Positions 1-32,000 of a stretch of DNA of 32,000 nucleotides are shown piece after piece. The position numbers and the translations under genes were made by a program. Origin of the DNA: Sinorhizobium meliloti (lineage in GTDB: Bacteria; Pseudomonadota; Alphaproteobacteria; Rhizobiales; Rhizobiaceae). The stretch is from contig NZ_JAGIOS010000004.1 of NCBI RefSeq assembly GCF_017876815.1, positions 180,001 to 212,000 of the forward strand. The letters run 5' to 3'. Positions within the stretch are counted from its first letter, which is position 1. Each line of letters starts with the position of its first letter. The notes below the pieces were generated by a model. It was not told where the DNA came from, did not search any database, and saw only the letters and a program-made list of their open reading frames with translations.

Positions 1-396
1 CTTGGTGAGCGCATCTCCGCGAAACCGGTATGGGCTATCTGCTTCGTCGGGCGACCACTGATTGTCTGGCAGGAATGTCGTGACGCCTCCAGCCTCGGTG
101 AGAAGCTGCATGCCTCGTGAAAAGGAGGCAACCAAGGCCCCCTCGGTCGTAGCGAGCGGGACGAAATAGTCTCCTTTAGCGTACTTTCCATGCACCAGCA
201 GCGGCCCGGCAATTCCGACAGGGACGCCGACAAGGCCGAGATAGTTTTCGATCGTGCCCAGCAGTTGGTCCGGCTCTGTCGGAACGCTACCGAACAGATA
301 TGGGTAGTCGCGCCCATGCATTTTCGAGAGCCAATCCTGGCGATAAGCCACTTGCTGCGGCGAGAAATCATTCTGGGGGTCGCGCGGGATCTTCAC
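1..396 (-). CDS. HMG-CoA reductase family protein, N-terminal 132 codons only (gene continues past the left window edge)
   Basis: Not in the ORF track because it runs off the edge. My reverse-strand translation from GTG at 396-394 is VKIPRDPQNDFSPQQVAYRQDWLSKMHGRDYPYLFGSVPTEPDQLLGTIENYLGLVGVPVGIAGPLLVHGKYAKGDYFVPLATTEGALVASFSRGMQLLTEAGGVTTFLPDN..., open to position 1. The pattern EN..G...VPVG.AGPL....G......VP.ATTEG.LVAS..RG is the conserved N-domain signature of class I HMG-CoA reductases. GGGAGG at 407-402 sits 5 nt before the GTG and directly after the upstream stop (409-411). Confidence 0.6.
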   Translation of the reverse strand, partial: MKIPRDPQNDFSPQQVAYRQDWLSKMHGRDYPYLFGSVPTEPDQLLGTIENYLGLVGVPVGIAGPLLVHGKYAKGDYFVPLATTEGALVASFSRGMQLLTEAGGVTTFLPDNQWSPDEADSPYRFRGDALTK

Positions 397-408
397 GATC
401 ACCTCCCG

Positions 409-1869
409 TCAGAGCTGGATGTTGGAATGTTTACGGCGCGGCGTACCGTCGATCTTGCTGGCAAGAAGGCAGAAGCTGGCTGCCAGAGTCGGTCGGATAG
501 TGTCGGGGGGAAGCAGGGCCTCGACATAACCACGCCGGGCGGAATAGGCAGCGCTTGCATGAGCGTCGCGATATTCCGCTGCTAGCCTGGCCTTGTGCGC
601 AATGGGATCCTCCGCCTCCGCGATCTGCCTGCGGAAGATGACGGCAACGGCGGCCTCGGGACCCATCACGGCGATTTCGGCATCGGGAAGAGCATAGGTG
701 AGGTCAGTCGCCCAGCGATTGGCAAGCGTAGGATGGGCGCCTCCATATGCCTTGCGCAGGACCAGGGCGATCTTCGGGACGGTAGCCTCGCAGTAGGCGT
801 GGAGCAGCTTTGCTCCCGCTCCAATAATCCCCCCCGCCTCCTGTTTGAGGCCAGGCAGGTAACCGGGAACGTCAAGAAGCGTGAGAATTGGAATGGAGAA
901 GGCATCGCAGAAGCGTATGAACCGAGCAGCCTTCTCGGACGAGGCCACGTCAAGGCAGCCGGCAAGTACCTTGGGCTGATTTGCCACAATGCCGATAGTA
1001 AGCCCTCCCAGTCGGGCGAAACCGGTCAAGACATTGGGAGCAAACAGGCGATGCACTTCCAGGAAGTGTCGGTCATCGACGATTTCTCCGATGACGTCGA
1101 GGACATCGTACGGCTGCGTGGCAACTTGCGGAATGAGCTTTGCAATAGCGGAGGAACCGGAAACATCCGCTGGCTGTGAAGACGACTGTGAAACGCAGTT
1201 ATTCGCCGGAAGGAAACTCAAAAGCTCGCGGGCGATCTCAAGGGCATCGTCAACTGAATCTGCCAGGAAATGGGCGAGCCCCGTCGTGACTGCGTGAAGG
1301 ATGGGGCCGCCTATCTCTTCCTTGCTGACGATTTCCCCGGTCGCCTGCTTAATGACGGTTGGTCCTGTGAGAAACATGGTGGACTTGTCGCGTACCATGA
1401 TGATGAAGTCGGTGAGAGCCGGAGCGTAAGCGGCACCTCCGGCGCAATCGCCGAGCAGAATGGAAATCTGGGGAATGACGCCGGATGCCCGAACAGTTTT
1501 ATAGAAGACCTCTCCGAACTGGACGCCGGCATCGACGCCTTCGTGGATGCGAATACCCGAAGAGTCATTCAGGCCGAGGACAGGCATGCCGGCCTTGAGG
1601 GCCAGATCGAGTATCTTCGTTATTTTGAGTGCGTGCATCCGGCTGGAGCTTCCTCCCAGAAACGCAGCGTCATGGGCATAGATGCCGACTGGGCGGCCGT
1701 CGATCCGGGCATGGCCGACAACAAGTCCGTCACCCGAAACCCGGCGGCGGTCGGCGCCGAAATGAATGCAATCATGTTCGACCAGCGCGTCAATCTCGGC
1801 AAAGCTGCCGGGGTCAACAAGTTGATAGATGCGTTGCATTGAATTCGAGATGGGTGAGGCATCCGTCAT
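409..1869 (-). CDS. acyl-CoA carboxylase carboxyltransferase (beta) subunit, propionyl-/methylcrotonyl-CoA carboxylase beta-chain family
   Basis: 486-aa ORF with carboxyl-transferase family blocks in both halves: DGRPVGIYAHDAAFLGGSSS, LGDCAGGAAYAPALTDFIIMV, GIVANQPKVLAGCLDVASSEKAARFIRFCDAFSIPILTLLDVPGYLPG, and a C-terminal ...KHSNIQL. Its ATG overlaps the upstream stop (ATGA at 1866-1869). No biotin carboxylase or BCCP partner is visible in the window. Confidence 0.85.
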   Translation of the reverse strand: MTDASPISNSMQRIYQLVDPGSFAEIDALVEHDCIHFGADRRRVSGDGLVVGHARIDGRPVGIYAHDAAFLGGSSSRMHALKITKILDLALKAGMPVLGLNDSSGIRIHEGVDAGVQFGEVFYKTVRASGVIPQISILLGDCAGGAAYAPALTDFIIMVRDKSTMFLTGPTVIKQATGEIVSKEEIGGPILHAVTTGLAHFLADSVDDALEIARELLSFLPANNCVSQSSSQPADVSGSSAIAKLIPQVATQPYDVLDVIGEIVDDRHFLEVHRLFAPNVLTGFARLGGLTIGIVANQPKVLAGCLDVASSEKAARFIRFCDAFSIPILTLLDVPGYLPGLKQEAGGIIGAGAKLLHAYCEATVPKIALVLRKAYGGAHPTLANRWATDLTYALPDAEIAVMGPEAAVAVIFRRQIAEAEDPIAHKARLAAEYRDAHASAAYSARRGYVEALLPPDTIRPTLAASFCLLASKIDGTPRRKHSNIQL

Positions 1870-4800
1870 GGTCGTTGTCCAATCAGCTTTTTCTCTTTTT
1901 CGGGGGCATCACGTCCCCGACTGAATTCCGGCCTGGTGTCCGGGACTTCGTTTCTGAGGCTCGACTCGATTTGCTGAAGCAATTCGCGTCTCCGGGTCGA
2001 AACCTTGTTGAGGCTGCGTAGCTTCACATGACCAAAGCCGCGAATCTGTTCGGGTAATGCTGTGAGGGACCGACACAAAGGAAGGCGTTCTGCCGTCAGG
2101 ATTCGCGCGATCCAGTCGACATGTTGCTCATACTCGGCGAGCATTTGTCGCTCAGCGCGACGTTCCGCTTGCCGCCCAAGCAGGTCGAAAACAGTTCCAC
2201 GCAGAAATTTTCCGCGGGCCAGTAAGCGCAGAACCGGGATTATCCAAGGGCCGAAAGCTATCTTGCCCCGCTCCCCGGTCCGCCTGTCCTTTGGAGCGAT
2301 GAGCGGGGGACTGAAATGGAAACGGAATTTGGTCTTGCCGTCGAACCGATCCGAGATCGAGGCGAGAAAATCGGTCTCGACGTGGAGCCGAGCCACTTCA
2401 TACTCATCCTTGTAGGCCATGAGCTTGAAGAGATTCTTCGCCACGACCTCGGTGAGGCTGGTATCCCCGAGTGCTTGCGCGGCATTTCTGATCTTCTCAA
2501 CACGCTCGACATAACGTTGAGCATAAGAAGCGTCCTGATAGACGATCAGAAAGTCTCGCCGGGAGGAAATGAGAGAGGCCAGATCCTTAGCCCGCGAGCC
2601 GGTGCTTTGACCGAGGAGATCATGGATCTGTGCGGGAATGGCGGCCGCGAGCCGCCCCCATTGGAAGGCGACCCTGGCGATACTCGCATATCTCCCCAAA
2701 CCATCGAGAGCCTGCTGTATCGAGAGCAGGGTCAATGGAAGGGCCCCAAGTTGCCAGGAAAAGCCCAGGAGAAGGATGTTGGCCTGCTCACGATCGCCGA
2801 CCAGGGCTTCTGCCAACTGTCCGGCATCAATCATGTCGATGCGTTGACTTCTCGATGTCAGCAGGTCGATCAGTCGGTTTGACCCAATCCGGATATCCGG
2901 ATTGCGAAGCATGGGGCCAGTTTGGCTCTCGTGCAGATTTGCAATGCAGCGCGTGCGCTCAGGCGAGAATACGGTAAGCACTTTCTCGCTGACACCCGCC
3001 ACAATGTCCGCCACCAGAACGAGATCAGCTTCACCCTGGGCTATGCGGGCCTGATGCAAAGCTGTCTCGTCGCTGCAGAATCGGACATGGGAGAGGACTT
3101 CTCCGCCTTTCTGCGCAAAACCCGTGAAATTGAGGGTACGTACTCCGTTCCCGTCCAGTCGTGCCGCCTGTGCGATCAGCCCGGCGGCGGTGACGACACC
3201 AGTTCCTCCGATCCCGACGAGCAGAATATCGGAAGGGCTAGAATGGTTTTTTGTTGGGACGGGTGGCGCAAGCGCCGTGACGGCGGCATCGAAGTCGAAA
3301 TCACGCGTTGCGGGAACCGGTCGCTTTGCGGGCGTCGCCCCCTCAAGGGTGACAAAGCTTGGGCAAAAGCCTTTAAGGCAAGAGAGATCCGTGTTGCAAG
3401 CCGACTGATCTATGGCCCTTTTTCGGCCCAGTGACGTCTCGATTGGTACCACTGCAAGACAATTTGATTGGGTCTGGCAATCTCCGCATCCCTCACAAAC
3501 CAGGTCGTTGATGACGGCGCGCGCGGTCGGCTGAAGGCTCTTGTCGCGTTTACGGCGTCGGCGCAGTTCGGTAGCGCAAACCTGATCATAGATGAGAACG
3601 GTGACGCCTTCGATGTCGCGTAATTCTCGTTGGACAGCATCGAGGTCATCACGAGGATATGCAGTGACCCCCGCGGGCAATTCGCCACGCGCAGCATAGC
3701 GGCTTATGTCTTCCGCGACGATCGCTACCTTCTTGACGCCTTCCGCCAAAGCGAGTTTCACGATCTGGGGCACGGTCACCTGACCATCGATCGGCTGGCC
3801 CCCAGTCATCGCAACGGCATCGTTGAAAAGTAGCTTGTAGGTGATGTTGACGCCGGCTGCGACAGACTGGCGAATGGCGAGATGACCGGAATGGAAGTAG
3901 GTGCCATCGCCGAGGTTCTGGAAGATATGCGGCGTGACGGTGAAAGGAGCAGTGCCCATCCAATCGACACCTTCGCCACCCATCTGGACGGAACCCGCGG
4001 TTTGCCGGTCCATCCATACGGCCATGAAATGGCAGCCAATTCCGGGCCGAGCCCTGCTTCCTGATGGGACATGCGTCGAGCTACTGTGCGGGCAGCCTGG
4101 GCAGAAATAGGGTGTCCGCTTGGGGAGATCAACGATCGAGGTACTTGGCAGCTCTGACCAATGAAGCGGAACCGGCATGTCGATGCCGAAGCTTTCGAGC
4201 CATCTGGCCATAGGACCTGCAAGAAGCTCTGGGCGCAGCTCGATGTCGTCAGGAAGGATCGGCGCCCCCTGACTATCACGCTTGCCGATGATTGTCGGCC
4301 GCCTGCCGGCAGGTATGTTAAAGAACTCGTGCTTCAGCTGAGCCTCAACGACAGCAGCCTTTTCCTCGATGATGAAAACCCTTTCTGCCAGTGCGGCAAG
4401 AGAGAGGGTCGTGGACGAGAGAGGAAAGACCAGGCGAAGCTGAAGAATGGCTATTCCCCGCTGCGCCAGGGCCAAGGGGGATAGTCCCGCGACACGCAGC
4501 GCCTCCAGCATATCCAGGCCGGCCTTTCCGACGATGATGATGAGGCCTCGCGGTTTGGATATCGGAACAAGAAGATTGTCGATCGGGTTGGTTTGGGCGA
4601 AAGCCTTGATGGCGTTGAGCTTGTATTTCAGACGCCATTCTACCTGTGGACCGGGTAGGTCCAGCCAGCGCCAGTGCAAGCCGTCAGGGCCGGAATCGAT
4701 GGCCGGCAGGATGAATTCCGGGTAATCGACAGGATGAACGGTGGATGCGCTTTCGACCGTTTCGCTGATGGCCTTGAACCCGATCCACGCGCCACTCGTG

Positions 4801-5357
4801 CGCGACGCTGCCCAACCCCATAAGCCTGTATGGAAATAGTCGGACACGGAAACCGGATGCAGGACCGGCATACTCCAGGCCTGCATGGCCAAATCGGATT
4901 GATGCGACATTGAGGATGACACGCACCCATGATCGTCGCCCGCCACGACAAGGACACCACCATGGGGTGAAGTTCCGTATGCATTGCCGTGCTTGAGAGC
5001 GTCGCCGGACCGATCAACACCTGGCCCTTTGCCATACCAGAGACCGAATACTCCCTCTACCGTGGCGCCGGGTTCCGATTCGACCTTCTGCGTTCCAATG
5101 AGGGCGGTCGCCGCGAGATCTTCGTTAATCGCTGGCTGGAAGTGGATGTTGCGGGATTTGAGTTCAGAGCCGCGCCGCCATAATGCCTGATCCAGCCCAC
5201 CAAGCGGCGACCCTCGATATCCGGAAACAAAGCCGCCTGTTCGTAGTCCACGCATCTTGTCAAATTCCGCCTGATGGAGCAGCAGTTCGACAAGGGCGTC
5301 CGTCCCTGAGAGCAGGCGTGAATTGCTGACCATGCGCGGATTCTCAAAATGTGCCAA
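1866..5357 (-). CDS. indolepyruvate/2-oxoacid:ferredoxin oxidoreductase family protein (fused alpha-beta, ~1160 aa)
   Basis: 1163-aa ORF with N-terminal GFVSGYRGSPLGGLDQ, TPP-type GDGTYFHSG, and the Cys cluster CEGCGDCQTQSNC. Size and layout match fused Ior-family enzymes. The track start is TTG at 5357; ATG at 5333 (MVSNSRLL...) is an equally plausible start. Confidence 0.85.
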   Translation of the reverse strand: MAHFENPRMVSNSRLLSGTDALVELLLHQAEFDKMRGLRTGGFVSGYRGSPLGGLDQALWRRGSELKSRNIHFQPAINEDLAATALIGTQKVESEPGATVEGVFGLWYGKGPGVDRSGDALKHGNAYGTSPHGGVLVVAGDDHGCVSSSMSHQSDLAMQAWSMPVLHPVSVSDYFHTGLWGWAASRTSGAWIGFKAISETVESASTVHPVDYPEFILPAIDSGPDGLHWRWLDLPGPQVEWRLKYKLNAIKAFAQTNPIDNLLVPISKPRGLIIIVGKAGLDMLEALRVAGLSPLALAQRGIAILQLRLVFPLSSTTLSLAALAERVFIIEEKAAVVEAQLKHEFFNIPAGRRPTIIGKRDSQGAPILPDDIELRPELLAGPMARWLESFGIDMPVPLHWSELPSTSIVDLPKRTPYFCPGCPHSSSTHVPSGSRARPGIGCHFMAVWMDRQTAGSVQMGGEGVDWMGTAPFTVTPHIFQNLGDGTYFHSGHLAIRQSVAAGVNITYKLLFNDAVAMTGGQPIDGQVTVPQIVKLALAEGVKKVAIVAEDISRYAARGELPAGVTAYPRDDLDAVQRELRDIEGVTVLIYDQVCATELRRRRKRDKSLQPTARAVINDLVCEGCGDCQTQSNCLAVVPIETSLGRKRAIDQSACNTDLSCLKGFCPSFVTLEGATPAKRPVPATRDFDFDAAVTALAPPVPTKNHSSPSDILLVGIGGTGVVTAAGLIAQAARLDGNGVRTLNFTGFAQKGGEVLSHVRFCSDETALHQARIAQGEADLVLVADIVAGVSEKVLTVFSPERTRCIANLHESQTGPMLRNPDIRIGSNRLIDLLTSRSQRIDMIDAGQLAEALVGDREQANILLLGFSWQLGALPLTLLSIQQALDGLGRYASIARVAFQWGRLAAAIPAQIHDLLGQSTGSRAKDLASLISSRRDFLIVYQDASYAQRYVERVEKIRNAAQALGDTSLTEVVAKNLFKLMAYKDEYEVARLHVETDFLASISDRFDGKTKFRFHFSPPLIAPKDRRTGERGKIAFGPWIIPVLRLLARGKFLRGTVFDLLGRQAERRAERQMLAEYEQHVDWIARILTAERLPLCRSLTALPEQIRGFGHVKLRSLNKVSTRRRELLQQIESSLRNEVPDTRPEFSRGRDAPEKEKKLIGQRP

Positions 5358-5404
5358 AATTGCCTCATGACGGGTTTATGCATGAATGTGGCCATCACGA
5401 AGCG

Positions 5405-6166
5405 TTAATCAGGCCAATCAACAGCCAACAAGCTGCCGCGCCAACAAACTTGCCGGCTCCATCGGAAGGCCTTTCGTGCCACATTGAATTTTCTCTTAGT
5501 GAAGGCGCAGCGAGACAATTTCCTCAGCGATCCGCTCCGCGGTCCGGCGTGGGCTCGTCTTCGGCCGGGATGAACGATCCCCCATGTCGGGTAGGCGTGC
5601 AGTTCTTCCCAGGCCAGGCGCGATGCGCTACGCGGGCCGCTTTCATGCTGGTGCGTCATCACCTCGTCGGACAGCCCGGCGAAAAAGACGTGATCCTCGT
5701 AGAGCACGCCCATCAGCGCGCTGATGACCATGGCGGGAAGCGGAAAGGAGAGGTGTTGGCGCAGGTCGGCGGGCTGCGGCTGGGCCGCCAGCTTCTCAAA
5801 CAACTGCGCGGTGAGAGCCTCTACCTGCTGCGCGAGCAGCTTCACCCTGCGGCTGCTGAAGGCCGGCGCCACGATCGTGCGCAGCCGGGCATGCTCGCTC
5901 CCCTCGTGCGAGACCAGCCACCCCGGCGAACCGAGAATCACCGAATCCGGGGTGAATTCCGCCGGCGGTATTCCCGCGGGCCGGAACGCCGAGTCGGACA
6001 GTACCGCCTTGGCCTCGTCGTAGCCTGTCACCCACCAGCCTTCATGCCCGGACGGGAAGCGCACGCGGTGGATCGGACCGTTGGCGCGTAGCGCCAACAT
6101 CTCGGGCGAGGGCTCGATGTGATCGACGCGCCACATCGGCAGCGTTGGCAAAGGTTGTTCGGACAT
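5405..6166 (-). pseudogene. cytochrome P450 remnant (N-terminal ~190 residues recognisable, 3' half missing)
   Basis: The N-terminus reads like a bacterial P450: PLPTLPMWRVD, GPIHRVRFPSGHEGWWVTGYDEAKAVLSDSAF, SHEGSEHARLRTIVAPAFSSRRV, FPLPAMVISALMGVLYEDHVFF. After about WEELHAY the translation becomes low-complexity Arg/Gly/Ser text. Only ~760 bp exist before the next gene, whereas a P450 needs ~1.2 kb. The I-helix AGxxT, ExxR and the Cys heme loop FxxGxxxCxG are all absent. Confidence 0.7.
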
Positions 6167-6224
6167 GGTGGCACTTCACTCTCTAAGCGATGGAAGGGCG
6201 GGCCGGCATGGCGCTGGGCAGCGA

Positions 6225-6440
6225 ATAACGTAAGACGAAGCTCTACTAGGAGTATTTGTTTAAGGCAAGAGTAACGGATATATATTTAATAATATATTTT
6301 GTTATTTTATGGTGCGATAATACCGTTTCTTCGTTTCGCCAACATCTGGAAATGTACAACACATATATCTGAGAATATTCTCTGATTTTTATTATTCCAA
6401 CTGATGGATTTGACGTGATACACGCCGAGAATCGCGGCGG
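6225..6440. promoter_or_regulatory. AT-rich intergenic island upstream of the P450 remnant; probable promoter/regulator-binding region
   Basis: My hand count over 6241-6420 gives 55 G+C in 180 nt (~31%), against ~57-60% in flanking genes. It contains runs such as atatatttaataatatattttgttatttta. No convincing -35/-10 pair could be assigned by eye. Confidence 0.3.
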
Positions 6441-6563
6441 TTGATTGACAAGAGAGAGATTGGGACACGATGGAGACCATGCTGGCGCGGGGACATCCTC
6501 GACAACATGACCGAGCTCGTGAATGGCCTTTTTGCTCAGGACCTTCCGACAGTCCTCAGAGCG

Positions 6564-6581
6564 TTAGCACTACAGTTGCAT
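6564..6581. repeat. IS terminal inverted repeat (left in window coordinates)
   Basis: ttagcactacagttgcat is the exact reverse complement of 7968-7985. Confidence 0.9.
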
Positions 6582-6721
6582 TTTAGTTTTGAGGTGAGCT
6601 CGTCGAGCGGCCGCCTGATGGGCGCGCCTCCAGCATGACCATGCGATGACGTAGGCGGGGCTTATGCGACGCTGAGCGAGTCTTATGGCGATGCGTCGGA
6701 CTTCCTGGATAGACCAGCGGA

Positions 6722-7936
6722 TTAAATCCTGATGGTCGGCATCCGCAGTCTTTTTTGGGGCGTCGCGTCATTGGCGCGGTATCGGATCACCGCCATCATG
6801 GCGAAGGCGAGCATGACGAGGGAGACGTGGCGATGCCAGCCATGCCATGACCGGGTTTCGTTGTGATCGAGTCCGAGCTCGTTCTTGGCGGTCTCGAAGC
6901 TGTCTTCGATCGCCCAGCGATGGCCTTCAACGGAAACGAGCGTCTGGATGCCCGTCCCGGCCGGGCACCATGTGGTGAAGAATGCGAGATCACCGTCGCT
7001 GATATTGCGCCGGATCAGGAGGCCACGGGTCCAAAGCCCAGATTTCGTCTCGTTGTATTCGTCGGCATCGAGGTCGGCGAGTTCGCAATAGGCCCAGTCA
7101 TGAAGCCGAGCGCCTTTGGTGCCCTCACCGGCGGAAAGACGCTGCCATGCACTTGGATCGAGATCACGGGCGATCTCCTGCGCTGTGCCGGCGACCGGAG
7201 GCTTTCCCGACCACGAGCCGAAATGGTGGTCCGATTTAACCCCAAGAACGTAGCCTTTGCAGGCTCGGCGCAGGGTTCCTTCGATGTCCCCGACGCCATA
7301 GACCGCATCTGCGGCCACCCATGAAAACGGCACATTGGCTGCCAGCGCACGCCGTATCATCTCGACAGCCAGGCCTGGCTTGGTAGCGAAGGCTGTAGCC
7401 TGAGGAACATGAGCTGCTGCAAGCCTTGCCGGATCGCCAGTCCAGCTCTTGGGCAAGTACAGGGCTCGATCGATAAAGGCATGGCCGCGATCGGACACAT
7501 AGGCGGCGAACACACCGATCTGGCAGTTCGTTATCTTGCCAGCCGAACCTGTATATTGACGTGCAACACCGCACGATGTCTTGCCCTGCTTGAGGAAGCC
7601 CGTCTCATCGATGACCAGGACCGCATCATCCGTGGCGAGGTTTTCTACGACATACTCTCGCACGATGTCGCGAAGTGCGTCCGCGTCCCAGCGCCCGCGC
7701 CCCAGAATGGCTTGTTGCCGCCACGGGCCGGGATCACCGGCCGCCTCAGCACGCATCCAACCTGTCTTACGCCGCTCGTCACCCAGCAAGCCGTCCAGGA
7801 AAAGGTTCGCAGAGGCTGCAACTCGCTCCTGCGTAAACAGTCCGCGCATGCGAGCCTTCACGTCGCGCAACGATGATGCCCAAAGCTCAAGCGTCGTCTC
7901 GATTGATGCACCTGCCATCCATGACCTCCGAATCAT
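6722..7936 (-). CDS. IS701-family DDE transposase
   Basis: 404 aa. The block VLVIDETGFLKQGKTSCGVARQYTGSAGKITNCQIGVFAAYVS followed by FATKPGLAVEMIRRALAANVPFSWVAADAVYG is the pattern I associate with IS701/IS4-like transposases. The ORF lies between the two inverted repeats. Confidence 0.85.
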   Translation of the reverse strand: MIRRSWMAGASIETTLELWASSLRDVKARMRGLFTQERVAASANLFLDGLLGDERRKTGWMRAEAAGDPGPWRQQAILGRGRWDADALRDIVREYVVENLATDDAVLVIDETGFLKQGKTSCGVARQYTGSAGKITNCQIGVFAAYVSDRGHAFIDRALYLPKSWTGDPARLAAAHVPQATAFATKPGLAVEMIRRALAANVPFSWVAADAVYGVGDIEGTLRRACKGYVLGVKSDHHFGSWSGKPPVAGTAQEIARDLDPSAWQRLSAGEGTKGARLHDWAYCELADLDADEYNETKSGLWTRGLLIRRNISDGDLAFFTTWCPAGTGIQTLVSVEGHRWAIEDSFETAKNELGLDHNETRSWHGWHRHVSLVMLAFAMMAVIRYRANDATPQKRLRMPTIRI

Positions 7937-7967
7937 GGAGACCCATAGATTCAGATCATAGATAAAT

Positions 7968-7985
7968 ATGCAACTGTAGTGCTAA
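7968..7985. repeat. IS terminal inverted repeat (right in window coordinates)
   Basis: atgcaactgtagtgctaa is the exact reverse complement of 6564-6581. Confidence 0.9.
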
Positions 7986-8020
7986 TTAAATGCCAAGCGA
8001 CAACAGCCTTCTGGCCGCAC

Positions 8021-8764
8021 TCACGGCAGGTCTTCGATAAAGGTCGCGGAGAATTTTACGTCGTCGCGCTGCGTTCGCACAGCCGCCGCGGCAGAATATG
8101 CACCCGCAAACGGCCTGCTCCAGAAGTGCCATGTGCTGCCGTCATCTCGTTCGTCACCGACGACGCGACATCGGCGATTACCGTCGAAACCGGAAAACGA
8201 GATATTGCGGATGGGATAGGATATGCCCAGCCCTCGCCCCTTGAGATAAGCTTCCTTCAGTGTCCAGATCTCACAAAAGCGATGCGGCCGATCCGCTTCC
8301 GCCAGCCCCAGCAGCGCCGAACGCTCCTCTGGAGCAAGCACAGTCGGGACCAGATGCCGGTAGTCGACCCTGCTGATCTGCTCGACATCCAGGCCGCAAT
8401 CGGCTTTTTGCGTGAGGATACAGCCCACCAATCCATCGGTATGAGAGAGGTTGAAGCGGATCGGAGCAGAGGACGGCGAGACGAGTTCGGGCCGTCCCCC
8501 GGGTGCAGAAGCAAAAGCCAGTTCACGCGGATCAGCGACCATATAGCGGGCAAGCAACAGCCTGAGCAGGCCATGGCTGAATACGTACATGTCGCGGTCG
8601 CGGTCGAAGACAAAGCGTCGGGCGCGCTGGCGCTCCTCCTCGTTCAGAACGTCGCGGGCCGCATTCCACAGCCTGACGCTTGCTTCCCTCGGCTGGCTCA
8701 GAAAAATATCGACCCGAAGTTCACTGCTCACCTTCCATGGATCCAGGTCGCCCGCCATGCTCAT
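8021..8764 (-). CDS. Sfp-type 4'-phosphopantetheinyl transferase
   Basis: 247 aa carrying the PPTase motifs RFNLSHTDGLVGC, CGLDVEQI and FCEIWTLKEAYLKGRGLG. Its ATG overlaps the upstream stop (ATGA at 8761-8764). Confidence 0.85.
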   Translation of the reverse strand: MSMAGDLDPWKVSSELRVDIFLSQPREASVRLWNAARDVLNEEERQRARRFVFDRDRDMYVFSHGLLRLLLARYMVADPRELAFASAPGGRPELVSPSSAPIRFNLSHTDGLVGCILTQKADCGLDVEQISRVDYRHLVPTVLAPEERSALLGLAEADRPHRFCEIWTLKEAYLKGRGLGISYPIRNISFSGFDGNRRCRVVGDERDDGSTWHFWSRPFAGAYSAAAAVRTQRDDVKFSATFIEDLP

Positions 8765-9582
8765 TGCGGGTGTTCCACGGCTGACCAGTCCACCAAATCG
8801 GCTATTGTTGCGGGTGCCGAACGGGTGCCGACCGCCACCGCATAGATTGGCGATTGCATGACTGGATCGATGTCGAGCATGGTCTCGATGACGTTATCGT
8901 TCAATGCGCAAGTAGGCGTGGCAACGAGGCCGTTGGCAGTCGCCGCCAGCAACATGTTTTGCGCAATGTGCTCCGCCTCGATCAACACCACACGGAATCC
9001 GGCGGGATGCCGGTACTTCCATGCCGTCCTCGCAAAATTTGCCACCAGTAGGATCAGGGCTGACGCACCGGAAAACCAGTCCTGACCACCAAGAACGGTC
9101 TCTGCCGAGGGAAGTGTGTCGCAAGGCATGTAAGCGAGTGAATTTTCCAGGGCCGAGTAGTGATAGAGGCCGTTCGGAAGATCCTGGTCATTGCAGGCAA
9201 GTACATAGGCTTCATAGGGATTTCTGGCGCCCCCCGACGGCGTCGTCTTAAGCGGCAGCTCCCCCAGATCGGCCCTCGCCAGTCCCACGATGCCGATGCG
9301 GGAGAACCGGCAGTCGCGCAACTGTTCCTTGGTGATCGCTCCCGCGGCGCTCCCGTCAAAGCCACGATAGCTGCGCCGACGCTTCATCACGCCGAAAGAT
9401 CCATTGTCGCGCGGTGGCGGCAGCGACACGACCCGGGCGGCATCGGCATTGGTGGTGAAAAGGGAAACCGGCGGCAAATTTAGCACCGTTCTGTCATCGC
9501 AGCGATGCTGCTGCCTGCATCGATATATTGGGTGTATTTGATCGAAAAGTGAAAGAGGCCGGCTGTCTCCCCCCAGCGCCAT
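8761..9582 (-). CDS. SagB/ThcOx-type nitroreductase-fold (FMN) oxidoreductase
   Basis: 273 aa containing MKRRRSYRGFDG...ITKEQL, TTPSGGARNPYEAYV, GLYHYSALENSL, and a C-terminal nitroreductase-like LIEAEHIAQNMLLAATANGLVATP. The exact start is uncertain. Confidence 0.7.
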   Translation of the reverse strand: MALGGDSRPLSLFDQIHPIYRCRQQHRCDDRTVLNLPPVSLFTTNADAARVVSLPPPRDNGSFGVMKRRRSYRGFDGSAAGAITKEQLRDCRFSRIGIVGLARADLGELPLKTTPSGGARNPYEAYVLACNDQDLPNGLYHYSALENSLAYMPCDTLPSAETVLGGQDWFSGASALILLVANFARTAWKYRHPAGFRVVLIEAEHIAQNMLLAATANGLVATPTCALNDNVIETMLDIDPVMQSPIYAVAVGTRSAPATIADLVDWSAVEHPQ

Positions 9583-9840
9583 TCCCGATCATACATGTCG
9601 TTCTCCAAGCGCAGTTCCGGCGACGATCAGGAAACCGCAGTCAAGCAGCCGGATGACTTCCCTGGCCACGCTCGGATAGCTGCCGAGATCGCGGCTCAAC
9701 CTCGGATGGATCACGTCCAGCCAGTAGGCTTCAGCGTTTGGGGGCGGTTCACAACCCGGTGCGGTCAAATCGCTGCTTGATGAAAGTTCAGGAGCAGGTC
9801 ATGACGGAAGGGAAGCTAACCATATAGTCAAAAAAATAGA

Positions 9841-10590
9841 TCATAGCGCGTGTCGAACCCATACGTTCGGTTCGGCATATATGCCGTAATTGTGCTCAAT
9901 CGACACAAGCATCGGCACCAGTGCACCATCAATTTCCACCATGCCCGAACGTTCAAACGCTGTTCCTGTCCAACTTGACCATTCGGCAATTGTCCCAGCA
10001 ATGGTAATTGAATAAGGTGCTATTTTTAAGATTCTGCCACCGACGGCTATGTGAGTTCGCAGCCAGGAATCCACCGGGGAGCCGTCAGCACGCTGTAGTT
10101 TGATGTATTCATCCATAGGTAGCAGCGGGTCTCGTTGCTTCTGATTTGGACGAACCGGCGCAGACAATTCGTCGAAGCCAACATTCCTGGCACAGGTCTT
10201 CAATGCGCCCAACATTGCCAGTGCATTGCCAATACCTCGTGCTTTGGGCGCTAATGTGATTTCGAGTGCACTCATCGTGTTTGGTCTGCGACCGATAAGT
10301 TTATCCTCATGCGCCCAGCGGATAACCTGGTCCCAACCGCCGTCAGGCAATTCGGCACGGCCATCAACGTTCAGTGCAAACGGCACGCCGAAAGCTCGAG
10401 CAACGACCTCCTCATCGATAAGTCCTACAAAGGCATAGTCAAGGTAGTCAAAAAACACGGCCTTCCCAAAATACAGCTTCGCAGTTTGATTGTGGCGCAT
10501 GAAGTTGGGCCAAAGACCATCGAATTTCGGTGAAAAAACTGAGGGAATCAGATCGGACCGTTCCCGTAATGAGAATACCTGTAAGCTCAT
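9841..10590 (-). CDS. GNAT-like N-acyltransferase family protein
   Basis: 249 aa with GNAT motif-A-like ARGIGNALAMLGAL. The C-terminal block DSWLRTHIAVGGRILKIAPYSITIAGTIAEWSSWTGTAFERSGMVEIDGALVPM...AEPNVWVRH resembles a widespread bacterial GNAT-related family. GAGG lies ~8 nt before the ATG. The gene has visibly lower GC than its neighbours. Confidence 0.6.
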   Translation of the reverse strand: MSLQVFSLRERSDLIPSVFSPKFDGLWPNFMRHNQTAKLYFGKAVFFDYLDYAFVGLIDEEVVARAFGVPFALNVDGRAELPDGGWDQVIRWAHEDKLIGRRPNTMSALEITLAPKARGIGNALAMLGALKTCARNVGFDELSAPVRPNQKQRDPLLPMDEYIKLQRADGSPVDSWLRTHIAVGGRILKIAPYSITIAGTIAEWSSWTGTAFERSGMVEIDGALVPMLVSIEHNYGIYAEPNVWVRHAL

Positions 10591-10716
10591 TCTTCTACCT
10601 CGCGCAAAACCTGTGTCACCTGAATCATTTTAACCAGTTGCGACCCAGTCCGCAGCTTTTTCTATGCCGACCTCAATTGCGACTTAGTCGCTAACCCAGC
10701 GGAAAGATTAGTGTCG

Positions 10717-10756
10717 AAAACCCACCGCTCTTGCATGGGACGAGCGACCGGTTTTC
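10717..10756 (-). terminator. weak hairpin plus T-run, possible intrinsic terminator after the ParB-like gene
   Basis: cccaccgctc (10721-10730) and gagcgaccgg (10742-10751) can form a 5-bp core stem (ccgctc/gagcg region) with imperfect extension. The stem is flanked by aaaa (10717-10720) and tttt (10752-10755). It starts 26 nt past the stop at 10778. The stem is short, so this is a low-confidence call. Confidence 0.2.
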
Positions 10757-10777
10757 AGTCGGAATTCGCACCACCCT

Positions 10778-11179
10778 TCAGGAACCATTGTCCCGATCAT
10801 ATCCGAGATCACTCAATGGGATTTTACATTCGGGGAACTGAGAGTCGAAGACATGTTTGGTTGTCTTGGCAGGGAACTTCCGTCCGCTCCTAGCCATAGC
10901 CAAAATGATCTCAGGAGTAACTACCTCTCCCAAACGCCAAGCTTCTACCCGAACACCGCGGTAGTCCAGTAACATTGCTGGCAATATCCTCAATTGAAGC
11001 CGCTTGGCGACAGCCAGTCTATGATGGCCATCCATTACGAAAAGCTCTCCCTTATGGACTGCAATTGGAGTCTTCCAGAATTTGGCTTGGAGAATCTCTT
11101 CTTCAAGCTCAAGAACTTGTCGGCAATCAACCTCTTCCGTCGGAGTCAAATCGTTGGGCTGTAAGAGATAGTAGCGCAT
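10778..11179 (-). CDS. small ParB/sulfiredoxin (Srx)-fold domain protein
   Basis: 133 aa. LQPNDLTPTEEV...PIAVHKGELFVMDGHHRLAVAKRLQLRILPAMLL matches the ParB N-terminal/Srx domain layout (L.PTE ... PI.V ... DGHHR ... A..LG...IP). GGAGG lies ~10 nt before the ATG. Confidence 0.6.
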   Translation of the reverse strand: MRYYLLQPNDLTPTEEVDCRQVLELEEEILQAKFWKTPIAVHKGELFVMDGHHRLAVAKRLQLRILPAMLLDYRGVRVEAWRLGEVVTPEIILAMARSGRKFPAKTTKHVFDSQFPECKIPLSDLGYDRDNGS

Positions 11180-11336
11180 TCGAGTATAACCTCCGGTAGT
11201 AAAATACCTAATGTGTAGCCGGAACCTCGATTACTTAGTGATGGCGTGCGAAGGTCCGACGGATCGCGCAGGATCAAAGACGAATAAAGCTTCTTCATTC
11301 CGGCCTGCCTTTTCCAAGCTCCGGCGATGATGCAGA

Positions 11337-12872
11337 TCACTCTCTGGTGAGGAAGGCGACTTTTTCCAAGACCAGCAGACTTCGATCGAACAAATGCTTC
11401 ATGCCTCGTTCGCCTGCGTTGATCGCTTCCACAATCAGGCGTGCACTAAGGCAAAGCCGCAACGCGGCAACCTGGACGCCCTCAAGCTCGCCGCAAGGAA
11501 CCGGTTGTCCAACTTCGCAACGAACTGACAACATTGAGTCACCGGGCGTCTTGGCTTTCACGGTCGAATCCTGGCACAAATGATCGTAGATCCTCTTGGT
11601 CTGCGGGACAGCCACCGGATTTCTCCCCGCACGTCGACATACGTGAAACAGTATAAAAGGAAAAATTGTCGGTAGTTCGTCCCAAGAATTGTGAGTGACG
11701 GGCAGATGGCGTTGTAAGGTCGGTTGCTCTAACAGCTGAAAATTAGGCGCATTGTTCAGCCAGGAGGTAACCTCCTTATGAAAGTCAAACACGACGCTTT
11801 GGACATCTTCCTCTGAAACACTACGGAAAGCACGCAACTCCACGAGCGCAGCTTCCCACCGCAAAAGTAAACCAAAATTACTGGCTTCCGGGAGTGACTG
11901 AGCGCCTGCCCAATTTCGTGGCCAGTCTGCCCGGCAAGACTTCGCTCCTGGTATAGGGTGTAGTGGCCGTTTCTTCAAACGGCACGCCAGCGACTCAGGA
12001 ACCAAGAGCATTGCCGAAAAGGCTGGACCTCCCAAAAACTTGGATCCAGTAACTATCACCAAGCAGCCGATGGTAAGGTAGGTTTGCAGCGTCTTCGGTG
12101 CCAATCGAAATTGAGATGCATCGATGAGAATTTCAACACTATCGCGCCAGCGACGCTTCAAATCCAGCGCCTTGCTCGGAGTTGGAGCCAGTACGCCGGT
12201 TTTCGAAACGTCAGTCAACACAATCAAAATACGACTGTACCGCGTTATCGCAGCCGATACTATTGCCTCAAGCTCATCATCGACGGCCGCAATGGGGCGG
12301 AGACGGGCACCTTCCATGCGAACTGCTATCGATCTAACATCAATTGGATCGGCTGGATTAACCCTTATTCCACCACTCTCGCGGTGCGGAGAATGCATAC
12401 CGCCAGCCAGAGCATGACCGATCCCACTCCCCGTCTCCTCCGATTGGACCATAATTGCCAATGTCTTTGCGACGGCGCTTCCTGCGACCAATTTGGAGGC
12501 GAGCATGTGAGCGTCGGTGCCAGAAGGGGAAACGATGAGTTCTAGCCCTTGAATATGCTCCAAACCGCATAAGCCAATGAATTCGGTGCGAAGTCTGTCG
12601 ATCTCTTCTAGATAAAGTTCTTCCGGTGCCCGTCCATGCAAGGTCTGCAATATCCTTTGGCGTAGTTTTTCCGCAGCTGAGAATCCGATGTCAGAAATCG
12701 TAGATGCGGTCGCGGAACCAAATGAGAATATTTCCCGGTCGGGAAGTGGTTTACGACCGTACTTATTTGTCATTTGACCAGCATCAAGTTCGATCCGCTC
12801 GTCACCCCCCAAGGTTAACAACTCAGCGGTCGAAGGAAGGTGAGTATTCAGGTGGGATAGCCGCTCTGTCAT
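11337..12872 (-). CDS. fold-type I PLP-dependent enzyme, aminotransferase class V / cysteine-desulfurase-like
   Basis: 511 aa with [11 protein letters not shown], then IDASQFRL, then [19 protein letters not shown]. The D..Q to Lys spacing (~26 residues) matches class V enzymes, and the Lys in GSKF is the presumed PLP lysine. Its ATG overlaps the NRPS stop (ATGA at 12869-12872). My hand count for 11641-11740 gives 45% GC. Confidence 0.55.
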
Positions 12873-15800
12873 TTGACATCCAGATTTCTGTTCGGGTGGG
12901 TAGTCGGCGAATTGTTTAAGGCTGCTGACAGTTGGCGCGCCAAGACCCGCCGGTTTTCCGGAACAGCCATCATCGTCACGTGATCGCCTGGAACGGGCAC
13001 AGCCTGGATAAACTCCGCGCCCAAAATTCGATCCCAGCCGCGCATTGGTGAACTTGCGTCCGGCCCTGCCGGAAGTCGCGCCCCTCGGCTAAAAGAGTGC
13101 TCCAGAGCATAAAATTGGTGCACGCTGACTGGCAGTGATGGCATCTCATACGAATGCACAGCTTGGTGAAATTGCGCGTATCTGATGGCGTCATAGTAGA
13201 GATCTGGTCTACCGACGACCGCACCGATTTGTCGCGCTTTCTCAAACAACTGCTCAACGGAACTCTGCCCGGCCGATTGGCGCAGCACCTCGAACCCCTC
13301 ATCACCCAGCGACTCCAGAGGTTCAAAGATCATTTGCAAAGCGATTTCTGTATCCGTCATCGCAGGCGACATCGCCGGGATTGGCACATCGATGAATGCC
13401 ATAAATGAAACCGTTTCTTCCAGATTGAGCAGGCGCTCGGCGAGCGCATACGCCAGTACAGCCCCAGAGGAATACCCGGCAAATCGATATGGTCCCCGTG
13501 GCTGCACTTTGCGTACTGCGTGCGCTACTTTTGTTGCAATCTCTTCAAGGCTTGCTCGACGAGCTTCCTCAAATGGCGGCCAAGGCAAAGCGTAGACATG
13601 GCAATCTATGTCCATCTCTCTGACTAAGCGGAACACATATGAGCAGTCGCCATAACCTGTCGGAACAAAGAAGACTGGCGCTTGCGACCCTATCGTGCGA
13701 ACCGGTAGCACACCGGGTGTATAATGGGATGAGTCCAACTCGATCTTCGGAGCGAGGTCTTTGAGGATCGGGGCATCAAAAATGCTGCTGGCGCTGACCT
13801 TCATCCCAAGGGCTAACGCTTGGGCGAGCACGCGCACCGCCAACAATGAGTGGCCGCCGAGTTCGAAGAAGTTGTCGTGGCGCCCGACCTGCTCGACGCC
13901 GAGAAGCTCGGCCCAGATCCCGGCCAGCAGCGTCTCGATCTCGCCCTGCGGCGCCTCGTAGGCCCGACGCGCATAGGCATCGTCGTCGGGGACCGGCAGC
14001 GCCTTGCGGTCGAGCTTGCCGTTCACCGTCAGCGGCAGTGCATCCAGCCGCACGAAGGCCGACGGCACCATGTAGTCCGGTAGCAGGCCACCCAGATGCG
14101 CCCGCAACGACGCAGCAAGCCCGGCGCCATCGGCTTCGGCCGACCCGTCCGTCGTCTTCGCAACCACATAGGCGACGAGCCGCTTGTCGCCCGCCGCATC
14201 CGCGTGCGCCACCACCGCGGCATCGCCGACAAGCTCATGCTCCAGCAGCCGGGCGGCGATCTCGCCCGGCTCGATGCGGAAGCCGCGGATCTTCACCTGG
14301 TCGTCATTGCGGCCCAGAAACTCGAGATTGCCGTCCGGCAGGTAGCGCGCCAGGTCGCCGCTCCGGTACATCCGGGCGCCGGCCTTGCCGCTGAACCGAT
14401 CCGCCAGGAACCGCTCCGCCGTCAGATCCGGACGGTTCAGGTAGCCGCGCGCCACCCCCGCCCCGCCGATATAAAGCTCACCAACCGCCCCAAACGGGAC
14501 GGGTGCGCCATGACCGTCAAGCACATAAAGCCGCGTGTTCGCAATCGGACGGCCGATCGGCACATACCGGTGAGGCGCCTCAATTCTCGTGTCGGTAAGA
14601 AAGGTGGTCGCCCAAATCGTAGTCTCCGTCGGACCATAAAGATTTCTGAGAGATTTTACCCTTCTGCCGAGGTTCGAGGCCAGTTCTGAAGGCAACGCTT
14701 CGCCGCCACACAACGCACTTAAATCGGGCGCACCCTCCCAGCCGGCGTCGAAGAGCATACGCCACGCCGCGGGGGTCGCCTGCATCACAGTTATCTTCTG
14801 ATGGGATAGATACCGCTGTAATCCAATAACACTGGTTCCGTGAGCAACAACGACGTTAGCTCCCACGGCCAGTGGCAGATAGAGTTCCAGCCCCGCAATG
14901 TCGAAAGAGATCGTCGTGATCGCGAGGAGTGAATCGCGCTCTGTGAGGCCCGATACATCTAAAAGAGCGCGTAGAACATTGAGAACACTTGCATGCTCGA
15001 CCATGACGCCCTTAGGCGTGCCGGTGGATCCCGATGTGTAGATGACATAGGCGAGATTGCGGGCTGTCAGGCCGAGGGCATGCGGGTCGGGATCGTCAGC
15101 GGACTGGTCGGCCCAAGCGGGCATGGCCGCATCGAGATCGACCGCGCTCAGATCGGCGATTGCCTCGGCGCCCAACGCCGCGCGGCCGGCGGCGTCGCAA
15201 AGCAGCAGCCGCGGGCCGGCATCGTCGAGCAACTGCCGCAGCCGTTCGCCGGGATAGGCCGGGTCGAGCGGCACATAGGCGCCGCCGGCCTTGAGGATCG
15301 CCAGCAGTCCCACCACCATCGCCGGGCTGCGCTCGACGCAGATCGCCACTGGCTGGTCCGGCCTCACCCCGAGCCCGATCAGATGATGGGCCAGCCGGTT
15401 GGCATCGGCATTGAGCGCGCCATAGGAGATCGACTGCTCTTCGAAGACCAGTGCGACCGCGTCGGGCACCCGGCGCACCTGCGCCTCGAACAGCGCATGC
15501 ACGCAAAGATCCGACGGATAGTCCGCTTCCGTCCGGTTCAACTCCTCCAGCAGGTAGCTGCGCTCCTCAGCCGGAAGAATGTCGAGCTCGCGCACCGGCC
15601 TATCGGGCGCTTGCTCCAGCGCGTCGACCAGTTGCTCGAGCGCCCGCTGCATATAGCCGCAGATCCGATCGGCGGAGATCGGTTCGACCGCATCCGCCGT
15701 GAGCCCCAGCTCCTGACCAAAATCATCCACCGACAATGTCAGCGGGTAGTTGGTCCGTTCCTCGTCCCCCAGCCATTCCATGCCGGACAGCACGTCGCTT

Positions 15801-18800
15801 GTTCCCTCGCCGGCCATGGCCGGCGTGTTGTGGCGATAGTTCAGCAGCGCACTGAACAGTGGCGCTGGTGCGGCAATATCGCTGCAGCGTTGCGCCAATG
15901 CCAGCGAGGCATGCTCGTGTGAGAGCAATTCGGCCAGACGGGCGTGGGCGATACGCACACTTTCCTCGACCCCGGTCTCATCCAGATCCAGCCGCAACGG
16001 CAAGGTATTCATGAACAAGCCCATGGCACGGTCGGCGCCGGCACCCGCATGCATGCGGCCGAACAGCACCGTGCCGAACACCACCTGCTCGCGCCCGCTG
16101 CTCAGCGCCACCACCTGGGCCCAGGCCAGATGGCAAAGGCTAGCCAGACTCACCCCCAGCCGCCGCGCCTGGTGGCGCAGCCGATCGTTGAGCGCCTGCG
16201 GCAGCATCCGCCGTGCCTCGCGGGATCCGCGGCCGTCGCCGTAGACCTCGCTCAGAGCGAACGGCAGGGTCGGCTCGTCGATGTCGGCCAGCATCTCCCG
16301 GAAGAACGCTTCATGCGCTTTGGCATCCATGCCAAGCCGCGCCTGCGCCACCAGGTTGCGGAACGGCTGCGGCGCTGCAAGCTCATGCGCGCGCCCCTGC
16401 AGCACGGCCCGGACCTCGGCATGCATCACTTCGGCCGTCGTATGATCGCCGATCAGATGGTGCTGCAACACCAAAAGCAGCCAGCGCCCACTGCCCGGTT
16501 CGCGCGCGATCACGAACCGCATCAGCGGCGCCCGGCCAAGGTCGAGACGGTACTGGCGCGGATCGAACCGCCGCCTGAGCTCATCGGCGCCGGAACCATC
16601 ACAGCCCTCCAGCTCGACCTCGAGCACATCCAAGGCCGCCTTGCGCCAGACAACCTGCGCCGGGCTCGACAGACCCTCCCAGACAAAGGCCGTGCGCAGA
16701 ATGTCGTGGCGGTCGACCACCTGTTGAACCGCAGCAAGGTAGCGATCGAGCACACCCCGCTCGGCAAAGGCCATCTGCGACATCAGGAGATAGGGGTCAC
16801 CCTGGGTTGCCAGCAAATGATGGAACAGAATGCCGTCCTGCAGCGGCGACAGGCCATAGATATCCTGGATATTGCCGACGCCGCCGGGCACCGTCGACAC
16901 GATCCGGTCGATCTCCGGTTGGGTAAGATCGATCAGCGGCAGCATCTGCGGCGTGATCGCCGTACTCTGTTCCGTGATCGGGTTGGCAGGCACCGCCACC
17001 TCCCGGTGGCTGCCAAGACTGGCGGCCAGATCGGCAAGCATCGGCTTTGCAAATACGGTGCGAACCTCGACCCCGAGCGACAGCCGCCGCAGACGCTCCA
17101 TCATTTGAACGGCCAACAATGAGTGGCCGCCGAGCTCGAAGAAGTTGTCGTGGCGCCCGACCTGCTCGACGCCGAGAAGCTCGGCCCAGATCCCGGCCAG
17201 CAGCGTCTCGATCTCGCCCTGCGGCGCCTCGTAGGCCCGACGCGCATAGGCATCGTCGTCGGGGACCGGCAGCGCCTTGCGGTCGAGCTTGCCGTTCACC
17301 GTCAGCGGCAGTGCATCCAGCCGCACGAAGGCCGACGGCACCATGTAGTCCGGTAGCAGGCCACCCAGATGCGCCCGCAACGACGCAGCAAGCCCGGCGC
17401 CATCGGCTTCGGCCGACCCGTCCGTCGTCTTCGCAACCACATAGGCGACGAGCCGCTTGTCGCCCGCCGCATCCGCGTGCGCCACCACCGCGGCATCGCC
17501 GACAAGCTCATGCTCCAGCAGCCGGGCGGCGATCTCGCCCGGCTCGATGCGGAAGCCGCGGATCTTCACCTGGTCGTCATTGCGGCCCAGAAACTCGAGA
17601 TTGCCGTCCGGCAGGTAGCGCGCCAGGTCGCCGCTCCGGTACATCCGGGCGCCGGCCTTGCCGCTGAACGGATCCGCCAGGAACCGCTCCGCCGTCAGAT
17701 CCGGACGGTTCAGGTAGCCGCGCGCCACCCCCGCCCCGCCGATATAAAGCTCACCAACCGCCCCAAACGGAACCGGCTGACCATGGCCGTCAAGCACATA
17801 AAGCCGCGTGTTCGCAATCGGACGGCCGATATGTGGCACAGCGTCACTGAAGAGCTGTCCCGACGTTGCCACCACAGTAACTTCCGTAGGACCATAGTTG
17901 TTTATTAACTTGAGAGGCGACGGTAGCCGGGAAGGCACACGCTGCAGACGATCACCGCCAATAAGCAAGTACTCCAACAAGGGAGTTACCAGCTCGCCTT
18001 CCAATGCCGTTGCAGCCAGCGGCGTGACTAAAAAGGCGGCGTCCAGTGGTTGATCACGCCACCATTGCAGGAGAAGCAGAGGATCTCCTGCTGCCGGTCT
18101 GGGTGGGAGCAGCAATGTGCTGCGATTGTATAATGCAGACCATAACTCCCAAGCGCTGGCATCGAATGCCACTCCAGCCGTGAGTGTGCAGCAGGTTTCT
18201 GGTTGCGGACAAAATGTTTGCACATGCCATGCTGTGAGATTGACCAGGCTTTGATGCTCGACCATGACGCCCTTAGGCGTGCCGGTGGATCCCGATGTGT
18301 AGATGACATAGGCGAGATTGCGGGCTGTCAGGCCGAGGGCATGCGGGTCGGGATCGTCAGCGGACTGGTCGGCCCAGGCGGGCATGGCCGTATCGAGATC
18401 GACCGCGCTCAGATCGGCGATTGCCTCGGCGCCCAACGCCGCGCGACCGGCGGCGTCGCAAAGCAGCAGCCGCGGGCCGGCATCGTCGAGCAACTGCCGC
18501 AGCCGTTCGCCGGGATAGGCCGGGTCGAGCGGCACATAGGCGCCGCCGGCCTTGAGGATCGCCAGCAGTCCCACCACCATCGCCGGGCTGCGCTCGACGC
18601 AGATCGCCACTGGCTGGTCCGGCCTCACCCCGAGCCCGATCAGATGATGGGCCAGCCGGTTGGCATCGGCATTGAGCGCGCCATAGGAGATCGACTGCTC
18701 TTCGAAGACCAGTGCGACCGCGTCGGGCACCCGGCGCACCTGCGCCTCGAACAGCGCATGCACGCAAAGATCCGACGGATAGTCCGCTTCCGTCCGGTTC

Positions 18801-21800
18801 AACTCCTCCAGCAGGTAGCTGCGCTCCTCAGCCGGAAGAATGTCGAGCTCGCGCACCGGCCTATCGGGCGCTCGCTCCAGCGCGTCGACCAGTTGCTCGA
18901 GCGCCCGCTGCATATAGCCGCAGATCCGATCGGCGGAGATCGGTTCGACCGCATCCGCCGTGAGCCCCAGCTCCTGACCAAAATCATCCACCGACAATGT
19001 CAGCGGGTAGTTGGTCCGTTCCTCGCCCCCCAGCCATTCCATGCCGGACAGCACGTCGCTTGTTCCCTCGCCGGCCATGGCCGGCGTGTTGTGGCGATAG
19101 TTCAGCAGCGCACTGAACAGTGGCGCTGGTGCGGCAATATCGCTGCAGCGTTGCGCCAATGCCAGCGAGGCATGCTCGTGTGAGAGCAATTCGGCCAGAC
19201 GGGCGTGGGCGATACGCACACTTTCCTCGACCCCGGTCTCATCCAGATCCAGCCGCAACGGCAAGGTATTCATGAACAAGCCCATGGCACGGTCGGCGCC
19301 GGCACCCGCATGCATGCGGCCGAACAGCACCGTGCCGAACACCACCTGCTCGCGCCCGCTGCTCAGCGCCACCACCTGGGCCCAGGCCAGATGGCAAAGG
19401 CTAGCCAGACTCACCCCCAGCCGCCGCGCCTGGTGGCGCAGCCGATCGTTGAGCGCCTGCGGCAGCATCCGCCGTGCCTCGCGGGATCCGCGGCCGTCGC
19501 CGTAGACCTCGCTCAGAGCGAACGGCAGGGTCGGCTCGTCGATGTCGGCCAGCATCTCCCGGAAGAACGCTTCATGCGCTTTGGCATCCATGCCAAGCCG
19601 CGCCTGCGCCACCAGGTTGCGGAACGGCTGCGGCGCTGCAAGCTCATGCGCGCGCCCCTGCAGCACGGCCCGGACCTCGGCATGCATCACTTCGGCCGTC
19701 GTATGATCGCCGATCAGATGGTGCTGCAACACCAAAAGCAGCCAGCGCCCACTGCCCGGTTCGCGCGCGATCACGAACCGCATCAGCGGCGCCCGGCCAA
19801 GGTCGAGACGGTACTGGCGCGGATCGAACCGCCGCCTGAGCTCATCGGCGCCGGAACCATCACAGCCCTCCAGCTCGACCTCGAGCACATCCAAGGCCGC
19901 CTTGCGCCAGACAACCTGCGCCGGGCTCGACAGACCCTCCCAGACAAAGGCCGTGCGCAGAATGTCGTGGCGGTCGACCACCTGTTGAACCGCAGCAAGG
20001 TAGCGATCGAGCACACCCCGCTCGGCAAAGGCCATCTGCGACATCAGGAGATAGGGGTCACCCTGGGTTGCCAGCAAATGATGGAACAGAATGCCGTCCT
20101 GCAGCGGCGACAGGCCATAGATATCCTGGATATTGCCGACGCCGCCGGGCACCGTCGACACGATCCGGTCGATCTCCGGTTGGGTAAGATCGATCAGCGG
20201 CAGCATCTGCGGCGTGATCGCCGTACTCTGTTCCGTGATCGGGTTGGCAGGCACCGCCACCTCCCGGTGGCTGCCAAGACTGGCGGCCAGATCGGCAAGC
20301 ATCGGCTTTGCAAATACGGTGCGAACCTCGACCCCGAGCGACAGCCGCCGCAGACGCTCCATCATTTGAACGGCCAACAATGAGTGGCCGCCGAGTTCGA
20401 AGAAGTTGTCGTGGCGCCCGACCTGCTCGACGCCGAGAAGCTCGGCCCAGATCCCGGCCAGCAGCGTCTCGATCTCGCCCTGCGGCGCCTCGTAGGCCCG
20501 ACGCGCATAGGCATCGTCGTCGGGGACCGGCAGCGCCTTGCGATCGAGCTTGCCGTTCACCGTCAGCGGCAGTGCATCCAGCCGCACGAAGGCCGACGGC
20601 ACCATGTAGTCCGGTAGCAGGCCACCCAGATGCGCCCGCAACGACGCAGCAAGCCCGGCGCCATCGGCTTCGGCCGACCCGTCCGTCGTCTTCGCAACCA
20701 CATAGGCGACGAGCCGCTTGTCGCCCGCCGCATCCGCGTGCGCCACCACCGCGGCATCGCCGACAAGCTCATGCTCCAGCAGCCGGGCGGCGATCTCGCC
20801 CGGCTCGATGCGGAAGCCGCGGATCTTCACCTGGTCGTCATTGCGGCCCAGAAACTCGAGATTGCCGTCCGGCAGGTAGCGCGCCAGGTCGCCGCTCCGG
20901 TACATCCGGGCGCCGGCCTTGCCGCTGAACCGATCCGCCAGGAACCGCTCCGCCGTCAGATCCGGACGGTTCAGGTAGCCGCGCGCCACCCCCGCCCCGC
21001 CGATATAAAGCTCACCAACCGCCCCAAACGGAACCGGCTGACCATGGCCGTCAAGCACATAAAGCCGCGTGTTCGCAATCGGACGGCCGATCGGCACATT
21101 CGTCGATGCGGAAAGATCTGCAGGGATGTCATGGAAAGCACAACCGACAACCGCTTCCGTCGGGCCATACTCGTTGACCATTCTAGCCGCCGGCTGGATC
21201 TGACGCCATAGCTCGACCGTCGAAGACGACAATGCCTCACCGCCAATGACGAGCACCTCCACCTGACTGGCATCTCCAGCCGACTGCAGTTGCTGTCCAA
21301 GAACATCCAGATGGCTCGGGGTGACATTGACCAGCCCGCACGGTGTGCCGACCCTTGACCTGATCCCCTCGACCTCGTCCCCCTCTTTCGTAAGCAATGC
21401 ATGGCCGCCAGAGACCAAAGGCGCAAACAGGCTGTTGACCGTGGCATCGAAGGCGAGCGAAGAGGAGACGACGGATGAGGATATGGGAGCGTAGCTCTCA
21501 CGAGCCCAGCTTAGATAATTGGTCATCCCGCGATGCTCGACCATGACGCCCTTAGGCGTGCCGGTGGATCCCGATGTGTAGATGACATAGGCGAGATTGC
21601 GGGCTGTCAGGCCGAGGGCATGCGGGTCGGGATCGTCAGCGGACTGGTCGGCCCAGGCGGGCATGGCCGTATCGAGATCGACCGCGCTCAGATCGGCGAT
21701 TGCCTCGGCGCCCAACGCCGCGCGACCGGCGGCGTCGCAAAGCAGCAGCCGCGGGCCGGCATCGTCGAGCAACTGCCGCAGCCGTTCGCCGGGATAGGCC

Positions 21801-24800
21801 GGGTCGAGCGGCACATAGGCGCCGCCGGCCTTGAGGATCGCCAGCAGTCCCACCACCATCGCCGGGCTGCGCTCGACGCAGATCGCCACTGGCTGGTCCG
21901 GCCTCACCCCGAGCCCGATCAGATGATGGGCCAGCCGGTTGGCATCGGCATTGAGCGCGCCATAGGAGATCGACTGCTCTTCGAAGACCAGTGCGACCGC
22001 GTCGGGCACCCGGCGCACCTGCGCCTCGAACAGCGCATGCACGCAAAGATCCGACGGATAGTCCGCTTCCGTCCGGTTCAACTCCTCCAGCAGGTAGCTG
22101 CGCTCGTCGGGAGGCAGGATGTCCAGCTCGGACACCGGCTGCTCGGCATCGGCAAGCATCGCCCGCAGCAGCGCCAGCAGATAACCACATTGCCGCTCGA
22201 TCGTCGCCCGGTCGAACAACGCCGTCGCATAACCGAGAGTCCCGGCGATGGCCTCGCCCTGCTCTCCCAGGTTCAGTTCCAGATCGAACTTGACCTGATC
22301 GAGCCCCTCGCCCGCAGCCTCCACCTGCAGCCCCGGCAGGTCCAATGACCCGCCGGTGTTGTTCTGCCAGGCCAGTCCCACCTGGAACAACGGCGTGTGA
22401 CCGAGAGCCCGGGGCGGCTGGACGATCTCCACCACCTGCTCGAACGGCAGGTCCTGATGATCCTGCGCAGTCAAGGCCGCGCGCCGCGCCCGTTCCAGGA
22501 GATCGGACACGCTCGGCTCGCCCGACAGATCGATTCGAACCGCCAGGGTGTTGACGAAGAAACCGATTAGATCCTCGATCTCGCGGCGACGACGATTGGC
22601 CGTCGGCACACCGATCACGATATCGTCCTGCCCGGACAGGCGCGACAGCACCGCAGCCCAGGCCGCCAGCACTGTCATGAACAACGTCGTGCCATGCTGC
22701 CGGCTCAGCCGCTTGAGCCCGCGCGTCAGAGCCTCATCGATGATAACCGGCACGCTGGCTCCGGCAAACGACTGCTGTGCCGGCCGCGGCCGGTCCGTCG
22801 GCAGCGCCAGACGGGCCGGGGCGCCAGACAGGGTGTCGCGCCAATACTGCGCCTGACGCTGCAGCCGCTCGCCGGACAACCATTGCCGTTGCCAGGCGGC
22901 ATAATCCGGATACTGGATCGCCAGCGGCGGCAAAGGATCGTCCTCTCCAGCCTCAAACGCGCGGTAAAGGCTGCTGAGCTCGCGCACCAGCACCCCCATC
23001 GACCAGCCGTCCGAGACTATGTGATGCTGCGTCAGCAGAAAGACGTGCTCCTCATCCGCCAGCCGGATCAGCCGGCCGCGGATCAGCGGCTCGCGCGCCA
23101 GATCGAACGGCGTGCGCGCCTCTTCTTGGCACAGATCCAAAAGCGCGGCTTGCGCATCCGGCCTGTCCCGCAGATCGTGCTCGACCACCGGCAATCCCCT
23201 GTCCCCGGACAAAATCTGGACCTGCGGGTCATCCTCTCCGGCGACGAACGTGCAGCGCAGCGCCTCGTGACGGGCAAACAGGCGGTCAAGGCTGCGCCGC
23301 CAGGCGACACGGTCGAGTCTGCCCTGCAGTCGCCACCCCAGGGGAATGTTATAGTTCGTGCTGTCTTCGTCCAACTGTGCCAAGAACCAGAGACGCTGCT
23401 GCGAATAGGACAGCGGAAGCGCACCATCACGTCCGACTGGCATGATGACCGGTGCTGTCTGCGCACCAGAACCGTTCAGCACTTCGCCAACACTTAGCGC
23501 CAAATCGGCCAATGTTGGCTTGGCGAACAGGATCGCCAGCGGCAGCTCCACTGCCAAGGCCTCGGTCAGCCGGACGAGCACGCGCACCGCCAACAATGAG
23601 TGGCCGCCGAGCTCGAAGAAGTTGTCGTGGCGCCCGACCTGCTCGACGCCGAGAAGCTCGGCCCAGATCCCGGCCAGCAGCGTCTCGATCTCGCCCTGCG
23701 GCGCCTCGTAGGCCCGACGCGCATAGGCATCGTCGTCGGGGACCGGCAGCGCCTTGCGGTCGAGCTTGCCGTTCACCGTCAGCGGCAGTGCATCCAGCCG
23801 CACGAAGGCCGACGGCACCATGTAGTCCGGTAGCAGGCCACCCAGATGCGCCCGCAACGACGCAGCAAGCCCGGCGCCATCGGCTTCGGCCGACCCGTCC
23901 GTCGTCTTCGCAACCACATAGGCGACGAGCCGCTTGTCGCCCGCCGCATCCGCGTGCGCCACCACCGCGGCATCGCCGACAAGCTCATGCTCCAGCAGCC
24001 GGGCGGCGATCTCGCCCGGCTCGATGCGGAAGCCGCGGATCTTCACCTGGTCGTCATTGCGGCCCAGAAACTCGAGATTGCCGTCCGGCAGGTAGCGCGC
24101 CAGGTCGCCGCTCCGGTACATCCGGGCGCCGGCCTTGCCGCTGAACGGATCCGCCAGGAACCGCTCCGCCGTCAGATCCGGACGGTTCAGGTAGCCGCGC
24201 GCCACCCCCGCCCCGCCGATATAAAGCTCACCAACCGCCCCAAACGGAACCGGCTGACCATGGCCGTCAAGCACATAAAGCCGCGTGTTCGCAATCGGAC
24301 GGCCGATCGGCACATTCGTCGATGCGGAAAGATCTGCAGGGATGTCATGGAAAGCACAACCGACAACCGCTTCCGTCGGGCCATACTCGTTGACCATTCT
24401 AGCCGCCGGCTGGATCTGACGCCATAGCTCGACCGTCGAAGACGACAATGCCTCACCGCCAATGACGAGCACCTCCACCTGACTGGCATCTCCAGCCGAC
24501 TGCAGTTGCTGTCCAAGAACATCCAGATGGCTCGGGGTGATTTTGACCAGGCTGCGGCCTAAGCCAAGCTCTACCTTAAGGTTTTCGGTTTCATTTCGGT
24601 TGGATATGAGATGTTCCTGCGCACCACAGATTAGAGGCGCGAACAGGCTGGTAATCGTGGCATCGAAGGCGAGCGAAGAGGAGACGACGGATGAGGATAT
24701 GGGAGCGTAGCTCTCACGAGCCCAGCTTAGATAATTGGTCATCCCGCGATGCTCGACCATGACGCCCTTAGGCGTGCCGGTGGATCCCGATGTGTAGATG

Positions 24801-27800
24801 ACATAGGCGAGATTGCGGGCTGTCAGGCCGAGGGCATGCGGGTCGGGATCGTCAGCGGACTGGTCGGCCCAGGCGGGCATGGCTGCATCGAGATCGACCG
24901 CGCTCAGATCGTCGATTGCCTCGGCGCCCAACGCCGCGCGGCCGGCGGCGTCGCAAAGCAGCAGCCGCGGGCCGGCATCGTCGAGCAACTGCCGCAGCCG
25001 TTCGCCGGGATAGGCCGGGTCGAGCGGCACATAGGCGCCGCCGGCCTTGAGGATCGCCAGCAGTCCCACCACCATCGCCGGGCTGCGCTCGACGCAGATC
25101 GCCACTGGCTGGTCCGGCCTCACCCCGAGCCCGATCAGATGATGGGCCAGCCGGTTGGCATCGGCATTGAGCGCGCCATAGGAGATCGACTGCTCTTCGA
25201 AGACCAGTGCGACCGCGTCGGGCACCCGGCGCACCTGCGCCTCGAACAGCGCATGCACGCAAAGATCCGACGGATAGTCCGCTTCCGTCCGGTTCAACTC
25301 CTCCAGCAGGTAGCTGCGCTCGTCGGGAGGCAGGATGTCCAGCTCGGACACCGGCTGCTCGGCATCGGCAAGCATCGCCCGCAGCAGCGCCAGCAGATAA
25401 CCACATTGCCGCTCGATCGTCGCCCGGTCGAACAACGCCGTCGCATAACCGAGAGTCCCGGCGATGGCCTCGCCCTGCTCTCCCAGGTTCAGTTCCAGAT
25501 CGAACTTGACCTGATCGAGCCCCTCGCCCGCAGCCTCCACCTGCAGCCCCGGCAGGTCCAATGACCCGCCGGTGTTGTTCTGCCAGGCCAGTCCCACCTG
25601 GAACAACGGCGTGTGACCGAGAGCCCGGGGCGGCTGGACGATCTCCACCACCTGCTCGAACGGCAGGTCCTGATGATCCTGCGCAGTCAAGGCCGCGCGC
25701 CGCGCCCGTTCCAGGAGATCGGACACGCTCGGCTCGCCCGACAGATCGATTCGAACCGCCAGGGTGTTGACGAAGAAACCGATTAGATCCTCGATCTCGC
25801 GGCGACGACGATTGGCCGTCGGCACACCGATCACGATATCGTCCTGCCCGGACAGGCGCGACAGCACCGCAGCCCAGGCCGCCAGCACTGTCATGAACAA
25901 CGTCGTGCCATGCTGCCGGCTCAGCCGCTTGAGCCCGCGCGTCAGAGCCTCATCGATGATAACCGGCACGCTGGCTCCGGCAAACGACTGCTGTGCCGGC
26001 CGCGGCCGGTCCGTCGGCAGCGCCAGACGGGCCGGGGCGCCAGACAGGGTGTCGCGCCAATACTGCGCCTGACGCTGCAGCCGCTCGCCGGACAACCATT
26101 GCCGTTGCCAGGCGGCATAATCCGGATACTGGATCGCCAGCGGCGGCAAAGGATCGTCCTCTCCAGCCTCAAACGCGCGGTAAAGGCTGCTGAGCTCGCG
26201 CACCAGCACCCCCATCGACCAGCCGTCCGAGACTATGTGATGCTGCGTCAGCAGAAAGACGTGCTCCTCATCCGCCAGCCGGATCAGCCGGCCGCGGATC
26301 AGCGGCTCGCGCGCCAGATCGAACGGCGTGCGCGCCTCTTCTTGGCACAGATCCAAAAGCGCGGCTTGCGCATCCGGCCTGTCCCGCAGATCGTGCTCGA
26401 CCACCGGCAATCCCCTGTCCCCGGACAAAATCTGGACCTGCGGGTCATCCTCTCCGGCGACGAACGTGCAGCGCAGCGCCTCGTGACGGGCAAACAGGCG
26501 GTCAAGGCTGCGCCGCCAGGCGACACGGTCGAGTCTGCCCTGCAGTCGCCACCCCAGGGGAATGTTATAGTTCGTGCTGTCTTCGTCCAACTGTGCCAAG
26601 AACCAGAGACGCTGCTGCGAATAGGACAGCGGAAGCGCACCATCACGTCCGACTGGCATGATGACCGGTGCTGTCTGCGCACCAGAACCGTTCAGCACTT
26701 CGCCAACACTTAGCGCCAAATCGGCCAATGTTGGCTTGGCGAACAGGATCGCCAGCGGCAGCTCCACTGCCAAGGCCTCGGTCAGCCGGACGAGCACGCG
26801 CACCGCCAACAATGAGTGGCCGCCGAGCTCGAAGAAGTTGTCGTGGCGCCCGACCTGCTCGACGCCGAGAAGCTCGGCCCAGATCCCGGCCAGCAGCGTC
26901 TCGATCTCGCCCTGCGGCGCCTCGTAGGCCCGACGCGCATAGGCATCGTCGTCGGGGACCGGCAGCGCCTTGCGATCGAGCTTGCCGTTCACCGTCAGCG
27001 GCAGTGCATCCAGCCGCACGAAGGCCGACGGCACCATGTAGTCCGGTAGCAGGCCACCCAGATGCGCCCGCAACGACGCAGCAAGCCCGGCGCCATCGGC
27101 TTCGGCCGACCCGTCCGTCGTCTTCGCAACCACATAGGCGACGAGCCGCTTGTCGCCCGCCGCATCCGCGTGCGCCACCACCGCGGCATCGCCGACAAGC
27201 TCATGCTCCAGCAGCCGGGCGGCGATCTCGCCCGGCTCGATGCGGAAGCCGCGGATCTTCACCTGGTCGTCATTGCGGCCCAGAAACTCGAGATTGCCGT
27301 CCGGCAGGTAGCGCGCCAGGTCGCCGCTCCGGTACATCCGGGCGCCGGCCTTGCCGCTGAACGGATCCGCCAGGAACCGCTCCGCCGTCAGATCCGGACG
27401 GTTCAGGTAGCCGCGCGCCACCCCCGCCCCGCCGATATAAAGCTCACCAACCGCCCCAAACGGAACCGGCTGACCATGGCCGTCCAGCAGATAGATCCGC
27501 GTGTTCGAGATCGGACGCCCGATCGTTTCGACAACAGCCTGTCCCCTCGGCATGCAAATCCAAGTCGAGTACGTCGTTGTCTCCGAAGGGGCGTACAGAT
27601 TGCAAATCTTCTGGACGCGCGTGCTCTCGAATATCCTCTCGATTAGGTCTGCCTTCACCCGCTCGCCCGCCAAATTGATGACGCTTGCCGATGCCGGCAC
27701 GGCTTTCTGGTTGACCAGAGCGGTGATCGCCGAGGGGACCGTGTTGATCAAGGAGGCATCCACGGGCGTTCGGGCCAGCTTCAGTGCATCCTCGACGAGG

Positions 27801-30800
27801 TACAGCTTGCTTCCCTGCGAAAGCGGAAGGAAACACTCGTAAACGGACAGATCAAAACAGACCGAGGTCGAGAACAGCGTGCGCCTGATCTCTGATTCGG
27901 CAAACACGCCGCCACTCCAATGCAGCAGGTTCACTGTGTTCCGATGCTCGACCATGACGCCCTTAGGCGTGCCGGTGGATCCCGATGTGTAGATGACATA
28001 GGCGAGATTGCGGGCTGTCAGGCCGAGGGCATGCGGGTCGGGATCGTCAGCGGACTGGTCGGCCCAGGCGGGCATGGCCGTATCGAGATCGACCGCGCTC
28101 AGATCGGCGATTGCCTCGGCGCCCAACGCCGCGCGACCGGCGGCGTCGCAAAGCAGCAGCCGCGGGCCGGCATCGTCGAGCAACTGCCGCAGCCGTTCGC
28201 CGGGATAGGCCGGGTCGAGCGGCACATAGGCGCCGCCGGCCTTGAGGATCGCCAGCAGTCCCACCACCATCGCCGGGCTGCGCTCGACGCAGATCGCCAC
28301 TGGCTGGTCCGGCCTCACCCCGAGCCCGATCAGATGATGGGCCAGCCGGTTGGCATCGGCATTGAGCGCGCCATAGGAGATCGACTGCTCTTCGAAGACC
28401 AGTGCGACCGCGTCGGGCACCCGGCGCACCTGCGCCTCGAACAGCGCATGCACGCAAAGATCCGACGGATAGTCCGCTTCCGTCCGGTTCAACTCCTCCA
28501 GCAGGTAGCTGCGCTCGTCGGGAGGCAGGATGTCCAGCTCGGACACCGGCTGCTCGGCATCGGCAAGCATCGCCCGCAGCAGCGCCAGCAGATAACCACA
28601 TTGCCGCTCGATCGTCGCCCGGTCGAACAACGCCGTCGCATAACCGAGAGTCCCGGCGATGGCCTCGCCCTGCTCTCCCAGGTTCAGTTCCAGATCGAAC
28701 TTGACCTGATCGAGCCCCTCGCCCGCAGCCTCCACCTGCAGCCCCGGCAGGTCCAATGACCCGCCGGTGTTGTTCTGCCAGGCCAGTCCCACCTGGAACA
28801 ACGGCGTGTGACCGAGAGCCCGGGGCGGCTGGACGATCTCCACCACCTGCTCGAACGGCAGGTCCTGATGATCCTGCGCAGTCAAGGCCGCGCGCCGCGC
28901 CCGTTCCAGGAGATCGGACACGCTCGGCTCGCCCGACAGATCGATTCGAACCGCCAGGGTGTTGACGAAGAAACCGATTAGATCCTCGATCTCGCGGCGA
29001 CGACGATTGGCCGTCGGCACACCGATCACGATATCGTCCTGCCCGGACAGGCGCGACAGCACCGCAGCCCAGGCCGCCAGCACTGTCATGAACAACGTCG
29101 TGCCATGCTGCCGGCTCAGCCGCTTGAGCCCGCGCGTCAGAGCCTCATCGATGATAACCGGCACGCTGGCTCCGGCAAACGACTGCTGTGCCGGCCGCGG
29201 CCGGTCCGTCGGCAGCGCCAGACGGGCCGGGGCGCCAGACAGGGTGTCGCGCCAATACTGCGCCTGACGCTGCAGCCGCTCGCCGGACAACCATTGCCGT
29301 TGCCAGGCGGCATAATCCGGATACTGGATCGCCAGCGGCGGCAAAGGATCGTCCTCTCCAGCCTCAAACGCGCGGTAAAGGCTGCTGAGCTCGCGCACCA
29401 GCACCCCCATCGACCAGCCGTCCGAGACTATGTGATGCTGCGTCAGCAGAAAGACGTGCTCCTCATCCGCCAGCCGGATCAGCCGGCCGCGGATCAGCGG
29501 CTCGCGCGCCAGATCGAACGGCGTGCGCGCCTCTTCTTGGCACAGATCCAAAAGCGCGGCTTGCGCATCCGGCCTGTCCCGCAGATCGTGCTCGACCACC
29601 GGCAATCCCCTGTCCCCGGACAAAATCTGGACCTGCGGGTCATCCTCTCCGGCGACGAACGTGCAGCGCAGCGCCTCGTGACGGGCAAACAGGCGGTCAA
29701 GGCTGCGCCGCCAGGCGACACGGTCGAGTCTGCCCTGCAGTCGCCACCCCAGGGGAATGTTATAGTTCGTGCTGTCTTCGTCCAACTGTGCCAAGAACCA
29801 GAGACGCTGCTGCGAATAGGACAGCGGAAGCGCACCATCACGTCCGACTGGCATGATGACCGGTGCTGTCTGCGCACCAGAACCGTTCAGCACTTCGCCA
29901 ACACTTAGCGCCAAATCGGCCAATGTTGGCTTGGCGAACAGGATCGCCAGCGGCAGCTCCACTGCCAAGGCCTCGGTCAGCCGGACGAGCACGCGCACCG
30001 CCAACAATGAGTGGCCGCCGAGCTCGAAGAAGTTGTCGTGGCGCCCGACCTGCTCGACGCCGAGAAGCTCGGCCCAGATCCCGGCCAGCAGCGTCTCGAT
30101 CTCGCCCTGCGGCGCCTCGTAGGCCCGACGCGCATAGGCATCGTCGTCGGGGACCGGCAGCGCCTTGCGGTCGAGCTTGCCGTTCACCGTCAGCGGCAGT
30201 GCATCCAGCCGCACGAAGGCCGACGGCACCATGTAGTCCGGTAGCAGGCCACCCAGATGCGCCCGCAACGACGCAGCAAGCCCGGCGCCATCGGCTTCGG
30301 CCGACCCGTCCGTCGTCTTCGCAACCACATAGGCGACGAGCCGCTTGTCGCCCGCCGCATCCGCGTGCGCCACCACCGCGGCATCGCCGACAAGCTCATG
30401 CTCCAGCAGCCGGGCGGCGATCTCGCCCGGCTCGATGCGGAAGCCGCGGATCTTCACCTGGTCGTCATTGCGGCCCAGAAACTCGAGATTGCCGTCCGGC
30501 AGGTAGCGCGCCAGGTCGCCGCTCCGGTACATCCGGGCGCCGGCCTTGCCGCTGAACGGATCCGCCAGGAACCGCTCCGCCGTCAGATCCGGACGGTTCA
30601 GGTAGCCGCGCGCCACCCCCGCCCCGCCGATATAAAGCTCACCAACCGCCCCAAACGGAACCGGCTGACCATGACCGTCCAGAAGATAGATCCGAAGATC
30701 CGGAATCCGTTCGCCGATCGGACCGCATGAGCTGGACGTATCAGACTTGTTAAGAAGCCGATAGGTCACATGCACAGTCGTCTCTGTGATGCCGTACATG

Positions 30801-32000
30801 TTGATCAGCCGTGGGGCATGCTCACAATGCCGTTCGAACCACGGCTTAAGAGAGGAAGGCTCCAGGGCCTCGCCTCCAAAAATCAAATAGCGAAGCTGGT
30901 TGCGAACTCCACTCTCACGCTCGGCTTCGATCAGAGCTTTAAACGCCGAGGGCGTCTGGTTGAGCACCGTGGCGCTTGACTTGCAAACCAGCGTATAAAA
31001 GTCGGGAGCAGAGCGAGCTATATGCTCCGGTACGAGAACCAGACGGCCACCACAGTGGAGCGCTCCCCACAACTCCCAAACCGAGAAGTCGAATGAGAAA
31101 GAATGAAACAGGCACCAGACATCGCGCTCGTTGAAATCGTACCAGCTCCGCGTCGCCTCAAACAAACGGACAATTTGCGCATGCTCGACCATGACGCCCT
31201 TAGGCGTGCCGGTGGATCCCGATGTGTAGATGACATAGGCGAGATTGCGGGCTGTCAGGCCGAGGGCATGCGGGTCGGGATCGTCAGCGGACTGGTCGGC
31301 CCAGGCGGGCGTGGCCGCATCGAGATCGACCGCGCTCAGATCGTCGATTGCCTCGGCGCCCAACGCCGCGCGGCCGGCGGCGTCGCAAAGCAGCAGCCGC
31401 GGGCCGGCATCGTCGAGCAACTGCCGCAGCCGTTCGCCGGGATAGGCCGGGTCGAGCGGCACATAGGCGCCGCCGGCCTTGAGGATCGCCAGCAGTCCCA
31501 CCACCATCGCCGGGCTGCGCTCGACGCAGATCGCCACTGGCTGGTCCGGCCTCACCCCGAGCCCGATCAGATGATGGGCCAGCCGGTTGGCATCGGCATT
31601 GAGCGCGCCATAGGAGATCGACTGCTCTTCGAAGACCAGTGCGACCGCGTCGGGCACCCGGCGCACCTGCGCCTCGAACAGCGCATGCACGCAAAGATCC
31701 GACGGATAGTCCGCTTCCGTCCGGTTCAACTCCTCCAGCAGGTAGCTGCGCTCGTCGGGAGGCAGGATGTCCAGCTCGGACACCGGCTGCTCGGCATCGG
31801 CAAGCATCGCCCGCAGCAGCGCCAGCAGATAACCACATTGCCGCTCGATCGTCGCCCGGTCGAACAACGCCGTCGCATAACCGAGAGTCCCGGCGATGGC
31901 CTCGCCCTGCTCTCCCAGGTTCAGTTCCAGATCGAACTTGACCTGATCGAGCCCCTCGCCCGCAGCCTCCACCTGCAGCCCCGGCAGGTCCAATGACCCG
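12869..32000 (-). CDS. non-ribosomal peptide synthetase, 3' portion (>=6374 codons): ...C-A-T-C-A-T-C-A-T-C-A-T-C'-A-T-C'-A-T-TE; 5' end outside the window
   Basis: A single uninterrupted reading frame runs to the right window edge. The track 'M' at 31993 is an internal TTG Leu of the repeated ...[10 protein letters not shown]... motif, and the frame stays open through 32000. It contains six copies of the A-domain cores ([21 protein letters not shown], Nx[67 protein letters not shown]) and six [12 protein letters not shown] carrier motifs. It also has three complete [11 protein letters not shown] domains plus one partial, two HHLIGDH C domains, and a terminal GYSSG thioesterase. Confidence 0.97.
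12872..13700 (-). other. NRPS thioesterase (TE) domain (approximate bounds)
   Basis: [17 protein letters not shown]; the GxSxG nucleophile elbow [10 protein letters not shown] is encoded at ~13451-13479; a C-terminal [10 protein letters not shown] supplies the His. My hand count for 13141-13240 gives 51% GC, unlike the ~70% GC scaffold. Confidence 0.85.
13995..15564 (-). other. A domain 6 (last module), predicted Gly (approximate bounds)
   Basis: Code extracted by alignment to GrsA positions: [11 protein letters not shown] / MQATPAA / ALCGGEA / [13 protein letters not shown] / NGKLDRK gives DILQLGLIWK, identical to the classical Gly code. The unique cassette is ~14568-14992. Confidence 0.75.
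15574..16874 (-). other. C' domain (non-canonical His motif HHLIGDH; candidate dual epimerisation/condensation), copy 2
   Basis: N-terminal [26 protein letters not shown], with HHLLATQGD encoded at 16797-16823. The active-site [14 protein letters not shown] has HHLIGDH at 16442-16462. It is preceded by the variant carrier [23 protein letters not shown] and the linker [26 protein letters not shown]. Confidence 0.6.
17268..18825 (-). other. A domain 5, predicted Leu-like hydrophobic residue (approximate bounds)
   Basis: [11 protein letters not shown] / FLVTPLA / LLIGGDR / [13 protein letters not shown] gives DAWLLGNVVK, one position from the classical Leu code DAWFLGNVVK. The unique cassette is ~17831-18253. 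Confidence 0.6.
18835..20135 (-). other. C' domain (HHLIGDH type; candidate dual E/C), copy 1
   Basis: Same sequence as 15574-16874 shifted by 3261 bp, with HHLLATQGD at 20058-20084 and HHLIGDH at 19703-19723. Only two amino-acid differences are visible (WLGDEE vs WLGGEE, ALEQAP vs ALERAP). Confidence 0.6.
20529..22104 (-). other. A domain 4, unassigned specificity code DANNVGEVGK (approximate bounds)
   Basis: [11 protein letters not shown] / VNVTPSH / LVIGGEA / [13 protein letters not shown] gives DANNVGEVGK. It is identical to A domain 3 except for the 39-codon patch at 21325-21440, which changes code positions 239 and 278. Confidence 0.6.
22125..23420 (-). other. canonical C domain ([10 protein letters not shown]), copy 3 of 3 complete copies
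   Basis: [17 protein letters not shown] is encoded at ~23388-23420 and [14 protein letters not shown] at ~22995-23035. Copies at +3216 and +6411 bp give identical translations. Confidence 0.85.
23745..25320 (-). other. A domain 3, predicted Asn (approximate bounds)
   Basis: [11 protein letters not shown] / VKITPSH / LVIGGEA / [13 protein letters not shown] gives DATKVGEVGK, identical to the classical Asn code. Confidence 0.75.
25341..26636 (-). other. canonical C domain ([10 protein letters not shown]), copy 2
   Basis: Same translation as 22125-23420, shifted by 3216 bp. Confidence 0.85.
26961..28515 (-). other. A domain 2, predicted small residue (Ala-like), tentative
   Basis: VCFDLSVYE / INTVPSA / INLAGER / [13 protein letters not shown] gives DLYNNALTYK. 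The closest code I remember is DLFNNALTYK (Ala). The unique cassette is ~27485-27943. Confidence 0.45.
28536..29831 (-). other. canonical C domain ([10 protein letters not shown]), copy 1
   Basis: Same translation as 22125-23420, shifted by 6411 bp. Confidence 0.85.
30156..31752 (-). other. A domain 1 (first in window), predicted Thr
   Basis: FSFDFSVWE / LNQTPSAF / LIFGGEA / [13 protein letters not shown] gives DFWNIGMVHK, identical to the classical Thr code. The unique cassette is ~30672-31180. Confidence 0.75.
31773..32000 (-). other. C-terminal tail of a fourth canonical C domain (truncated by window edge)
   Basis: ...[60 protein letters not shown] matches the tails of the three complete canonical C domains. 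Confidence 0.8.

Follow-up and report, generated by a model that had tools for sequence, protein, structure and literature searches.

A predicted minimal serine kinase, a fold-type-I PLP protein and a GNAT-like protein encoded at the end of a giant rhizobial NRPS gene

SbnI of Staphylococcus aureus (staphyloferrin B) and SerK of Thermococcus are free L-serine kinases, two-domain proteins of about 240-255 aa with a ParB/Srx N-terminal fold, a DGHHR-type motif and catalytic Glu and Asp residues. [quoted passage not shown] In the SbnI-SbnA pair the serine kinase feeds a phosphate-displacing PLP enzyme, the fold-type-II protein SbnA. A SerK/SbnI-type protein is also found inside an NRPS cluster, namely EdeB in the edeine cluster of Brevibacillus brevis, whose peptide contains 2,3-diaminopropionate; EdeB, however, is a full-length protein of 256 aa with an HTH, and it has been characterised as an activator of transcription. 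The role of Y4yB of Sinorhizobium fredii, which is encoded in the y4yB-y4yA-y4xP-y4xO-y4xN-y4xM group of the T3SS region, was called enigmatic (PMC3973906), and in at least one paper sbnI is stated to be missing from a cluster of the diaminopropionate/siderophore type.

Here, a window of 32,000 nucleotides from Sinorhizobium meliloti (NZ_JAGIOS010000004.1, positions 180,001 to 212,000) was analyzed, in which the 3' part of a giant NRPS gene (12869-32000, frame open to the window edge) is followed by genes for a PLP protein of 511 aa (11337-12872), a mini-ParB protein of 133 aa belonging to the Y4yB family (10778-11179) and a GNAT-like protein of 249 aa (9841-10590). All are located on the minus strand, and the ORF coordinates given for the three small genes in a preliminary description of this DNA were correct. 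The start codon of the PLP gene overlaps the NRPS stop codon in an ATGA (12872-12869; ...GAT GTC AAA TGA / ATG ACA GAG... on the minus strand), which bears out the proposed translational coupling. The intergenic gaps around the tail genes measure 157-258 bp and contained no promoter or terminator signals above chance, therefore co-transcription of these genes is unproven. A combination of a serine kinase, a PLP protein and a GNAT protein at the end of an NRPS has not been described before.

The GC content was 50.8% for the GNAT gene, 48.5% for the mini-ParB gene, 52.4% for the PLP gene and 54.6% for the thioesterase (TE) region that forms the last ∼290 aa of the NRPS (12869-13741), compared with 65.5% for the NRPS without this region. 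GC3 was ∼50% in the three tail genes and 78% in the NRPS body. Thus, the low GC that had been ascribed to the trio and the TE domain is indeed shared, although the range of 45-51% given for it was slightly low (48.5-54.6% measured). A low-GC TE, PLP and GNAT part next to a high-GC NRPS body was also observed in the clusters of P. youngii, C. necator, R. jaguaris and S. kostiense, and this recurrence in four homologous clusters indicates a conserved property and not chance. The three tail genes are real and under purifying selection, with dN/dS values of 0.2-0.3 and equal dS for all three genes across seven diverged Sinorhizobium/Ensifer islands.

The full trio with an NRPS was found only in NRPS islands of Sinorhizobium, Ensifer and Rhizobium. 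The order NRPS–PLP–kinase–GNAT is kept in S. meliloti, S. medicae, S. psoraleae, S. kostiense, S. terangae, two Ensifer species and R. mongolense, and the order NRPS–PLP–GNAT without kinase was identified in P. youngii, P. mimosarum, P. atlantica, Cupriavidus, R. jaguaris and R. calliandrae. Of the view that the trio is one inherited unit, the part that stands is that TE, PLP and GNAT go together in composition and synteny, in alpha- as well as in beta-rhizobia, whereas the kinase belongs to the Sinorhizobium/Ensifer/Rhizobium version only. The expected link of the trio to NRPS genes was likewise found for the full trio, but each single family is mostly located away from NRPS genes: the PLP gene accompanies genes for an ATP-grasp ligase and a decarboxylase, the kinase gene those for SbnA/B, and the GNAT gene stands alone. 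In the contexts surveyed, the kinase was in no case a neighbour of this PLP family outside the island.

The 133-aa protein is predicted from its sequence to be a minimal SerK/SbnI-type serine kinase. When its family profile was compared with the PDB, SerK (3e-13) and SbnI (1.5e-7) were identified, confirming the suggested ParB/Srx fold at the sequence level, whereas ParB proteins matched the profile at 0.01-0.7 only. The protein matched the NCBIfam SerK model at 6e-8 and stayed below the NCBIfam cut-offs (32 bits versus 380 for NF053625 and 13 bits versus 350 for NF033589). The invariant E15 (codon 11135-11137) aligns with E30 of SerK, the position of the PDB mutants E30Q and E30A, and with E20 of SbnI, and the invariant D50 of the DGHHR motif (D50-G-H-H-R54, 11018-11032) aligns with D58 of SbnI. 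The invariant family motif MDGHHRL corresponds to IVDGHHRW in SerK and to VIDGVHRF in SbnI. At the C-terminus, with the motif SGRKFPAKTTKH, a KTTRH motif is common to the 133-aa protein and SerK and takes the form K/V-T-T/R-H/F when SbnI is included. Since the profile and the kept Glu and Asp are specifically SerK/SbnI-like, an identity as ParB CTPase or sulfiredoxin was rejected. Activity on peptidyl substrates, which had been considered earlier, was judged unlikely. The alignment with SerK consists of two stretches, SerK 17-107 and 204-241, and skips 108-203. Because these ∼97 residues are missing, kinase activity and substrate are not guaranteed; the C-terminal regulatory part of SbnI is also lacking.

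Kinase relatives in bacteria are mostly 125-180 aa long, and the family, which comprises ∼2,300 clusters and includes y4yB of S. fredii, is recurrently fused to nucleotidyltransferases. The closer relatives (50-70% identity) are in all cases encoded by the first gene of SbnA/SbnB-type diaminopropionate operons, together with an SbnA-like PALP, an SbnB-like OCD or octopine-DH and an SbnH-like decarboxylase. The R. solanacearum copy lies inside an annotated sbnA/sbnB locus and the B. gladioli copy adjoins a serC paralogue. Y4yB, the only member named in the literature (53-58% identity), is encoded in an SbnA/SbnH/IucA-type operon and not beside an NRPS. The family appears to fill the role of SbnI in diaminopropionate/siderophore operons of Ralstonia, Methylobacterium, Agrobacterium and rhizobia. 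Since these SbnA/SbnB operons consume O-phosphoserine, they provide a concrete precedent for phosphorylation-activated PLP chemistry. A serine kinase feeding a phosphate-displacing PLP enzyme, as in the SbnI-SbnA pair, is predicted here from homology and context; in contrast to that pair, the partner is a fold-type-I enzyme, not a fold-type-II SbnA, and no SbnB is present in the window.

For the PLP protein an AF2 model with a pLDDT of 85.9 was used in Foldseek searches, which returned many fold-type-I enzymes at a probability of 1.0, class V and others alike. The best matches (DDC, C-S lyase, SufS, BioF, PvdN and LolT) reached a TM of ∼0.5 only and mixed class V proteins with group II decarboxylases and BioF-type enzymes; serine-palmitoyltransferase-type enzymes were also among them. 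No sequence match was found in Pfam, NCBIfam or the PDB, the latter with the single sequence as well as with the family profile, and PLP-family models including PF00266 matched 0 of 60 members at E-values up to 10. The designation as class-V-like PLP enzyme therefore holds for the predicted fold type I, which AF2 and Foldseek support, and not for membership in class V, for which no sequence model matched. Besides the predicted fold, several features are shared with class V enzymes (IscS/SufS desulfurases, C-S lyases, PvdN, LolT, phosphoserine aminotransferase and SepCysS). Residues D251, Q254, T275, K278 and R472 are invariant in the family; the putative Schiff-base Lys278 (codon 12039-12041) lies in T-G-S-K-x-x-G-G-P, and a D-x-x-Q motif (D-A-x-Q) is found upstream with a D-to-K spacing of 27 residues, D251 being the candidate for the Asp that binds the pyridine nitrogen. 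The invariant Arg472 in LRLCLSAR (L-R-x-C/S-L-S/G-x-R) resembles the α-carboxylate-binding Arg motif of class V enzymes, a likeness that would suggest a free amino acid, not a peptide, as substrate. The family differs from class V by ∼100 extra, highly conserved N-terminal residues and by the lack of a conserved persulfide-forming Cys loop, the sole near-invariant Cys being C474 in the LRLCLSAR strand.

At least 1,758 homologues of the PLP protein were identified, and most of those examined adjoin a RimK-like ATP-grasp ligase and a decarboxylase. In both contexts the PLP gene has a 4-bp overlap with its amide-forming partner, which is the NRPS here and the ATP-grasp ligase elsewhere. The usual context is without kinase and the same residues are invariant there, so that the enzyme may use some ordinary metabolite instead of O-phosphoserine. 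The locus offers a candidate, testable function for this family with a PLP fold, which counts at least 1,700 sequence clusters and is missing from domain databases.

The GNAT fold of the 249-aa protein, as assigned previously, was confirmed both by an AF2 model (pLDDT 93.9) with Foldseek and by the family profile. The top Foldseek matches were the CurA GNAT_L domain (9e-10; 2ref/2ree), the SxtA decarboxylase domain and GphF, with 7uci and 6mfc also among the structures, and the family profile matched CurA in the PDB at 2.8e-6 over residues 106-192. Weak PF00583 matches were obtained for 11 of 48 family members (best 8e-4) and not for the protein of the window itself. A CoA-type motif R118-G-x-G-x-A (here R118-G-I-G-N-A) is present. 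As in CurA, GphF and SxtA, an insertion P-M-x-E/D-Y ... D-x-x-L-R-x-H holds the catalytic His, with which the invariant His180 (10051-10053) aligns. The catalytic pair of CurA is H389 and T355; in contrast to the CurA-type decarboxylases, an invariant Val146 is found at the position of the catalytic Thr, the protein is free-standing and not a PKS loading-module domain beside an ACP, and the family consists mostly of stand-alone genes that have unrelated housekeeping neighbours and no link to PKS or NRPS genes.

The part of the NRPS in the window contains six A domains, C and dual E/C domains and a terminal TE; PF00975 is annotated on the orthologous S. psoraleae gene. The extracted A-domain codes were Thr, DLYNNALTYK, Asn, DANNVGEVGK, Leu-like and Gly. 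DANNVGEVGK (20285-21574, minus strand), which was not listed in the literature searched, is distinguished from DATKVGEVGK, the code of the adjacent Asn domain, by positions 239 and 278. It is present at least five times in S. medicae WSM419, and DANN(V/I)GEVGK domains were found in Sinorhizobium, R. jaguaris and C. necator clusters. In line with the earlier suggestion that this unassigned A4 domain receives the product of the trio, all three NRPS–PLP–GNAT clusters with readable upstream modules carry the code, and the DANNVGEVGK domain is a candidate acceptor of the cassette product.

We propose, with a probability of about 0.4, that the trio is a precursor-supply and tailoring cassette, in which O-phosphoserine is made, its phosphate is replaced, and the product, perhaps acylated, feeds the DANN modules. 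As a functional analogue of SbnI/SerK, the 133-aa protein would phosphorylate free L-serine and raise the O-phospho-L-serine pool, a step suggested by homology, conserved catalytic residues and the context of its relatives. The PLP enzyme, whose synthesis the ATGA overlap would tie to that of the synthetase, would act on a free α-amino acid, most plausibly O-phosphoserine, and eliminate or replace the β-phosphate through an aminoacrylate, yielding a β-substituted alanine such as a diaminopropionate-like residue; of this step, the modelled fold and the conserved cofactor-binding residues are shown, and the chemistry is inferred. In the weakest step, the GNAT protein might use an acyl-CoA to N-acylate the amino acid before loading, or to neutralise it; a role in self-protection is pure speculation. 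Loading would be performed by the recurrent DANNVGEVGK domains, whose pocket is of the Asn type with the A-domain Lys278 lost. The kinase might be dispensable where SerA/SerC supply enough O-phosphoserine, which would account for the beta-rhizobial and R. jaguaris clusters lacking it.

Taken jointly, a large new fold-type-I PLP family making β-substituted alanine from O-phosphoserine, the smallest known amino-acid kinase and an N-acylated diaminopropionate-like residue are unlikely all to be correct. If they were, the PLP family would parallel SbnA/CysK-type enzymes without being homologous to them and would in every case be paired with a ligase that forms amides (NRPS or RimK-like ATP-grasp). 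The 133-aa protein would then fill the place of the 'missing SbnI' in staphyloferrin-B-type clusters of proteobacteria, and the residue would be used at least five times in a symbiosis-plasmid peptide common to alpha- and beta-rhizobia.

Other readings of the locus have to be weighed against this cassette. The PLP and GNAT proteins might have the finished or carrier-bound peptide as their substrate, or the GNAT protein might acetylate this peptide for self-resistance, with an unrelated kinase that only boosts phosphoserine/serine metabolism or feeds an SbnA/SbnB diaminopropionate pathway encoded elsewhere in the genome. Indeed, the GNAT gene is widespread as a lone gene, as expected of a detoxifying acetyltransferase, and the structural matches of its product include generic N-acetyltransferases that act on amino-acid analogues. 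Other Sinorhizobium plasmids carry SbnA-type operons that have a kinase of their own, and half of the NRPS–PLP–GNAT clusters lack the kinase. However, the kinase is retained between the PLP and GNAT genes in all seven diverged islands with the same dS and purifying selection, its GC of 48.5% matches the cassette and not the 62% of the resident sbn-type copy, and the presumed carboxylate-binding motif around Arg472 would favour a free amino acid; this explanation is considered somewhat less likely than the cassette. That the 133-aa protein instead serves the plasmid or the cluster as a ParB-like regulator that binds DNA, as a nuclease or as a CTP switch is highly improbable. SbnI and EdeB do act as regulators of transcription as well, various NTPs are bound by proteins with the ParB fold, and the NCBI annotation reads only 'ParB N-terminal domain-containing', but the protein lacks an HTH or dimerisation domain, its profile favours SerK over ParB by the E-values given above, and the catalytic Glu of SerK/SbnI is invariant in its family, whereas to our knowledge the ParB CTPase motif lacks it. 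The recurrent nucleotidyltransferase fusions, moreover, fit a metabolic logic of kinase plus activation.

The likeness of the GNAT protein to the decarboxylase domains of CurA, GphF and SxtA, including the aligned His180, and the BioF/serine-palmitoyltransferase-type matches of the PLP model would also fit the logic of SxtA, in which a GNAT decarboxylase is combined with a PLP domain of the 8-amino-7-oxononanoate-synthase type. The GNAT protein would then decarboxylate a carboxy-acyl thioester on a carrier, and the PLP enzyme would condense or transaminate the product. Such a route is improbable given Val146 in place of the catalytic Thr, an island without PKS module or free-standing carrier protein, the normal TE at the end of the NRPS and the location of the GNAT family mostly far from carrier-protein systems.

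Downstream of the proposed cassette, genes for a SagB-type FMN dehydrogenase of the nitroreductase fold (8761-9582; PF00881 8e-16, TIGR04511 1e-42 over profile positions 150-375 only) and an Sfp-type 4'-phosphopantetheinyl transferase (8021-8764; PF01648 and PF22624) overlap by 4 bp on the minus strand. The latter is the last gene of the cluster and is also encoded in the C. necator and R. jaguaris versions, whereas the SagB gene is a member of the Sinorhizobium-type island only and is absent from the P. youngii, C. necator and R. jaguaris clusters. In the WSM419 island, which contains two NRPS genes of ∼8,900 aa each, the trio, SagB and the transferase are the only non-NRPS enzymes. A DDE_5 transposase gene (6722-7936, minus strand) marks the island edge, and IS elements or integrases were also observed at the borders of homologous islands on other plasmids. 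The orphan NRPS of ∼16 modules is borne by conjugative rhizobial plasmids and moves between those of alpha- and beta-rhizobia. Its internal repeats are 98-99.96% identical. In this assembly line, near-identical module scaffolds of high GC carry specificity segments of low GC, which makes it a natural case of module homogenisation and of the exchange of subdomains.

The NRPS gene (ORF at 12869-31993, minus strand, running beyond the window edge) is followed on the same strand by three ORFs, encoding a 511-aa PLP-fold protein (11337-12872), a 133-aa ParB/Srx-type protein here termed the mini-kinase (10778-11179) and a 249-aa GNAT-like protein (9841-10590). Further along the minus strand lie genes for a SagB-type nitroreductase-fold dehydrogenase (8761-9582), an Sfp-type phosphopantetheinyl transferase (PPTase; 8021-8764) and a DDE_5 transposase (6722-7936). 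The NRPS stop codon overlaps the start codon of the 511-aa protein in an ATGA (GTC AAA TGA / ATG ACA GAG). The GC content is 50.8% for the GNAT gene, 48.5% for the mini-kinase gene, 52.4% for the PLP gene and 54.6% for the thioesterase (TE)-encoding end of the NRPS gene, compared with 65.5% (GC3 78%) for the NRPS gene minus its TE end; the SagB and PPTase genes have ∼60% GC. The ATGA coupling and the low-GC three-gene tail had been reported in the preliminary description, which was right in all material points, because the ORF positions, the junction and the GC split agree. Intergenic gaps of 157-258 bp lie between the tail genes, and a promoter and terminator scan of positions 7900-13000 gave no signal above shuffled expectation.

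Over the 5-kb tail, plasmid pMl1 from S. meliloti ml56 showed 100% identity, and accessory, mostly conjugative plasmids from S. meliloti and S. medicae (pSMED03 of S. medicae WSM419 among them) showed 95-99%; parts of the tail were also present in Rhizobium plasmids. In WSM419 the island is flanked by IS elements and integrases and consists, in this order, of a LysR regulator, two NRPS genes (∼8,900 aa each), PLP, kinase, GNAT, SagB and PPTase genes, with no further tailoring or transport gene. No description of the pSMED03/WSM419 NRPSs or of NRPSs of rhizobial symbiotic plasmids was found in the literature searched. When gene neighborhoods were surveyed, the full trio was found only in NRPS islands, namely those of Sinorhizobium, Ensifer and R. 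mongolense. The PLP-GNAT pair was also located directly behind a homologous NRPS in P. youngii (68% identity to its counterpart in the last NRPS module), C. necator and R. jaguaris, and in P. mimosarum, P. atlantica, Cupriavidus sp. UYPR2.512, Sinorhizobium sp. 8-89 and R. calliandrae, where the shorter contigs carry only the NRPS end or no NRPS. In every cluster version checked, the TE, PLP and GNAT genes had 45-53% GC and the NRPS body 65-69%. Across diverged islands all three tail genes showed the same dS (0.2-0.3), with dN/dS of 0.2-0.3. Because of the distribution of trio and pair, the GC composition and the selection, the cluster core is NRPS-TE, PLP and GNAT (with the PPTase), and the kinase and SagB genes are lineage-specific additions that are still kept by selection. 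The three genes had been regarded as one inherited unit; synteny and GC bear this out for TE, PLP and GNAT; the kinase gene, although low in GC as well, is confined to the Sinorhizobium/Ensifer/Rhizobium version. Hitchhiking or decaying tail genes are ruled out by dN/dS and synteny. Recent capture of the kinase from a resident sbn-type operon is ruled out as well: the island kinase has 48.5-50% GC (48.5% in the window) versus 62% for sbn-type copies in S. meliloti, and their amino acid identity is only 55-70%.

In NCBIfam, the 133-aa protein hit the SerK model over its N-terminal part (6e-8) and SbnI weakly. With a profile of 30 family members, SerK structures in the PDB were matched at 3e-13 and SbnI at 1.5e-7, versus 0.01-0.7 for canonical ParB proteins. 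The family aligned with SerK in two pieces (residues 17-107 and 204-241), and the 133-aa protein is therefore SerK minus ∼97 central residues. The Glu of a conserved T14-E15 aligns with SerK E30, the site of the PDB mutant entries E30Q and E30A, and with SbnI E20; D50 of a conserved M-D50-G-H-H-R-L aligns with SbnI D58, and the C-terminal motif A-R-S-G-R-K-F-P-x-K-T-T-R-H is common to SerK. According to PMC9641203, citing Verstraete et al. (2018), the kinase activity of SbnI needs Glu20 and Asp58.

The strongest functional evidence on the 133-aa protein is the genomic context of its relatives. In the closest outgroups (70 and 64% identity) and in relatives of 50-60% identity, the mini-kinase is the first gene of an operon that encodes an SbnB-like ornithine-cyclodeaminase or octopine-DH protein, an SbnA-like PALP enzyme and an SbnH-like Orn/DAP decarboxylase ('Y4yA family'), often together with an IucA/IucC synthetase and an exporter. 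An SbnA/SbnB-type arrangement was present behind every relative of 50-60% identity with downstream room (80 metagenome loci). The copy in R. solanacearum (132 megaplasmid records) lies within the annotated sbnA/sbnB staphyloferrin B locus, and that of B. gladioli adjoins a serC paralog. O-phosphoserine is the substrate of SbnA. Since the relatives sit in SbnA/SbnB operons, the family is best read, from sequence and context, as a putative proteobacterial stand-in for SbnI, a role that seems to have gone without recognition in the literature so far. The sbn cluster of M. aquaticum was described as being without sbnI (PMC9301485), and the y4yB group of S. fredii was termed enigmatic (PMC3973906). 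Members of 130-150 aa occur in staphyloferrin-B-type or SbnA/SbnB-type operons of Ralstonia, Sinorhizobium, Methylobacterium, Agrobacterium and Rhizobium; these members, S. fredii y4yB among them, probably fill the SbnI role.

The mini-kinase family comprises 2,339 clusters at 50% identity, mostly of 125-180 aa. A recurrent fusion of 360-390 aa or longer (eight proteins named) joins an N-terminal MobA-like nucleotidyltransferase to a C-terminal mini-kinase domain, which suggests kinase-then-nucleotidyl activation of a small alcohol and again points to small-molecule kinase logic. Other long fusions (455-917 aa) had no Pfam match beyond the ParB_N part. On plasmid p1 of B. gladioli, the neighbors of a homolog with 34% identity include, besides the serC paralog, a PF00282 decarboxylase, a KS-containing PKS gene, an AurF-like di-iron oxygenase and a cyclic-peptide ABC exporter; this locus seems to be another secondary-metabolite cluster drawing on phosphoserine. 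The 'class V-fold' enzyme next to this mini-kinase was considered as a member of the 511-aa family and rejected (hhalign probability 0.6%), as it is the PF00282 decarboxylase.

The 511-aa protein has at least 1,758 homologs. As a single sequence it had no match in Pfam, NCBIfam or the PDB (phmmer); a 60-sequence family profile had no match in the PDB, and a Pfam search with all 60 members gave none at E-values up to 10. An AlphaFold2 model based on the 60-sequence alignment (pLDDT 85.9, pTM 0.88) matched only fold-type-I PLP enzymes in a Foldseek search of the PDB, at probability 1.0 and TM scores of just ∼0.45-0.52, among them DOPA decarboxylase, C-S lyase, SufS, BioF, threonine aldolase, PvdN and LolT. 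The protein had been called a class-V-like PLP enzyme from sequence alone; a fold-type-I structure is indeed predicted, but no sequence model lends support to the assignment. Invariant in the family are K278 and T275 in T-G-S-K-F-x-G-G-P, D251 and Q254 in a D-A-x-Q motif 27 residues ahead of the Lys, and R472 within L-R-L-C-L-S-A-R. In its D-x-x-Q and Arg motifs and in its D-to-K spacing, the family resembles class V enzymes (IscS, SufS, AGXT). The conserved desulfurase Cys loop is absent from the family.

Distant members (31-46% identity) adjoin a TPR and RimK-like ATP-grasp protein, often with 4-bp overlaps, and usually also a Dab-decarboxylase-like PF00282 enzyme. The ATP-grasp protein (∼410 aa) had been considered as a kinase and GNAT fusion, which was rejected. 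The compact ATP-grasp/PLP/decarboxylase module was seen in Sulfuricella/Sulfuriferula-like betaproteobacteria, Methylobacter, Stellaceae and R. tumorigenes, and neither its ATP-grasp nor its PLP protein had a Pfam match above threshold. Whether the neighbor is an ATP-grasp protein or an NRPS, the 511-aa family thus regularly goes together with an amide-forming enzyme, and its catalytic residues do not differ between the two settings.

The AlphaFold2 model of the 249-aa protein (pLDDT 93.9) gave as top Foldseek matches the GNAT_L loading domain of CurA (9e-10), the decarboxylase domain of SxtA and the GNAT-like decarboxylase of GphF, followed by ordinary N-acetyltransferases. The family profile matched CurA at 2.8e-6 across the insertion bearing the catalytic His. 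By a hand residue count, an invariant H180 stands opposite CurA H389 and an invariant V146 opposite CurA T355; the protein also has a CoA-type R-G-x-G-x-A motif. The family was found in 251 species-level genomes, many of them Streptomyces, Amycolatopsis, Micromonospora and Bradyrhizobium, next to unrelated housekeeping genes (mfd and mazG in Streptomyces; rpe, hisC/tyrA and others in Bradyrhizobium). After neighbors were clustered with a GC3-based filter against long antisense ORFs of high-GC genomes, no conserved partner gene was detected in 80 genomes, and the PLP gene adjoins only the rhizobial plasmid or island copies. The actinomycete copies (Streptomyces, Micromonospora, Amycolatopsis and others) are ∼45% identical to the window protein, lie in a region with mfd and mazG, and apparently represent a core gene unlinked to biosynthetic clusters.

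Specificity codes of the A domains were read, in GrsA numbering, from alignments of the individual domains with a hand-anchored reference. The window codes are DFWNIGMVHK (Thr), DLYNNALTYK, DATKVGEVGK (Asn), DANNVGEVGK, DAWLLGNVVK and DILQLGLIWK (Gly). The fourth, an unassigned code here called the DANN code, departs from that for Asn at just two positions, 239 (T to N) and 278 (K to N). It occurred at least 5 times among the 14 WSM419 modules read and also in the homologs of C. necator and R. jaguaris (DANNIGEVGK in the latter), and was not found in any paper of the literature searched. Its residue is thus the hallmark building block of precisely those NRPSs that have the PLP and GNAT tail. 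The Asn-type pocket, with Glu322 kept and the cationic Lys278 lost, would fit a polar side chain that is larger or cationic.

The mechanism we consider most likely is a four-step pathway. The mini-kinase would phosphorylate serine to O-phosphoserine, the PLP enzyme would eliminate or replace the phosphate via an aminoacrylate to give a beta-substituted alanine, which may be Dap-like, the GNAT would acylate or detoxify this compound, and the DANN A domains would load the resulting product. We give this pathway as a whole a probability of roughly 0.4. The folds, the conserved catalytic and cofactor residues, the synteny, the selection and the SbnA/SbnB context of the kinase relatives are observed; from these we infer O-phosphoserine as the substrate of the island PLP enzyme, the identity of the product, the role of the GNAT and the link to the A domains. 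The model is weakened because the PLP family normally occurs without a kinase partner, because the intergenic gaps part the tail genes with no informative signals, and because the GNAT family looks like a generalist. The main rival, considered somewhat less likely, is that PLP enzyme and GNAT tailor the peptide or protect the producer, with the kinase metabolically independent of both.

The proposed four-step pathway shares its logic with SbnI/SbnA, where a serine kinase supplies a phosphate-displacing PLP enzyme, and edeB of the Dap-containing edeine cluster is a precedent for an SbnI-like gene inside an NRPS cluster. Three features are new: the partner is a Pfam-invisible fold-type-I family and not SbnA, the kinase is in a minimal 133-aa form, and the GNAT, although of CurA type, is encoded as a free-standing protein that lacks the decarboxylase Thr. 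No description of the PLP, mini-kinase and GNAT set was found in the literature searched. The finding would weigh more should the PLP family turn out to perform beta-replacement as a new kind of O-phosphoserine-dependent enzyme.

The NRPS (13822-32000) contains direct repeats of 0.6-3.9 kb with 98-99.96% identity, so that entire C/A-core/T scaffolds hardly differ from one another. The scaffolds have ∼65-70% GC, and local dips to ∼56-60%, about one per module, may mark the A-domain specificity segments. This pattern suggests ongoing inter-module gene conversion with protected or exchanged specificity cassettes; the number of modules differs between S. meliloti and S. medicae. The first NRPS on pSMED03 of WSM419 has an unusual initiation architecture, in which an N-terminal formyltransferase-like domain (…YHDSPLPRHAGTHATSWAI…) is directly followed by a condensation domain.

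The TIGR04511 match of the SagB-type dehydrogenase is confined to its C-terminal part (positions 150-375 of 380), and no cyclization (Cy) domain was noticed within the NRPS part read. The SagB-type and PPTase genes overlap by 4 bp. Left of the transposase lies an unrelated gene group (409-6166) with an acyl-CoA carboxylase beta subunit (409-1869), an indolepyruvate:ferredoxin-oxidoreductase-family protein (1866-5357) and two overlapping opposite-strand ORFs (5351-6091, plus; 5405-6166, minus) without Pfam matches. On plasmid pMl1 this group goes on with HMG-CoA reductase, biotin carboxylase and MmgE/PrpD genes.

Follow-up and report, generated by a model that had tools for sequence, protein, structure and literature searches.

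The window, a 32,000-nt stretch of a Sinorhizobium meliloti contig, contains the final six modules of a nonribosomal peptide synthetase (NRPS) with 16 modules and an N-formyl start, which is carried on a conjugative Sinorhizobium accessory plasmid. The NRPS gene occupies positions 12869..32000 on the minus strand as a single open frame of 6376 codons, intact over 19 kb; its 5' end is cut at the window edge, so that the 3' 19.1 kb, comprising six A-T modules and the terminal thioesterase, is present. Domains were assigned by Pfam (AMP-binding, AMP-binding_C, PP-binding, Thioesterase and Condensation), and the C domains are of the LCL type before modules 2-4 and of the dual C/E type (HHLIGDH) before modules 5-6. 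The window NRPS gene is 99.8% identical to CP140885.1 (S. meliloti ml46 plasmid pMl1), in which two NRPS genes (11063 aa and 6778 aa) together hold 16 modules built on one scaffold, and the window gene corresponds to the second. The features of the window are as follows.

8021..8764, minus strand: Sfp/HetI-type 4'-phosphopantetheinyl transferase; GC3 0.669
8761..9582, minus strand: SagB-family/nitroreductase-fold dehydrogenase; GC3 0.668
9841..10590, minus strand: 249-aa hypothetical gene, part of the cluster; GC 0.508, GC3 0.500
11337..12872, minus strand: conserved hypothetical gene of 511 aa, its start and the NRPS stop overlapping by 4 nt; GC 0.524, GC3 0.520
12872..13834, minus strand: end of the last T domain and thioesterase (TE, by Pfam), single copy; GC 0.551, GC3 0.570
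13835..14557, minus strand: scaffold, A-domain C-terminal part (A6-A10) and T domain of module 6; GC 0.689, GC3 0.834
14558..14992, minus strand: cassette 6, 'SVLNVLR' family with a Gly-like code, present 4 times in the full synthetase; GC 0.554, GC3 0.572
14993..17830, minus strand: scaffold, A_N of module 6, dual C/E domain, A_C and T of module 5, paralogues 99-100% identical; GC3 0.79-0.83
17831..18253, minus strand: cassette 5, Leu-like code family, single copy; GC 0.548, GC3 0.518
18254..21091, minus strand: scaffold, A_N of module 5, dual C/E domain, A_C and T of module 4
21092..21532, minus strand: cassette 4, family 'GMTNYLS', 4-copy variant; GC 0.590, GC3 0.653
21323-21439, minus strand: nested variable core of cassette 4; GC3 0.74
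21533..24307, minus strand: scaffold, A_N of module 4, LCL C domain, A_C and T of module 3
24308..24748, minus strand: cassette 3, single-copy variant of the 'GMTNYLS' family, with an Asn-like code; GC 0.560, GC3 0.605
24539-24655, minus strand: nested 39-codon variable core of cassette 3; GC3 0.56
24749..27523, minus strand: scaffold, A_N of module 3, LCL C domain, A_C and T of module 2
27524..27943, minus strand: cassette 2, 'TVNLLH' family (the most abundant one), present 4 times in the full synthetase; GC 0.576, GC3 0.743
27944..30718, minus strand: scaffold, A_N of module 2, LCL C domain, A_C and T of module 1
30719..31180, minus strand: cassette 1, 'QIVRLFE' family with a Thr-like code, without a second copy in the gene; GC 0.550, GC3 0.630
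31181..32000, minus strand: scaffold, A_N of module 1 plus the final part of the C domain before it, truncated at the window edge

The gene at 11337..12872 accompanies the cluster in Sinorhizobium and Rhizobium. An earlier note on this DNA had called it a PLP gene, a label without support, as the product has no Pfam or NCBIfam match.

Outside the specificity cassettes the six modules of the window are 99-100% identical at the DNA level, and all 16 modules of the full synthetase are 97-100% identical. Each A domain carries one cassette of 140-154 codons, which begins after motif A3, ends before A6 and includes the A4/A5 pocket residues. The cassette edges are sharp, a single 60-nt window at either end taking inter-module identity from 100% down to ~30%, and the cassettes differ from one another by 65-75% at the protein level. 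Cassettes 3 and 4, described previously as a single shared cassette, are indeed otherwise identical, but their 39-codon core is only 54% identical. Scaffold identity is 97.6-99.6% inside one gene versus 79-96% between genera, the classic signature of concerted evolution, and strains with identical flanks differ in module number and order (S. medicae ml42 has 3 modules and S. meliloti ml46 has 16). The modules are thus kept alike by concerted evolution, through gene conversion and unequal crossing-over between modules. The segments that have no recombination partner, namely the A-domain cassettes, the terminal thioesterase and the N-terminal formyltransferase (F) domain, all stay distinct. We regard this structural description, a concertedly evolving scaffold with protected A-core cassettes, as practically certain.

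Base composition was measured on an exact segmentation of the coding (minus) strand. Scaffold over the six modules has a GC of 0.66-0.69 and a GC3 of 0.78-0.85, and the six cassettes have a GC of 0.548-0.590 and a GC3 of 0.518-0.743. Within the scaffold, GC is 0.68 (GC3 0.81-0.83) for the A-domain N-terminal part, 0.69 (GC3 0.83-0.85) for the A-domain C-terminal part plus T, and 0.656 (GC3 0.78-0.79) for the C domains; apart from the two downstream genes at 11337-12872 and 9841-10590 (GC3 0.52 and 0.50), flanking genes have a GC3 of 0.63-0.67, and unassigned overlapping ORFs at 5351-6166 have 0.64/0.77. In 100-nt tiles, mean GC is 0.564 inside cassettes (n=22) and 0.674 in scaffold (n=147; Mann-Whitney p=1.6e-12), with the qualification that the scaffold tiles are repeated copies and therefore not independent. 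Cassettes and scaffold are equal in GC2 (0.45-0.50), differ in GC1 (0.53-0.63 versus 0.73-0.78) and differ most in GC3, while the residues G, A, R and P make up 26% of cassettes versus 37-40% of scaffold; the contrast is therefore mainly synonymous with an added amino-acid shift. Ten of the eleven 100-nt hand counts on which the mosaic was originally proposed were reproduced exactly and the other was off by 1%, and the proposed rule, that repeated DNA is GC-rich and unique DNA GC-poorer, holds without exception in the window and likewise in eight further related clusters. The GC mosaic coincides exactly with the division of the DNA into segments that recombine among copies and segments that do not.

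GC3 is graded with copy number. When seven rhizobial clusters are pooled and an 'other copy' is counted at ≥95% identity, GC3 is 0.58 for segments with no other copy, 0.71 for 1, 0.78 for 2-3, 0.81 for 4-6, 0.83 for 7-10 and 0.83 for ≥11. A test that is fairer than the tiles, given their non-independence, takes the complete gene pair as 13 distinct classes of segment and gives a Spearman rho of 0.89 (p=4e-5) between copy number and GC3; across nine cassette families mean copy number and mean GC3 give rho 0.86 (p=0.003). The nested core repeats the pattern, at 0.74 in the 4-copy variant (cassette 4) versus 0.56 in the single-copy variant (cassette 3). Inside a single cassette family, GC3 does not track how many copies each cluster has (rho 0.16, p=0.33). 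Among other synthetases, repeated versus unique GC3 is 0.835 versus 0.69 in Methylocystis bryophila NRPS2, 0.815 versus 0.70 in the Methylosinus OB3b NRPS and 0.65 versus 0.47 in the Paenibacillus polymyxa pSb31l NRPS; in a Methylocystis array in which the cassette itself is repeated, the cassette is GC-rich (0.84), and in the mycolactone PKS of pMUM001 the values with rising copy number are 0.56, 0.62, 0.70, 0.74 and 0.78. No copy-number effect was found in a Caballeronia synthetase with two-copy repeats or in a Ralstonia synthetase with a GC3 already about 0.9.

The same scaffold is found in nine homologous clusters on plasmids of Sinorhizobium, Rhizobium, Mesorhizobium and Bradyrhizobium, with a mean GC3 of 0.79-0.86 per cluster, along with nine common cassette families with a GC3 of 0.46-0.78. 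Third-position identities of cassette and scaffold correlate (r=0.73, 97 cluster pairs), and the cassettes mostly co-diverge with the scaffold. The mosaic is therefore old and family-wide rather than newly imported into this plasmid. Two of the three histories offered in the earlier note, the sweep of a high-GC module and the import of low-GC cassettes, thus fail as recent events on this plasmid, given the same mosaic, scaffold and cassette families in four genera and the comparable divergence of cassette and scaffold; one such event in the family ancestor is compatible with an ancestral scaffold inferred to have been richer still in GC (root GC3 0.89), from which GC is now being lost. Outside the family, the scaffold is closest over its full length to Ralstonia NRPSs, which are GC-rich (GC3 about 0.9) and 68% identical to it in DNA. 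The earlier note had named shared nearest relatives of cassettes and scaffold as evidence against the mosaic. In the single family tested, that of the Leu-like cassette, cassette and scaffold do have the same nearest outside relatives, Burkholderiales NRPSs, which argues against cassettes from a very different lineage.

A maximum-likelihood non-stationary third-position fit gives an equilibrium GC3 of 0.68 (0.62-0.75) for scaffold, 0.50 (0.45-0.60) for low-copy cassette families and 0.85 (0.75-0.90) for two high-copy cassette families, estimates that rest on 139-153 sites per cassette family, a two-state model and a search over root positions. The scaffold, with most copies of all, thus has a lower fitted equilibrium than the high-copy cassettes, so that the ranking with copy number is not monotonic at the level of process. 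Stationarity of the scaffold is rejected (p=3e-7; present GC3 0.82). Third-position variants in a minority of copies comprise 171 S->W and 21 W->S changes, with an implied mutational equilibrium of about 0.38, versus 152 to 38 among fixed differences between clusters, so that W->S changes are over-represented among fixations. In four of five lineages, polarised terminal-branch changes number 101 S->W to 14 W->S, above the ratio of roughly 2:1 that this method yields at equilibrium. Conversion therefore does not at present maintain a GC3 of 0.82, and part of the contrast must have been inherited. The derived-allele copy-frequency test was weak at third positions (Mann-Whitney p=0.13) and had no signal over all positions.

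We tentatively favor the view that the contrast may arise mainly from a GC-favoring fixation bias tied to inter-copy recombination, either GC-biased gene conversion or an equivalent. A strongly AT-biased mutational input would be partly offset by this bias, and because of the offset equilibrium GC3 would climb with the number of copies of a segment; the starting scaffold would have been GC-rich already in the family ancestor and would now be slowly losing GC. Biased conversion, the third history of the earlier note, has the most support of the three, from the copy-number trend, the independent repeats and a scaffold equilibrium above that of low-copy cassettes, and is held back by the weak allele-frequency test and a scaffold that is not at equilibrium. 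Since 'more copies, more GC' recurs in unrelated synthetases, such genes may be a natural test bed for bacterial GC-biased gene conversion.

The serious rival, which we consider possible though rather unlikely, is an ancient chimera undergoing slow amelioration, in which a GC-rich, Burkholderiales-like module was duplicated or swept through an older synthetase in the rhizobial family ancestor, the cassettes, TE, F domain and accessory genes came from, or were long resident in, GC-poorer DNA, and the contrast is a fading historical mark in which recombination has no compositional role. The ancestral scaffold GC3 of 0.89 with GC falling in all Rhizobiaceae/Mesorhizobium lineages, the Ralstonia relatives of the scaffold and the differences in GC1 and amino-acid make-up, which are slow to accumulate, are all as expected of such a chimera. 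So are the lack of a within-family copy-number effect, a family-specific GC3 that is steady across genera ('TVNLLH' 0.68-0.78, Leu-like 0.52-0.58, family 7 0.46-0.48), and single-copy cluster genes adjoining TE that are GC-poorer even than the plasmid background. A chimera does not, however, predict the graded relation across cassette families and segment classes, nor a like relation in the unrelated synthetases of Paenibacillus, Methylocystaceae and Mycobacterium. The cassette native to the scaffold module should be GC-rich and decaying, yet the best candidate, 'TVNLLH', is estimated to be rising from about 0.62; low-copy cassettes have an equilibrium of their own, about 0.5-0.6, and do not converge on the scaffold, and the Leu-like cassette and scaffold have the same nearest outside relatives.

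Causality might also run in reverse, with GC-rich DNA forming stabler heteroduplexes and recombining more readily, so that only GC-rich stretches are homogenised while GC-poorer ones escape and diverge. This would likewise yield a GC3-copy-number correlation in several unrelated synthetases, and a yeast study reports recombination rates raised by higher GC (PMC6064992), but we consider it improbable: cassette boundaries fall at the limits of functional units (the A3-A6 specificity region, TE and F domain), which together with the 65-75% protein difference points to selection on substrate choice rather than poor recombination as the source of cassette distinctness, and the initial excess of the repeated module over local background GC is left unexplained. 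That the specificity subdomain is intrinsically GC-poorer through amino-acid requirements or codon constraints would fit the lower GC1 and the fewer G/A/R/P residues of cassettes, but is very unlikely, being already contradicted by non-repeated homologous synthetases, a comparison that the earlier note had proposed. In four such relatives the cassette-equivalent region matches its flanks in GC and GC3, without a dip (GC3 0.76 versus 0.75/0.76 in Mycetohabitans, 0.92-0.94 versus 0.93/0.96 in Eleftheria, 0.91-0.96 versus 0.87-0.93 in Ralstonia and 0.67 versus 0.70/0.71 in Methylocystis NRPS1), so that low GC is not intrinsic to the subdomain; moreover, the gap is largest at synonymous third positions, the repeated Methylocystis cassette is GC-rich (0.84), and TE, the F domain and neighboring genes are GC-poor as well. 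Least credible of all is an assembly artefact, in which near-identical modules result from repeat collapse or consensus polishing. Short-read assemblies do break at every module, leaving cassette homologues on orphan contigs of 0.4-0.7 kb, and gene lengths vary among draft contigs, but at least 10 independently finished plasmids from several laboratories have the same full-length architecture, scaffold and cassette divergence is coherent between genera, and the reading frame is unbroken across the 19 kb.

Several known systems resemble parts of this picture. GRINS (2021, PMC8256042) are also repeated stretches in assembly-line genes that are associated with gene conversion; the skew that defines them was not found in the Sinorhizobium NRPS, and that study, in which they are rare in Proteobacteria, does not treat GC content. 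Exchange of A-core subdomains is known both from the evolution of NRPSs and from their engineering (Baunach et al. 2021, PMC8097286; Booth et al. 2022, PMC9205934; also Crusemann et al. 2013 and Kries et al. 2015, cited therein). The rhizobial variable unit is likewise an internal piece of the A-core flanked by conserved motifs, and does not reach into the C-A linker, the A-sub domain or the A-sub/T interface. The exchanged region in PMC9205934, A2 to A5/A6, is nearly the same as the A3 to A6 region of the Sinorhizobium NRPS. The rhizobial unit differs in being fixed, sharply bounded and reused, with nine cassette families over 82 modules in nine clusters, and in adding a smaller nested 39-codon unit; a compositional contrast is not described in PMC8097286 or PMC9205934. 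Among concertedly evolving assembly lines, of which the syringopeptin NRPS and mycolactone PKS are the extreme cases (Medema et al. 2014, PMC4256081), domains likewise group by gene cluster rather than by position, modules are homogenised by internal recombination, and segments selected for different function escape. The Sinorhizobium NRPS stands at the extreme end of these systems, with 16 modules that are 97-100% identical and a scaffold common to four rhizobial genera. Medema et al. do not mention base composition, and the relation between GC3 and copy number, including that in the mycolactone PKS, is an addition of the present analysis. The bacterial hypothesis of GC-biased gene conversion (Lassalle et al. 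2015, PMC4450053; Weissman et al. 2019, PMC6867656) rests on genome-wide allelic correlations of recombination with GC, whereas recombination here is between paralogous modules inside one gene, and the directional tests are only partly positive. A likeness in composition exists to the mammalian evidence for GC-biased gene conversion from X-chromosome palindromes (PMC8981503), where intrachromosomal conversion is similarly reported to hold copies >99% identical and the converting DNA to be GC-richer than the adjoining unique DNA.

Near-identical module DNA, here called the scaffold, makes up most of a minus-strand gene that encodes six adenylation-thiolation (A-T) modules and a closing thioesterase. 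Pfam AMP-binding, AMP-binding_C, PP-binding and Thioesterase domains are found in the last module, the translated frame shows the core motifs, and Condensation domains are on record for the same gene in other strains. Condensation (C) domains of the LCL type (HHIVSDG) lie ahead of modules 2-4, and dual C/E-type domains (HHLIGDH) lie ahead of modules 5-6. The C, A, T order of each module, together with a terminal release domain, is that of a modular (type I) nonribosomal peptide synthetase (NRPS). A dedicated phosphopantetheinyl transferase for T-domain activation is usual, not obligatory, for such systems, and one of the Sfp/HetI type is encoded nearby.

Features of the synthetase gene and its neighbourhood
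12869-32000, minus strand: NRPS, a single open reading frame of 6376 codons, open at the window edge
11337-12872, minus strand: 511-residue protein with no family match, its start overlapping the NRPS stop codon by 4 nt
8761-9582, minus strand: SagB-family (nitroreductase-fold) peptide dehydrogenase, downstream of the NRPS gene
8021-8764, minus strand: HetI/Sfp-type phosphopantetheinyl transferase, downstream of the NRPS gene
6722-7936, minus strand: DDE_5 (IS701-like) transposase, between the cluster and an indolepyruvate oxidoreductase gene

At 99.8% identity the region matches pMl1, a conjugative accessory plasmid of S. meliloti ml46 (CP140885.1). There a pair of NRPS genes (11063 and 6778 residues), of which this gene is the second, jointly encodes 16 modules. 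The first of the pair, which lies upstream and outside the window, has a formyltransferase domain at its start (Pfam Formyl_trans_N, E=4e-13, at 34400-35170 of locus L008), and dual C/E domains follow modules 1-5, 8, 9, 14 and 15 of the full synthetase. The formyltransferase domain and the dual C/E positions predict a 16-residue product that is N-formylated and has many D-residues. In the synthetase itself no cyclisation domain turned up.

Running downstream from the thioesterase, the genes encode the 511-residue protein, a small ParB-like protein, a 249-residue hypothetical protein, the SagB-family dehydrogenase and the phosphopantetheinyl transferase, beyond which lie the transposase and then unrelated metabolic genes. 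The 511-residue protein has no match in Pfam or NCBIfam, so the label of "PLP gene" that the earlier note gave it is unsupported. Its conservation is at least 90% across S. meliloti, S. medicae, R. leguminosarum and R. mongolense, and the gene invariably adjoins the synthetase. At the position of the DDE_5 transposase, pMl1 of ml46 carries an IS66 element instead; the window is therefore from a close relative of ml46 and not from ml46 itself, and the cluster edge is a site of insertion-sequence turnover. The flanking proteins have exact matches in S. meliloti and S. medicae. The transposase and the oxidoreductase gene flank two overlapping open reading frames on opposite strands (246 and 253 residues, 5351-6166), which have no Pfam match and sit in a local GC peak (0.687 at 5701-6000).

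The modules are 99-100% identical in DNA apart from one stretch each, and this unique stretch, the cassette, is sharply bounded. Its start is six residues past the A3 P-loop (GVMVEH) and its end, ahead of A6, is at IGRPI; outside it the modules are identical, A7-A10 and the T domain included. The exchanged piece thus lies inside the A-core between conserved motifs and does not touch the C-A linker, A-sub or the A-sub/T interface, as in an A-core subdomain exchange unit. It contains the A4 (FDxS) and A5 (NxYGPTE) motifs with their associated pocket positions, which differ between cassette families. Going by pocket specificity codes, cassettes 1-6 would select Thr, possibly Ala, Asn, an Asn-like residue, Leu and Gly, which would tentatively be the last six residues of the product. 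Only nine cassette families account for 82 modules in nine homologous clusters from four rhizobial genera, with protein identity of 25-35% between families and 61-96% inside a family across genera. The earlier note had described modules 3 and 4 as sharing one cassette. The two are indeed identical outside a 39-codon core (24539-24655 in cassette 3 and 21323-21439 in cassette 4), but the core itself is just 54% identical in DNA, so they are not one cassette; the core is a nested, smaller exchange unit that spans pocket position 239 and the region around 278. Its four-copy variant has a GC content at third codon positions (GC3) of 0.74, versus 0.56 for the single-copy variant.

Base composition follows the same boundaries. 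Recomputation of the eleven 100-nt GC counts in the earlier note reproduced ten exactly and the other to within 1%, and the contrast between scaffold and cassettes that it had drawn from them stands when GC and GC3 are calculated by segment.

Base composition of the window by segment
Scaffold pieces: GC 0.66-0.69, GC3 0.78-0.85
Six cassettes: GC 0.55-0.59, GC3 0.52-0.74
Thioesterase: GC 0.55, GC3 0.57
Two cluster genes adjoining the thioesterase: GC 0.51-0.52, GC3 0.50-0.52
Remaining flank: GC 0.58-0.60, GC3 0.63-0.67

Cassette and scaffold are equal at second codon positions, differ at first positions and differ most at third positions, so most of the contrast is synonymous and a change in amino-acid composition is secondary. 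It is common to all nine clusters, in which scaffold mean GC3 is 0.79-0.86 and cassette averages are 0.59-0.67, and each cassette family holds its own GC3 level across genera. Because the mosaic is family-wide and the cassettes co-diverge with the scaffold, the sweep of a scaffold or import of cassettes that had been offered as its history is rejected as a recent event on this plasmid. The earlier note had counted shared nearest relatives of cassettes and scaffold against its reading; for the Leu-like cassette (cassette 5), the one family compared, the nearest outside relatives of both proved to be Burkholderiales NRPSs. An intrinsically low GC content of the specificity subdomain is likewise rejected, since the cassette-equivalent region shows no dip in non-repeated relatives: in the NRPSs of Mycetohabitans, Eleftheria and Ralstonia and in Methylocystis NRPS1, its GC3 equals that of its flanks. 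In a Methylocystis array the cassette is itself repeated, and there it is GC-rich.

Third-position composition is graded by repetition. When the other copies that a segment has in its synthetase are counted at ≥95% identity and the data are pooled over seven rhizobial clusters, GC3 climbs monotonically with copy number (0.58, 0.71, 0.78, 0.81, 0.83, 0.83). Mean copy number and mean GC3 are correlated across the nine cassette families (rho 0.86), as are copy number and GC3 across the 13 distinct segment classes of this synthetase (rho 0.89); inside cassette families, copy number gives no signal. A rise of silent-site GC with recombination or copy number, as expected of GC-biased gene conversion (gBGC), is therefore present at these levels. 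Similar differences are seen in synthetases of other bacteria.

GC3 of repeated and unique DNA in other assembly lines
Methylocystis bryophila NRPS2: repeated 0.835, unique 0.69
Methylosinus OB3b NRPS: repeated 0.815, unique 0.70
Paenibacillus polymyxa plasmid NRPS (pSb31l): repeated 0.65, unique 0.47
Mycolactone PKS, pMUM001: 0.62, 0.70, 0.74 and 0.78 by rising copy number, unique 0.56

No effect of copy number was found in Caballeronia, where the repeats are two-copy, or in Ralstonia, whose GC3 of about 0.9 is near the ceiling already, and a Brevibacillus locus has no internal repeats and is hence uninformative. This sample is a handful of systems picked opportunistically, in which repeated copies are non-independent data points, and a general relation across synthetases is a lead and not a result. 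Relative to the plasmid background, repeated DNA lies above it in pSb31l and in the Methylocystis plasmid; in pMUM001 the background level is that of the repeated DNA, and unique PKS segments are lower.

Substitutions and alleles were used to examine conversion bias. When changes on the scaffold's terminal branches were polarised, four lineages together had 101 from G/C to A/T (S→W) and 14 from A/T to G/C (W→S), and Bradyrhizobium had 51 and 24. In simulation, parsimony polarisation alone yields an S→W:W→S ratio of about 2 at equilibrium, so the S→W excess in the four lineages is real; a plain parsimony reading of pure scaffold decay was set aside, because the procedure itself is skewed about 2:1, and a likelihood fit was used instead. 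The two-state non-stationary fit gave the scaffold a root GC3 of 0.89, a present value of 0.82 and an equilibrium of 0.68, with stationarity rejected, and the unique parts were apparently stationary near 0.6. The fitted equilibrium of the low-copy cassette families, 0.50, is below both the 0.68 of the scaffold and the 0.85 of the high-copy families, but the scaffold is non-stationary, intervals for single families are wide and the profiles of the fit are noisy.

Variants carried by a minority of copies comprise 171 S→W and 21 W→S changes at third positions, which puts the mutational equilibrium near 0.38 and so well under any fixed composition. Fixed differences number 152 S→W and 38 W→S by parsimony counts, an over-share of W→S in the direction predicted by gBGC, though the contrast is modest. 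At third positions the mean copy frequency of derived alleles is 0.37 for W→S versus 0.29 for S→W (p=0.13, a weak signal), and derived alleles present in more than 50% of copies are 7 of 21 versus 23 of 171 (p=0.027); over all positions the two classes do not differ in frequency. The scaffold was also compared with the GRINS definition (PMC8256042), which calls for more than 500 bp at more than 80% identity to another region, with mean absolute GC and TA skews above 0.15 in 150-nt windows. Its identity lies within that definition, its mean absolute skews are 0.10 (GC) and 0.12-0.14 (TA), and the assignment was rejected, as no 500-nt stretch exceeds both skew thresholds.

We tentatively attribute the contrast, at not quite even chances, to a GC-favouring fixation bias that would be tied to recombination between copies and would act on an ancestrally GC-rich scaffold. 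The inherited component is included because terminal branches are dominated by S→W changes and the non-stationary fit places the root at high GC3. A process tied to repetition is included because of the rise of GC3 with copy number and its rank correlations, the nested core, the fitted equilibria and the low mutational equilibrium. Conversion bias in its simple form is opposed by the lack of a copy-number effect within families, by the weak skew in allele frequency and by a scaffold that is off equilibrium. The same off-equilibrium scaffold, descending from a GC-rich root, is what an ancient chimera that is slowly ameliorating would look like, and this is the main rival; set against the evidence for a process tied to repetition, we consider it rather unlikely. 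Reverse causality between composition and repetition, the third reading, would bear on the same copy-number relation, and we regard it as improbable. More widely, inter-module recombination in bacterial megasynthases could be GC-biased, with silent-site GC graded by intragenic copy number, a claim that we hold as possible and somewhat doubtful.

Copies of the A-domain scaffold are 97.6-99.6% identical within a gene versus 79-96% between genera, the pattern of a concertedly evolving assembly line; a degraded cluster of Rhizobium sp. T1473 departs from this, with 90.6% within the gene. We regard as secure that the synthetase gene consists of a concertedly evolving scaffold and protected A-core specificity cassettes. 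Recombination between modules is continuing, in that even close relatives among strains with the same flanks differ in cassette order and in module number (3, 9-10 or more, and 16, where some draft cases may be assembly breaks): the 3 modules of S. medicae ml42 are in one gene of 11.2 kb, in WSM419 there are two genes, each of about 26.7 kb, and S. meliloti ml46 has genes of 33.2 and 20.3 kb with 16 modules. The Leu-like module is missing from some drafts, and there too an assembly break may be the reason in some cases.

Homologous synthetases are found on plasmids of Rhizobium leguminosarum, R. jaguaris, other Rhizobium, Mesorhizobium mediterraneum, Bradyrhizobium barranii and B. septentrionale, and a cassette fragment is found in Paraburkholderia too. 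PLSDB contains about 90 members of the family. The scaffold tree is discordant with the host tree, the scaffold of R. leguminosarum Vaf10 being nearest to that of Mesorhizobium (90%) and that of R. leguminosarum ATCC 14479 nearest to that of Sinorhizobium (95%); clusters therefore evidently travel between genera on plasmids. Across 97 cluster pairs, third-position identity of cassette and scaffold is correlated (r=0.73) with a few outliers, and synonymous divergence of cassettes between genera is scaffold-like in several families and larger in others. The clearest outlier is the Leu-like cassette (17831-18253 versus module 3 of the Mesorhizobium cluster), with a third-position identity of 0.89 and dS of 0.17, versus 0.69 and 0.47 for the Sinorhizobium and Mesorhizobium scaffolds, which suggests transfer of a cassette between diverged scaffolds.

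The same architecture occurs in many finished plasmids, and an assembly artefact is accordingly rejected. Short-read assemblies of Mesorhizobium, Rhizobium, Bradyrhizobium, Sinorhizobium and Paraburkholderia carry cassette homologues alone on contigs of 0.4-0.7 kb; beyond these five genera, the matches to a cassette, all of them short pieces on tiny contigs, extended to Mycetohabitans, Serratia and Pseudomonas. Because the repeats break assembly at every module, the family is probably badly under-counted and mis-annotated in draft genomes. As a practical warning, short-read assembly shatters these genes and leaves each cassette on its own small contig.

Whether biased gene conversion or selection sets bacterial GC content has long been disputed, mostly from genome-wide correlations. 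If recombination between megasynthase modules is indeed GC-biased, homogenised NRPS and PKS genes are natural experiments, in which repeated and unique DNA share gene, replicon, expression level and host, and conversion bias becomes separable from selection and mutation, at which genome-wide bacterial correlations have failed. Should the graded relation be conversion bias, these genes would allow that debate to be tested by experiment with internal controls. For natural-product work, one universal scaffold that has a fixed, sharp site (A3 to A6) for specificity cassettes, and takes nine or more of them across 82 natural modules, is a field-tested blueprint for subdomain swapping, and the compositional step is a cheap genome-mining cue to exchange-unit boundaries in other homogenised synthetases.

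In the papers searched, we found no description of this rhizobial NRPS family, of the assembly or of the plasmid accession, and no paper joining biased gene conversion to concerted evolution of NRPS or PKS genes; base composition is not discussed in PMC4256081, PMC8097286, PMC9205934 or the GRINS paper (PMC8256042). The rhizobial synthetase shares features with known systems on two counts: its cassettes are A-core exchange units of the kind already known (PMC8097286, PMC9205934), and the concerted evolution of its modules is that already known for assembly lines (PMC4256081).

Follow-up and report, generated by a model that had tools for sequence, protein, structure and literature searches.

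A plasmid-borne Sinorhizobium NRPS in which near-identical scaffold blocks, very probably homogenised between modules, alternate with distinct specificity cassettes

The window analysed here, a stretch of 32,000 nucleotides from an accessory plasmid of Sinorhizobium meliloti, carries on its minus strand the last six modules and the TE domain of an NRPS, in which near-identical scaffold blocks alternate with distinct cassettes. It is very probable that these modules belong to a two-gene NRPS of up to 16 modules, whose scaffold blocks are kept alike by intermodule recombination while the cassettes remain static or are replaced whole. As such, the enzyme would show, in very clean natural form, a route by which such enzymes are known to evolve. 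The NRPS open reading frame extends over positions 12869 to 31993 of the minus strand and is open past the window end, with the domain order [LCL partial]-A-T-LCL-A-T-LCL-A-T-LCL-A-T-E/C-A-T-E/C-A-T-TE, and the Pfam domains Condensation, AMP-binding, AMP-binding_C, PP-binding and Thioesterase were identified in it. The window contains 19.1 kb of NRPS, of which 15.3 kb is repeated scaffold; ~8 kb of unique sequence suffices to encode the 19.1 kb, and chance cannot be the source of this repetition.

A module may be described as four kinds of DNA block, namely T2+C+C-A linker (LCL or dual E/C), A-N, A-core cassette and A-C+T1 (Table 1). The initial annotation had proposed three scaffold elements, the two outer parts of the A domain and the C domains, to be alike in every copy. 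For both A blocks this was confirmed, as the six copies of the A-domain N-terminal (A-N) block contain 6 variable sites (no more than 4 differences per pair) and those of the A-C-terminal/half-T (A-C+T1) block contain 12 (no more than 11 per pair). It does not hold for the C blocks, which are of two unrelated kinds, LCL and dual E/C, sharing 26% amino-acid identity; near-identity is found only within each kind, including the partial fourth T2+LCL copy at the window edge, which is identical to the three full ones. Most of the few variable scaffold sites among the window copies are synonymous. The single-base examples given by the annotation were all found, these being C on the plus strand at 14397 and 20931 where the other four copies have G (ADRFSG versus ADPFSG), GAC/GAT within LDRKA and GAA/GAG within FFELGG.

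Table 1. Positions of NRPS blocks and neighbouring genes in the window, with NRPS blocks listed from module 1 to module 6
Feature	Position	Strand	Remarks
Second NRPS gene, 3' part	12869..32000	-	single open frame, 6376 codons in window, runs off window end
T2+LCL partial fourth copy (C-terminal end of LCL domain + C-A linker)	31754..32000	-	246 bp, 0 differences
A-N block, module 1 (C-A linker end to motif A3, ...PKGVMVEH)	31181..31753	-	one of six 573-bp copies
Cassette e, 501 bp	30680..31180	-	code DFWNIGMVH(K); GC 54.7%
A-C+T1 block, module 1 (motifs A6-A10, T domain to [12 protein letters not shown])	29996..30679	-	one of six 684-bp copies
T2+LCL+linker block, copy 1	28517..29995	-	1479 bp, 0 differences among three
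A-N block, module 2	27944..28516	-	573-bp repeat
Cassette b, 459 bp	27485..27943	-	code DLYNNALTY(K), motif-position reading
A-C+T1 block, module 2	26801..27484	-	684-bp repeat
T2+LCL+linker block, copy 2	25322..26800	-	1479-bp repeat
A-N block, module 3	24749..25321	-	573-bp repeat
Cassette A, 480 bp	24269..24748	-	code DATKVGEVG(K), motif-position reading
A-C+T1 block, module 3	23585..24268	-	684-bp repeat
T2+LCL+linker block, copy 3	22106..23584	-	1479-bp repeat
A-N block, module 4	21533..22105	-	573-bp repeat
Cassette a, 480 bp	21053..21532	-	code DANNVGEVG(K); nested 115-nt variant of cassette A
A-C+T1 block, module 4	20369..21052	-	684-bp repeat
T2+dual E/C+linker block, copy 1	18827..20368	-	HHLLATQGD + HHLIGDH motifs; 1542 bp, 2 differences between copies
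A-N block, module 5	18254..18826	-	573-bp repeat
Cassette f, 462 bp	17792..18253	-	code DAWLLGNVV(K), motif-position reading
A-C+T1 block, module 5	17108..17791	-	684-bp repeat
T2+dual E/C+linker block, copy 2	15566..17107	-	1542-bp repeat
A-N block, module 6	14993..15565	-	573-bp repeat
Cassette c, 474 bp	14519..14992	-	code DILQLGLIW(K), motif-position reading
A-C+T1 block, module 6	13835..14518	-	684-bp repeat
Second half of last T domain (unique) + thioesterase domain + stop codon	12869..13834	-	Pfam Thioesterase; GC 55%
orf511, conserved cluster gene, putative	11337..12872	-	start overlaps NRPS stop codon
Sfp-type 4'-phosphopantetheinyl transferase	8021..8764	-	Pfam ACPS + AASDHPPT_N

The variable part of the modules is confined to the A-core cassettes of 459–501 bp, which begin directly behind motif A3, end shortly ahead of motif A6 and hold nine of the ten specificity-code residues. 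In the window these are 34–49% identical when codon-aligned per block and 57–66% when each pair is optimised, and substitutions are not spread evenly over scaffold and cassettes. The 5' cassette edge is common to all, directly after VMVEH, and the 3' edges are spread over ~60 nt; cassettes A and a differ only at cassette nucleotides 94–208. The scaffold is GC-rich (68%) and the cassettes GC-poor (54.7% in cassette e), for which homogenisation alone gives no account. Motif positions were used to read the specificity codes, which were then compared with canonical codes, and the putative substrates are presumably Thr-like for cassette e, Ala-like for b, Asn-like for A, Leu-like for f and Gly-like for c. 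The NRPS enzymes are probably active. A pN/pS of 0.22 indicates purifying selection on the cassettes, and scaffold dN/dS is 0.04 in A-C/T1, 0.05 in E/C and 0.4 in LCL.

Complete relatives possess up to 16 such modules with seven cassette types. Strain ml46 has 16 modules over two genes and WSM419 likewise has 16 on pSMED03, with the same anchor motifs in each module, and the numbers across strains are 16, 16, 16, 15, 14 and 3, the three-module version being an intact ORF (the count of 11 for ml56 is unreliable, its assembly being indel-rich with frameshifts). Strains vary in module number, cassette order and C type, so that comparison of orthologous loci, as had been proposed, did reveal differences in both module number and cassette content. 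In five assemblies, the last six modules carry their cassettes in one and the same order. Collinear arrays with differences at individual blocks support the view of the enzyme as a plug-in-cassette NRPS: at module 9, ml46 has cassette c where ml29 has b; at module 15, the meliloti/medicae lineage has cassette f where Rhizobium sp. 007 has g; and the C block upstream of the module 6 A domain is LCL in ml29 and E/C in ml46. In S. terangae and S. kostiense, cassette g occurs at the second-to-last module, in the only part of these arrays that was examined.

Scaffold versions are plasmid-specific. When S. meliloti ml46 is compared with S. medicae WSM419, 31 differences are fixed in every block copy within one genome (7 in A-N, 4 in A-C/T1, 14 in LCL and 6 in E/C), and one of those in A-N is a 3-bp indel that 16 of 16 copies share. 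Mean pairwise differences are 2.8–4.1 within a genome versus ~12 between these two strains for the A blocks, and 0.8–1 versus 15.6 for the LCL block. Scaffold divergence is 0.2–0.6% within a plasmid versus 1.1–2.1% between strains, even inside S. meliloti, and of 120 pairs of informative paralogous sites, 81 show all four allele combinations. The initial annotation had offered two possible causes, serial duplication in the very recent past or intragenic gene conversion that is still going on, and the differences fixed in all copies, together with divergence being lower within a plasmid than between strains, support the latter, with homogenisation of the scaffold still ongoing and gene conversion sparing the specificity cassettes.

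The former, in which one module was duplicated serially and very recently and its copies then took up different cassettes without any further exchange among them, is improbable. Runs of adjacent modules with the same cassette (a a a, c c, b b), and the 100% identity of same-type cassettes within ml46, do have the look of fresh tandem duplication. However, the 31 fixed differences, one an indel, in all copies of one lineage would demand either re-expansion of both arrays or homogenisation, cassette order is common to S. meliloti and S. medicae at both array ends, and collinear arrays differ at single blocks with length unchanged. In Rhizobium sp. 007, the whole cassette order is the same with scaffold copies that are 0–19% divergent and ~80% identical to the meliloti scaffold; recent serial duplication by itself therefore cannot have given rise to the array, and the multi-module array would predate the coalescence of its scaffolds. 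Paralogues of S. terangae and S. kostiense are 9–15% divergent. An explanation by serial duplication only is thus largely refuted, and these sequences indicate an array older than its scaffold homogenisation.

Somewhat less probable still is an artefact of assembly or polishing, by which the repeats or their near-identity would result from collapse or consensus smoothing of diverged modules. Near-identical 2.7-kb repeats are difficult to assemble, and ml56 shows frameshifts and a shorter array. The window and ml46 differ at 33 of 19132 NRPS bases, ~30 of them at sites already variable among paralogues as expected from mis-phased polishing, and at none across 5.8 kb (4.9 kb of flank and the last 0.9 kb of the NRPS); this reshuffling of paralogous variants could in part be mis-phasing and not real conversion. 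Nevertheless, the repeats recur elsewhere, both in a finished genome of the 2007 era and in several complete plasmid records. The same architecture is present in the finished WSM419 replicon pSMED03 (NC_009622.1), part of a Sanger-era JGI genome, and in complete plasmid records of independent origin, at least six in number and from three laboratories/countries, with intact frames of up to 11063 codons. The constant order of the last six modules, the unequal unit lengths in the window (3195–3273 bp) with unique cassettes separating the repeats, and independent short-read contigs that stop ~18 bp inside the repeated T block also argue against an artefact, and lineage-specific fixed differences are not expected from smoothing. 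Purifying selection on the protein alone (e.g., strict inter-domain interfaces), with no DNA exchange, would fit the low dN/dS of the A-C/T1 and E/C blocks, but is refuted to the point of negligible probability because synonymous sites are identical as well (0 differences over 3 x 1479 bp), and selection at the protein level could not carry one identical synonymous change, or a 3-bp indel, to fixation in 16 copies.

Under the favoured explanation of intermodule recombination, the T2+C, A-N and A-C+T1 blocks would be held near-identical plasmid-wide by continuing homologous recombination between tandem modules, presumably of the RecA type. Gene conversion and unequal crossing-over, two processes not cleanly separable here, would together produce concerted evolution. 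The cassettes would be too dissimilar for piecemeal conversion and would either stay put or be replaced whole, with their identical flanks acting as homology arms, and whole modules could be gained or lost in frame through unequal exchange. The outcome would be strain-specific peptides of varied length and sequence from one common framework.

Concerted evolution, A-core swaps and T-domain breakpoints are each already published, and the Sinorhizobium NRPS is apparently a so far undescribed, extreme member of the concertedly evolving kind. Concerted evolution of NRPS and PKS has been described, with the syringopeptin NRPS and mycolactone PKS as extreme cases (Medema et al., 2014; PMC4256081). 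As in those systems, paralogous domains are homogenised within the cluster by internal recombination and copies branch by cluster rather than position; unlike them, homogenisation in Sinorhizobium ends sharply within the A domain, so that seven or eight cassettes of sub-domain size remain, and a relative that shares the module order but is not homogenised is at hand for comparison. Nucleotide identity is also far higher than is usual among NRPS paralogues (99.4–100% over 16 modules). The mycolactone PKS, from the 2004 work of Stinear and colleagues, is reportedly plasmid-borne with most of its length built from a few kb of unique sequence, in which the Sinorhizobium enzyme resembles it, although being an NRPS.

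Natural A-core subdomain swaps that leave the C-A linker and Asub in place (PMC8097286) are known from microcystin, hormaomycin, Ahp-cyclodepsipeptide and pyoverdine synthetases (Baunach et al., 2021, PMC8097286; Calcott et al., 2020, PMC7486941; these papers in turn refer to Crusemann 2013 and Kries 2015). Likewise, the unit exchanged in Sinorhizobium lies inside the A-core, the C-A linker, Asub and Asub-T interface are retained and C domains are unchanged while the substrate changes. Those swaps were inferred between orthologous clusters of different strains with diverse breakpoints, whereas in Sinorhizobium all cassettes stand side by side in one gene, with a common 5' edge, closely spaced 3' edges and flanks identical in DNA. 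A T-domain breakpoint at FFxxGGxS, with the second T half tracking the downstream C domain, underlies the XUT concept (Bozhuyuk et al., bioRxiv 10.1101/2022.12.02.518901). The Sinorhizobium block boundary also lies at FFxxGGxS, four codons past the Ser, at [12 protein letters not shown], and its second T half co-varies with the downstream domain (LCL, E/C or TE); this boundary is seen directly, as near-identical DNA blocks alternating in one gene, while that of XUT came from tree incongruence.

Among solved structures, the closest to a window module, and its best match by sequence in the PDB, is the linear gramicidin synthetase LgrA (E = 5e-245). Both are long multi-module NRPSs whose first protein begins with a formyltransferase-type domain, but in relatives of the Sinorhizobium NRPS this is followed by a C domain (F-C-A-T), and the enzyme has dual E/C domains, not a separate E, and ends in a TE domain. 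We know of no repeated scaffold in Lgr.

With regard to neighbouring genes, the product of orf511 had no match in Pfam, NCBIfam or PDB, and this gene adjoins related NRPS genes in other rhizobia too. The Sfp-type transferase is the likely activator of the NRPS carrier domains. Over the flank (window positions 8000–13800), the S. meliloti plasmids CP140885.1 and CP140923.1 match the window at 100% identity, and the NRPS resides on accessory plasmids of S. meliloti and S. medicae, most of which are conjugative.

The NRPS reading frame lies on the minus strand and continues past the end of the window, and its translation contains six A and six T domains with a terminal TE. The condensation domains are of two alternative kinds, with three complete LCL domains, one LCL domain cut by the window edge and two dual E/C domains. 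Pfam matches were obtained to Condensation, AMP-binding, AMP-binding_C, PP-binding and Thioesterase, several stretches per family occurring in both halves of the protein. Motifs A3, A8 and A10 and the T-domain GGxS serine are each found six times, the C-domain HHxxxD motif takes the form HHIVSDG (three copies) or HHLIGDH (two copies), and the TE carries GYSSG. These are the domains and core motifs of a modular type I NRPS of the form (C-A-T)n-TE, to which the enzyme is assigned on the basis of its sequence, with its peptide product and its activity predicted.

The coding sequence is composed of direct repeats with a 3.2-kb period and 97–100% identity. When the six units were aligned by codon, identity within the scaffold (the blocks that recur in every module) was 0.94–1.00, falling abruptly to 0.34–0.49 over approximately 160 codons. 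The A-N block, from the end of the C-A linker to motif A3 (573 bp, six copies), has 6 variable sites, and the block comprising A-C and the first half of T (684 bp, six copies) has 12. The block of the second half of T, LCL and linker (1479 bp, three copies and a 246-bp partial copy) has none, and that of the second half of T, dual E/C and linker (1542 bp, two copies) has 2. In total, the NRPS portion of the window measures 19.1 kb, and repeated scaffold accounts for 15.3 kb of it. The codon alignment and the variable-site counts of each block confirm the proposal of the initial annotation that a near-identical scaffold carries distinct cassettes, and the single-base differences it had listed as examples were all correct. 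Its statement that one C-domain sequence is present in every copy does not hold, as there are two versions, unrelated to each other and sharing 26% amino-acid identity.

Both E/C copies carry HHLIGDH together with an N-terminal HHLLATQGD motif. Dual epimerisation/condensation domains reportedly combine the HHxxxD active site with an N-terminal HH[I/L]xxxxGD, a signature said to go back to Balibar in 2005 and Rausch in 2007, and dual activity is predicted for the two blocks from this motif. All six T domains in the window are identical up to a breakpoint at FFxxGGxS, beyond which there are three versions of the second half of T, each paired with a downstream LCL, E/C or TE. This switch, with the second half of T following the downstream domain, is that of the XUT-type breakpoint (Bozhuyuk et al.). 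Two plus-strand ORFs of 392 codons run antisense to the repeated E/C block; these and the other long plus-strand ORFs across the NRPS are not genes but a side effect of repeated, GC-rich coding sequence.

The variable segment of the A core, here termed the cassette, has a 5′ edge common to all types, directly after ...GTCGAGCAT (VMVEH) and a few codons beyond motif A3, and a 3′ edge which is spread over approximately 60 nt immediately upstream of motif A6, at a junction reading DGHG. Because its edges fall after A3 and before A6, the cassette holds motifs A4 and A5 and the specificity positions 235–331. The sequence flanking the cassettes is identical and preserves the C-A linker, Asub and the A-T interface. 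As in the A-core exchange units of Baunach 2021 and Crusemann 2013, the exchanged segment is confined to the A core, carries the specificity residues and differs at orthologous positions.

Cassettes were typed by alignment scoring, their specificity codes were read by motif register, and substrates were predicted by comparison with canonical codes. Cassettes e (DFWNIGMVH), c (DILQLGLIW) and A (DATKVGEVG) have codes that coincide exactly with the canonical ones of Thr, Gly and Asn, respectively, which are their predicted substrates. Those of b (DLYNNALTY), f (DAWLLGNVV) and g (DAFWLGGTF) are presumably Ala-like, Leu-like and Val-like, respectively, again as predictions, and that of a reads DANNVGEVG. 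Differences between a and A are confined to nt 94–208, which is a nested 115-nt micro-cassette spanning positions 239 and 278. Seven types (a, A, b, c, d, e, f) occur in the arrays of S. meliloti ml46 and S. medicae WSM419, and the eighth, g, in more distant relatives. In ml46, cassettes of one type are 100% identical to each other. Modules 10 and 13 of WSM419 have chimeric cassettes with an a-type 5′ part and an e-type 3′ end, so breakpoints can fall inside cassettes too, and strain AK21 has a variant LDDHG junction beside its a cassettes.

Related arrays are found on plasmids of other Sinorhizobium strains. BLAST of the window against five related loci gave identities of 99.5–99.9%, with no assembly identical to it. 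Positions 8000–13800 are 100% identical to the plasmids of S. meliloti ml46 and ml56, whereas identity to plasmids of S. medicae, among them WSM419 pSMED03, is 95.5–95.8%. Part of this flank was matched by 38 PLSDB records, and in 16 of them the match reached the 3′ end of the NRPS. The synthetase is encoded by two genes and has 16 modules both in ml46 (11063 and 6778 codons) and in WSM419 (8915 and 8914 codons), with the same scaffold anchors in 32 of 32 modules. Gene 1 (CP140885.1 146978–180169) starts with a Formyl_trans_N domain (Pfam) fused directly to a scaffold-type LCL, giving the order F-C-A-T.

Module arrays of related loci (L or E, C block upstream of the cassette; slash, gene boundary; ml56, with 11 modules, was left out owing to an error-rich assembly with indels in cassettes)
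Strain	Modules	Cassette string
S. meliloti ml46	16	F L.a E.a E.a E.b E.c E.c L.b L.d E.c E.b / L.e L.b L.A L.a E.f E.c TE
S. meliloti Em1132	15	ml46 string minus module 7
S. meliloti AK21	14	F L.a E.a L.a E.c L.b L.d E.b / L.e E.b L.b L.A L.a E.f E.c TE
S. medicae WSM419	16	F L.a E.a E.a E.d E.b E.b E.c E.b / L.b L.a L.e L.A L.a L.a E.f E.c TE
S. medicae ml29	16	ml46 string, but with LCL in place of E/C upstream of module 6 and b in place of c in module 9
S. medicae ml42	3	F L.a E.f E.c TE, in an unbroken ORF of 3732 codons
S. medicae ml49	3	ml42 string, disrupted
R. leguminosarum Vaf10	remnant	interrupted by IS21

Comparison of orthologous loci, which the initial annotation had suggested, indeed revealed that module number (16, 15, 14 or 3) and cassette content vary among strains, with the array of S. 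medicae ml42 and ml49 collapsed to three modules. The split between the two proteins (tail ...SRSLK-stop, head MTDFVIGQLEEL...) occurs after module 10 in ml46 and ml29, module 8 in WSM419 and module 7 in AK21, and therefore the docking junction moves with module rearrangements. At module 15 the cassette is f in the meliloti/medicae lineage but g in Rhizobium sp. 007; S. terangae and S. kostiense, in the part of their arrays that was fetched, likewise have g one module before the last. The nearest protein relatives of the scaffold are from Rhizobium (93–95%), S. kostiense (85%), and Mesorhizobium and Bradyrhizobium (74–80%). Many relatives from Bradyrhizobium, Mesorhizobium and Mycetohabitans are partial proteins on contigs of approximately 4.2 kb, a hint that in those genomes, too, short-read assembly is interrupted by repeated module scaffolds.

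The repeats and their identity are very unlikely to be artefacts of assembly, since the same architecture is present in the finished WSM419 genome and, with intact frames, in complete plasmid records that are independent of one another and come from Russia, Kazakhstan, Canada and China. Short-read contigs of unrelated data sets end approximately 18 bp into the repeated T block. Only the way in which paralogous variants are phased within a given assembly could still be artefactual.

The initial annotation had offered two origins for the homogeneity, recent serial duplication or gene conversion that spares the cassettes, and only the second withstands comparison with the relatives. The cassette order of Rhizobium sp. 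007 matches that of S. medicae ml29 over 15 modules, yet its scaffold copies are only patchily alike (0–19% divergence) and are approximately 80% identical to the meliloti scaffold. In S. terangae and S. kostiense the scaffold paralogues of the last three modules are 9–15% divergent, and the S. meliloti scaffold is approximately 12–19% divergent from all three of these relatives. As order has been conserved while the scaffolds of the relatives diverged, the multi-module array predates scaffold coalescence in the meliloti/medicae lineage, and recent serial duplication is therefore excluded as the origin of the identity.

Concerted evolution through gene conversion is supported by what is seen between strains. 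ml46 and WSM419 are separated by 31 differences that are each uniform within a genome (A-N 7, A-C/T1 4, LCL 14, E/C 6), those of A-N including a 3-bp indel present in 16/16 copies of one genome. Mean pairwise differences for the A blocks are 2.8–4.1 within a genome vs. approximately 12 between these two, and for the LCL block 0.8–1 vs. 15.6. Overall, scaffold divergence is 0.2–0.6% within a plasmid and 1.1–2.1% between strains, and it is 1.1–2.0% between S. meliloti ml46, Em1132 and AK21. All four gametes were observed in 81 of 120 site pairs formed from 16 informative paralogous sites of ml46. The findings are those by which concerted evolution is recognised (Medema 2014), namely paralogues closer to each other than to positional orthologues, lineage-specific changes in all copies and a four-gamete signal of recombination. 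The window differs from ml46 at 33 of 19132 NRPS bases, approximately 30 of these being at sites already variable among paralogues, with zero differences over 5.8 kb comprising 4.9 kb of flank and the last 0.9 kb of the NRPS. Purifying selection on the NRPS is evident, with a cassette pN/pS of 0.22 and scaffold dN/dS of 0.04 (A-C/T1), 0.05 (E/C) and 0.4 (LCL).

Mechanistically, tracts of perfect homology of 0.6–2.7 kb between tandem modules would start conversion tracts and unequal exchanges. Exchange would then halt at the non-homologous cassette or, with both flanks engaged, transfer a whole cassette or a block of the second half of T and C. Such a mechanism would account for the sharp 5′ edge common to the cassettes, the homogeneity at synonymous sites, the gain and loss of modules in frame and the replacement of single blocks between otherwise collinear arrays.

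The gene is also a mosaic in base composition. Every repeated block has a GC content of 66–69% and a GC3 of 0.79–0.84, whereas the unique parts of the same ORF (cassettes, TE, F domain and docking tails) have a GC content of 49–59% and a GC3 of mostly 0.50–0.65, and the GC3 of these unique parts resembles that of neighbouring cluster genes. Rhizobium sp. 007, S. terangae and S. kostiense show the same mosaic, as does Bradyrhizobium cajani in milder form. Recent homogenisation was rejected as its source, the same contrast being present where scaffold copies are 9–19% divergent (milder in Bradyrhizobium cajani), and since less homogenised relatives share it, the mosaic predates the extreme homogenisation. 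It may have arisen when a GC-rich scaffold was grafted, long ago, onto a synthetase poor in GC. GC-biased gene conversion could also have produced it. Scaffold variants polarised against three outgroups, Rhizobium sp. 007, S. terangae and S. kostiense, gave W>S:S>W ratios of 5:19 (rare), 3:23 (intermediate) and 86:176 (high frequency), a shift which, although confounded by the long outgroup branch, runs in the direction expected for GC-biased conversion. The same shift is, however, expected under any force favouring GC.

It is tempting to regard the homogenised framework as a generator of diversity at the population level, beyond a by-product of recombination, with the long-standing GC3 gap, which extends over four genera, as a possible footprint of GC-biased gene conversion, but we consider this unlikely. 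Under such a role, the identical arms of 0.6–2.7 kb would allow cassettes to be permuted rapidly on the accessory plasmids, most of which were typed as conjugative, and the same arms would permit switching of C type (L or D residue) and changes in peptide length. If true, it would imply strain-specific peptides in rhizobia competing for the same legume hosts and, within one bacterial gene, a trace left by GC-biased gene conversion.

Each of these features has precedents. Concerted evolution of NRPS/PKS domains is established, with syringopeptin and mycolactone named as extremes (PMC4256081), and has also been documented elsewhere (PMC9205934). Swapping of A-core subdomains, with the C-A linker and Asub left in place, is described as the dominant way in which NRPs diversify (PMC8097286; PMC7486941), and the FFxxGGxS breakpoint, at which the second half of T goes with the C domain downstream of it, is the basis of XUT engineering (bioRxiv 10.1101/2022.12.02.518901). 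In this locus the three occur together within a single gene, at a DNA identity close to 100%. It shares near-identity of same-function domains and plasmid location with the mosaic megasynthase of the mycolactone type, but that system is a PKS and the present enzyme an NRPS, so that it behaves similarly without being a member. LgrA, the closest solved structure, opens F-A-T, unlike the F-C-A-T of gene 1. No paper on this Sinorhizobium or pSMED03 NRPS was found in the literature searched, which covered few subscription journals and is thus weak evidence of undescribed status. We regard the locus as an extreme example of an already known kind and as apparently undescribed.

NRPS engineering is limited by uncertain exchange points and by possible rejection of foreign substrates by C domains, and this gene offers natural evidence on both. 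Its junctions are exact, lying at VMVEH and DGHG for the cassette and in the FFxxGGxS region for the T domain. Seven or eight A-core cassettes, predicted as Thr, Ala-like, Asn, Gly, Leu-like, Asp-like and Val-like with one lacking assignment, sit in one DNA-identical framework. The three LCL domains in the window, 100% identical in nucleotide sequence, lie between three different donor/acceptor cassette pairs, which suggests that these C domains may be permissive. There is also a natural variant series of 16, 15, 14 and 3 modules, with replacements of a single cassette or a single C block and a non-homogenised relative in the same order, by which the rate and mechanism of megasynthase concerted evolution and the tolerance of sub-domain swaps become directly measurable. 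The peptide predicted from these accessory plasmids of legume symbionts would apparently be N-formylated and rich in D-residues.

Features of the window on and beside the NRPS
Feature	Position	Strand	Remark
NRPS frame	12869–31993	-	
392-codon ORF	15944–17122	+	antisense to E/C block
392-codon ORF	19205–20383	+	antisense to E/C block
orf511, 511 codons	11337–12872	-	start overlaps NRPS stop codon
SagB-type dehydrogenase and Sfp-type phosphopantetheinyl transferase	within 5405–9582	-	downstream of NRPS
IS701 transposase	6722–7936	-	
P450 remnant	5405–6166	-	
ParB-N-like gene		-	downstream
249-codon gene		-	downstream
Indolepyruvate oxidoreductase		-	downstream
Carboxyltransferase		-	downstream

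For orf511, the gene directly 3′ of the NRPS, Pfam, NCBIfam and PDB sequences all gave no match. Its conservation extends over Rhizobium and Sinorhizobium (85–97%), Bradyrhizobium (61%), Paraburkholderia mimosarum (54%) and two MAGs (41–44%), an adjoining NRPS being confirmed in the Rhizobium and Sinorhizobium loci only. The match of the P450 remnant is limited to the N-terminal ~165 residues, and at the site of the IS701 transposase both ml46 and ml56 have an IS66 element.

Follow-up and report, generated by a model that had tools for sequence, protein, structure and literature searches.

The closest described system to the locus considered here is the NRPS family of Ca. Endobryopsis kahalalidifaciens (Li et al. 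2024, PMC11428043), which the available text of that paper presents as a set of units and linkers homogenised by recombination. There, a specificity unit runs from the A3 motif to an extended A6 motif, a chirality unit extends between the T1 motif and a 'CA motif' (ELLETFNxTE(VA)YP) about 28 aa before A1, and the near-identical CA-A3 and A6-T1 linkers are the recombination substrates. Sub-domain swaps within the A core have been described by Baunach et al. 2021 (PMC8097286), where the boundaries of the exchange units are said to be diverse, and where studies on hormaomycin (Crusemann 2013), microcystin (Meyer 2016) and the flavodoxin-like subdomain (Kries 2015) are cited. For substrate codes and condensation domains, the reference points used here are the assignment of DATK[L/V]GEVGK to Asn in the zeamine domains Zmn A3/A4 (PMC3547906) and the published definition of the dual E/C motif (PMC1894796).

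The window analysed here, a 32,000-nucleotide stretch of Sinorhizobium meliloti DNA, carries the gene NRPS-B (Table 1), the orthologue of which in ml46 encodes 6778 aa (CP140885.1, 126645-146981), and which is part of an assembly line of 14-16 modules found on Sinorhizobium accessory plasmids. The adenylation domains have PF00501 and PF13193 matches with the core motifs A3 to A10 in order, placing them in the ANL superfamily. The closest solved structure is LgrA (6mfy, E 1.8e-211); as a guide to substrate the solved structures were set aside, as the best matches are generic A domains (LgrA, Txo2) and uninformative on this point.

Table 1. Features of NRPS-B in the window (positions are those of the 32,000-nucleotide stretch).
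Feature	Position	Strand	Remarks
NRPS-B, second of two NRPS genes	12869..32000	-	5' end beyond window; 6376 aa visible; visible domain order A-T (module 1), four C-A-T modules, C-A-T-TE
A-core cassette, module 1	30683..31180	-	Code DFWNIGMVHK (Thr)
LCL-like T1-to-CA unit, further copy	28541-29995	-	
A-core cassette, module 2	27488..27943	-	Code DLYNNALTYK
Module 3 (unit B of the original prediction), ITSLF...LVKI	23591..26806	-	Module 13/16 in ml46; code DATKVGEVGK (Asn)
LCL-like T1-to-CA unit, further copy	25346-26800	-	
A-core specificity cassette (A3 end to just before A6), module 3	24272..24748	-	Same as module 4 cassette outside island
Asn-type island	24539..24655	-	39 codons, PheA residues 238-279; T239 24650-24652, K278 24542-24544
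Module 4 (unit A of the original prediction), VNSLF...LVNV	20375..23590	-	Module 14/16; code DANNVGEVGK ('X'); dual E/C-type C domain next
T1-to-CA 'chirality unit' before module 4 A domain	22130..23584	-	LCL-like type (HHIVSDG)
A-core specificity cassette, module 4	21056..21532	-	
X-type island	21323..21439	-	39 codons, PheA residues 238-279; N239 21434-21436, N278 21326-21328
T1-to-CA unit after module 4	18851..20368	-	Dual E/C type, HHLLATQGD + HHLIGDH
A-core cassette, module 5	17795..18253	-	DAWLLGNVVK, Leu-like; one position off DAWFLGNVVK
Dual E/C T1-to-CA unit, second copy	15590-17107	-	
A-core cassette, module 6	14522..14992	-	Code DILQLGLIWK
Terminal unit: last T-domain end + thioesterase	12872..13834	-	

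All six visible modules share a 3.2-kb period and are about 99% identical at the DNA level, except for the A3-to-A6 specificity cassettes and the T-to-C chirality units. The arrangement is that of the E. kahalalidifaciens NRPSs, with variable units bounded by the A3 and extended A6 motifs and by the T1 and CA motifs (a counterpart of the CA motif was found here), near-identical CA-A3 and A6-T1 linkers between them, and a T-domain subtype that follows the type of the downstream C domain. Compared with what is described in the available text of that paper, homogenisation is far stronger in Sinorhizobium, reaching about 99% DNA identity inside a single gene, the host replicon is a rhizobial accessory plasmid, and dual E/C domains are present instead of separate E domains; modules 5 and 6 each carry both dual E/C motifs, as read from the sequence.

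Substrate codes were obtained by motif-anchored extraction, and the same rules recover canonical codes (Thr, Cys and Gly) in other modules, those of modules 2 and 6 being what we take to be Cys-type and Gly-type codes, respectively. On the minus strand module 3 is the upstream and module 4 the downstream member of the pair. Module 3 matches the canonical Asn code at all ten positions, whereas module 4 matches at eight (D235, A236, V299, G301, E322, V330, G331 and K517) and has N239 and N278 instead of the residues of canonical Asn A domains (PMC3547906). The original prediction had read this change, brought about by one 39-residue stretch of the A core, in the same way, and the two peptides that it quoted are correct once read on the minus strand. 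It had also held that the new code lacks an assigned substrate, and indeed DANNVGEVGK, DANNIGEVGK and DANNLGEVGK did not occur in the literature searched, nor 'DANN' in a compilation of 508 signatures; the literature search likewise returned no paper on the Sinorhizobium NRPS of this locus.

Modules 3 and 4 are both 3216 nt long, align without gaps and differ at 61 positions, 54 of which fall inside 21325-21439 (counterpart 24541-24655). The seven others, at 20396, 20543, 20931, 21668, 21670, 21696 and 21725, agree with the original count of about seven point differences outside the patch. By chance, 54 or more of 61 differences would fall within 117 of 3216 nt with a probability of about 7e-70. 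Within the cassette, the flanks of the island have 0/135 and 0/327 mismatches, as opposed to 54/117 in the island itself. The two domains are identical over about 1070 residues bar 26 substitutions in 39 residues. Only two of these 26 substitutions are at Stachelhaus code positions, namely 239 and 278, and these lie at the extreme edges of the patch, the first differing codons being 238/239 and the last 278/279. The period common to all six modules and the placement of the code positions at the patch edges are both absent from the original prediction.

A divergent tract with pocket residues inside A3-A6, bordered by near-identical flanks, is what a sub-domain swap would look like. As in the A-core swaps of PMC8097286, the change spares the C-A linker, the Asub subdomain and the T interface. 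Unlike those cases, no donor was identified for the Sinorhizobium tract, which covers only about one quarter of the A3-A6 cassette, one helix-strand-helix-strand element and two of ten code residues, and the pattern better fits erosion of divergence under concerted evolution than a single import. The available text of PMC11428043 treats the A core as the smallest specificity unit; in Sinorhizobium one cassette pair is resolved below that level, to the 39-residue island.

The original prediction amounts to a recent tandem duplication, after which one minimal sub-domain swap gave an Asn domain a new specificity. The equal lengths of the two units, the seven differences outside the patch and the change of two of ten code positions are what such a history would give, yet the backbone is common to all six modules. 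Comparing Asn with X modules of one strain outside the patch gives 6, 15 and 15 differences over 3087 sites, while modules of the same type differ between strains at 45-74 of 3087. Thus, paralogues within a genome are closer to one another than are orthologues between genomes, which indicates concerted evolution; the pair is not the product of a simple duplication in tandem, nor of a recent one. Of the point differences that lie outside the patch, most are polymorphisms common to other modules, and the window and ml46 differ at those same sites. In addition, the pair and both patches are present, and near-invariant, in other strains and species (S. medicae, AK21, S. kostiense, S. terangae and an Ensifer sp.). 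A recent duplication with such a swap is accordingly very unlikely.

Nor was the DANN code created by an event at this locus, as the original prediction supposed. Within the assembly line the DANN cassette is the most frequent one, at 4-6 copies per line, whereas the Asn patch is present in one copy, and the DANN cassette is found in at least five rhizobial genera, including alpha- and beta-rhizobia. Since all outgroups have T239/K278, the N/N pair is far older than this gene copy. N/N cassettes retain N239 and N278 without exception down to 67% whole-cassette identity to that of module 4 in the window, and the X patch is as similar to its N/N relatives in other rhizobial genera (59-77%) as are its flanks (67-77%). 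Within S. meliloti and S. medicae each patch type varies at 0-2 of 117 nt, while the types differ at 54-55 of 117 nt, and S. kostiense, S. terangae and Ensifer sp. LCM 4579 show the same Asn/X dimorphism. Judged from these sequences, both patches are old, and the DANN code is old and widespread.

The same recurrence bears on the quality of the assembly. At 3.2 kb and 99% identity, repeats are difficult to assemble, in relatives the assemblies from short reads are broken into cassette islands of 400-800 bp, and some draft assemblies have fewer modules or broken ORFs, such that one unit might be a chimera or be mis-phased through repeat collapse, a possibility that the original prediction had itself raised. 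Asn|X neighbours that mismatch at 54-55 patch positions are nevertheless found in the window, in two complete S. meliloti plasmids, in S. medicae WSM419 and in AK21, among which are four independent assemblies (the window, ml46 CP140885.1, WSM419 NC_009622.1 and AK21 NZ_CP026528.1), and are therefore not an assembly chimera; an artefact of this kind is extremely improbable.

The direction of change is probably opposite to that first proposed, as it is the Asn patch that stands out phylogenetically. The X patch follows its flanks in phylogeny, whereas the Asn patch is incongruent with its own, sharing 38-49% identity with other rhizobial T/K patches against 68-76% for the flanks, and its close relatives are confined to Sinorhizobium/Ensifer. 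This is suggestive of an old and precise swap, in which an Asn-type segment of about 39-43 residues from a distant A domain entered a resident X (N/N) cassette in the Sinorhizobium/Ensifer ancestor and restored an Asn code, with no erosion involved. Such a swap would yield the same present-day picture within the genus, and GC and GC3 are lower in the Asn patch (49.6-50.0% and 56%) than in the X patch (GC 61.2%). The GC contrast had been part of the original prediction (about 63% versus 51%) and held up as a contrast (61.2% versus 50.0%), but is weak as evidence, since all variable cassettes are GC-poorer than the backbone. Low GC was in fact rejected as a sign of foreign origin, given values of 54.6-58.9% for the six variable cassettes versus 65% for the backbone, and of about 50-53% for both patch types in Bradyrhizobium and Rhizobium calliandrae, where low GC is evidently normal for such patches. 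The search for a donor lineage that the original prediction had suggested also came back empty: against 1.84 billion representative proteins, phmmer returned no donor for the Asn patch, the best matches outside the genus having 45-62% identity and at most 50 bits, and a homologue search with a 55-aa Asn-patch query gave only three candidates, its returns being seemingly limited to short fragment proteins. A donor was found for neither patch. A single swap also leaves unexplained why the edges coincide with 239 and 278, why the pattern recurs in R. calliandrae and why the 3' edge differs among strains, and we regard it as unlikely.

The reading that we favour, and consider likely, is that in these Asn-then-X neighbours of a homogenised NRPS of 14-16 modules divergence is eroded by gene conversion as far as two pocket residues that are under joint selection. 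Here, ectopic homologous recombination or gene conversion would continuously homogenise the modules, with only the function-specific regions, that is, the A3-to-A6 specificity cassettes and the T1-to-CA chirality units, escaping. The Asn and X cassettes belong to one A-domain clade, so that conversion could enter the cassette itself and wipe out divergence from both sides, up to T239/K278 versus N239/N278. A conversion tract that ended between 239 and 278 would create an N/K or T/N hybrid pocket, and selection against such hybrids would shield the 37 codons in between, where deep divergence could then be kept. From the comparison of cassettes we infer that selection on sites 239 and 278 maintains the island.

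Several observations are consistent with erosion. No N/K or T/N hybrid is present among 75 cassettes, in which the classes, some redundant sequences included, are T/K (44), N/N (20), T/D (9), T/E (1) and S/K (1). In R. calliandrae, an N/N and a T/K cassette, whose patch sequences are quite different, likewise differ densely across codons 239-279. Lastly, the position of the 3' edge of the island differs by 2-5 codons from strain to strain and species to species (TPSQMD, TPTL, TPIL), which is what erosion would be expected to produce.

A counterpoint to erosion up to selected sites is that both domains might load Asn. In that case the patch would be functionally neutral, eight of ten code positions, E322 included, being held in common, and the island would be kept by the blocking of recombination at low identity; a patch identity of about 54% at the nucleotide level itself hinders recombination, and an island could last for some time without selection. 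However, X cassettes are identical across 4-6 modules, indicating that whole-cassette conversion tracts clearly occur, and yet three divergent assembly lines have all retained the lone Asn patch in an equivalent place, immediately before X-(X)-Leu-Gly-TE in every case. Neither N239/N278 nor T239/K278 varies from genus to genus, hybrids were not seen, and a third allelic series at 278 (T/D, T/E) points to functional tuning at this residue. Neutrality thus appears improbable.

From the codes, we infer that modules 3 and 4 load different amino acids, and a retargeting of the A domain by the island is plausible. Predictors that report the nearest code would probably still return Asn for DANNVGEVGK, given its 8/10 match; as a guess, X may be a small polar residue, for instance Gln, Dab/Dap or Ser. 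It is possible, though we put this forward only tentatively from sequence comparison, that N239/N278 is a genuine non-Asn code that only legume-nodulating bacteria have, and that is employed as many as six times in a family of 14-16-residue Cys/Gly-rich peptides from symbiont accessory plasmids, with the Asn-to-X switch pared down to two epistatic pocket residues. If so, the 39-residue island would represent a ready-made minimal exchange unit, and would directly demonstrate that selection on two linked sites withstands gene conversion.

The Asn/X island is a neat but not unprecedented case. The NRPS family flagged by its unassigned DANN code has so far been found in legume-nodulating bacteria only. 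A-domain engineering is still without agreed minimal exchange units, and modules 3 and 4 provide a clean natural experimental pair. More generally, the case illustrates how concerted evolution can reduce the variation in a megasynthetase to the positions that carry information, a pattern that helps to locate specificity determinants purely from comparisons. With regard to the structure of the island, an AF2 model of the module 4 A core (mean pLDDT 61.7; secondary structure taken from the cassette region alone, with block means of 65-93) predicts a helix-strand-helix-strand element for the X island (H203-212, E216-219, H225-233 and E237-242; block-mean pLDDT 71-86), in which the first helix would bear residue 239 and the last strand would end at residue 278.

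The sole long ORF in the window encodes an NRPS (NRPS-B), with 6376 aa visible, in which Pfam detects repeated Condensation, AMP-binding, AMP-binding_C and PP-binding domains and a terminal thioesterase. Six A domains, those of modules M1 to M6, are visible. The 3.2-kb period extends over the whole gene, beyond the two units originally described, in the form of six-copy repeat families of 98-100% identity spaced 3195-3279 nt apart. When the six modules are aligned as protein, identity is ~99% except in two kinds of segment, the first starting where motif A3 ends (..PKGVMVEH) and stopping immediately short of A6, and the second reaching from the serine motif of the T domain as far as ..ELDILP. 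The second segment occurs in two types, one LCL-like with HHIVSDG and the other with HHLLATQGD and HHLIGDH, a type that fits the second His motif HH[I/L]xxxxGD by which dual E/C domains are defined (PMC1894796).

Stachelhaus codes were extracted by motif anchoring (see table). Those of M2 and M6 are presumably of the Cys and Gly type, respectively. The codes of M1 and M3 are tabulated for Thr and Asn in PMC3547906.

Positions, codes and predicted products of the features discussed (window coordinates unless modules are named; peptides are written NRPS-A / NRPS-B)
Feature	Position	Strand	Code or predicted residues
NRPS-B gene	12869 to past 32000	minus	
M1			DFWNIGMVHK, Thr
M2			DLYNNALTYK, Cys type (assumed)
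M3	23591-26806	minus	DATKVGEVGK, Asn
M4	20375-23590	minus	DANNVGEVGK, no assignment
M5			DAWLLGNVVK, Leu-like
M6			DILQLGLIWK, Gly type (assumed)
Variable A-core cassettes	14522-14992, 17795-18253, 21056-21532, 24272-24748, 27488-27943, 30683-31180		
Five genes 3' of the NRPS	8021-12872	minus	
DDE_5 (IS701-like) transposase	6722-7936	minus	
Indolepyruvate ferredoxin oxidoreductase-family (1163 aa) and carboxyltransferase genes	409-5357	minus	
Z cassette (outside the window)	ml46 module 8, WSM419 module 4, AK21 module 6		DGTKMGHVGK
ml46 predicted peptide			X-X-X-Cys-Gly-Gly-Cys-Z-Gly-Cys / Thr-Cys-Asn-X-Leu-Gly
WSM419 predicted peptide			X-X-X-Z-Cys-Cys-Gly-Cys / Cys-X-Thr-Asn-X-X-Leu-Gly
AK21 predicted peptide			X-X-X-Gly-Cys-Z-Cys / Thr-Cys-Cys-Asn-X-Leu-Gly

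Because the gene lies on the minus strand, the unit carrying ITSLF...LVKI is the upstream module, M3, and that carrying VNSLF...LVNV the downstream one, M4, whose cassette and residue are here designated X. The original prediction held that the two units are of equal length and differ essentially in one patch, and this is confirmed: they align without gaps over 3216 nt each, and 54 of the 61 differing positions fall inside 21325-21439 (the other seven being 20396, 20543, 20931, 21668, 21670, 21696 and 21725), a clustering expected by chance with a probability of ~7e-70. At the protein level, the A-T portions of M3 and M4 are distinguished by 26 residues. The peptides quoted for the two patches were also right, but are encoded on the minus strand. 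The interpretation placed on this observation, a recent minimal swap that created a new code, is only partly supported, and its recent, code-creating element does not stand.

The window, S. meliloti ml46 (CP140885.1), S. medicae WSM419 (NC_009622.1) and S. meliloti AK21 (NZ_CP026528.1) all have the same neighbouring pair of Asn and X modules, mismatched at 54-55 patch sites, so the pair is not a mis-assembled chimera, and exact copies of the patch DNA occur in several further assemblies. Outside the patch, the Asn and X modules of one strain differ at 6 (window), 15 (WSM419) and 15 (AK21) of 3087 sites, as compared with 45-74 for modules of the same type from different strains, and the backbone thus clusters according to strain. 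Clustering of the patch follows type, with 0-2 differences per 117 nt among strains for a given type and 54-55 between the two types. This pattern is one of concerted evolution, and not of the recent tandem duplication first proposed. Other modules share most of the variants that distinguish the pair outside the patch, in a mosaic arrangement, and the window and ml46 differ at those same repeated polymorphic sites.

On the coding strand, the differing codons start at the PheA-equivalent position 238/239 and end at 278/279, which puts the two differing Stachelhaus positions right at the island's margins; both types share SLFAPL at residues 240-245. In the case of R. calliandrae, cassettes with N/N and T/K at 239/278 have quite different patch sequences within flanks that are 92% identical, and their nucleotide differences are dense over codons 239-279, as in the window pair. 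The 3' edge of the island shifts by a few codons among lineages, as evidenced by TPSQMD in the Asn cassette of WSM419 and AK21, TPTL versus TPSH in S. kostiense, S. terangae and Ensifer sp., and TPIL in the X cassette of AK21 and R. ruizarguesonis. An AlphaFold2 model of low overall pLDDT (61.7; block means 71-86 over the patch) places the patch as one predicted helix-strand-helix-strand element (H203-212, E216-219, H225-233, E237-242), in which residue 239 falls in the first of the two helices and 278 closes the second strand.

The same A-domain clade, sampled from fragment proteins and a genome scan, is present in many rhizobia. Among 75 cassettes, some of them redundant sequences, residues 239/278 are T/K in 44, N/N in 20, T/D in 9, and T/E and S/K in one each, and no N/K or T/N hybrid was found. 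The N/N hosts all belong to legume-nodulating groups: Sinorhizobium and Ensifer species, Rhizobium ruizarguesonis, R. calliandrae, Mesorhizobium abyssinicae, Bradyrhizobium manausense, B. cenepequi, Paraburkholderia mimosarum and Burkholderia sp. JPY481. The outgroups (Luteibacter, Herbaspirillum, Noviherbaspirillum, Acidobacteria and others) are all T/K, which makes T/K the ancestral state; judging from this distribution, N/N is derived yet old. Compared with N/N patches from other genera, the window X patch has 59-77% identity, close to that of its flanks (67-77%), whereas the Asn patch has merely 38-49% identity to other rhizobial T/K patches, which share 62-82% with one another, within flanks at 68-76%. 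The Asn patch is thus incongruent with its flanks and the X patch congruent, such that the import, if there was any, was of the Asn patch. The proposed direction, from Asn to DANN, is therefore not borne out. A search of 1.84 billion representative proteins returned no patch donor, the best match outside the genus being 45-62% identical at no more than 50 bits.

Nearly all close relatives of the clade belong to legume-nodulating alpha- and beta-rhizobia (Sinorhizobium, Rhizobium, Mesorhizobium, Bradyrhizobium, Paraburkholderia mimosarum and Burkholderia sp. JPY481), and in their short-read assemblies the A-core cassette stands alone on contigs of 400-800 bp, implying the same repeat-collapsed architecture in those genomes. 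The T/D class (~DATDIGEVGK) occurs in Ensifer aridi, S. kostiense, S. terangae, R. calliandrae, Bradyrhizobium and Mesorhizobium, and T/E in S. psoraleae. With these, position 278 spans K, N, D and E, a series that suggests tuning of polarity or charge, possibly for substrates of differing charge.

The GC content of the Asn patch is 50.0% and that of the X patch 61.2%, in whole units of ~65.5%. As a sign of foreign origin this contrast is not diagnostic, since all six variable cassettes are GC-poor (54.6-58.9% against 65% for the gene; GC3 53-75% against 77%), and both patch types are at ~50-53% GC in Bradyrhizobium and R. calliandrae. The GC pattern could instead stem from GC-biased gene conversion in the homogenised parts; GC3 is 74% in the multi-copy X patch and 56% in the single-copy Asn patch.

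Under concerted evolution, ectopic recombination or gene conversion between modules would even out all functionally interchangeable parts. The Asn and X cassettes appear homologous enough for conversion tracts to enter, and divergence would be erased from both sides up to the two pocket residues. A hybrid pocket would result from any tract that stops between 239 and 278; if hybrids are counter-selected, the 37 codons in between would be shielded, and would stay deeply diverged even at synonymous sites. Divergence in these codons does extend to synonymous sites, and N239/N278 and T239/K278 are each invariant within their class. Such erosion would explain why the edges fall on code positions, why this bracket recurs in another genus, why the 3' edge is ragged, and why hybrids are lacking and the residue pairs invariant. 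We infer that M3 and M4 load different substrates. The nearest code to that of M4 is the Asn code (8 of 10 positions the same), and Gln, Dab/Dap or Ser can be offered as guesses for X.

For the kahalalide NRPSs (PMC11428043), a "unit-and-linker" arrangement is described that comprises a specificity unit from A3 to an extended A6 motif and a chirality unit from T1 to a CA motif, with conserved linkers as recombination hotspots. The rhizobial NRPS has the same overall architecture, the counterpart of the CA motif being [13 protein letters not shown]. Another study (PMC8097286) describes partial substitution of the A core, at boundaries that vary, as the chief way in which NRPSs diversify, and in light of both precedents the rhizobial case belongs to a known kind. 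What is unusual is the degree of homogenisation, the narrowing of one cassette pair's differences to an island of 39 residues with a code residue at each end, and a DANN-type code that is widespread in rhizobia; the searched literature held no mention of DANNVGEVGK, and no paper on this rhizobial NRPS family. The M3/M4 pair amounts to an elegant experiment by nature and would serve engineering well as a test case, but does not demonstrate that a recent minimal swap created a new code.

All A-core cassettes were extracted from the three complete assembly lines of ml46, WSM419 and AK21. Module number and order vary by strain (16, 16 and 14 modules, respectively), and the predicted peptides differ. 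X is the commonest cassette, with 4-6 uses per line, and the Asn patch occurs once per line, always directly upstream of X-(X)-Leu-Gly-TE. The family has the look of a combinatorial library of peptides, produced by unequal recombination between near-identical linkers. One draft assembly appears one module short relative to the window. A seventh cassette type, Z (FDGIVTT...LVKVTPSH), is found in NRPS-A; its code resembles Asp-type codes, and it has a homologue in Cupriavidus sp. UYMU48A.

The cluster order is LysR regulator, NRPS-A, NRPS-B, a 511-aa protein whose gene is translationally coupled, a small ParB-N-like protein, a 249-aa protein, a SagB-family dehydrogenase (TIGR03605, 87.5 bits, above cut-off) and a HetI-like PPTase. 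A family search gave no match for the 511-aa and 249-aa proteins, and the ParB-N-like protein (133 aa) weakly resembles the ADP-dependent serine kinase SerK. Although the predicted peptide is Cys-rich, every C domain has motifs of the HH type and no Cy domain is present, so that a SagB-type azoline oxidase has no obvious role. Genes flanking the NRPS match S. meliloti accessory plasmids CP140885.1 and CP140923.1 at 100%, and S. medicae plasmids, including WSM419 pSMED03, at ~95%; a downstream-gene query matches 38 Sinorhizobium/Rhizobium plasmid records in PLSDB, 13 of them over at least 80% of the query. The surroundings of the cluster, on conjugative accessory plasmids, are variable and rich in IS elements. 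The transposase gene adjoins that of the PPTase, a spot occupied by an IS66 element in the ml46 and CP140923 plasmids and by other IS elements in WSM419 and AK21. The first NRPS-A module starts with a C domain, making lipo-initiation possible, and the two genes at 409-5357, after which ml46 has genes for HMG-CoA reductase, biotin carboxylase and an MmgE/PrpD protein, may supply an acyl starter or form a metabolic operon with no relation to the NRPS.
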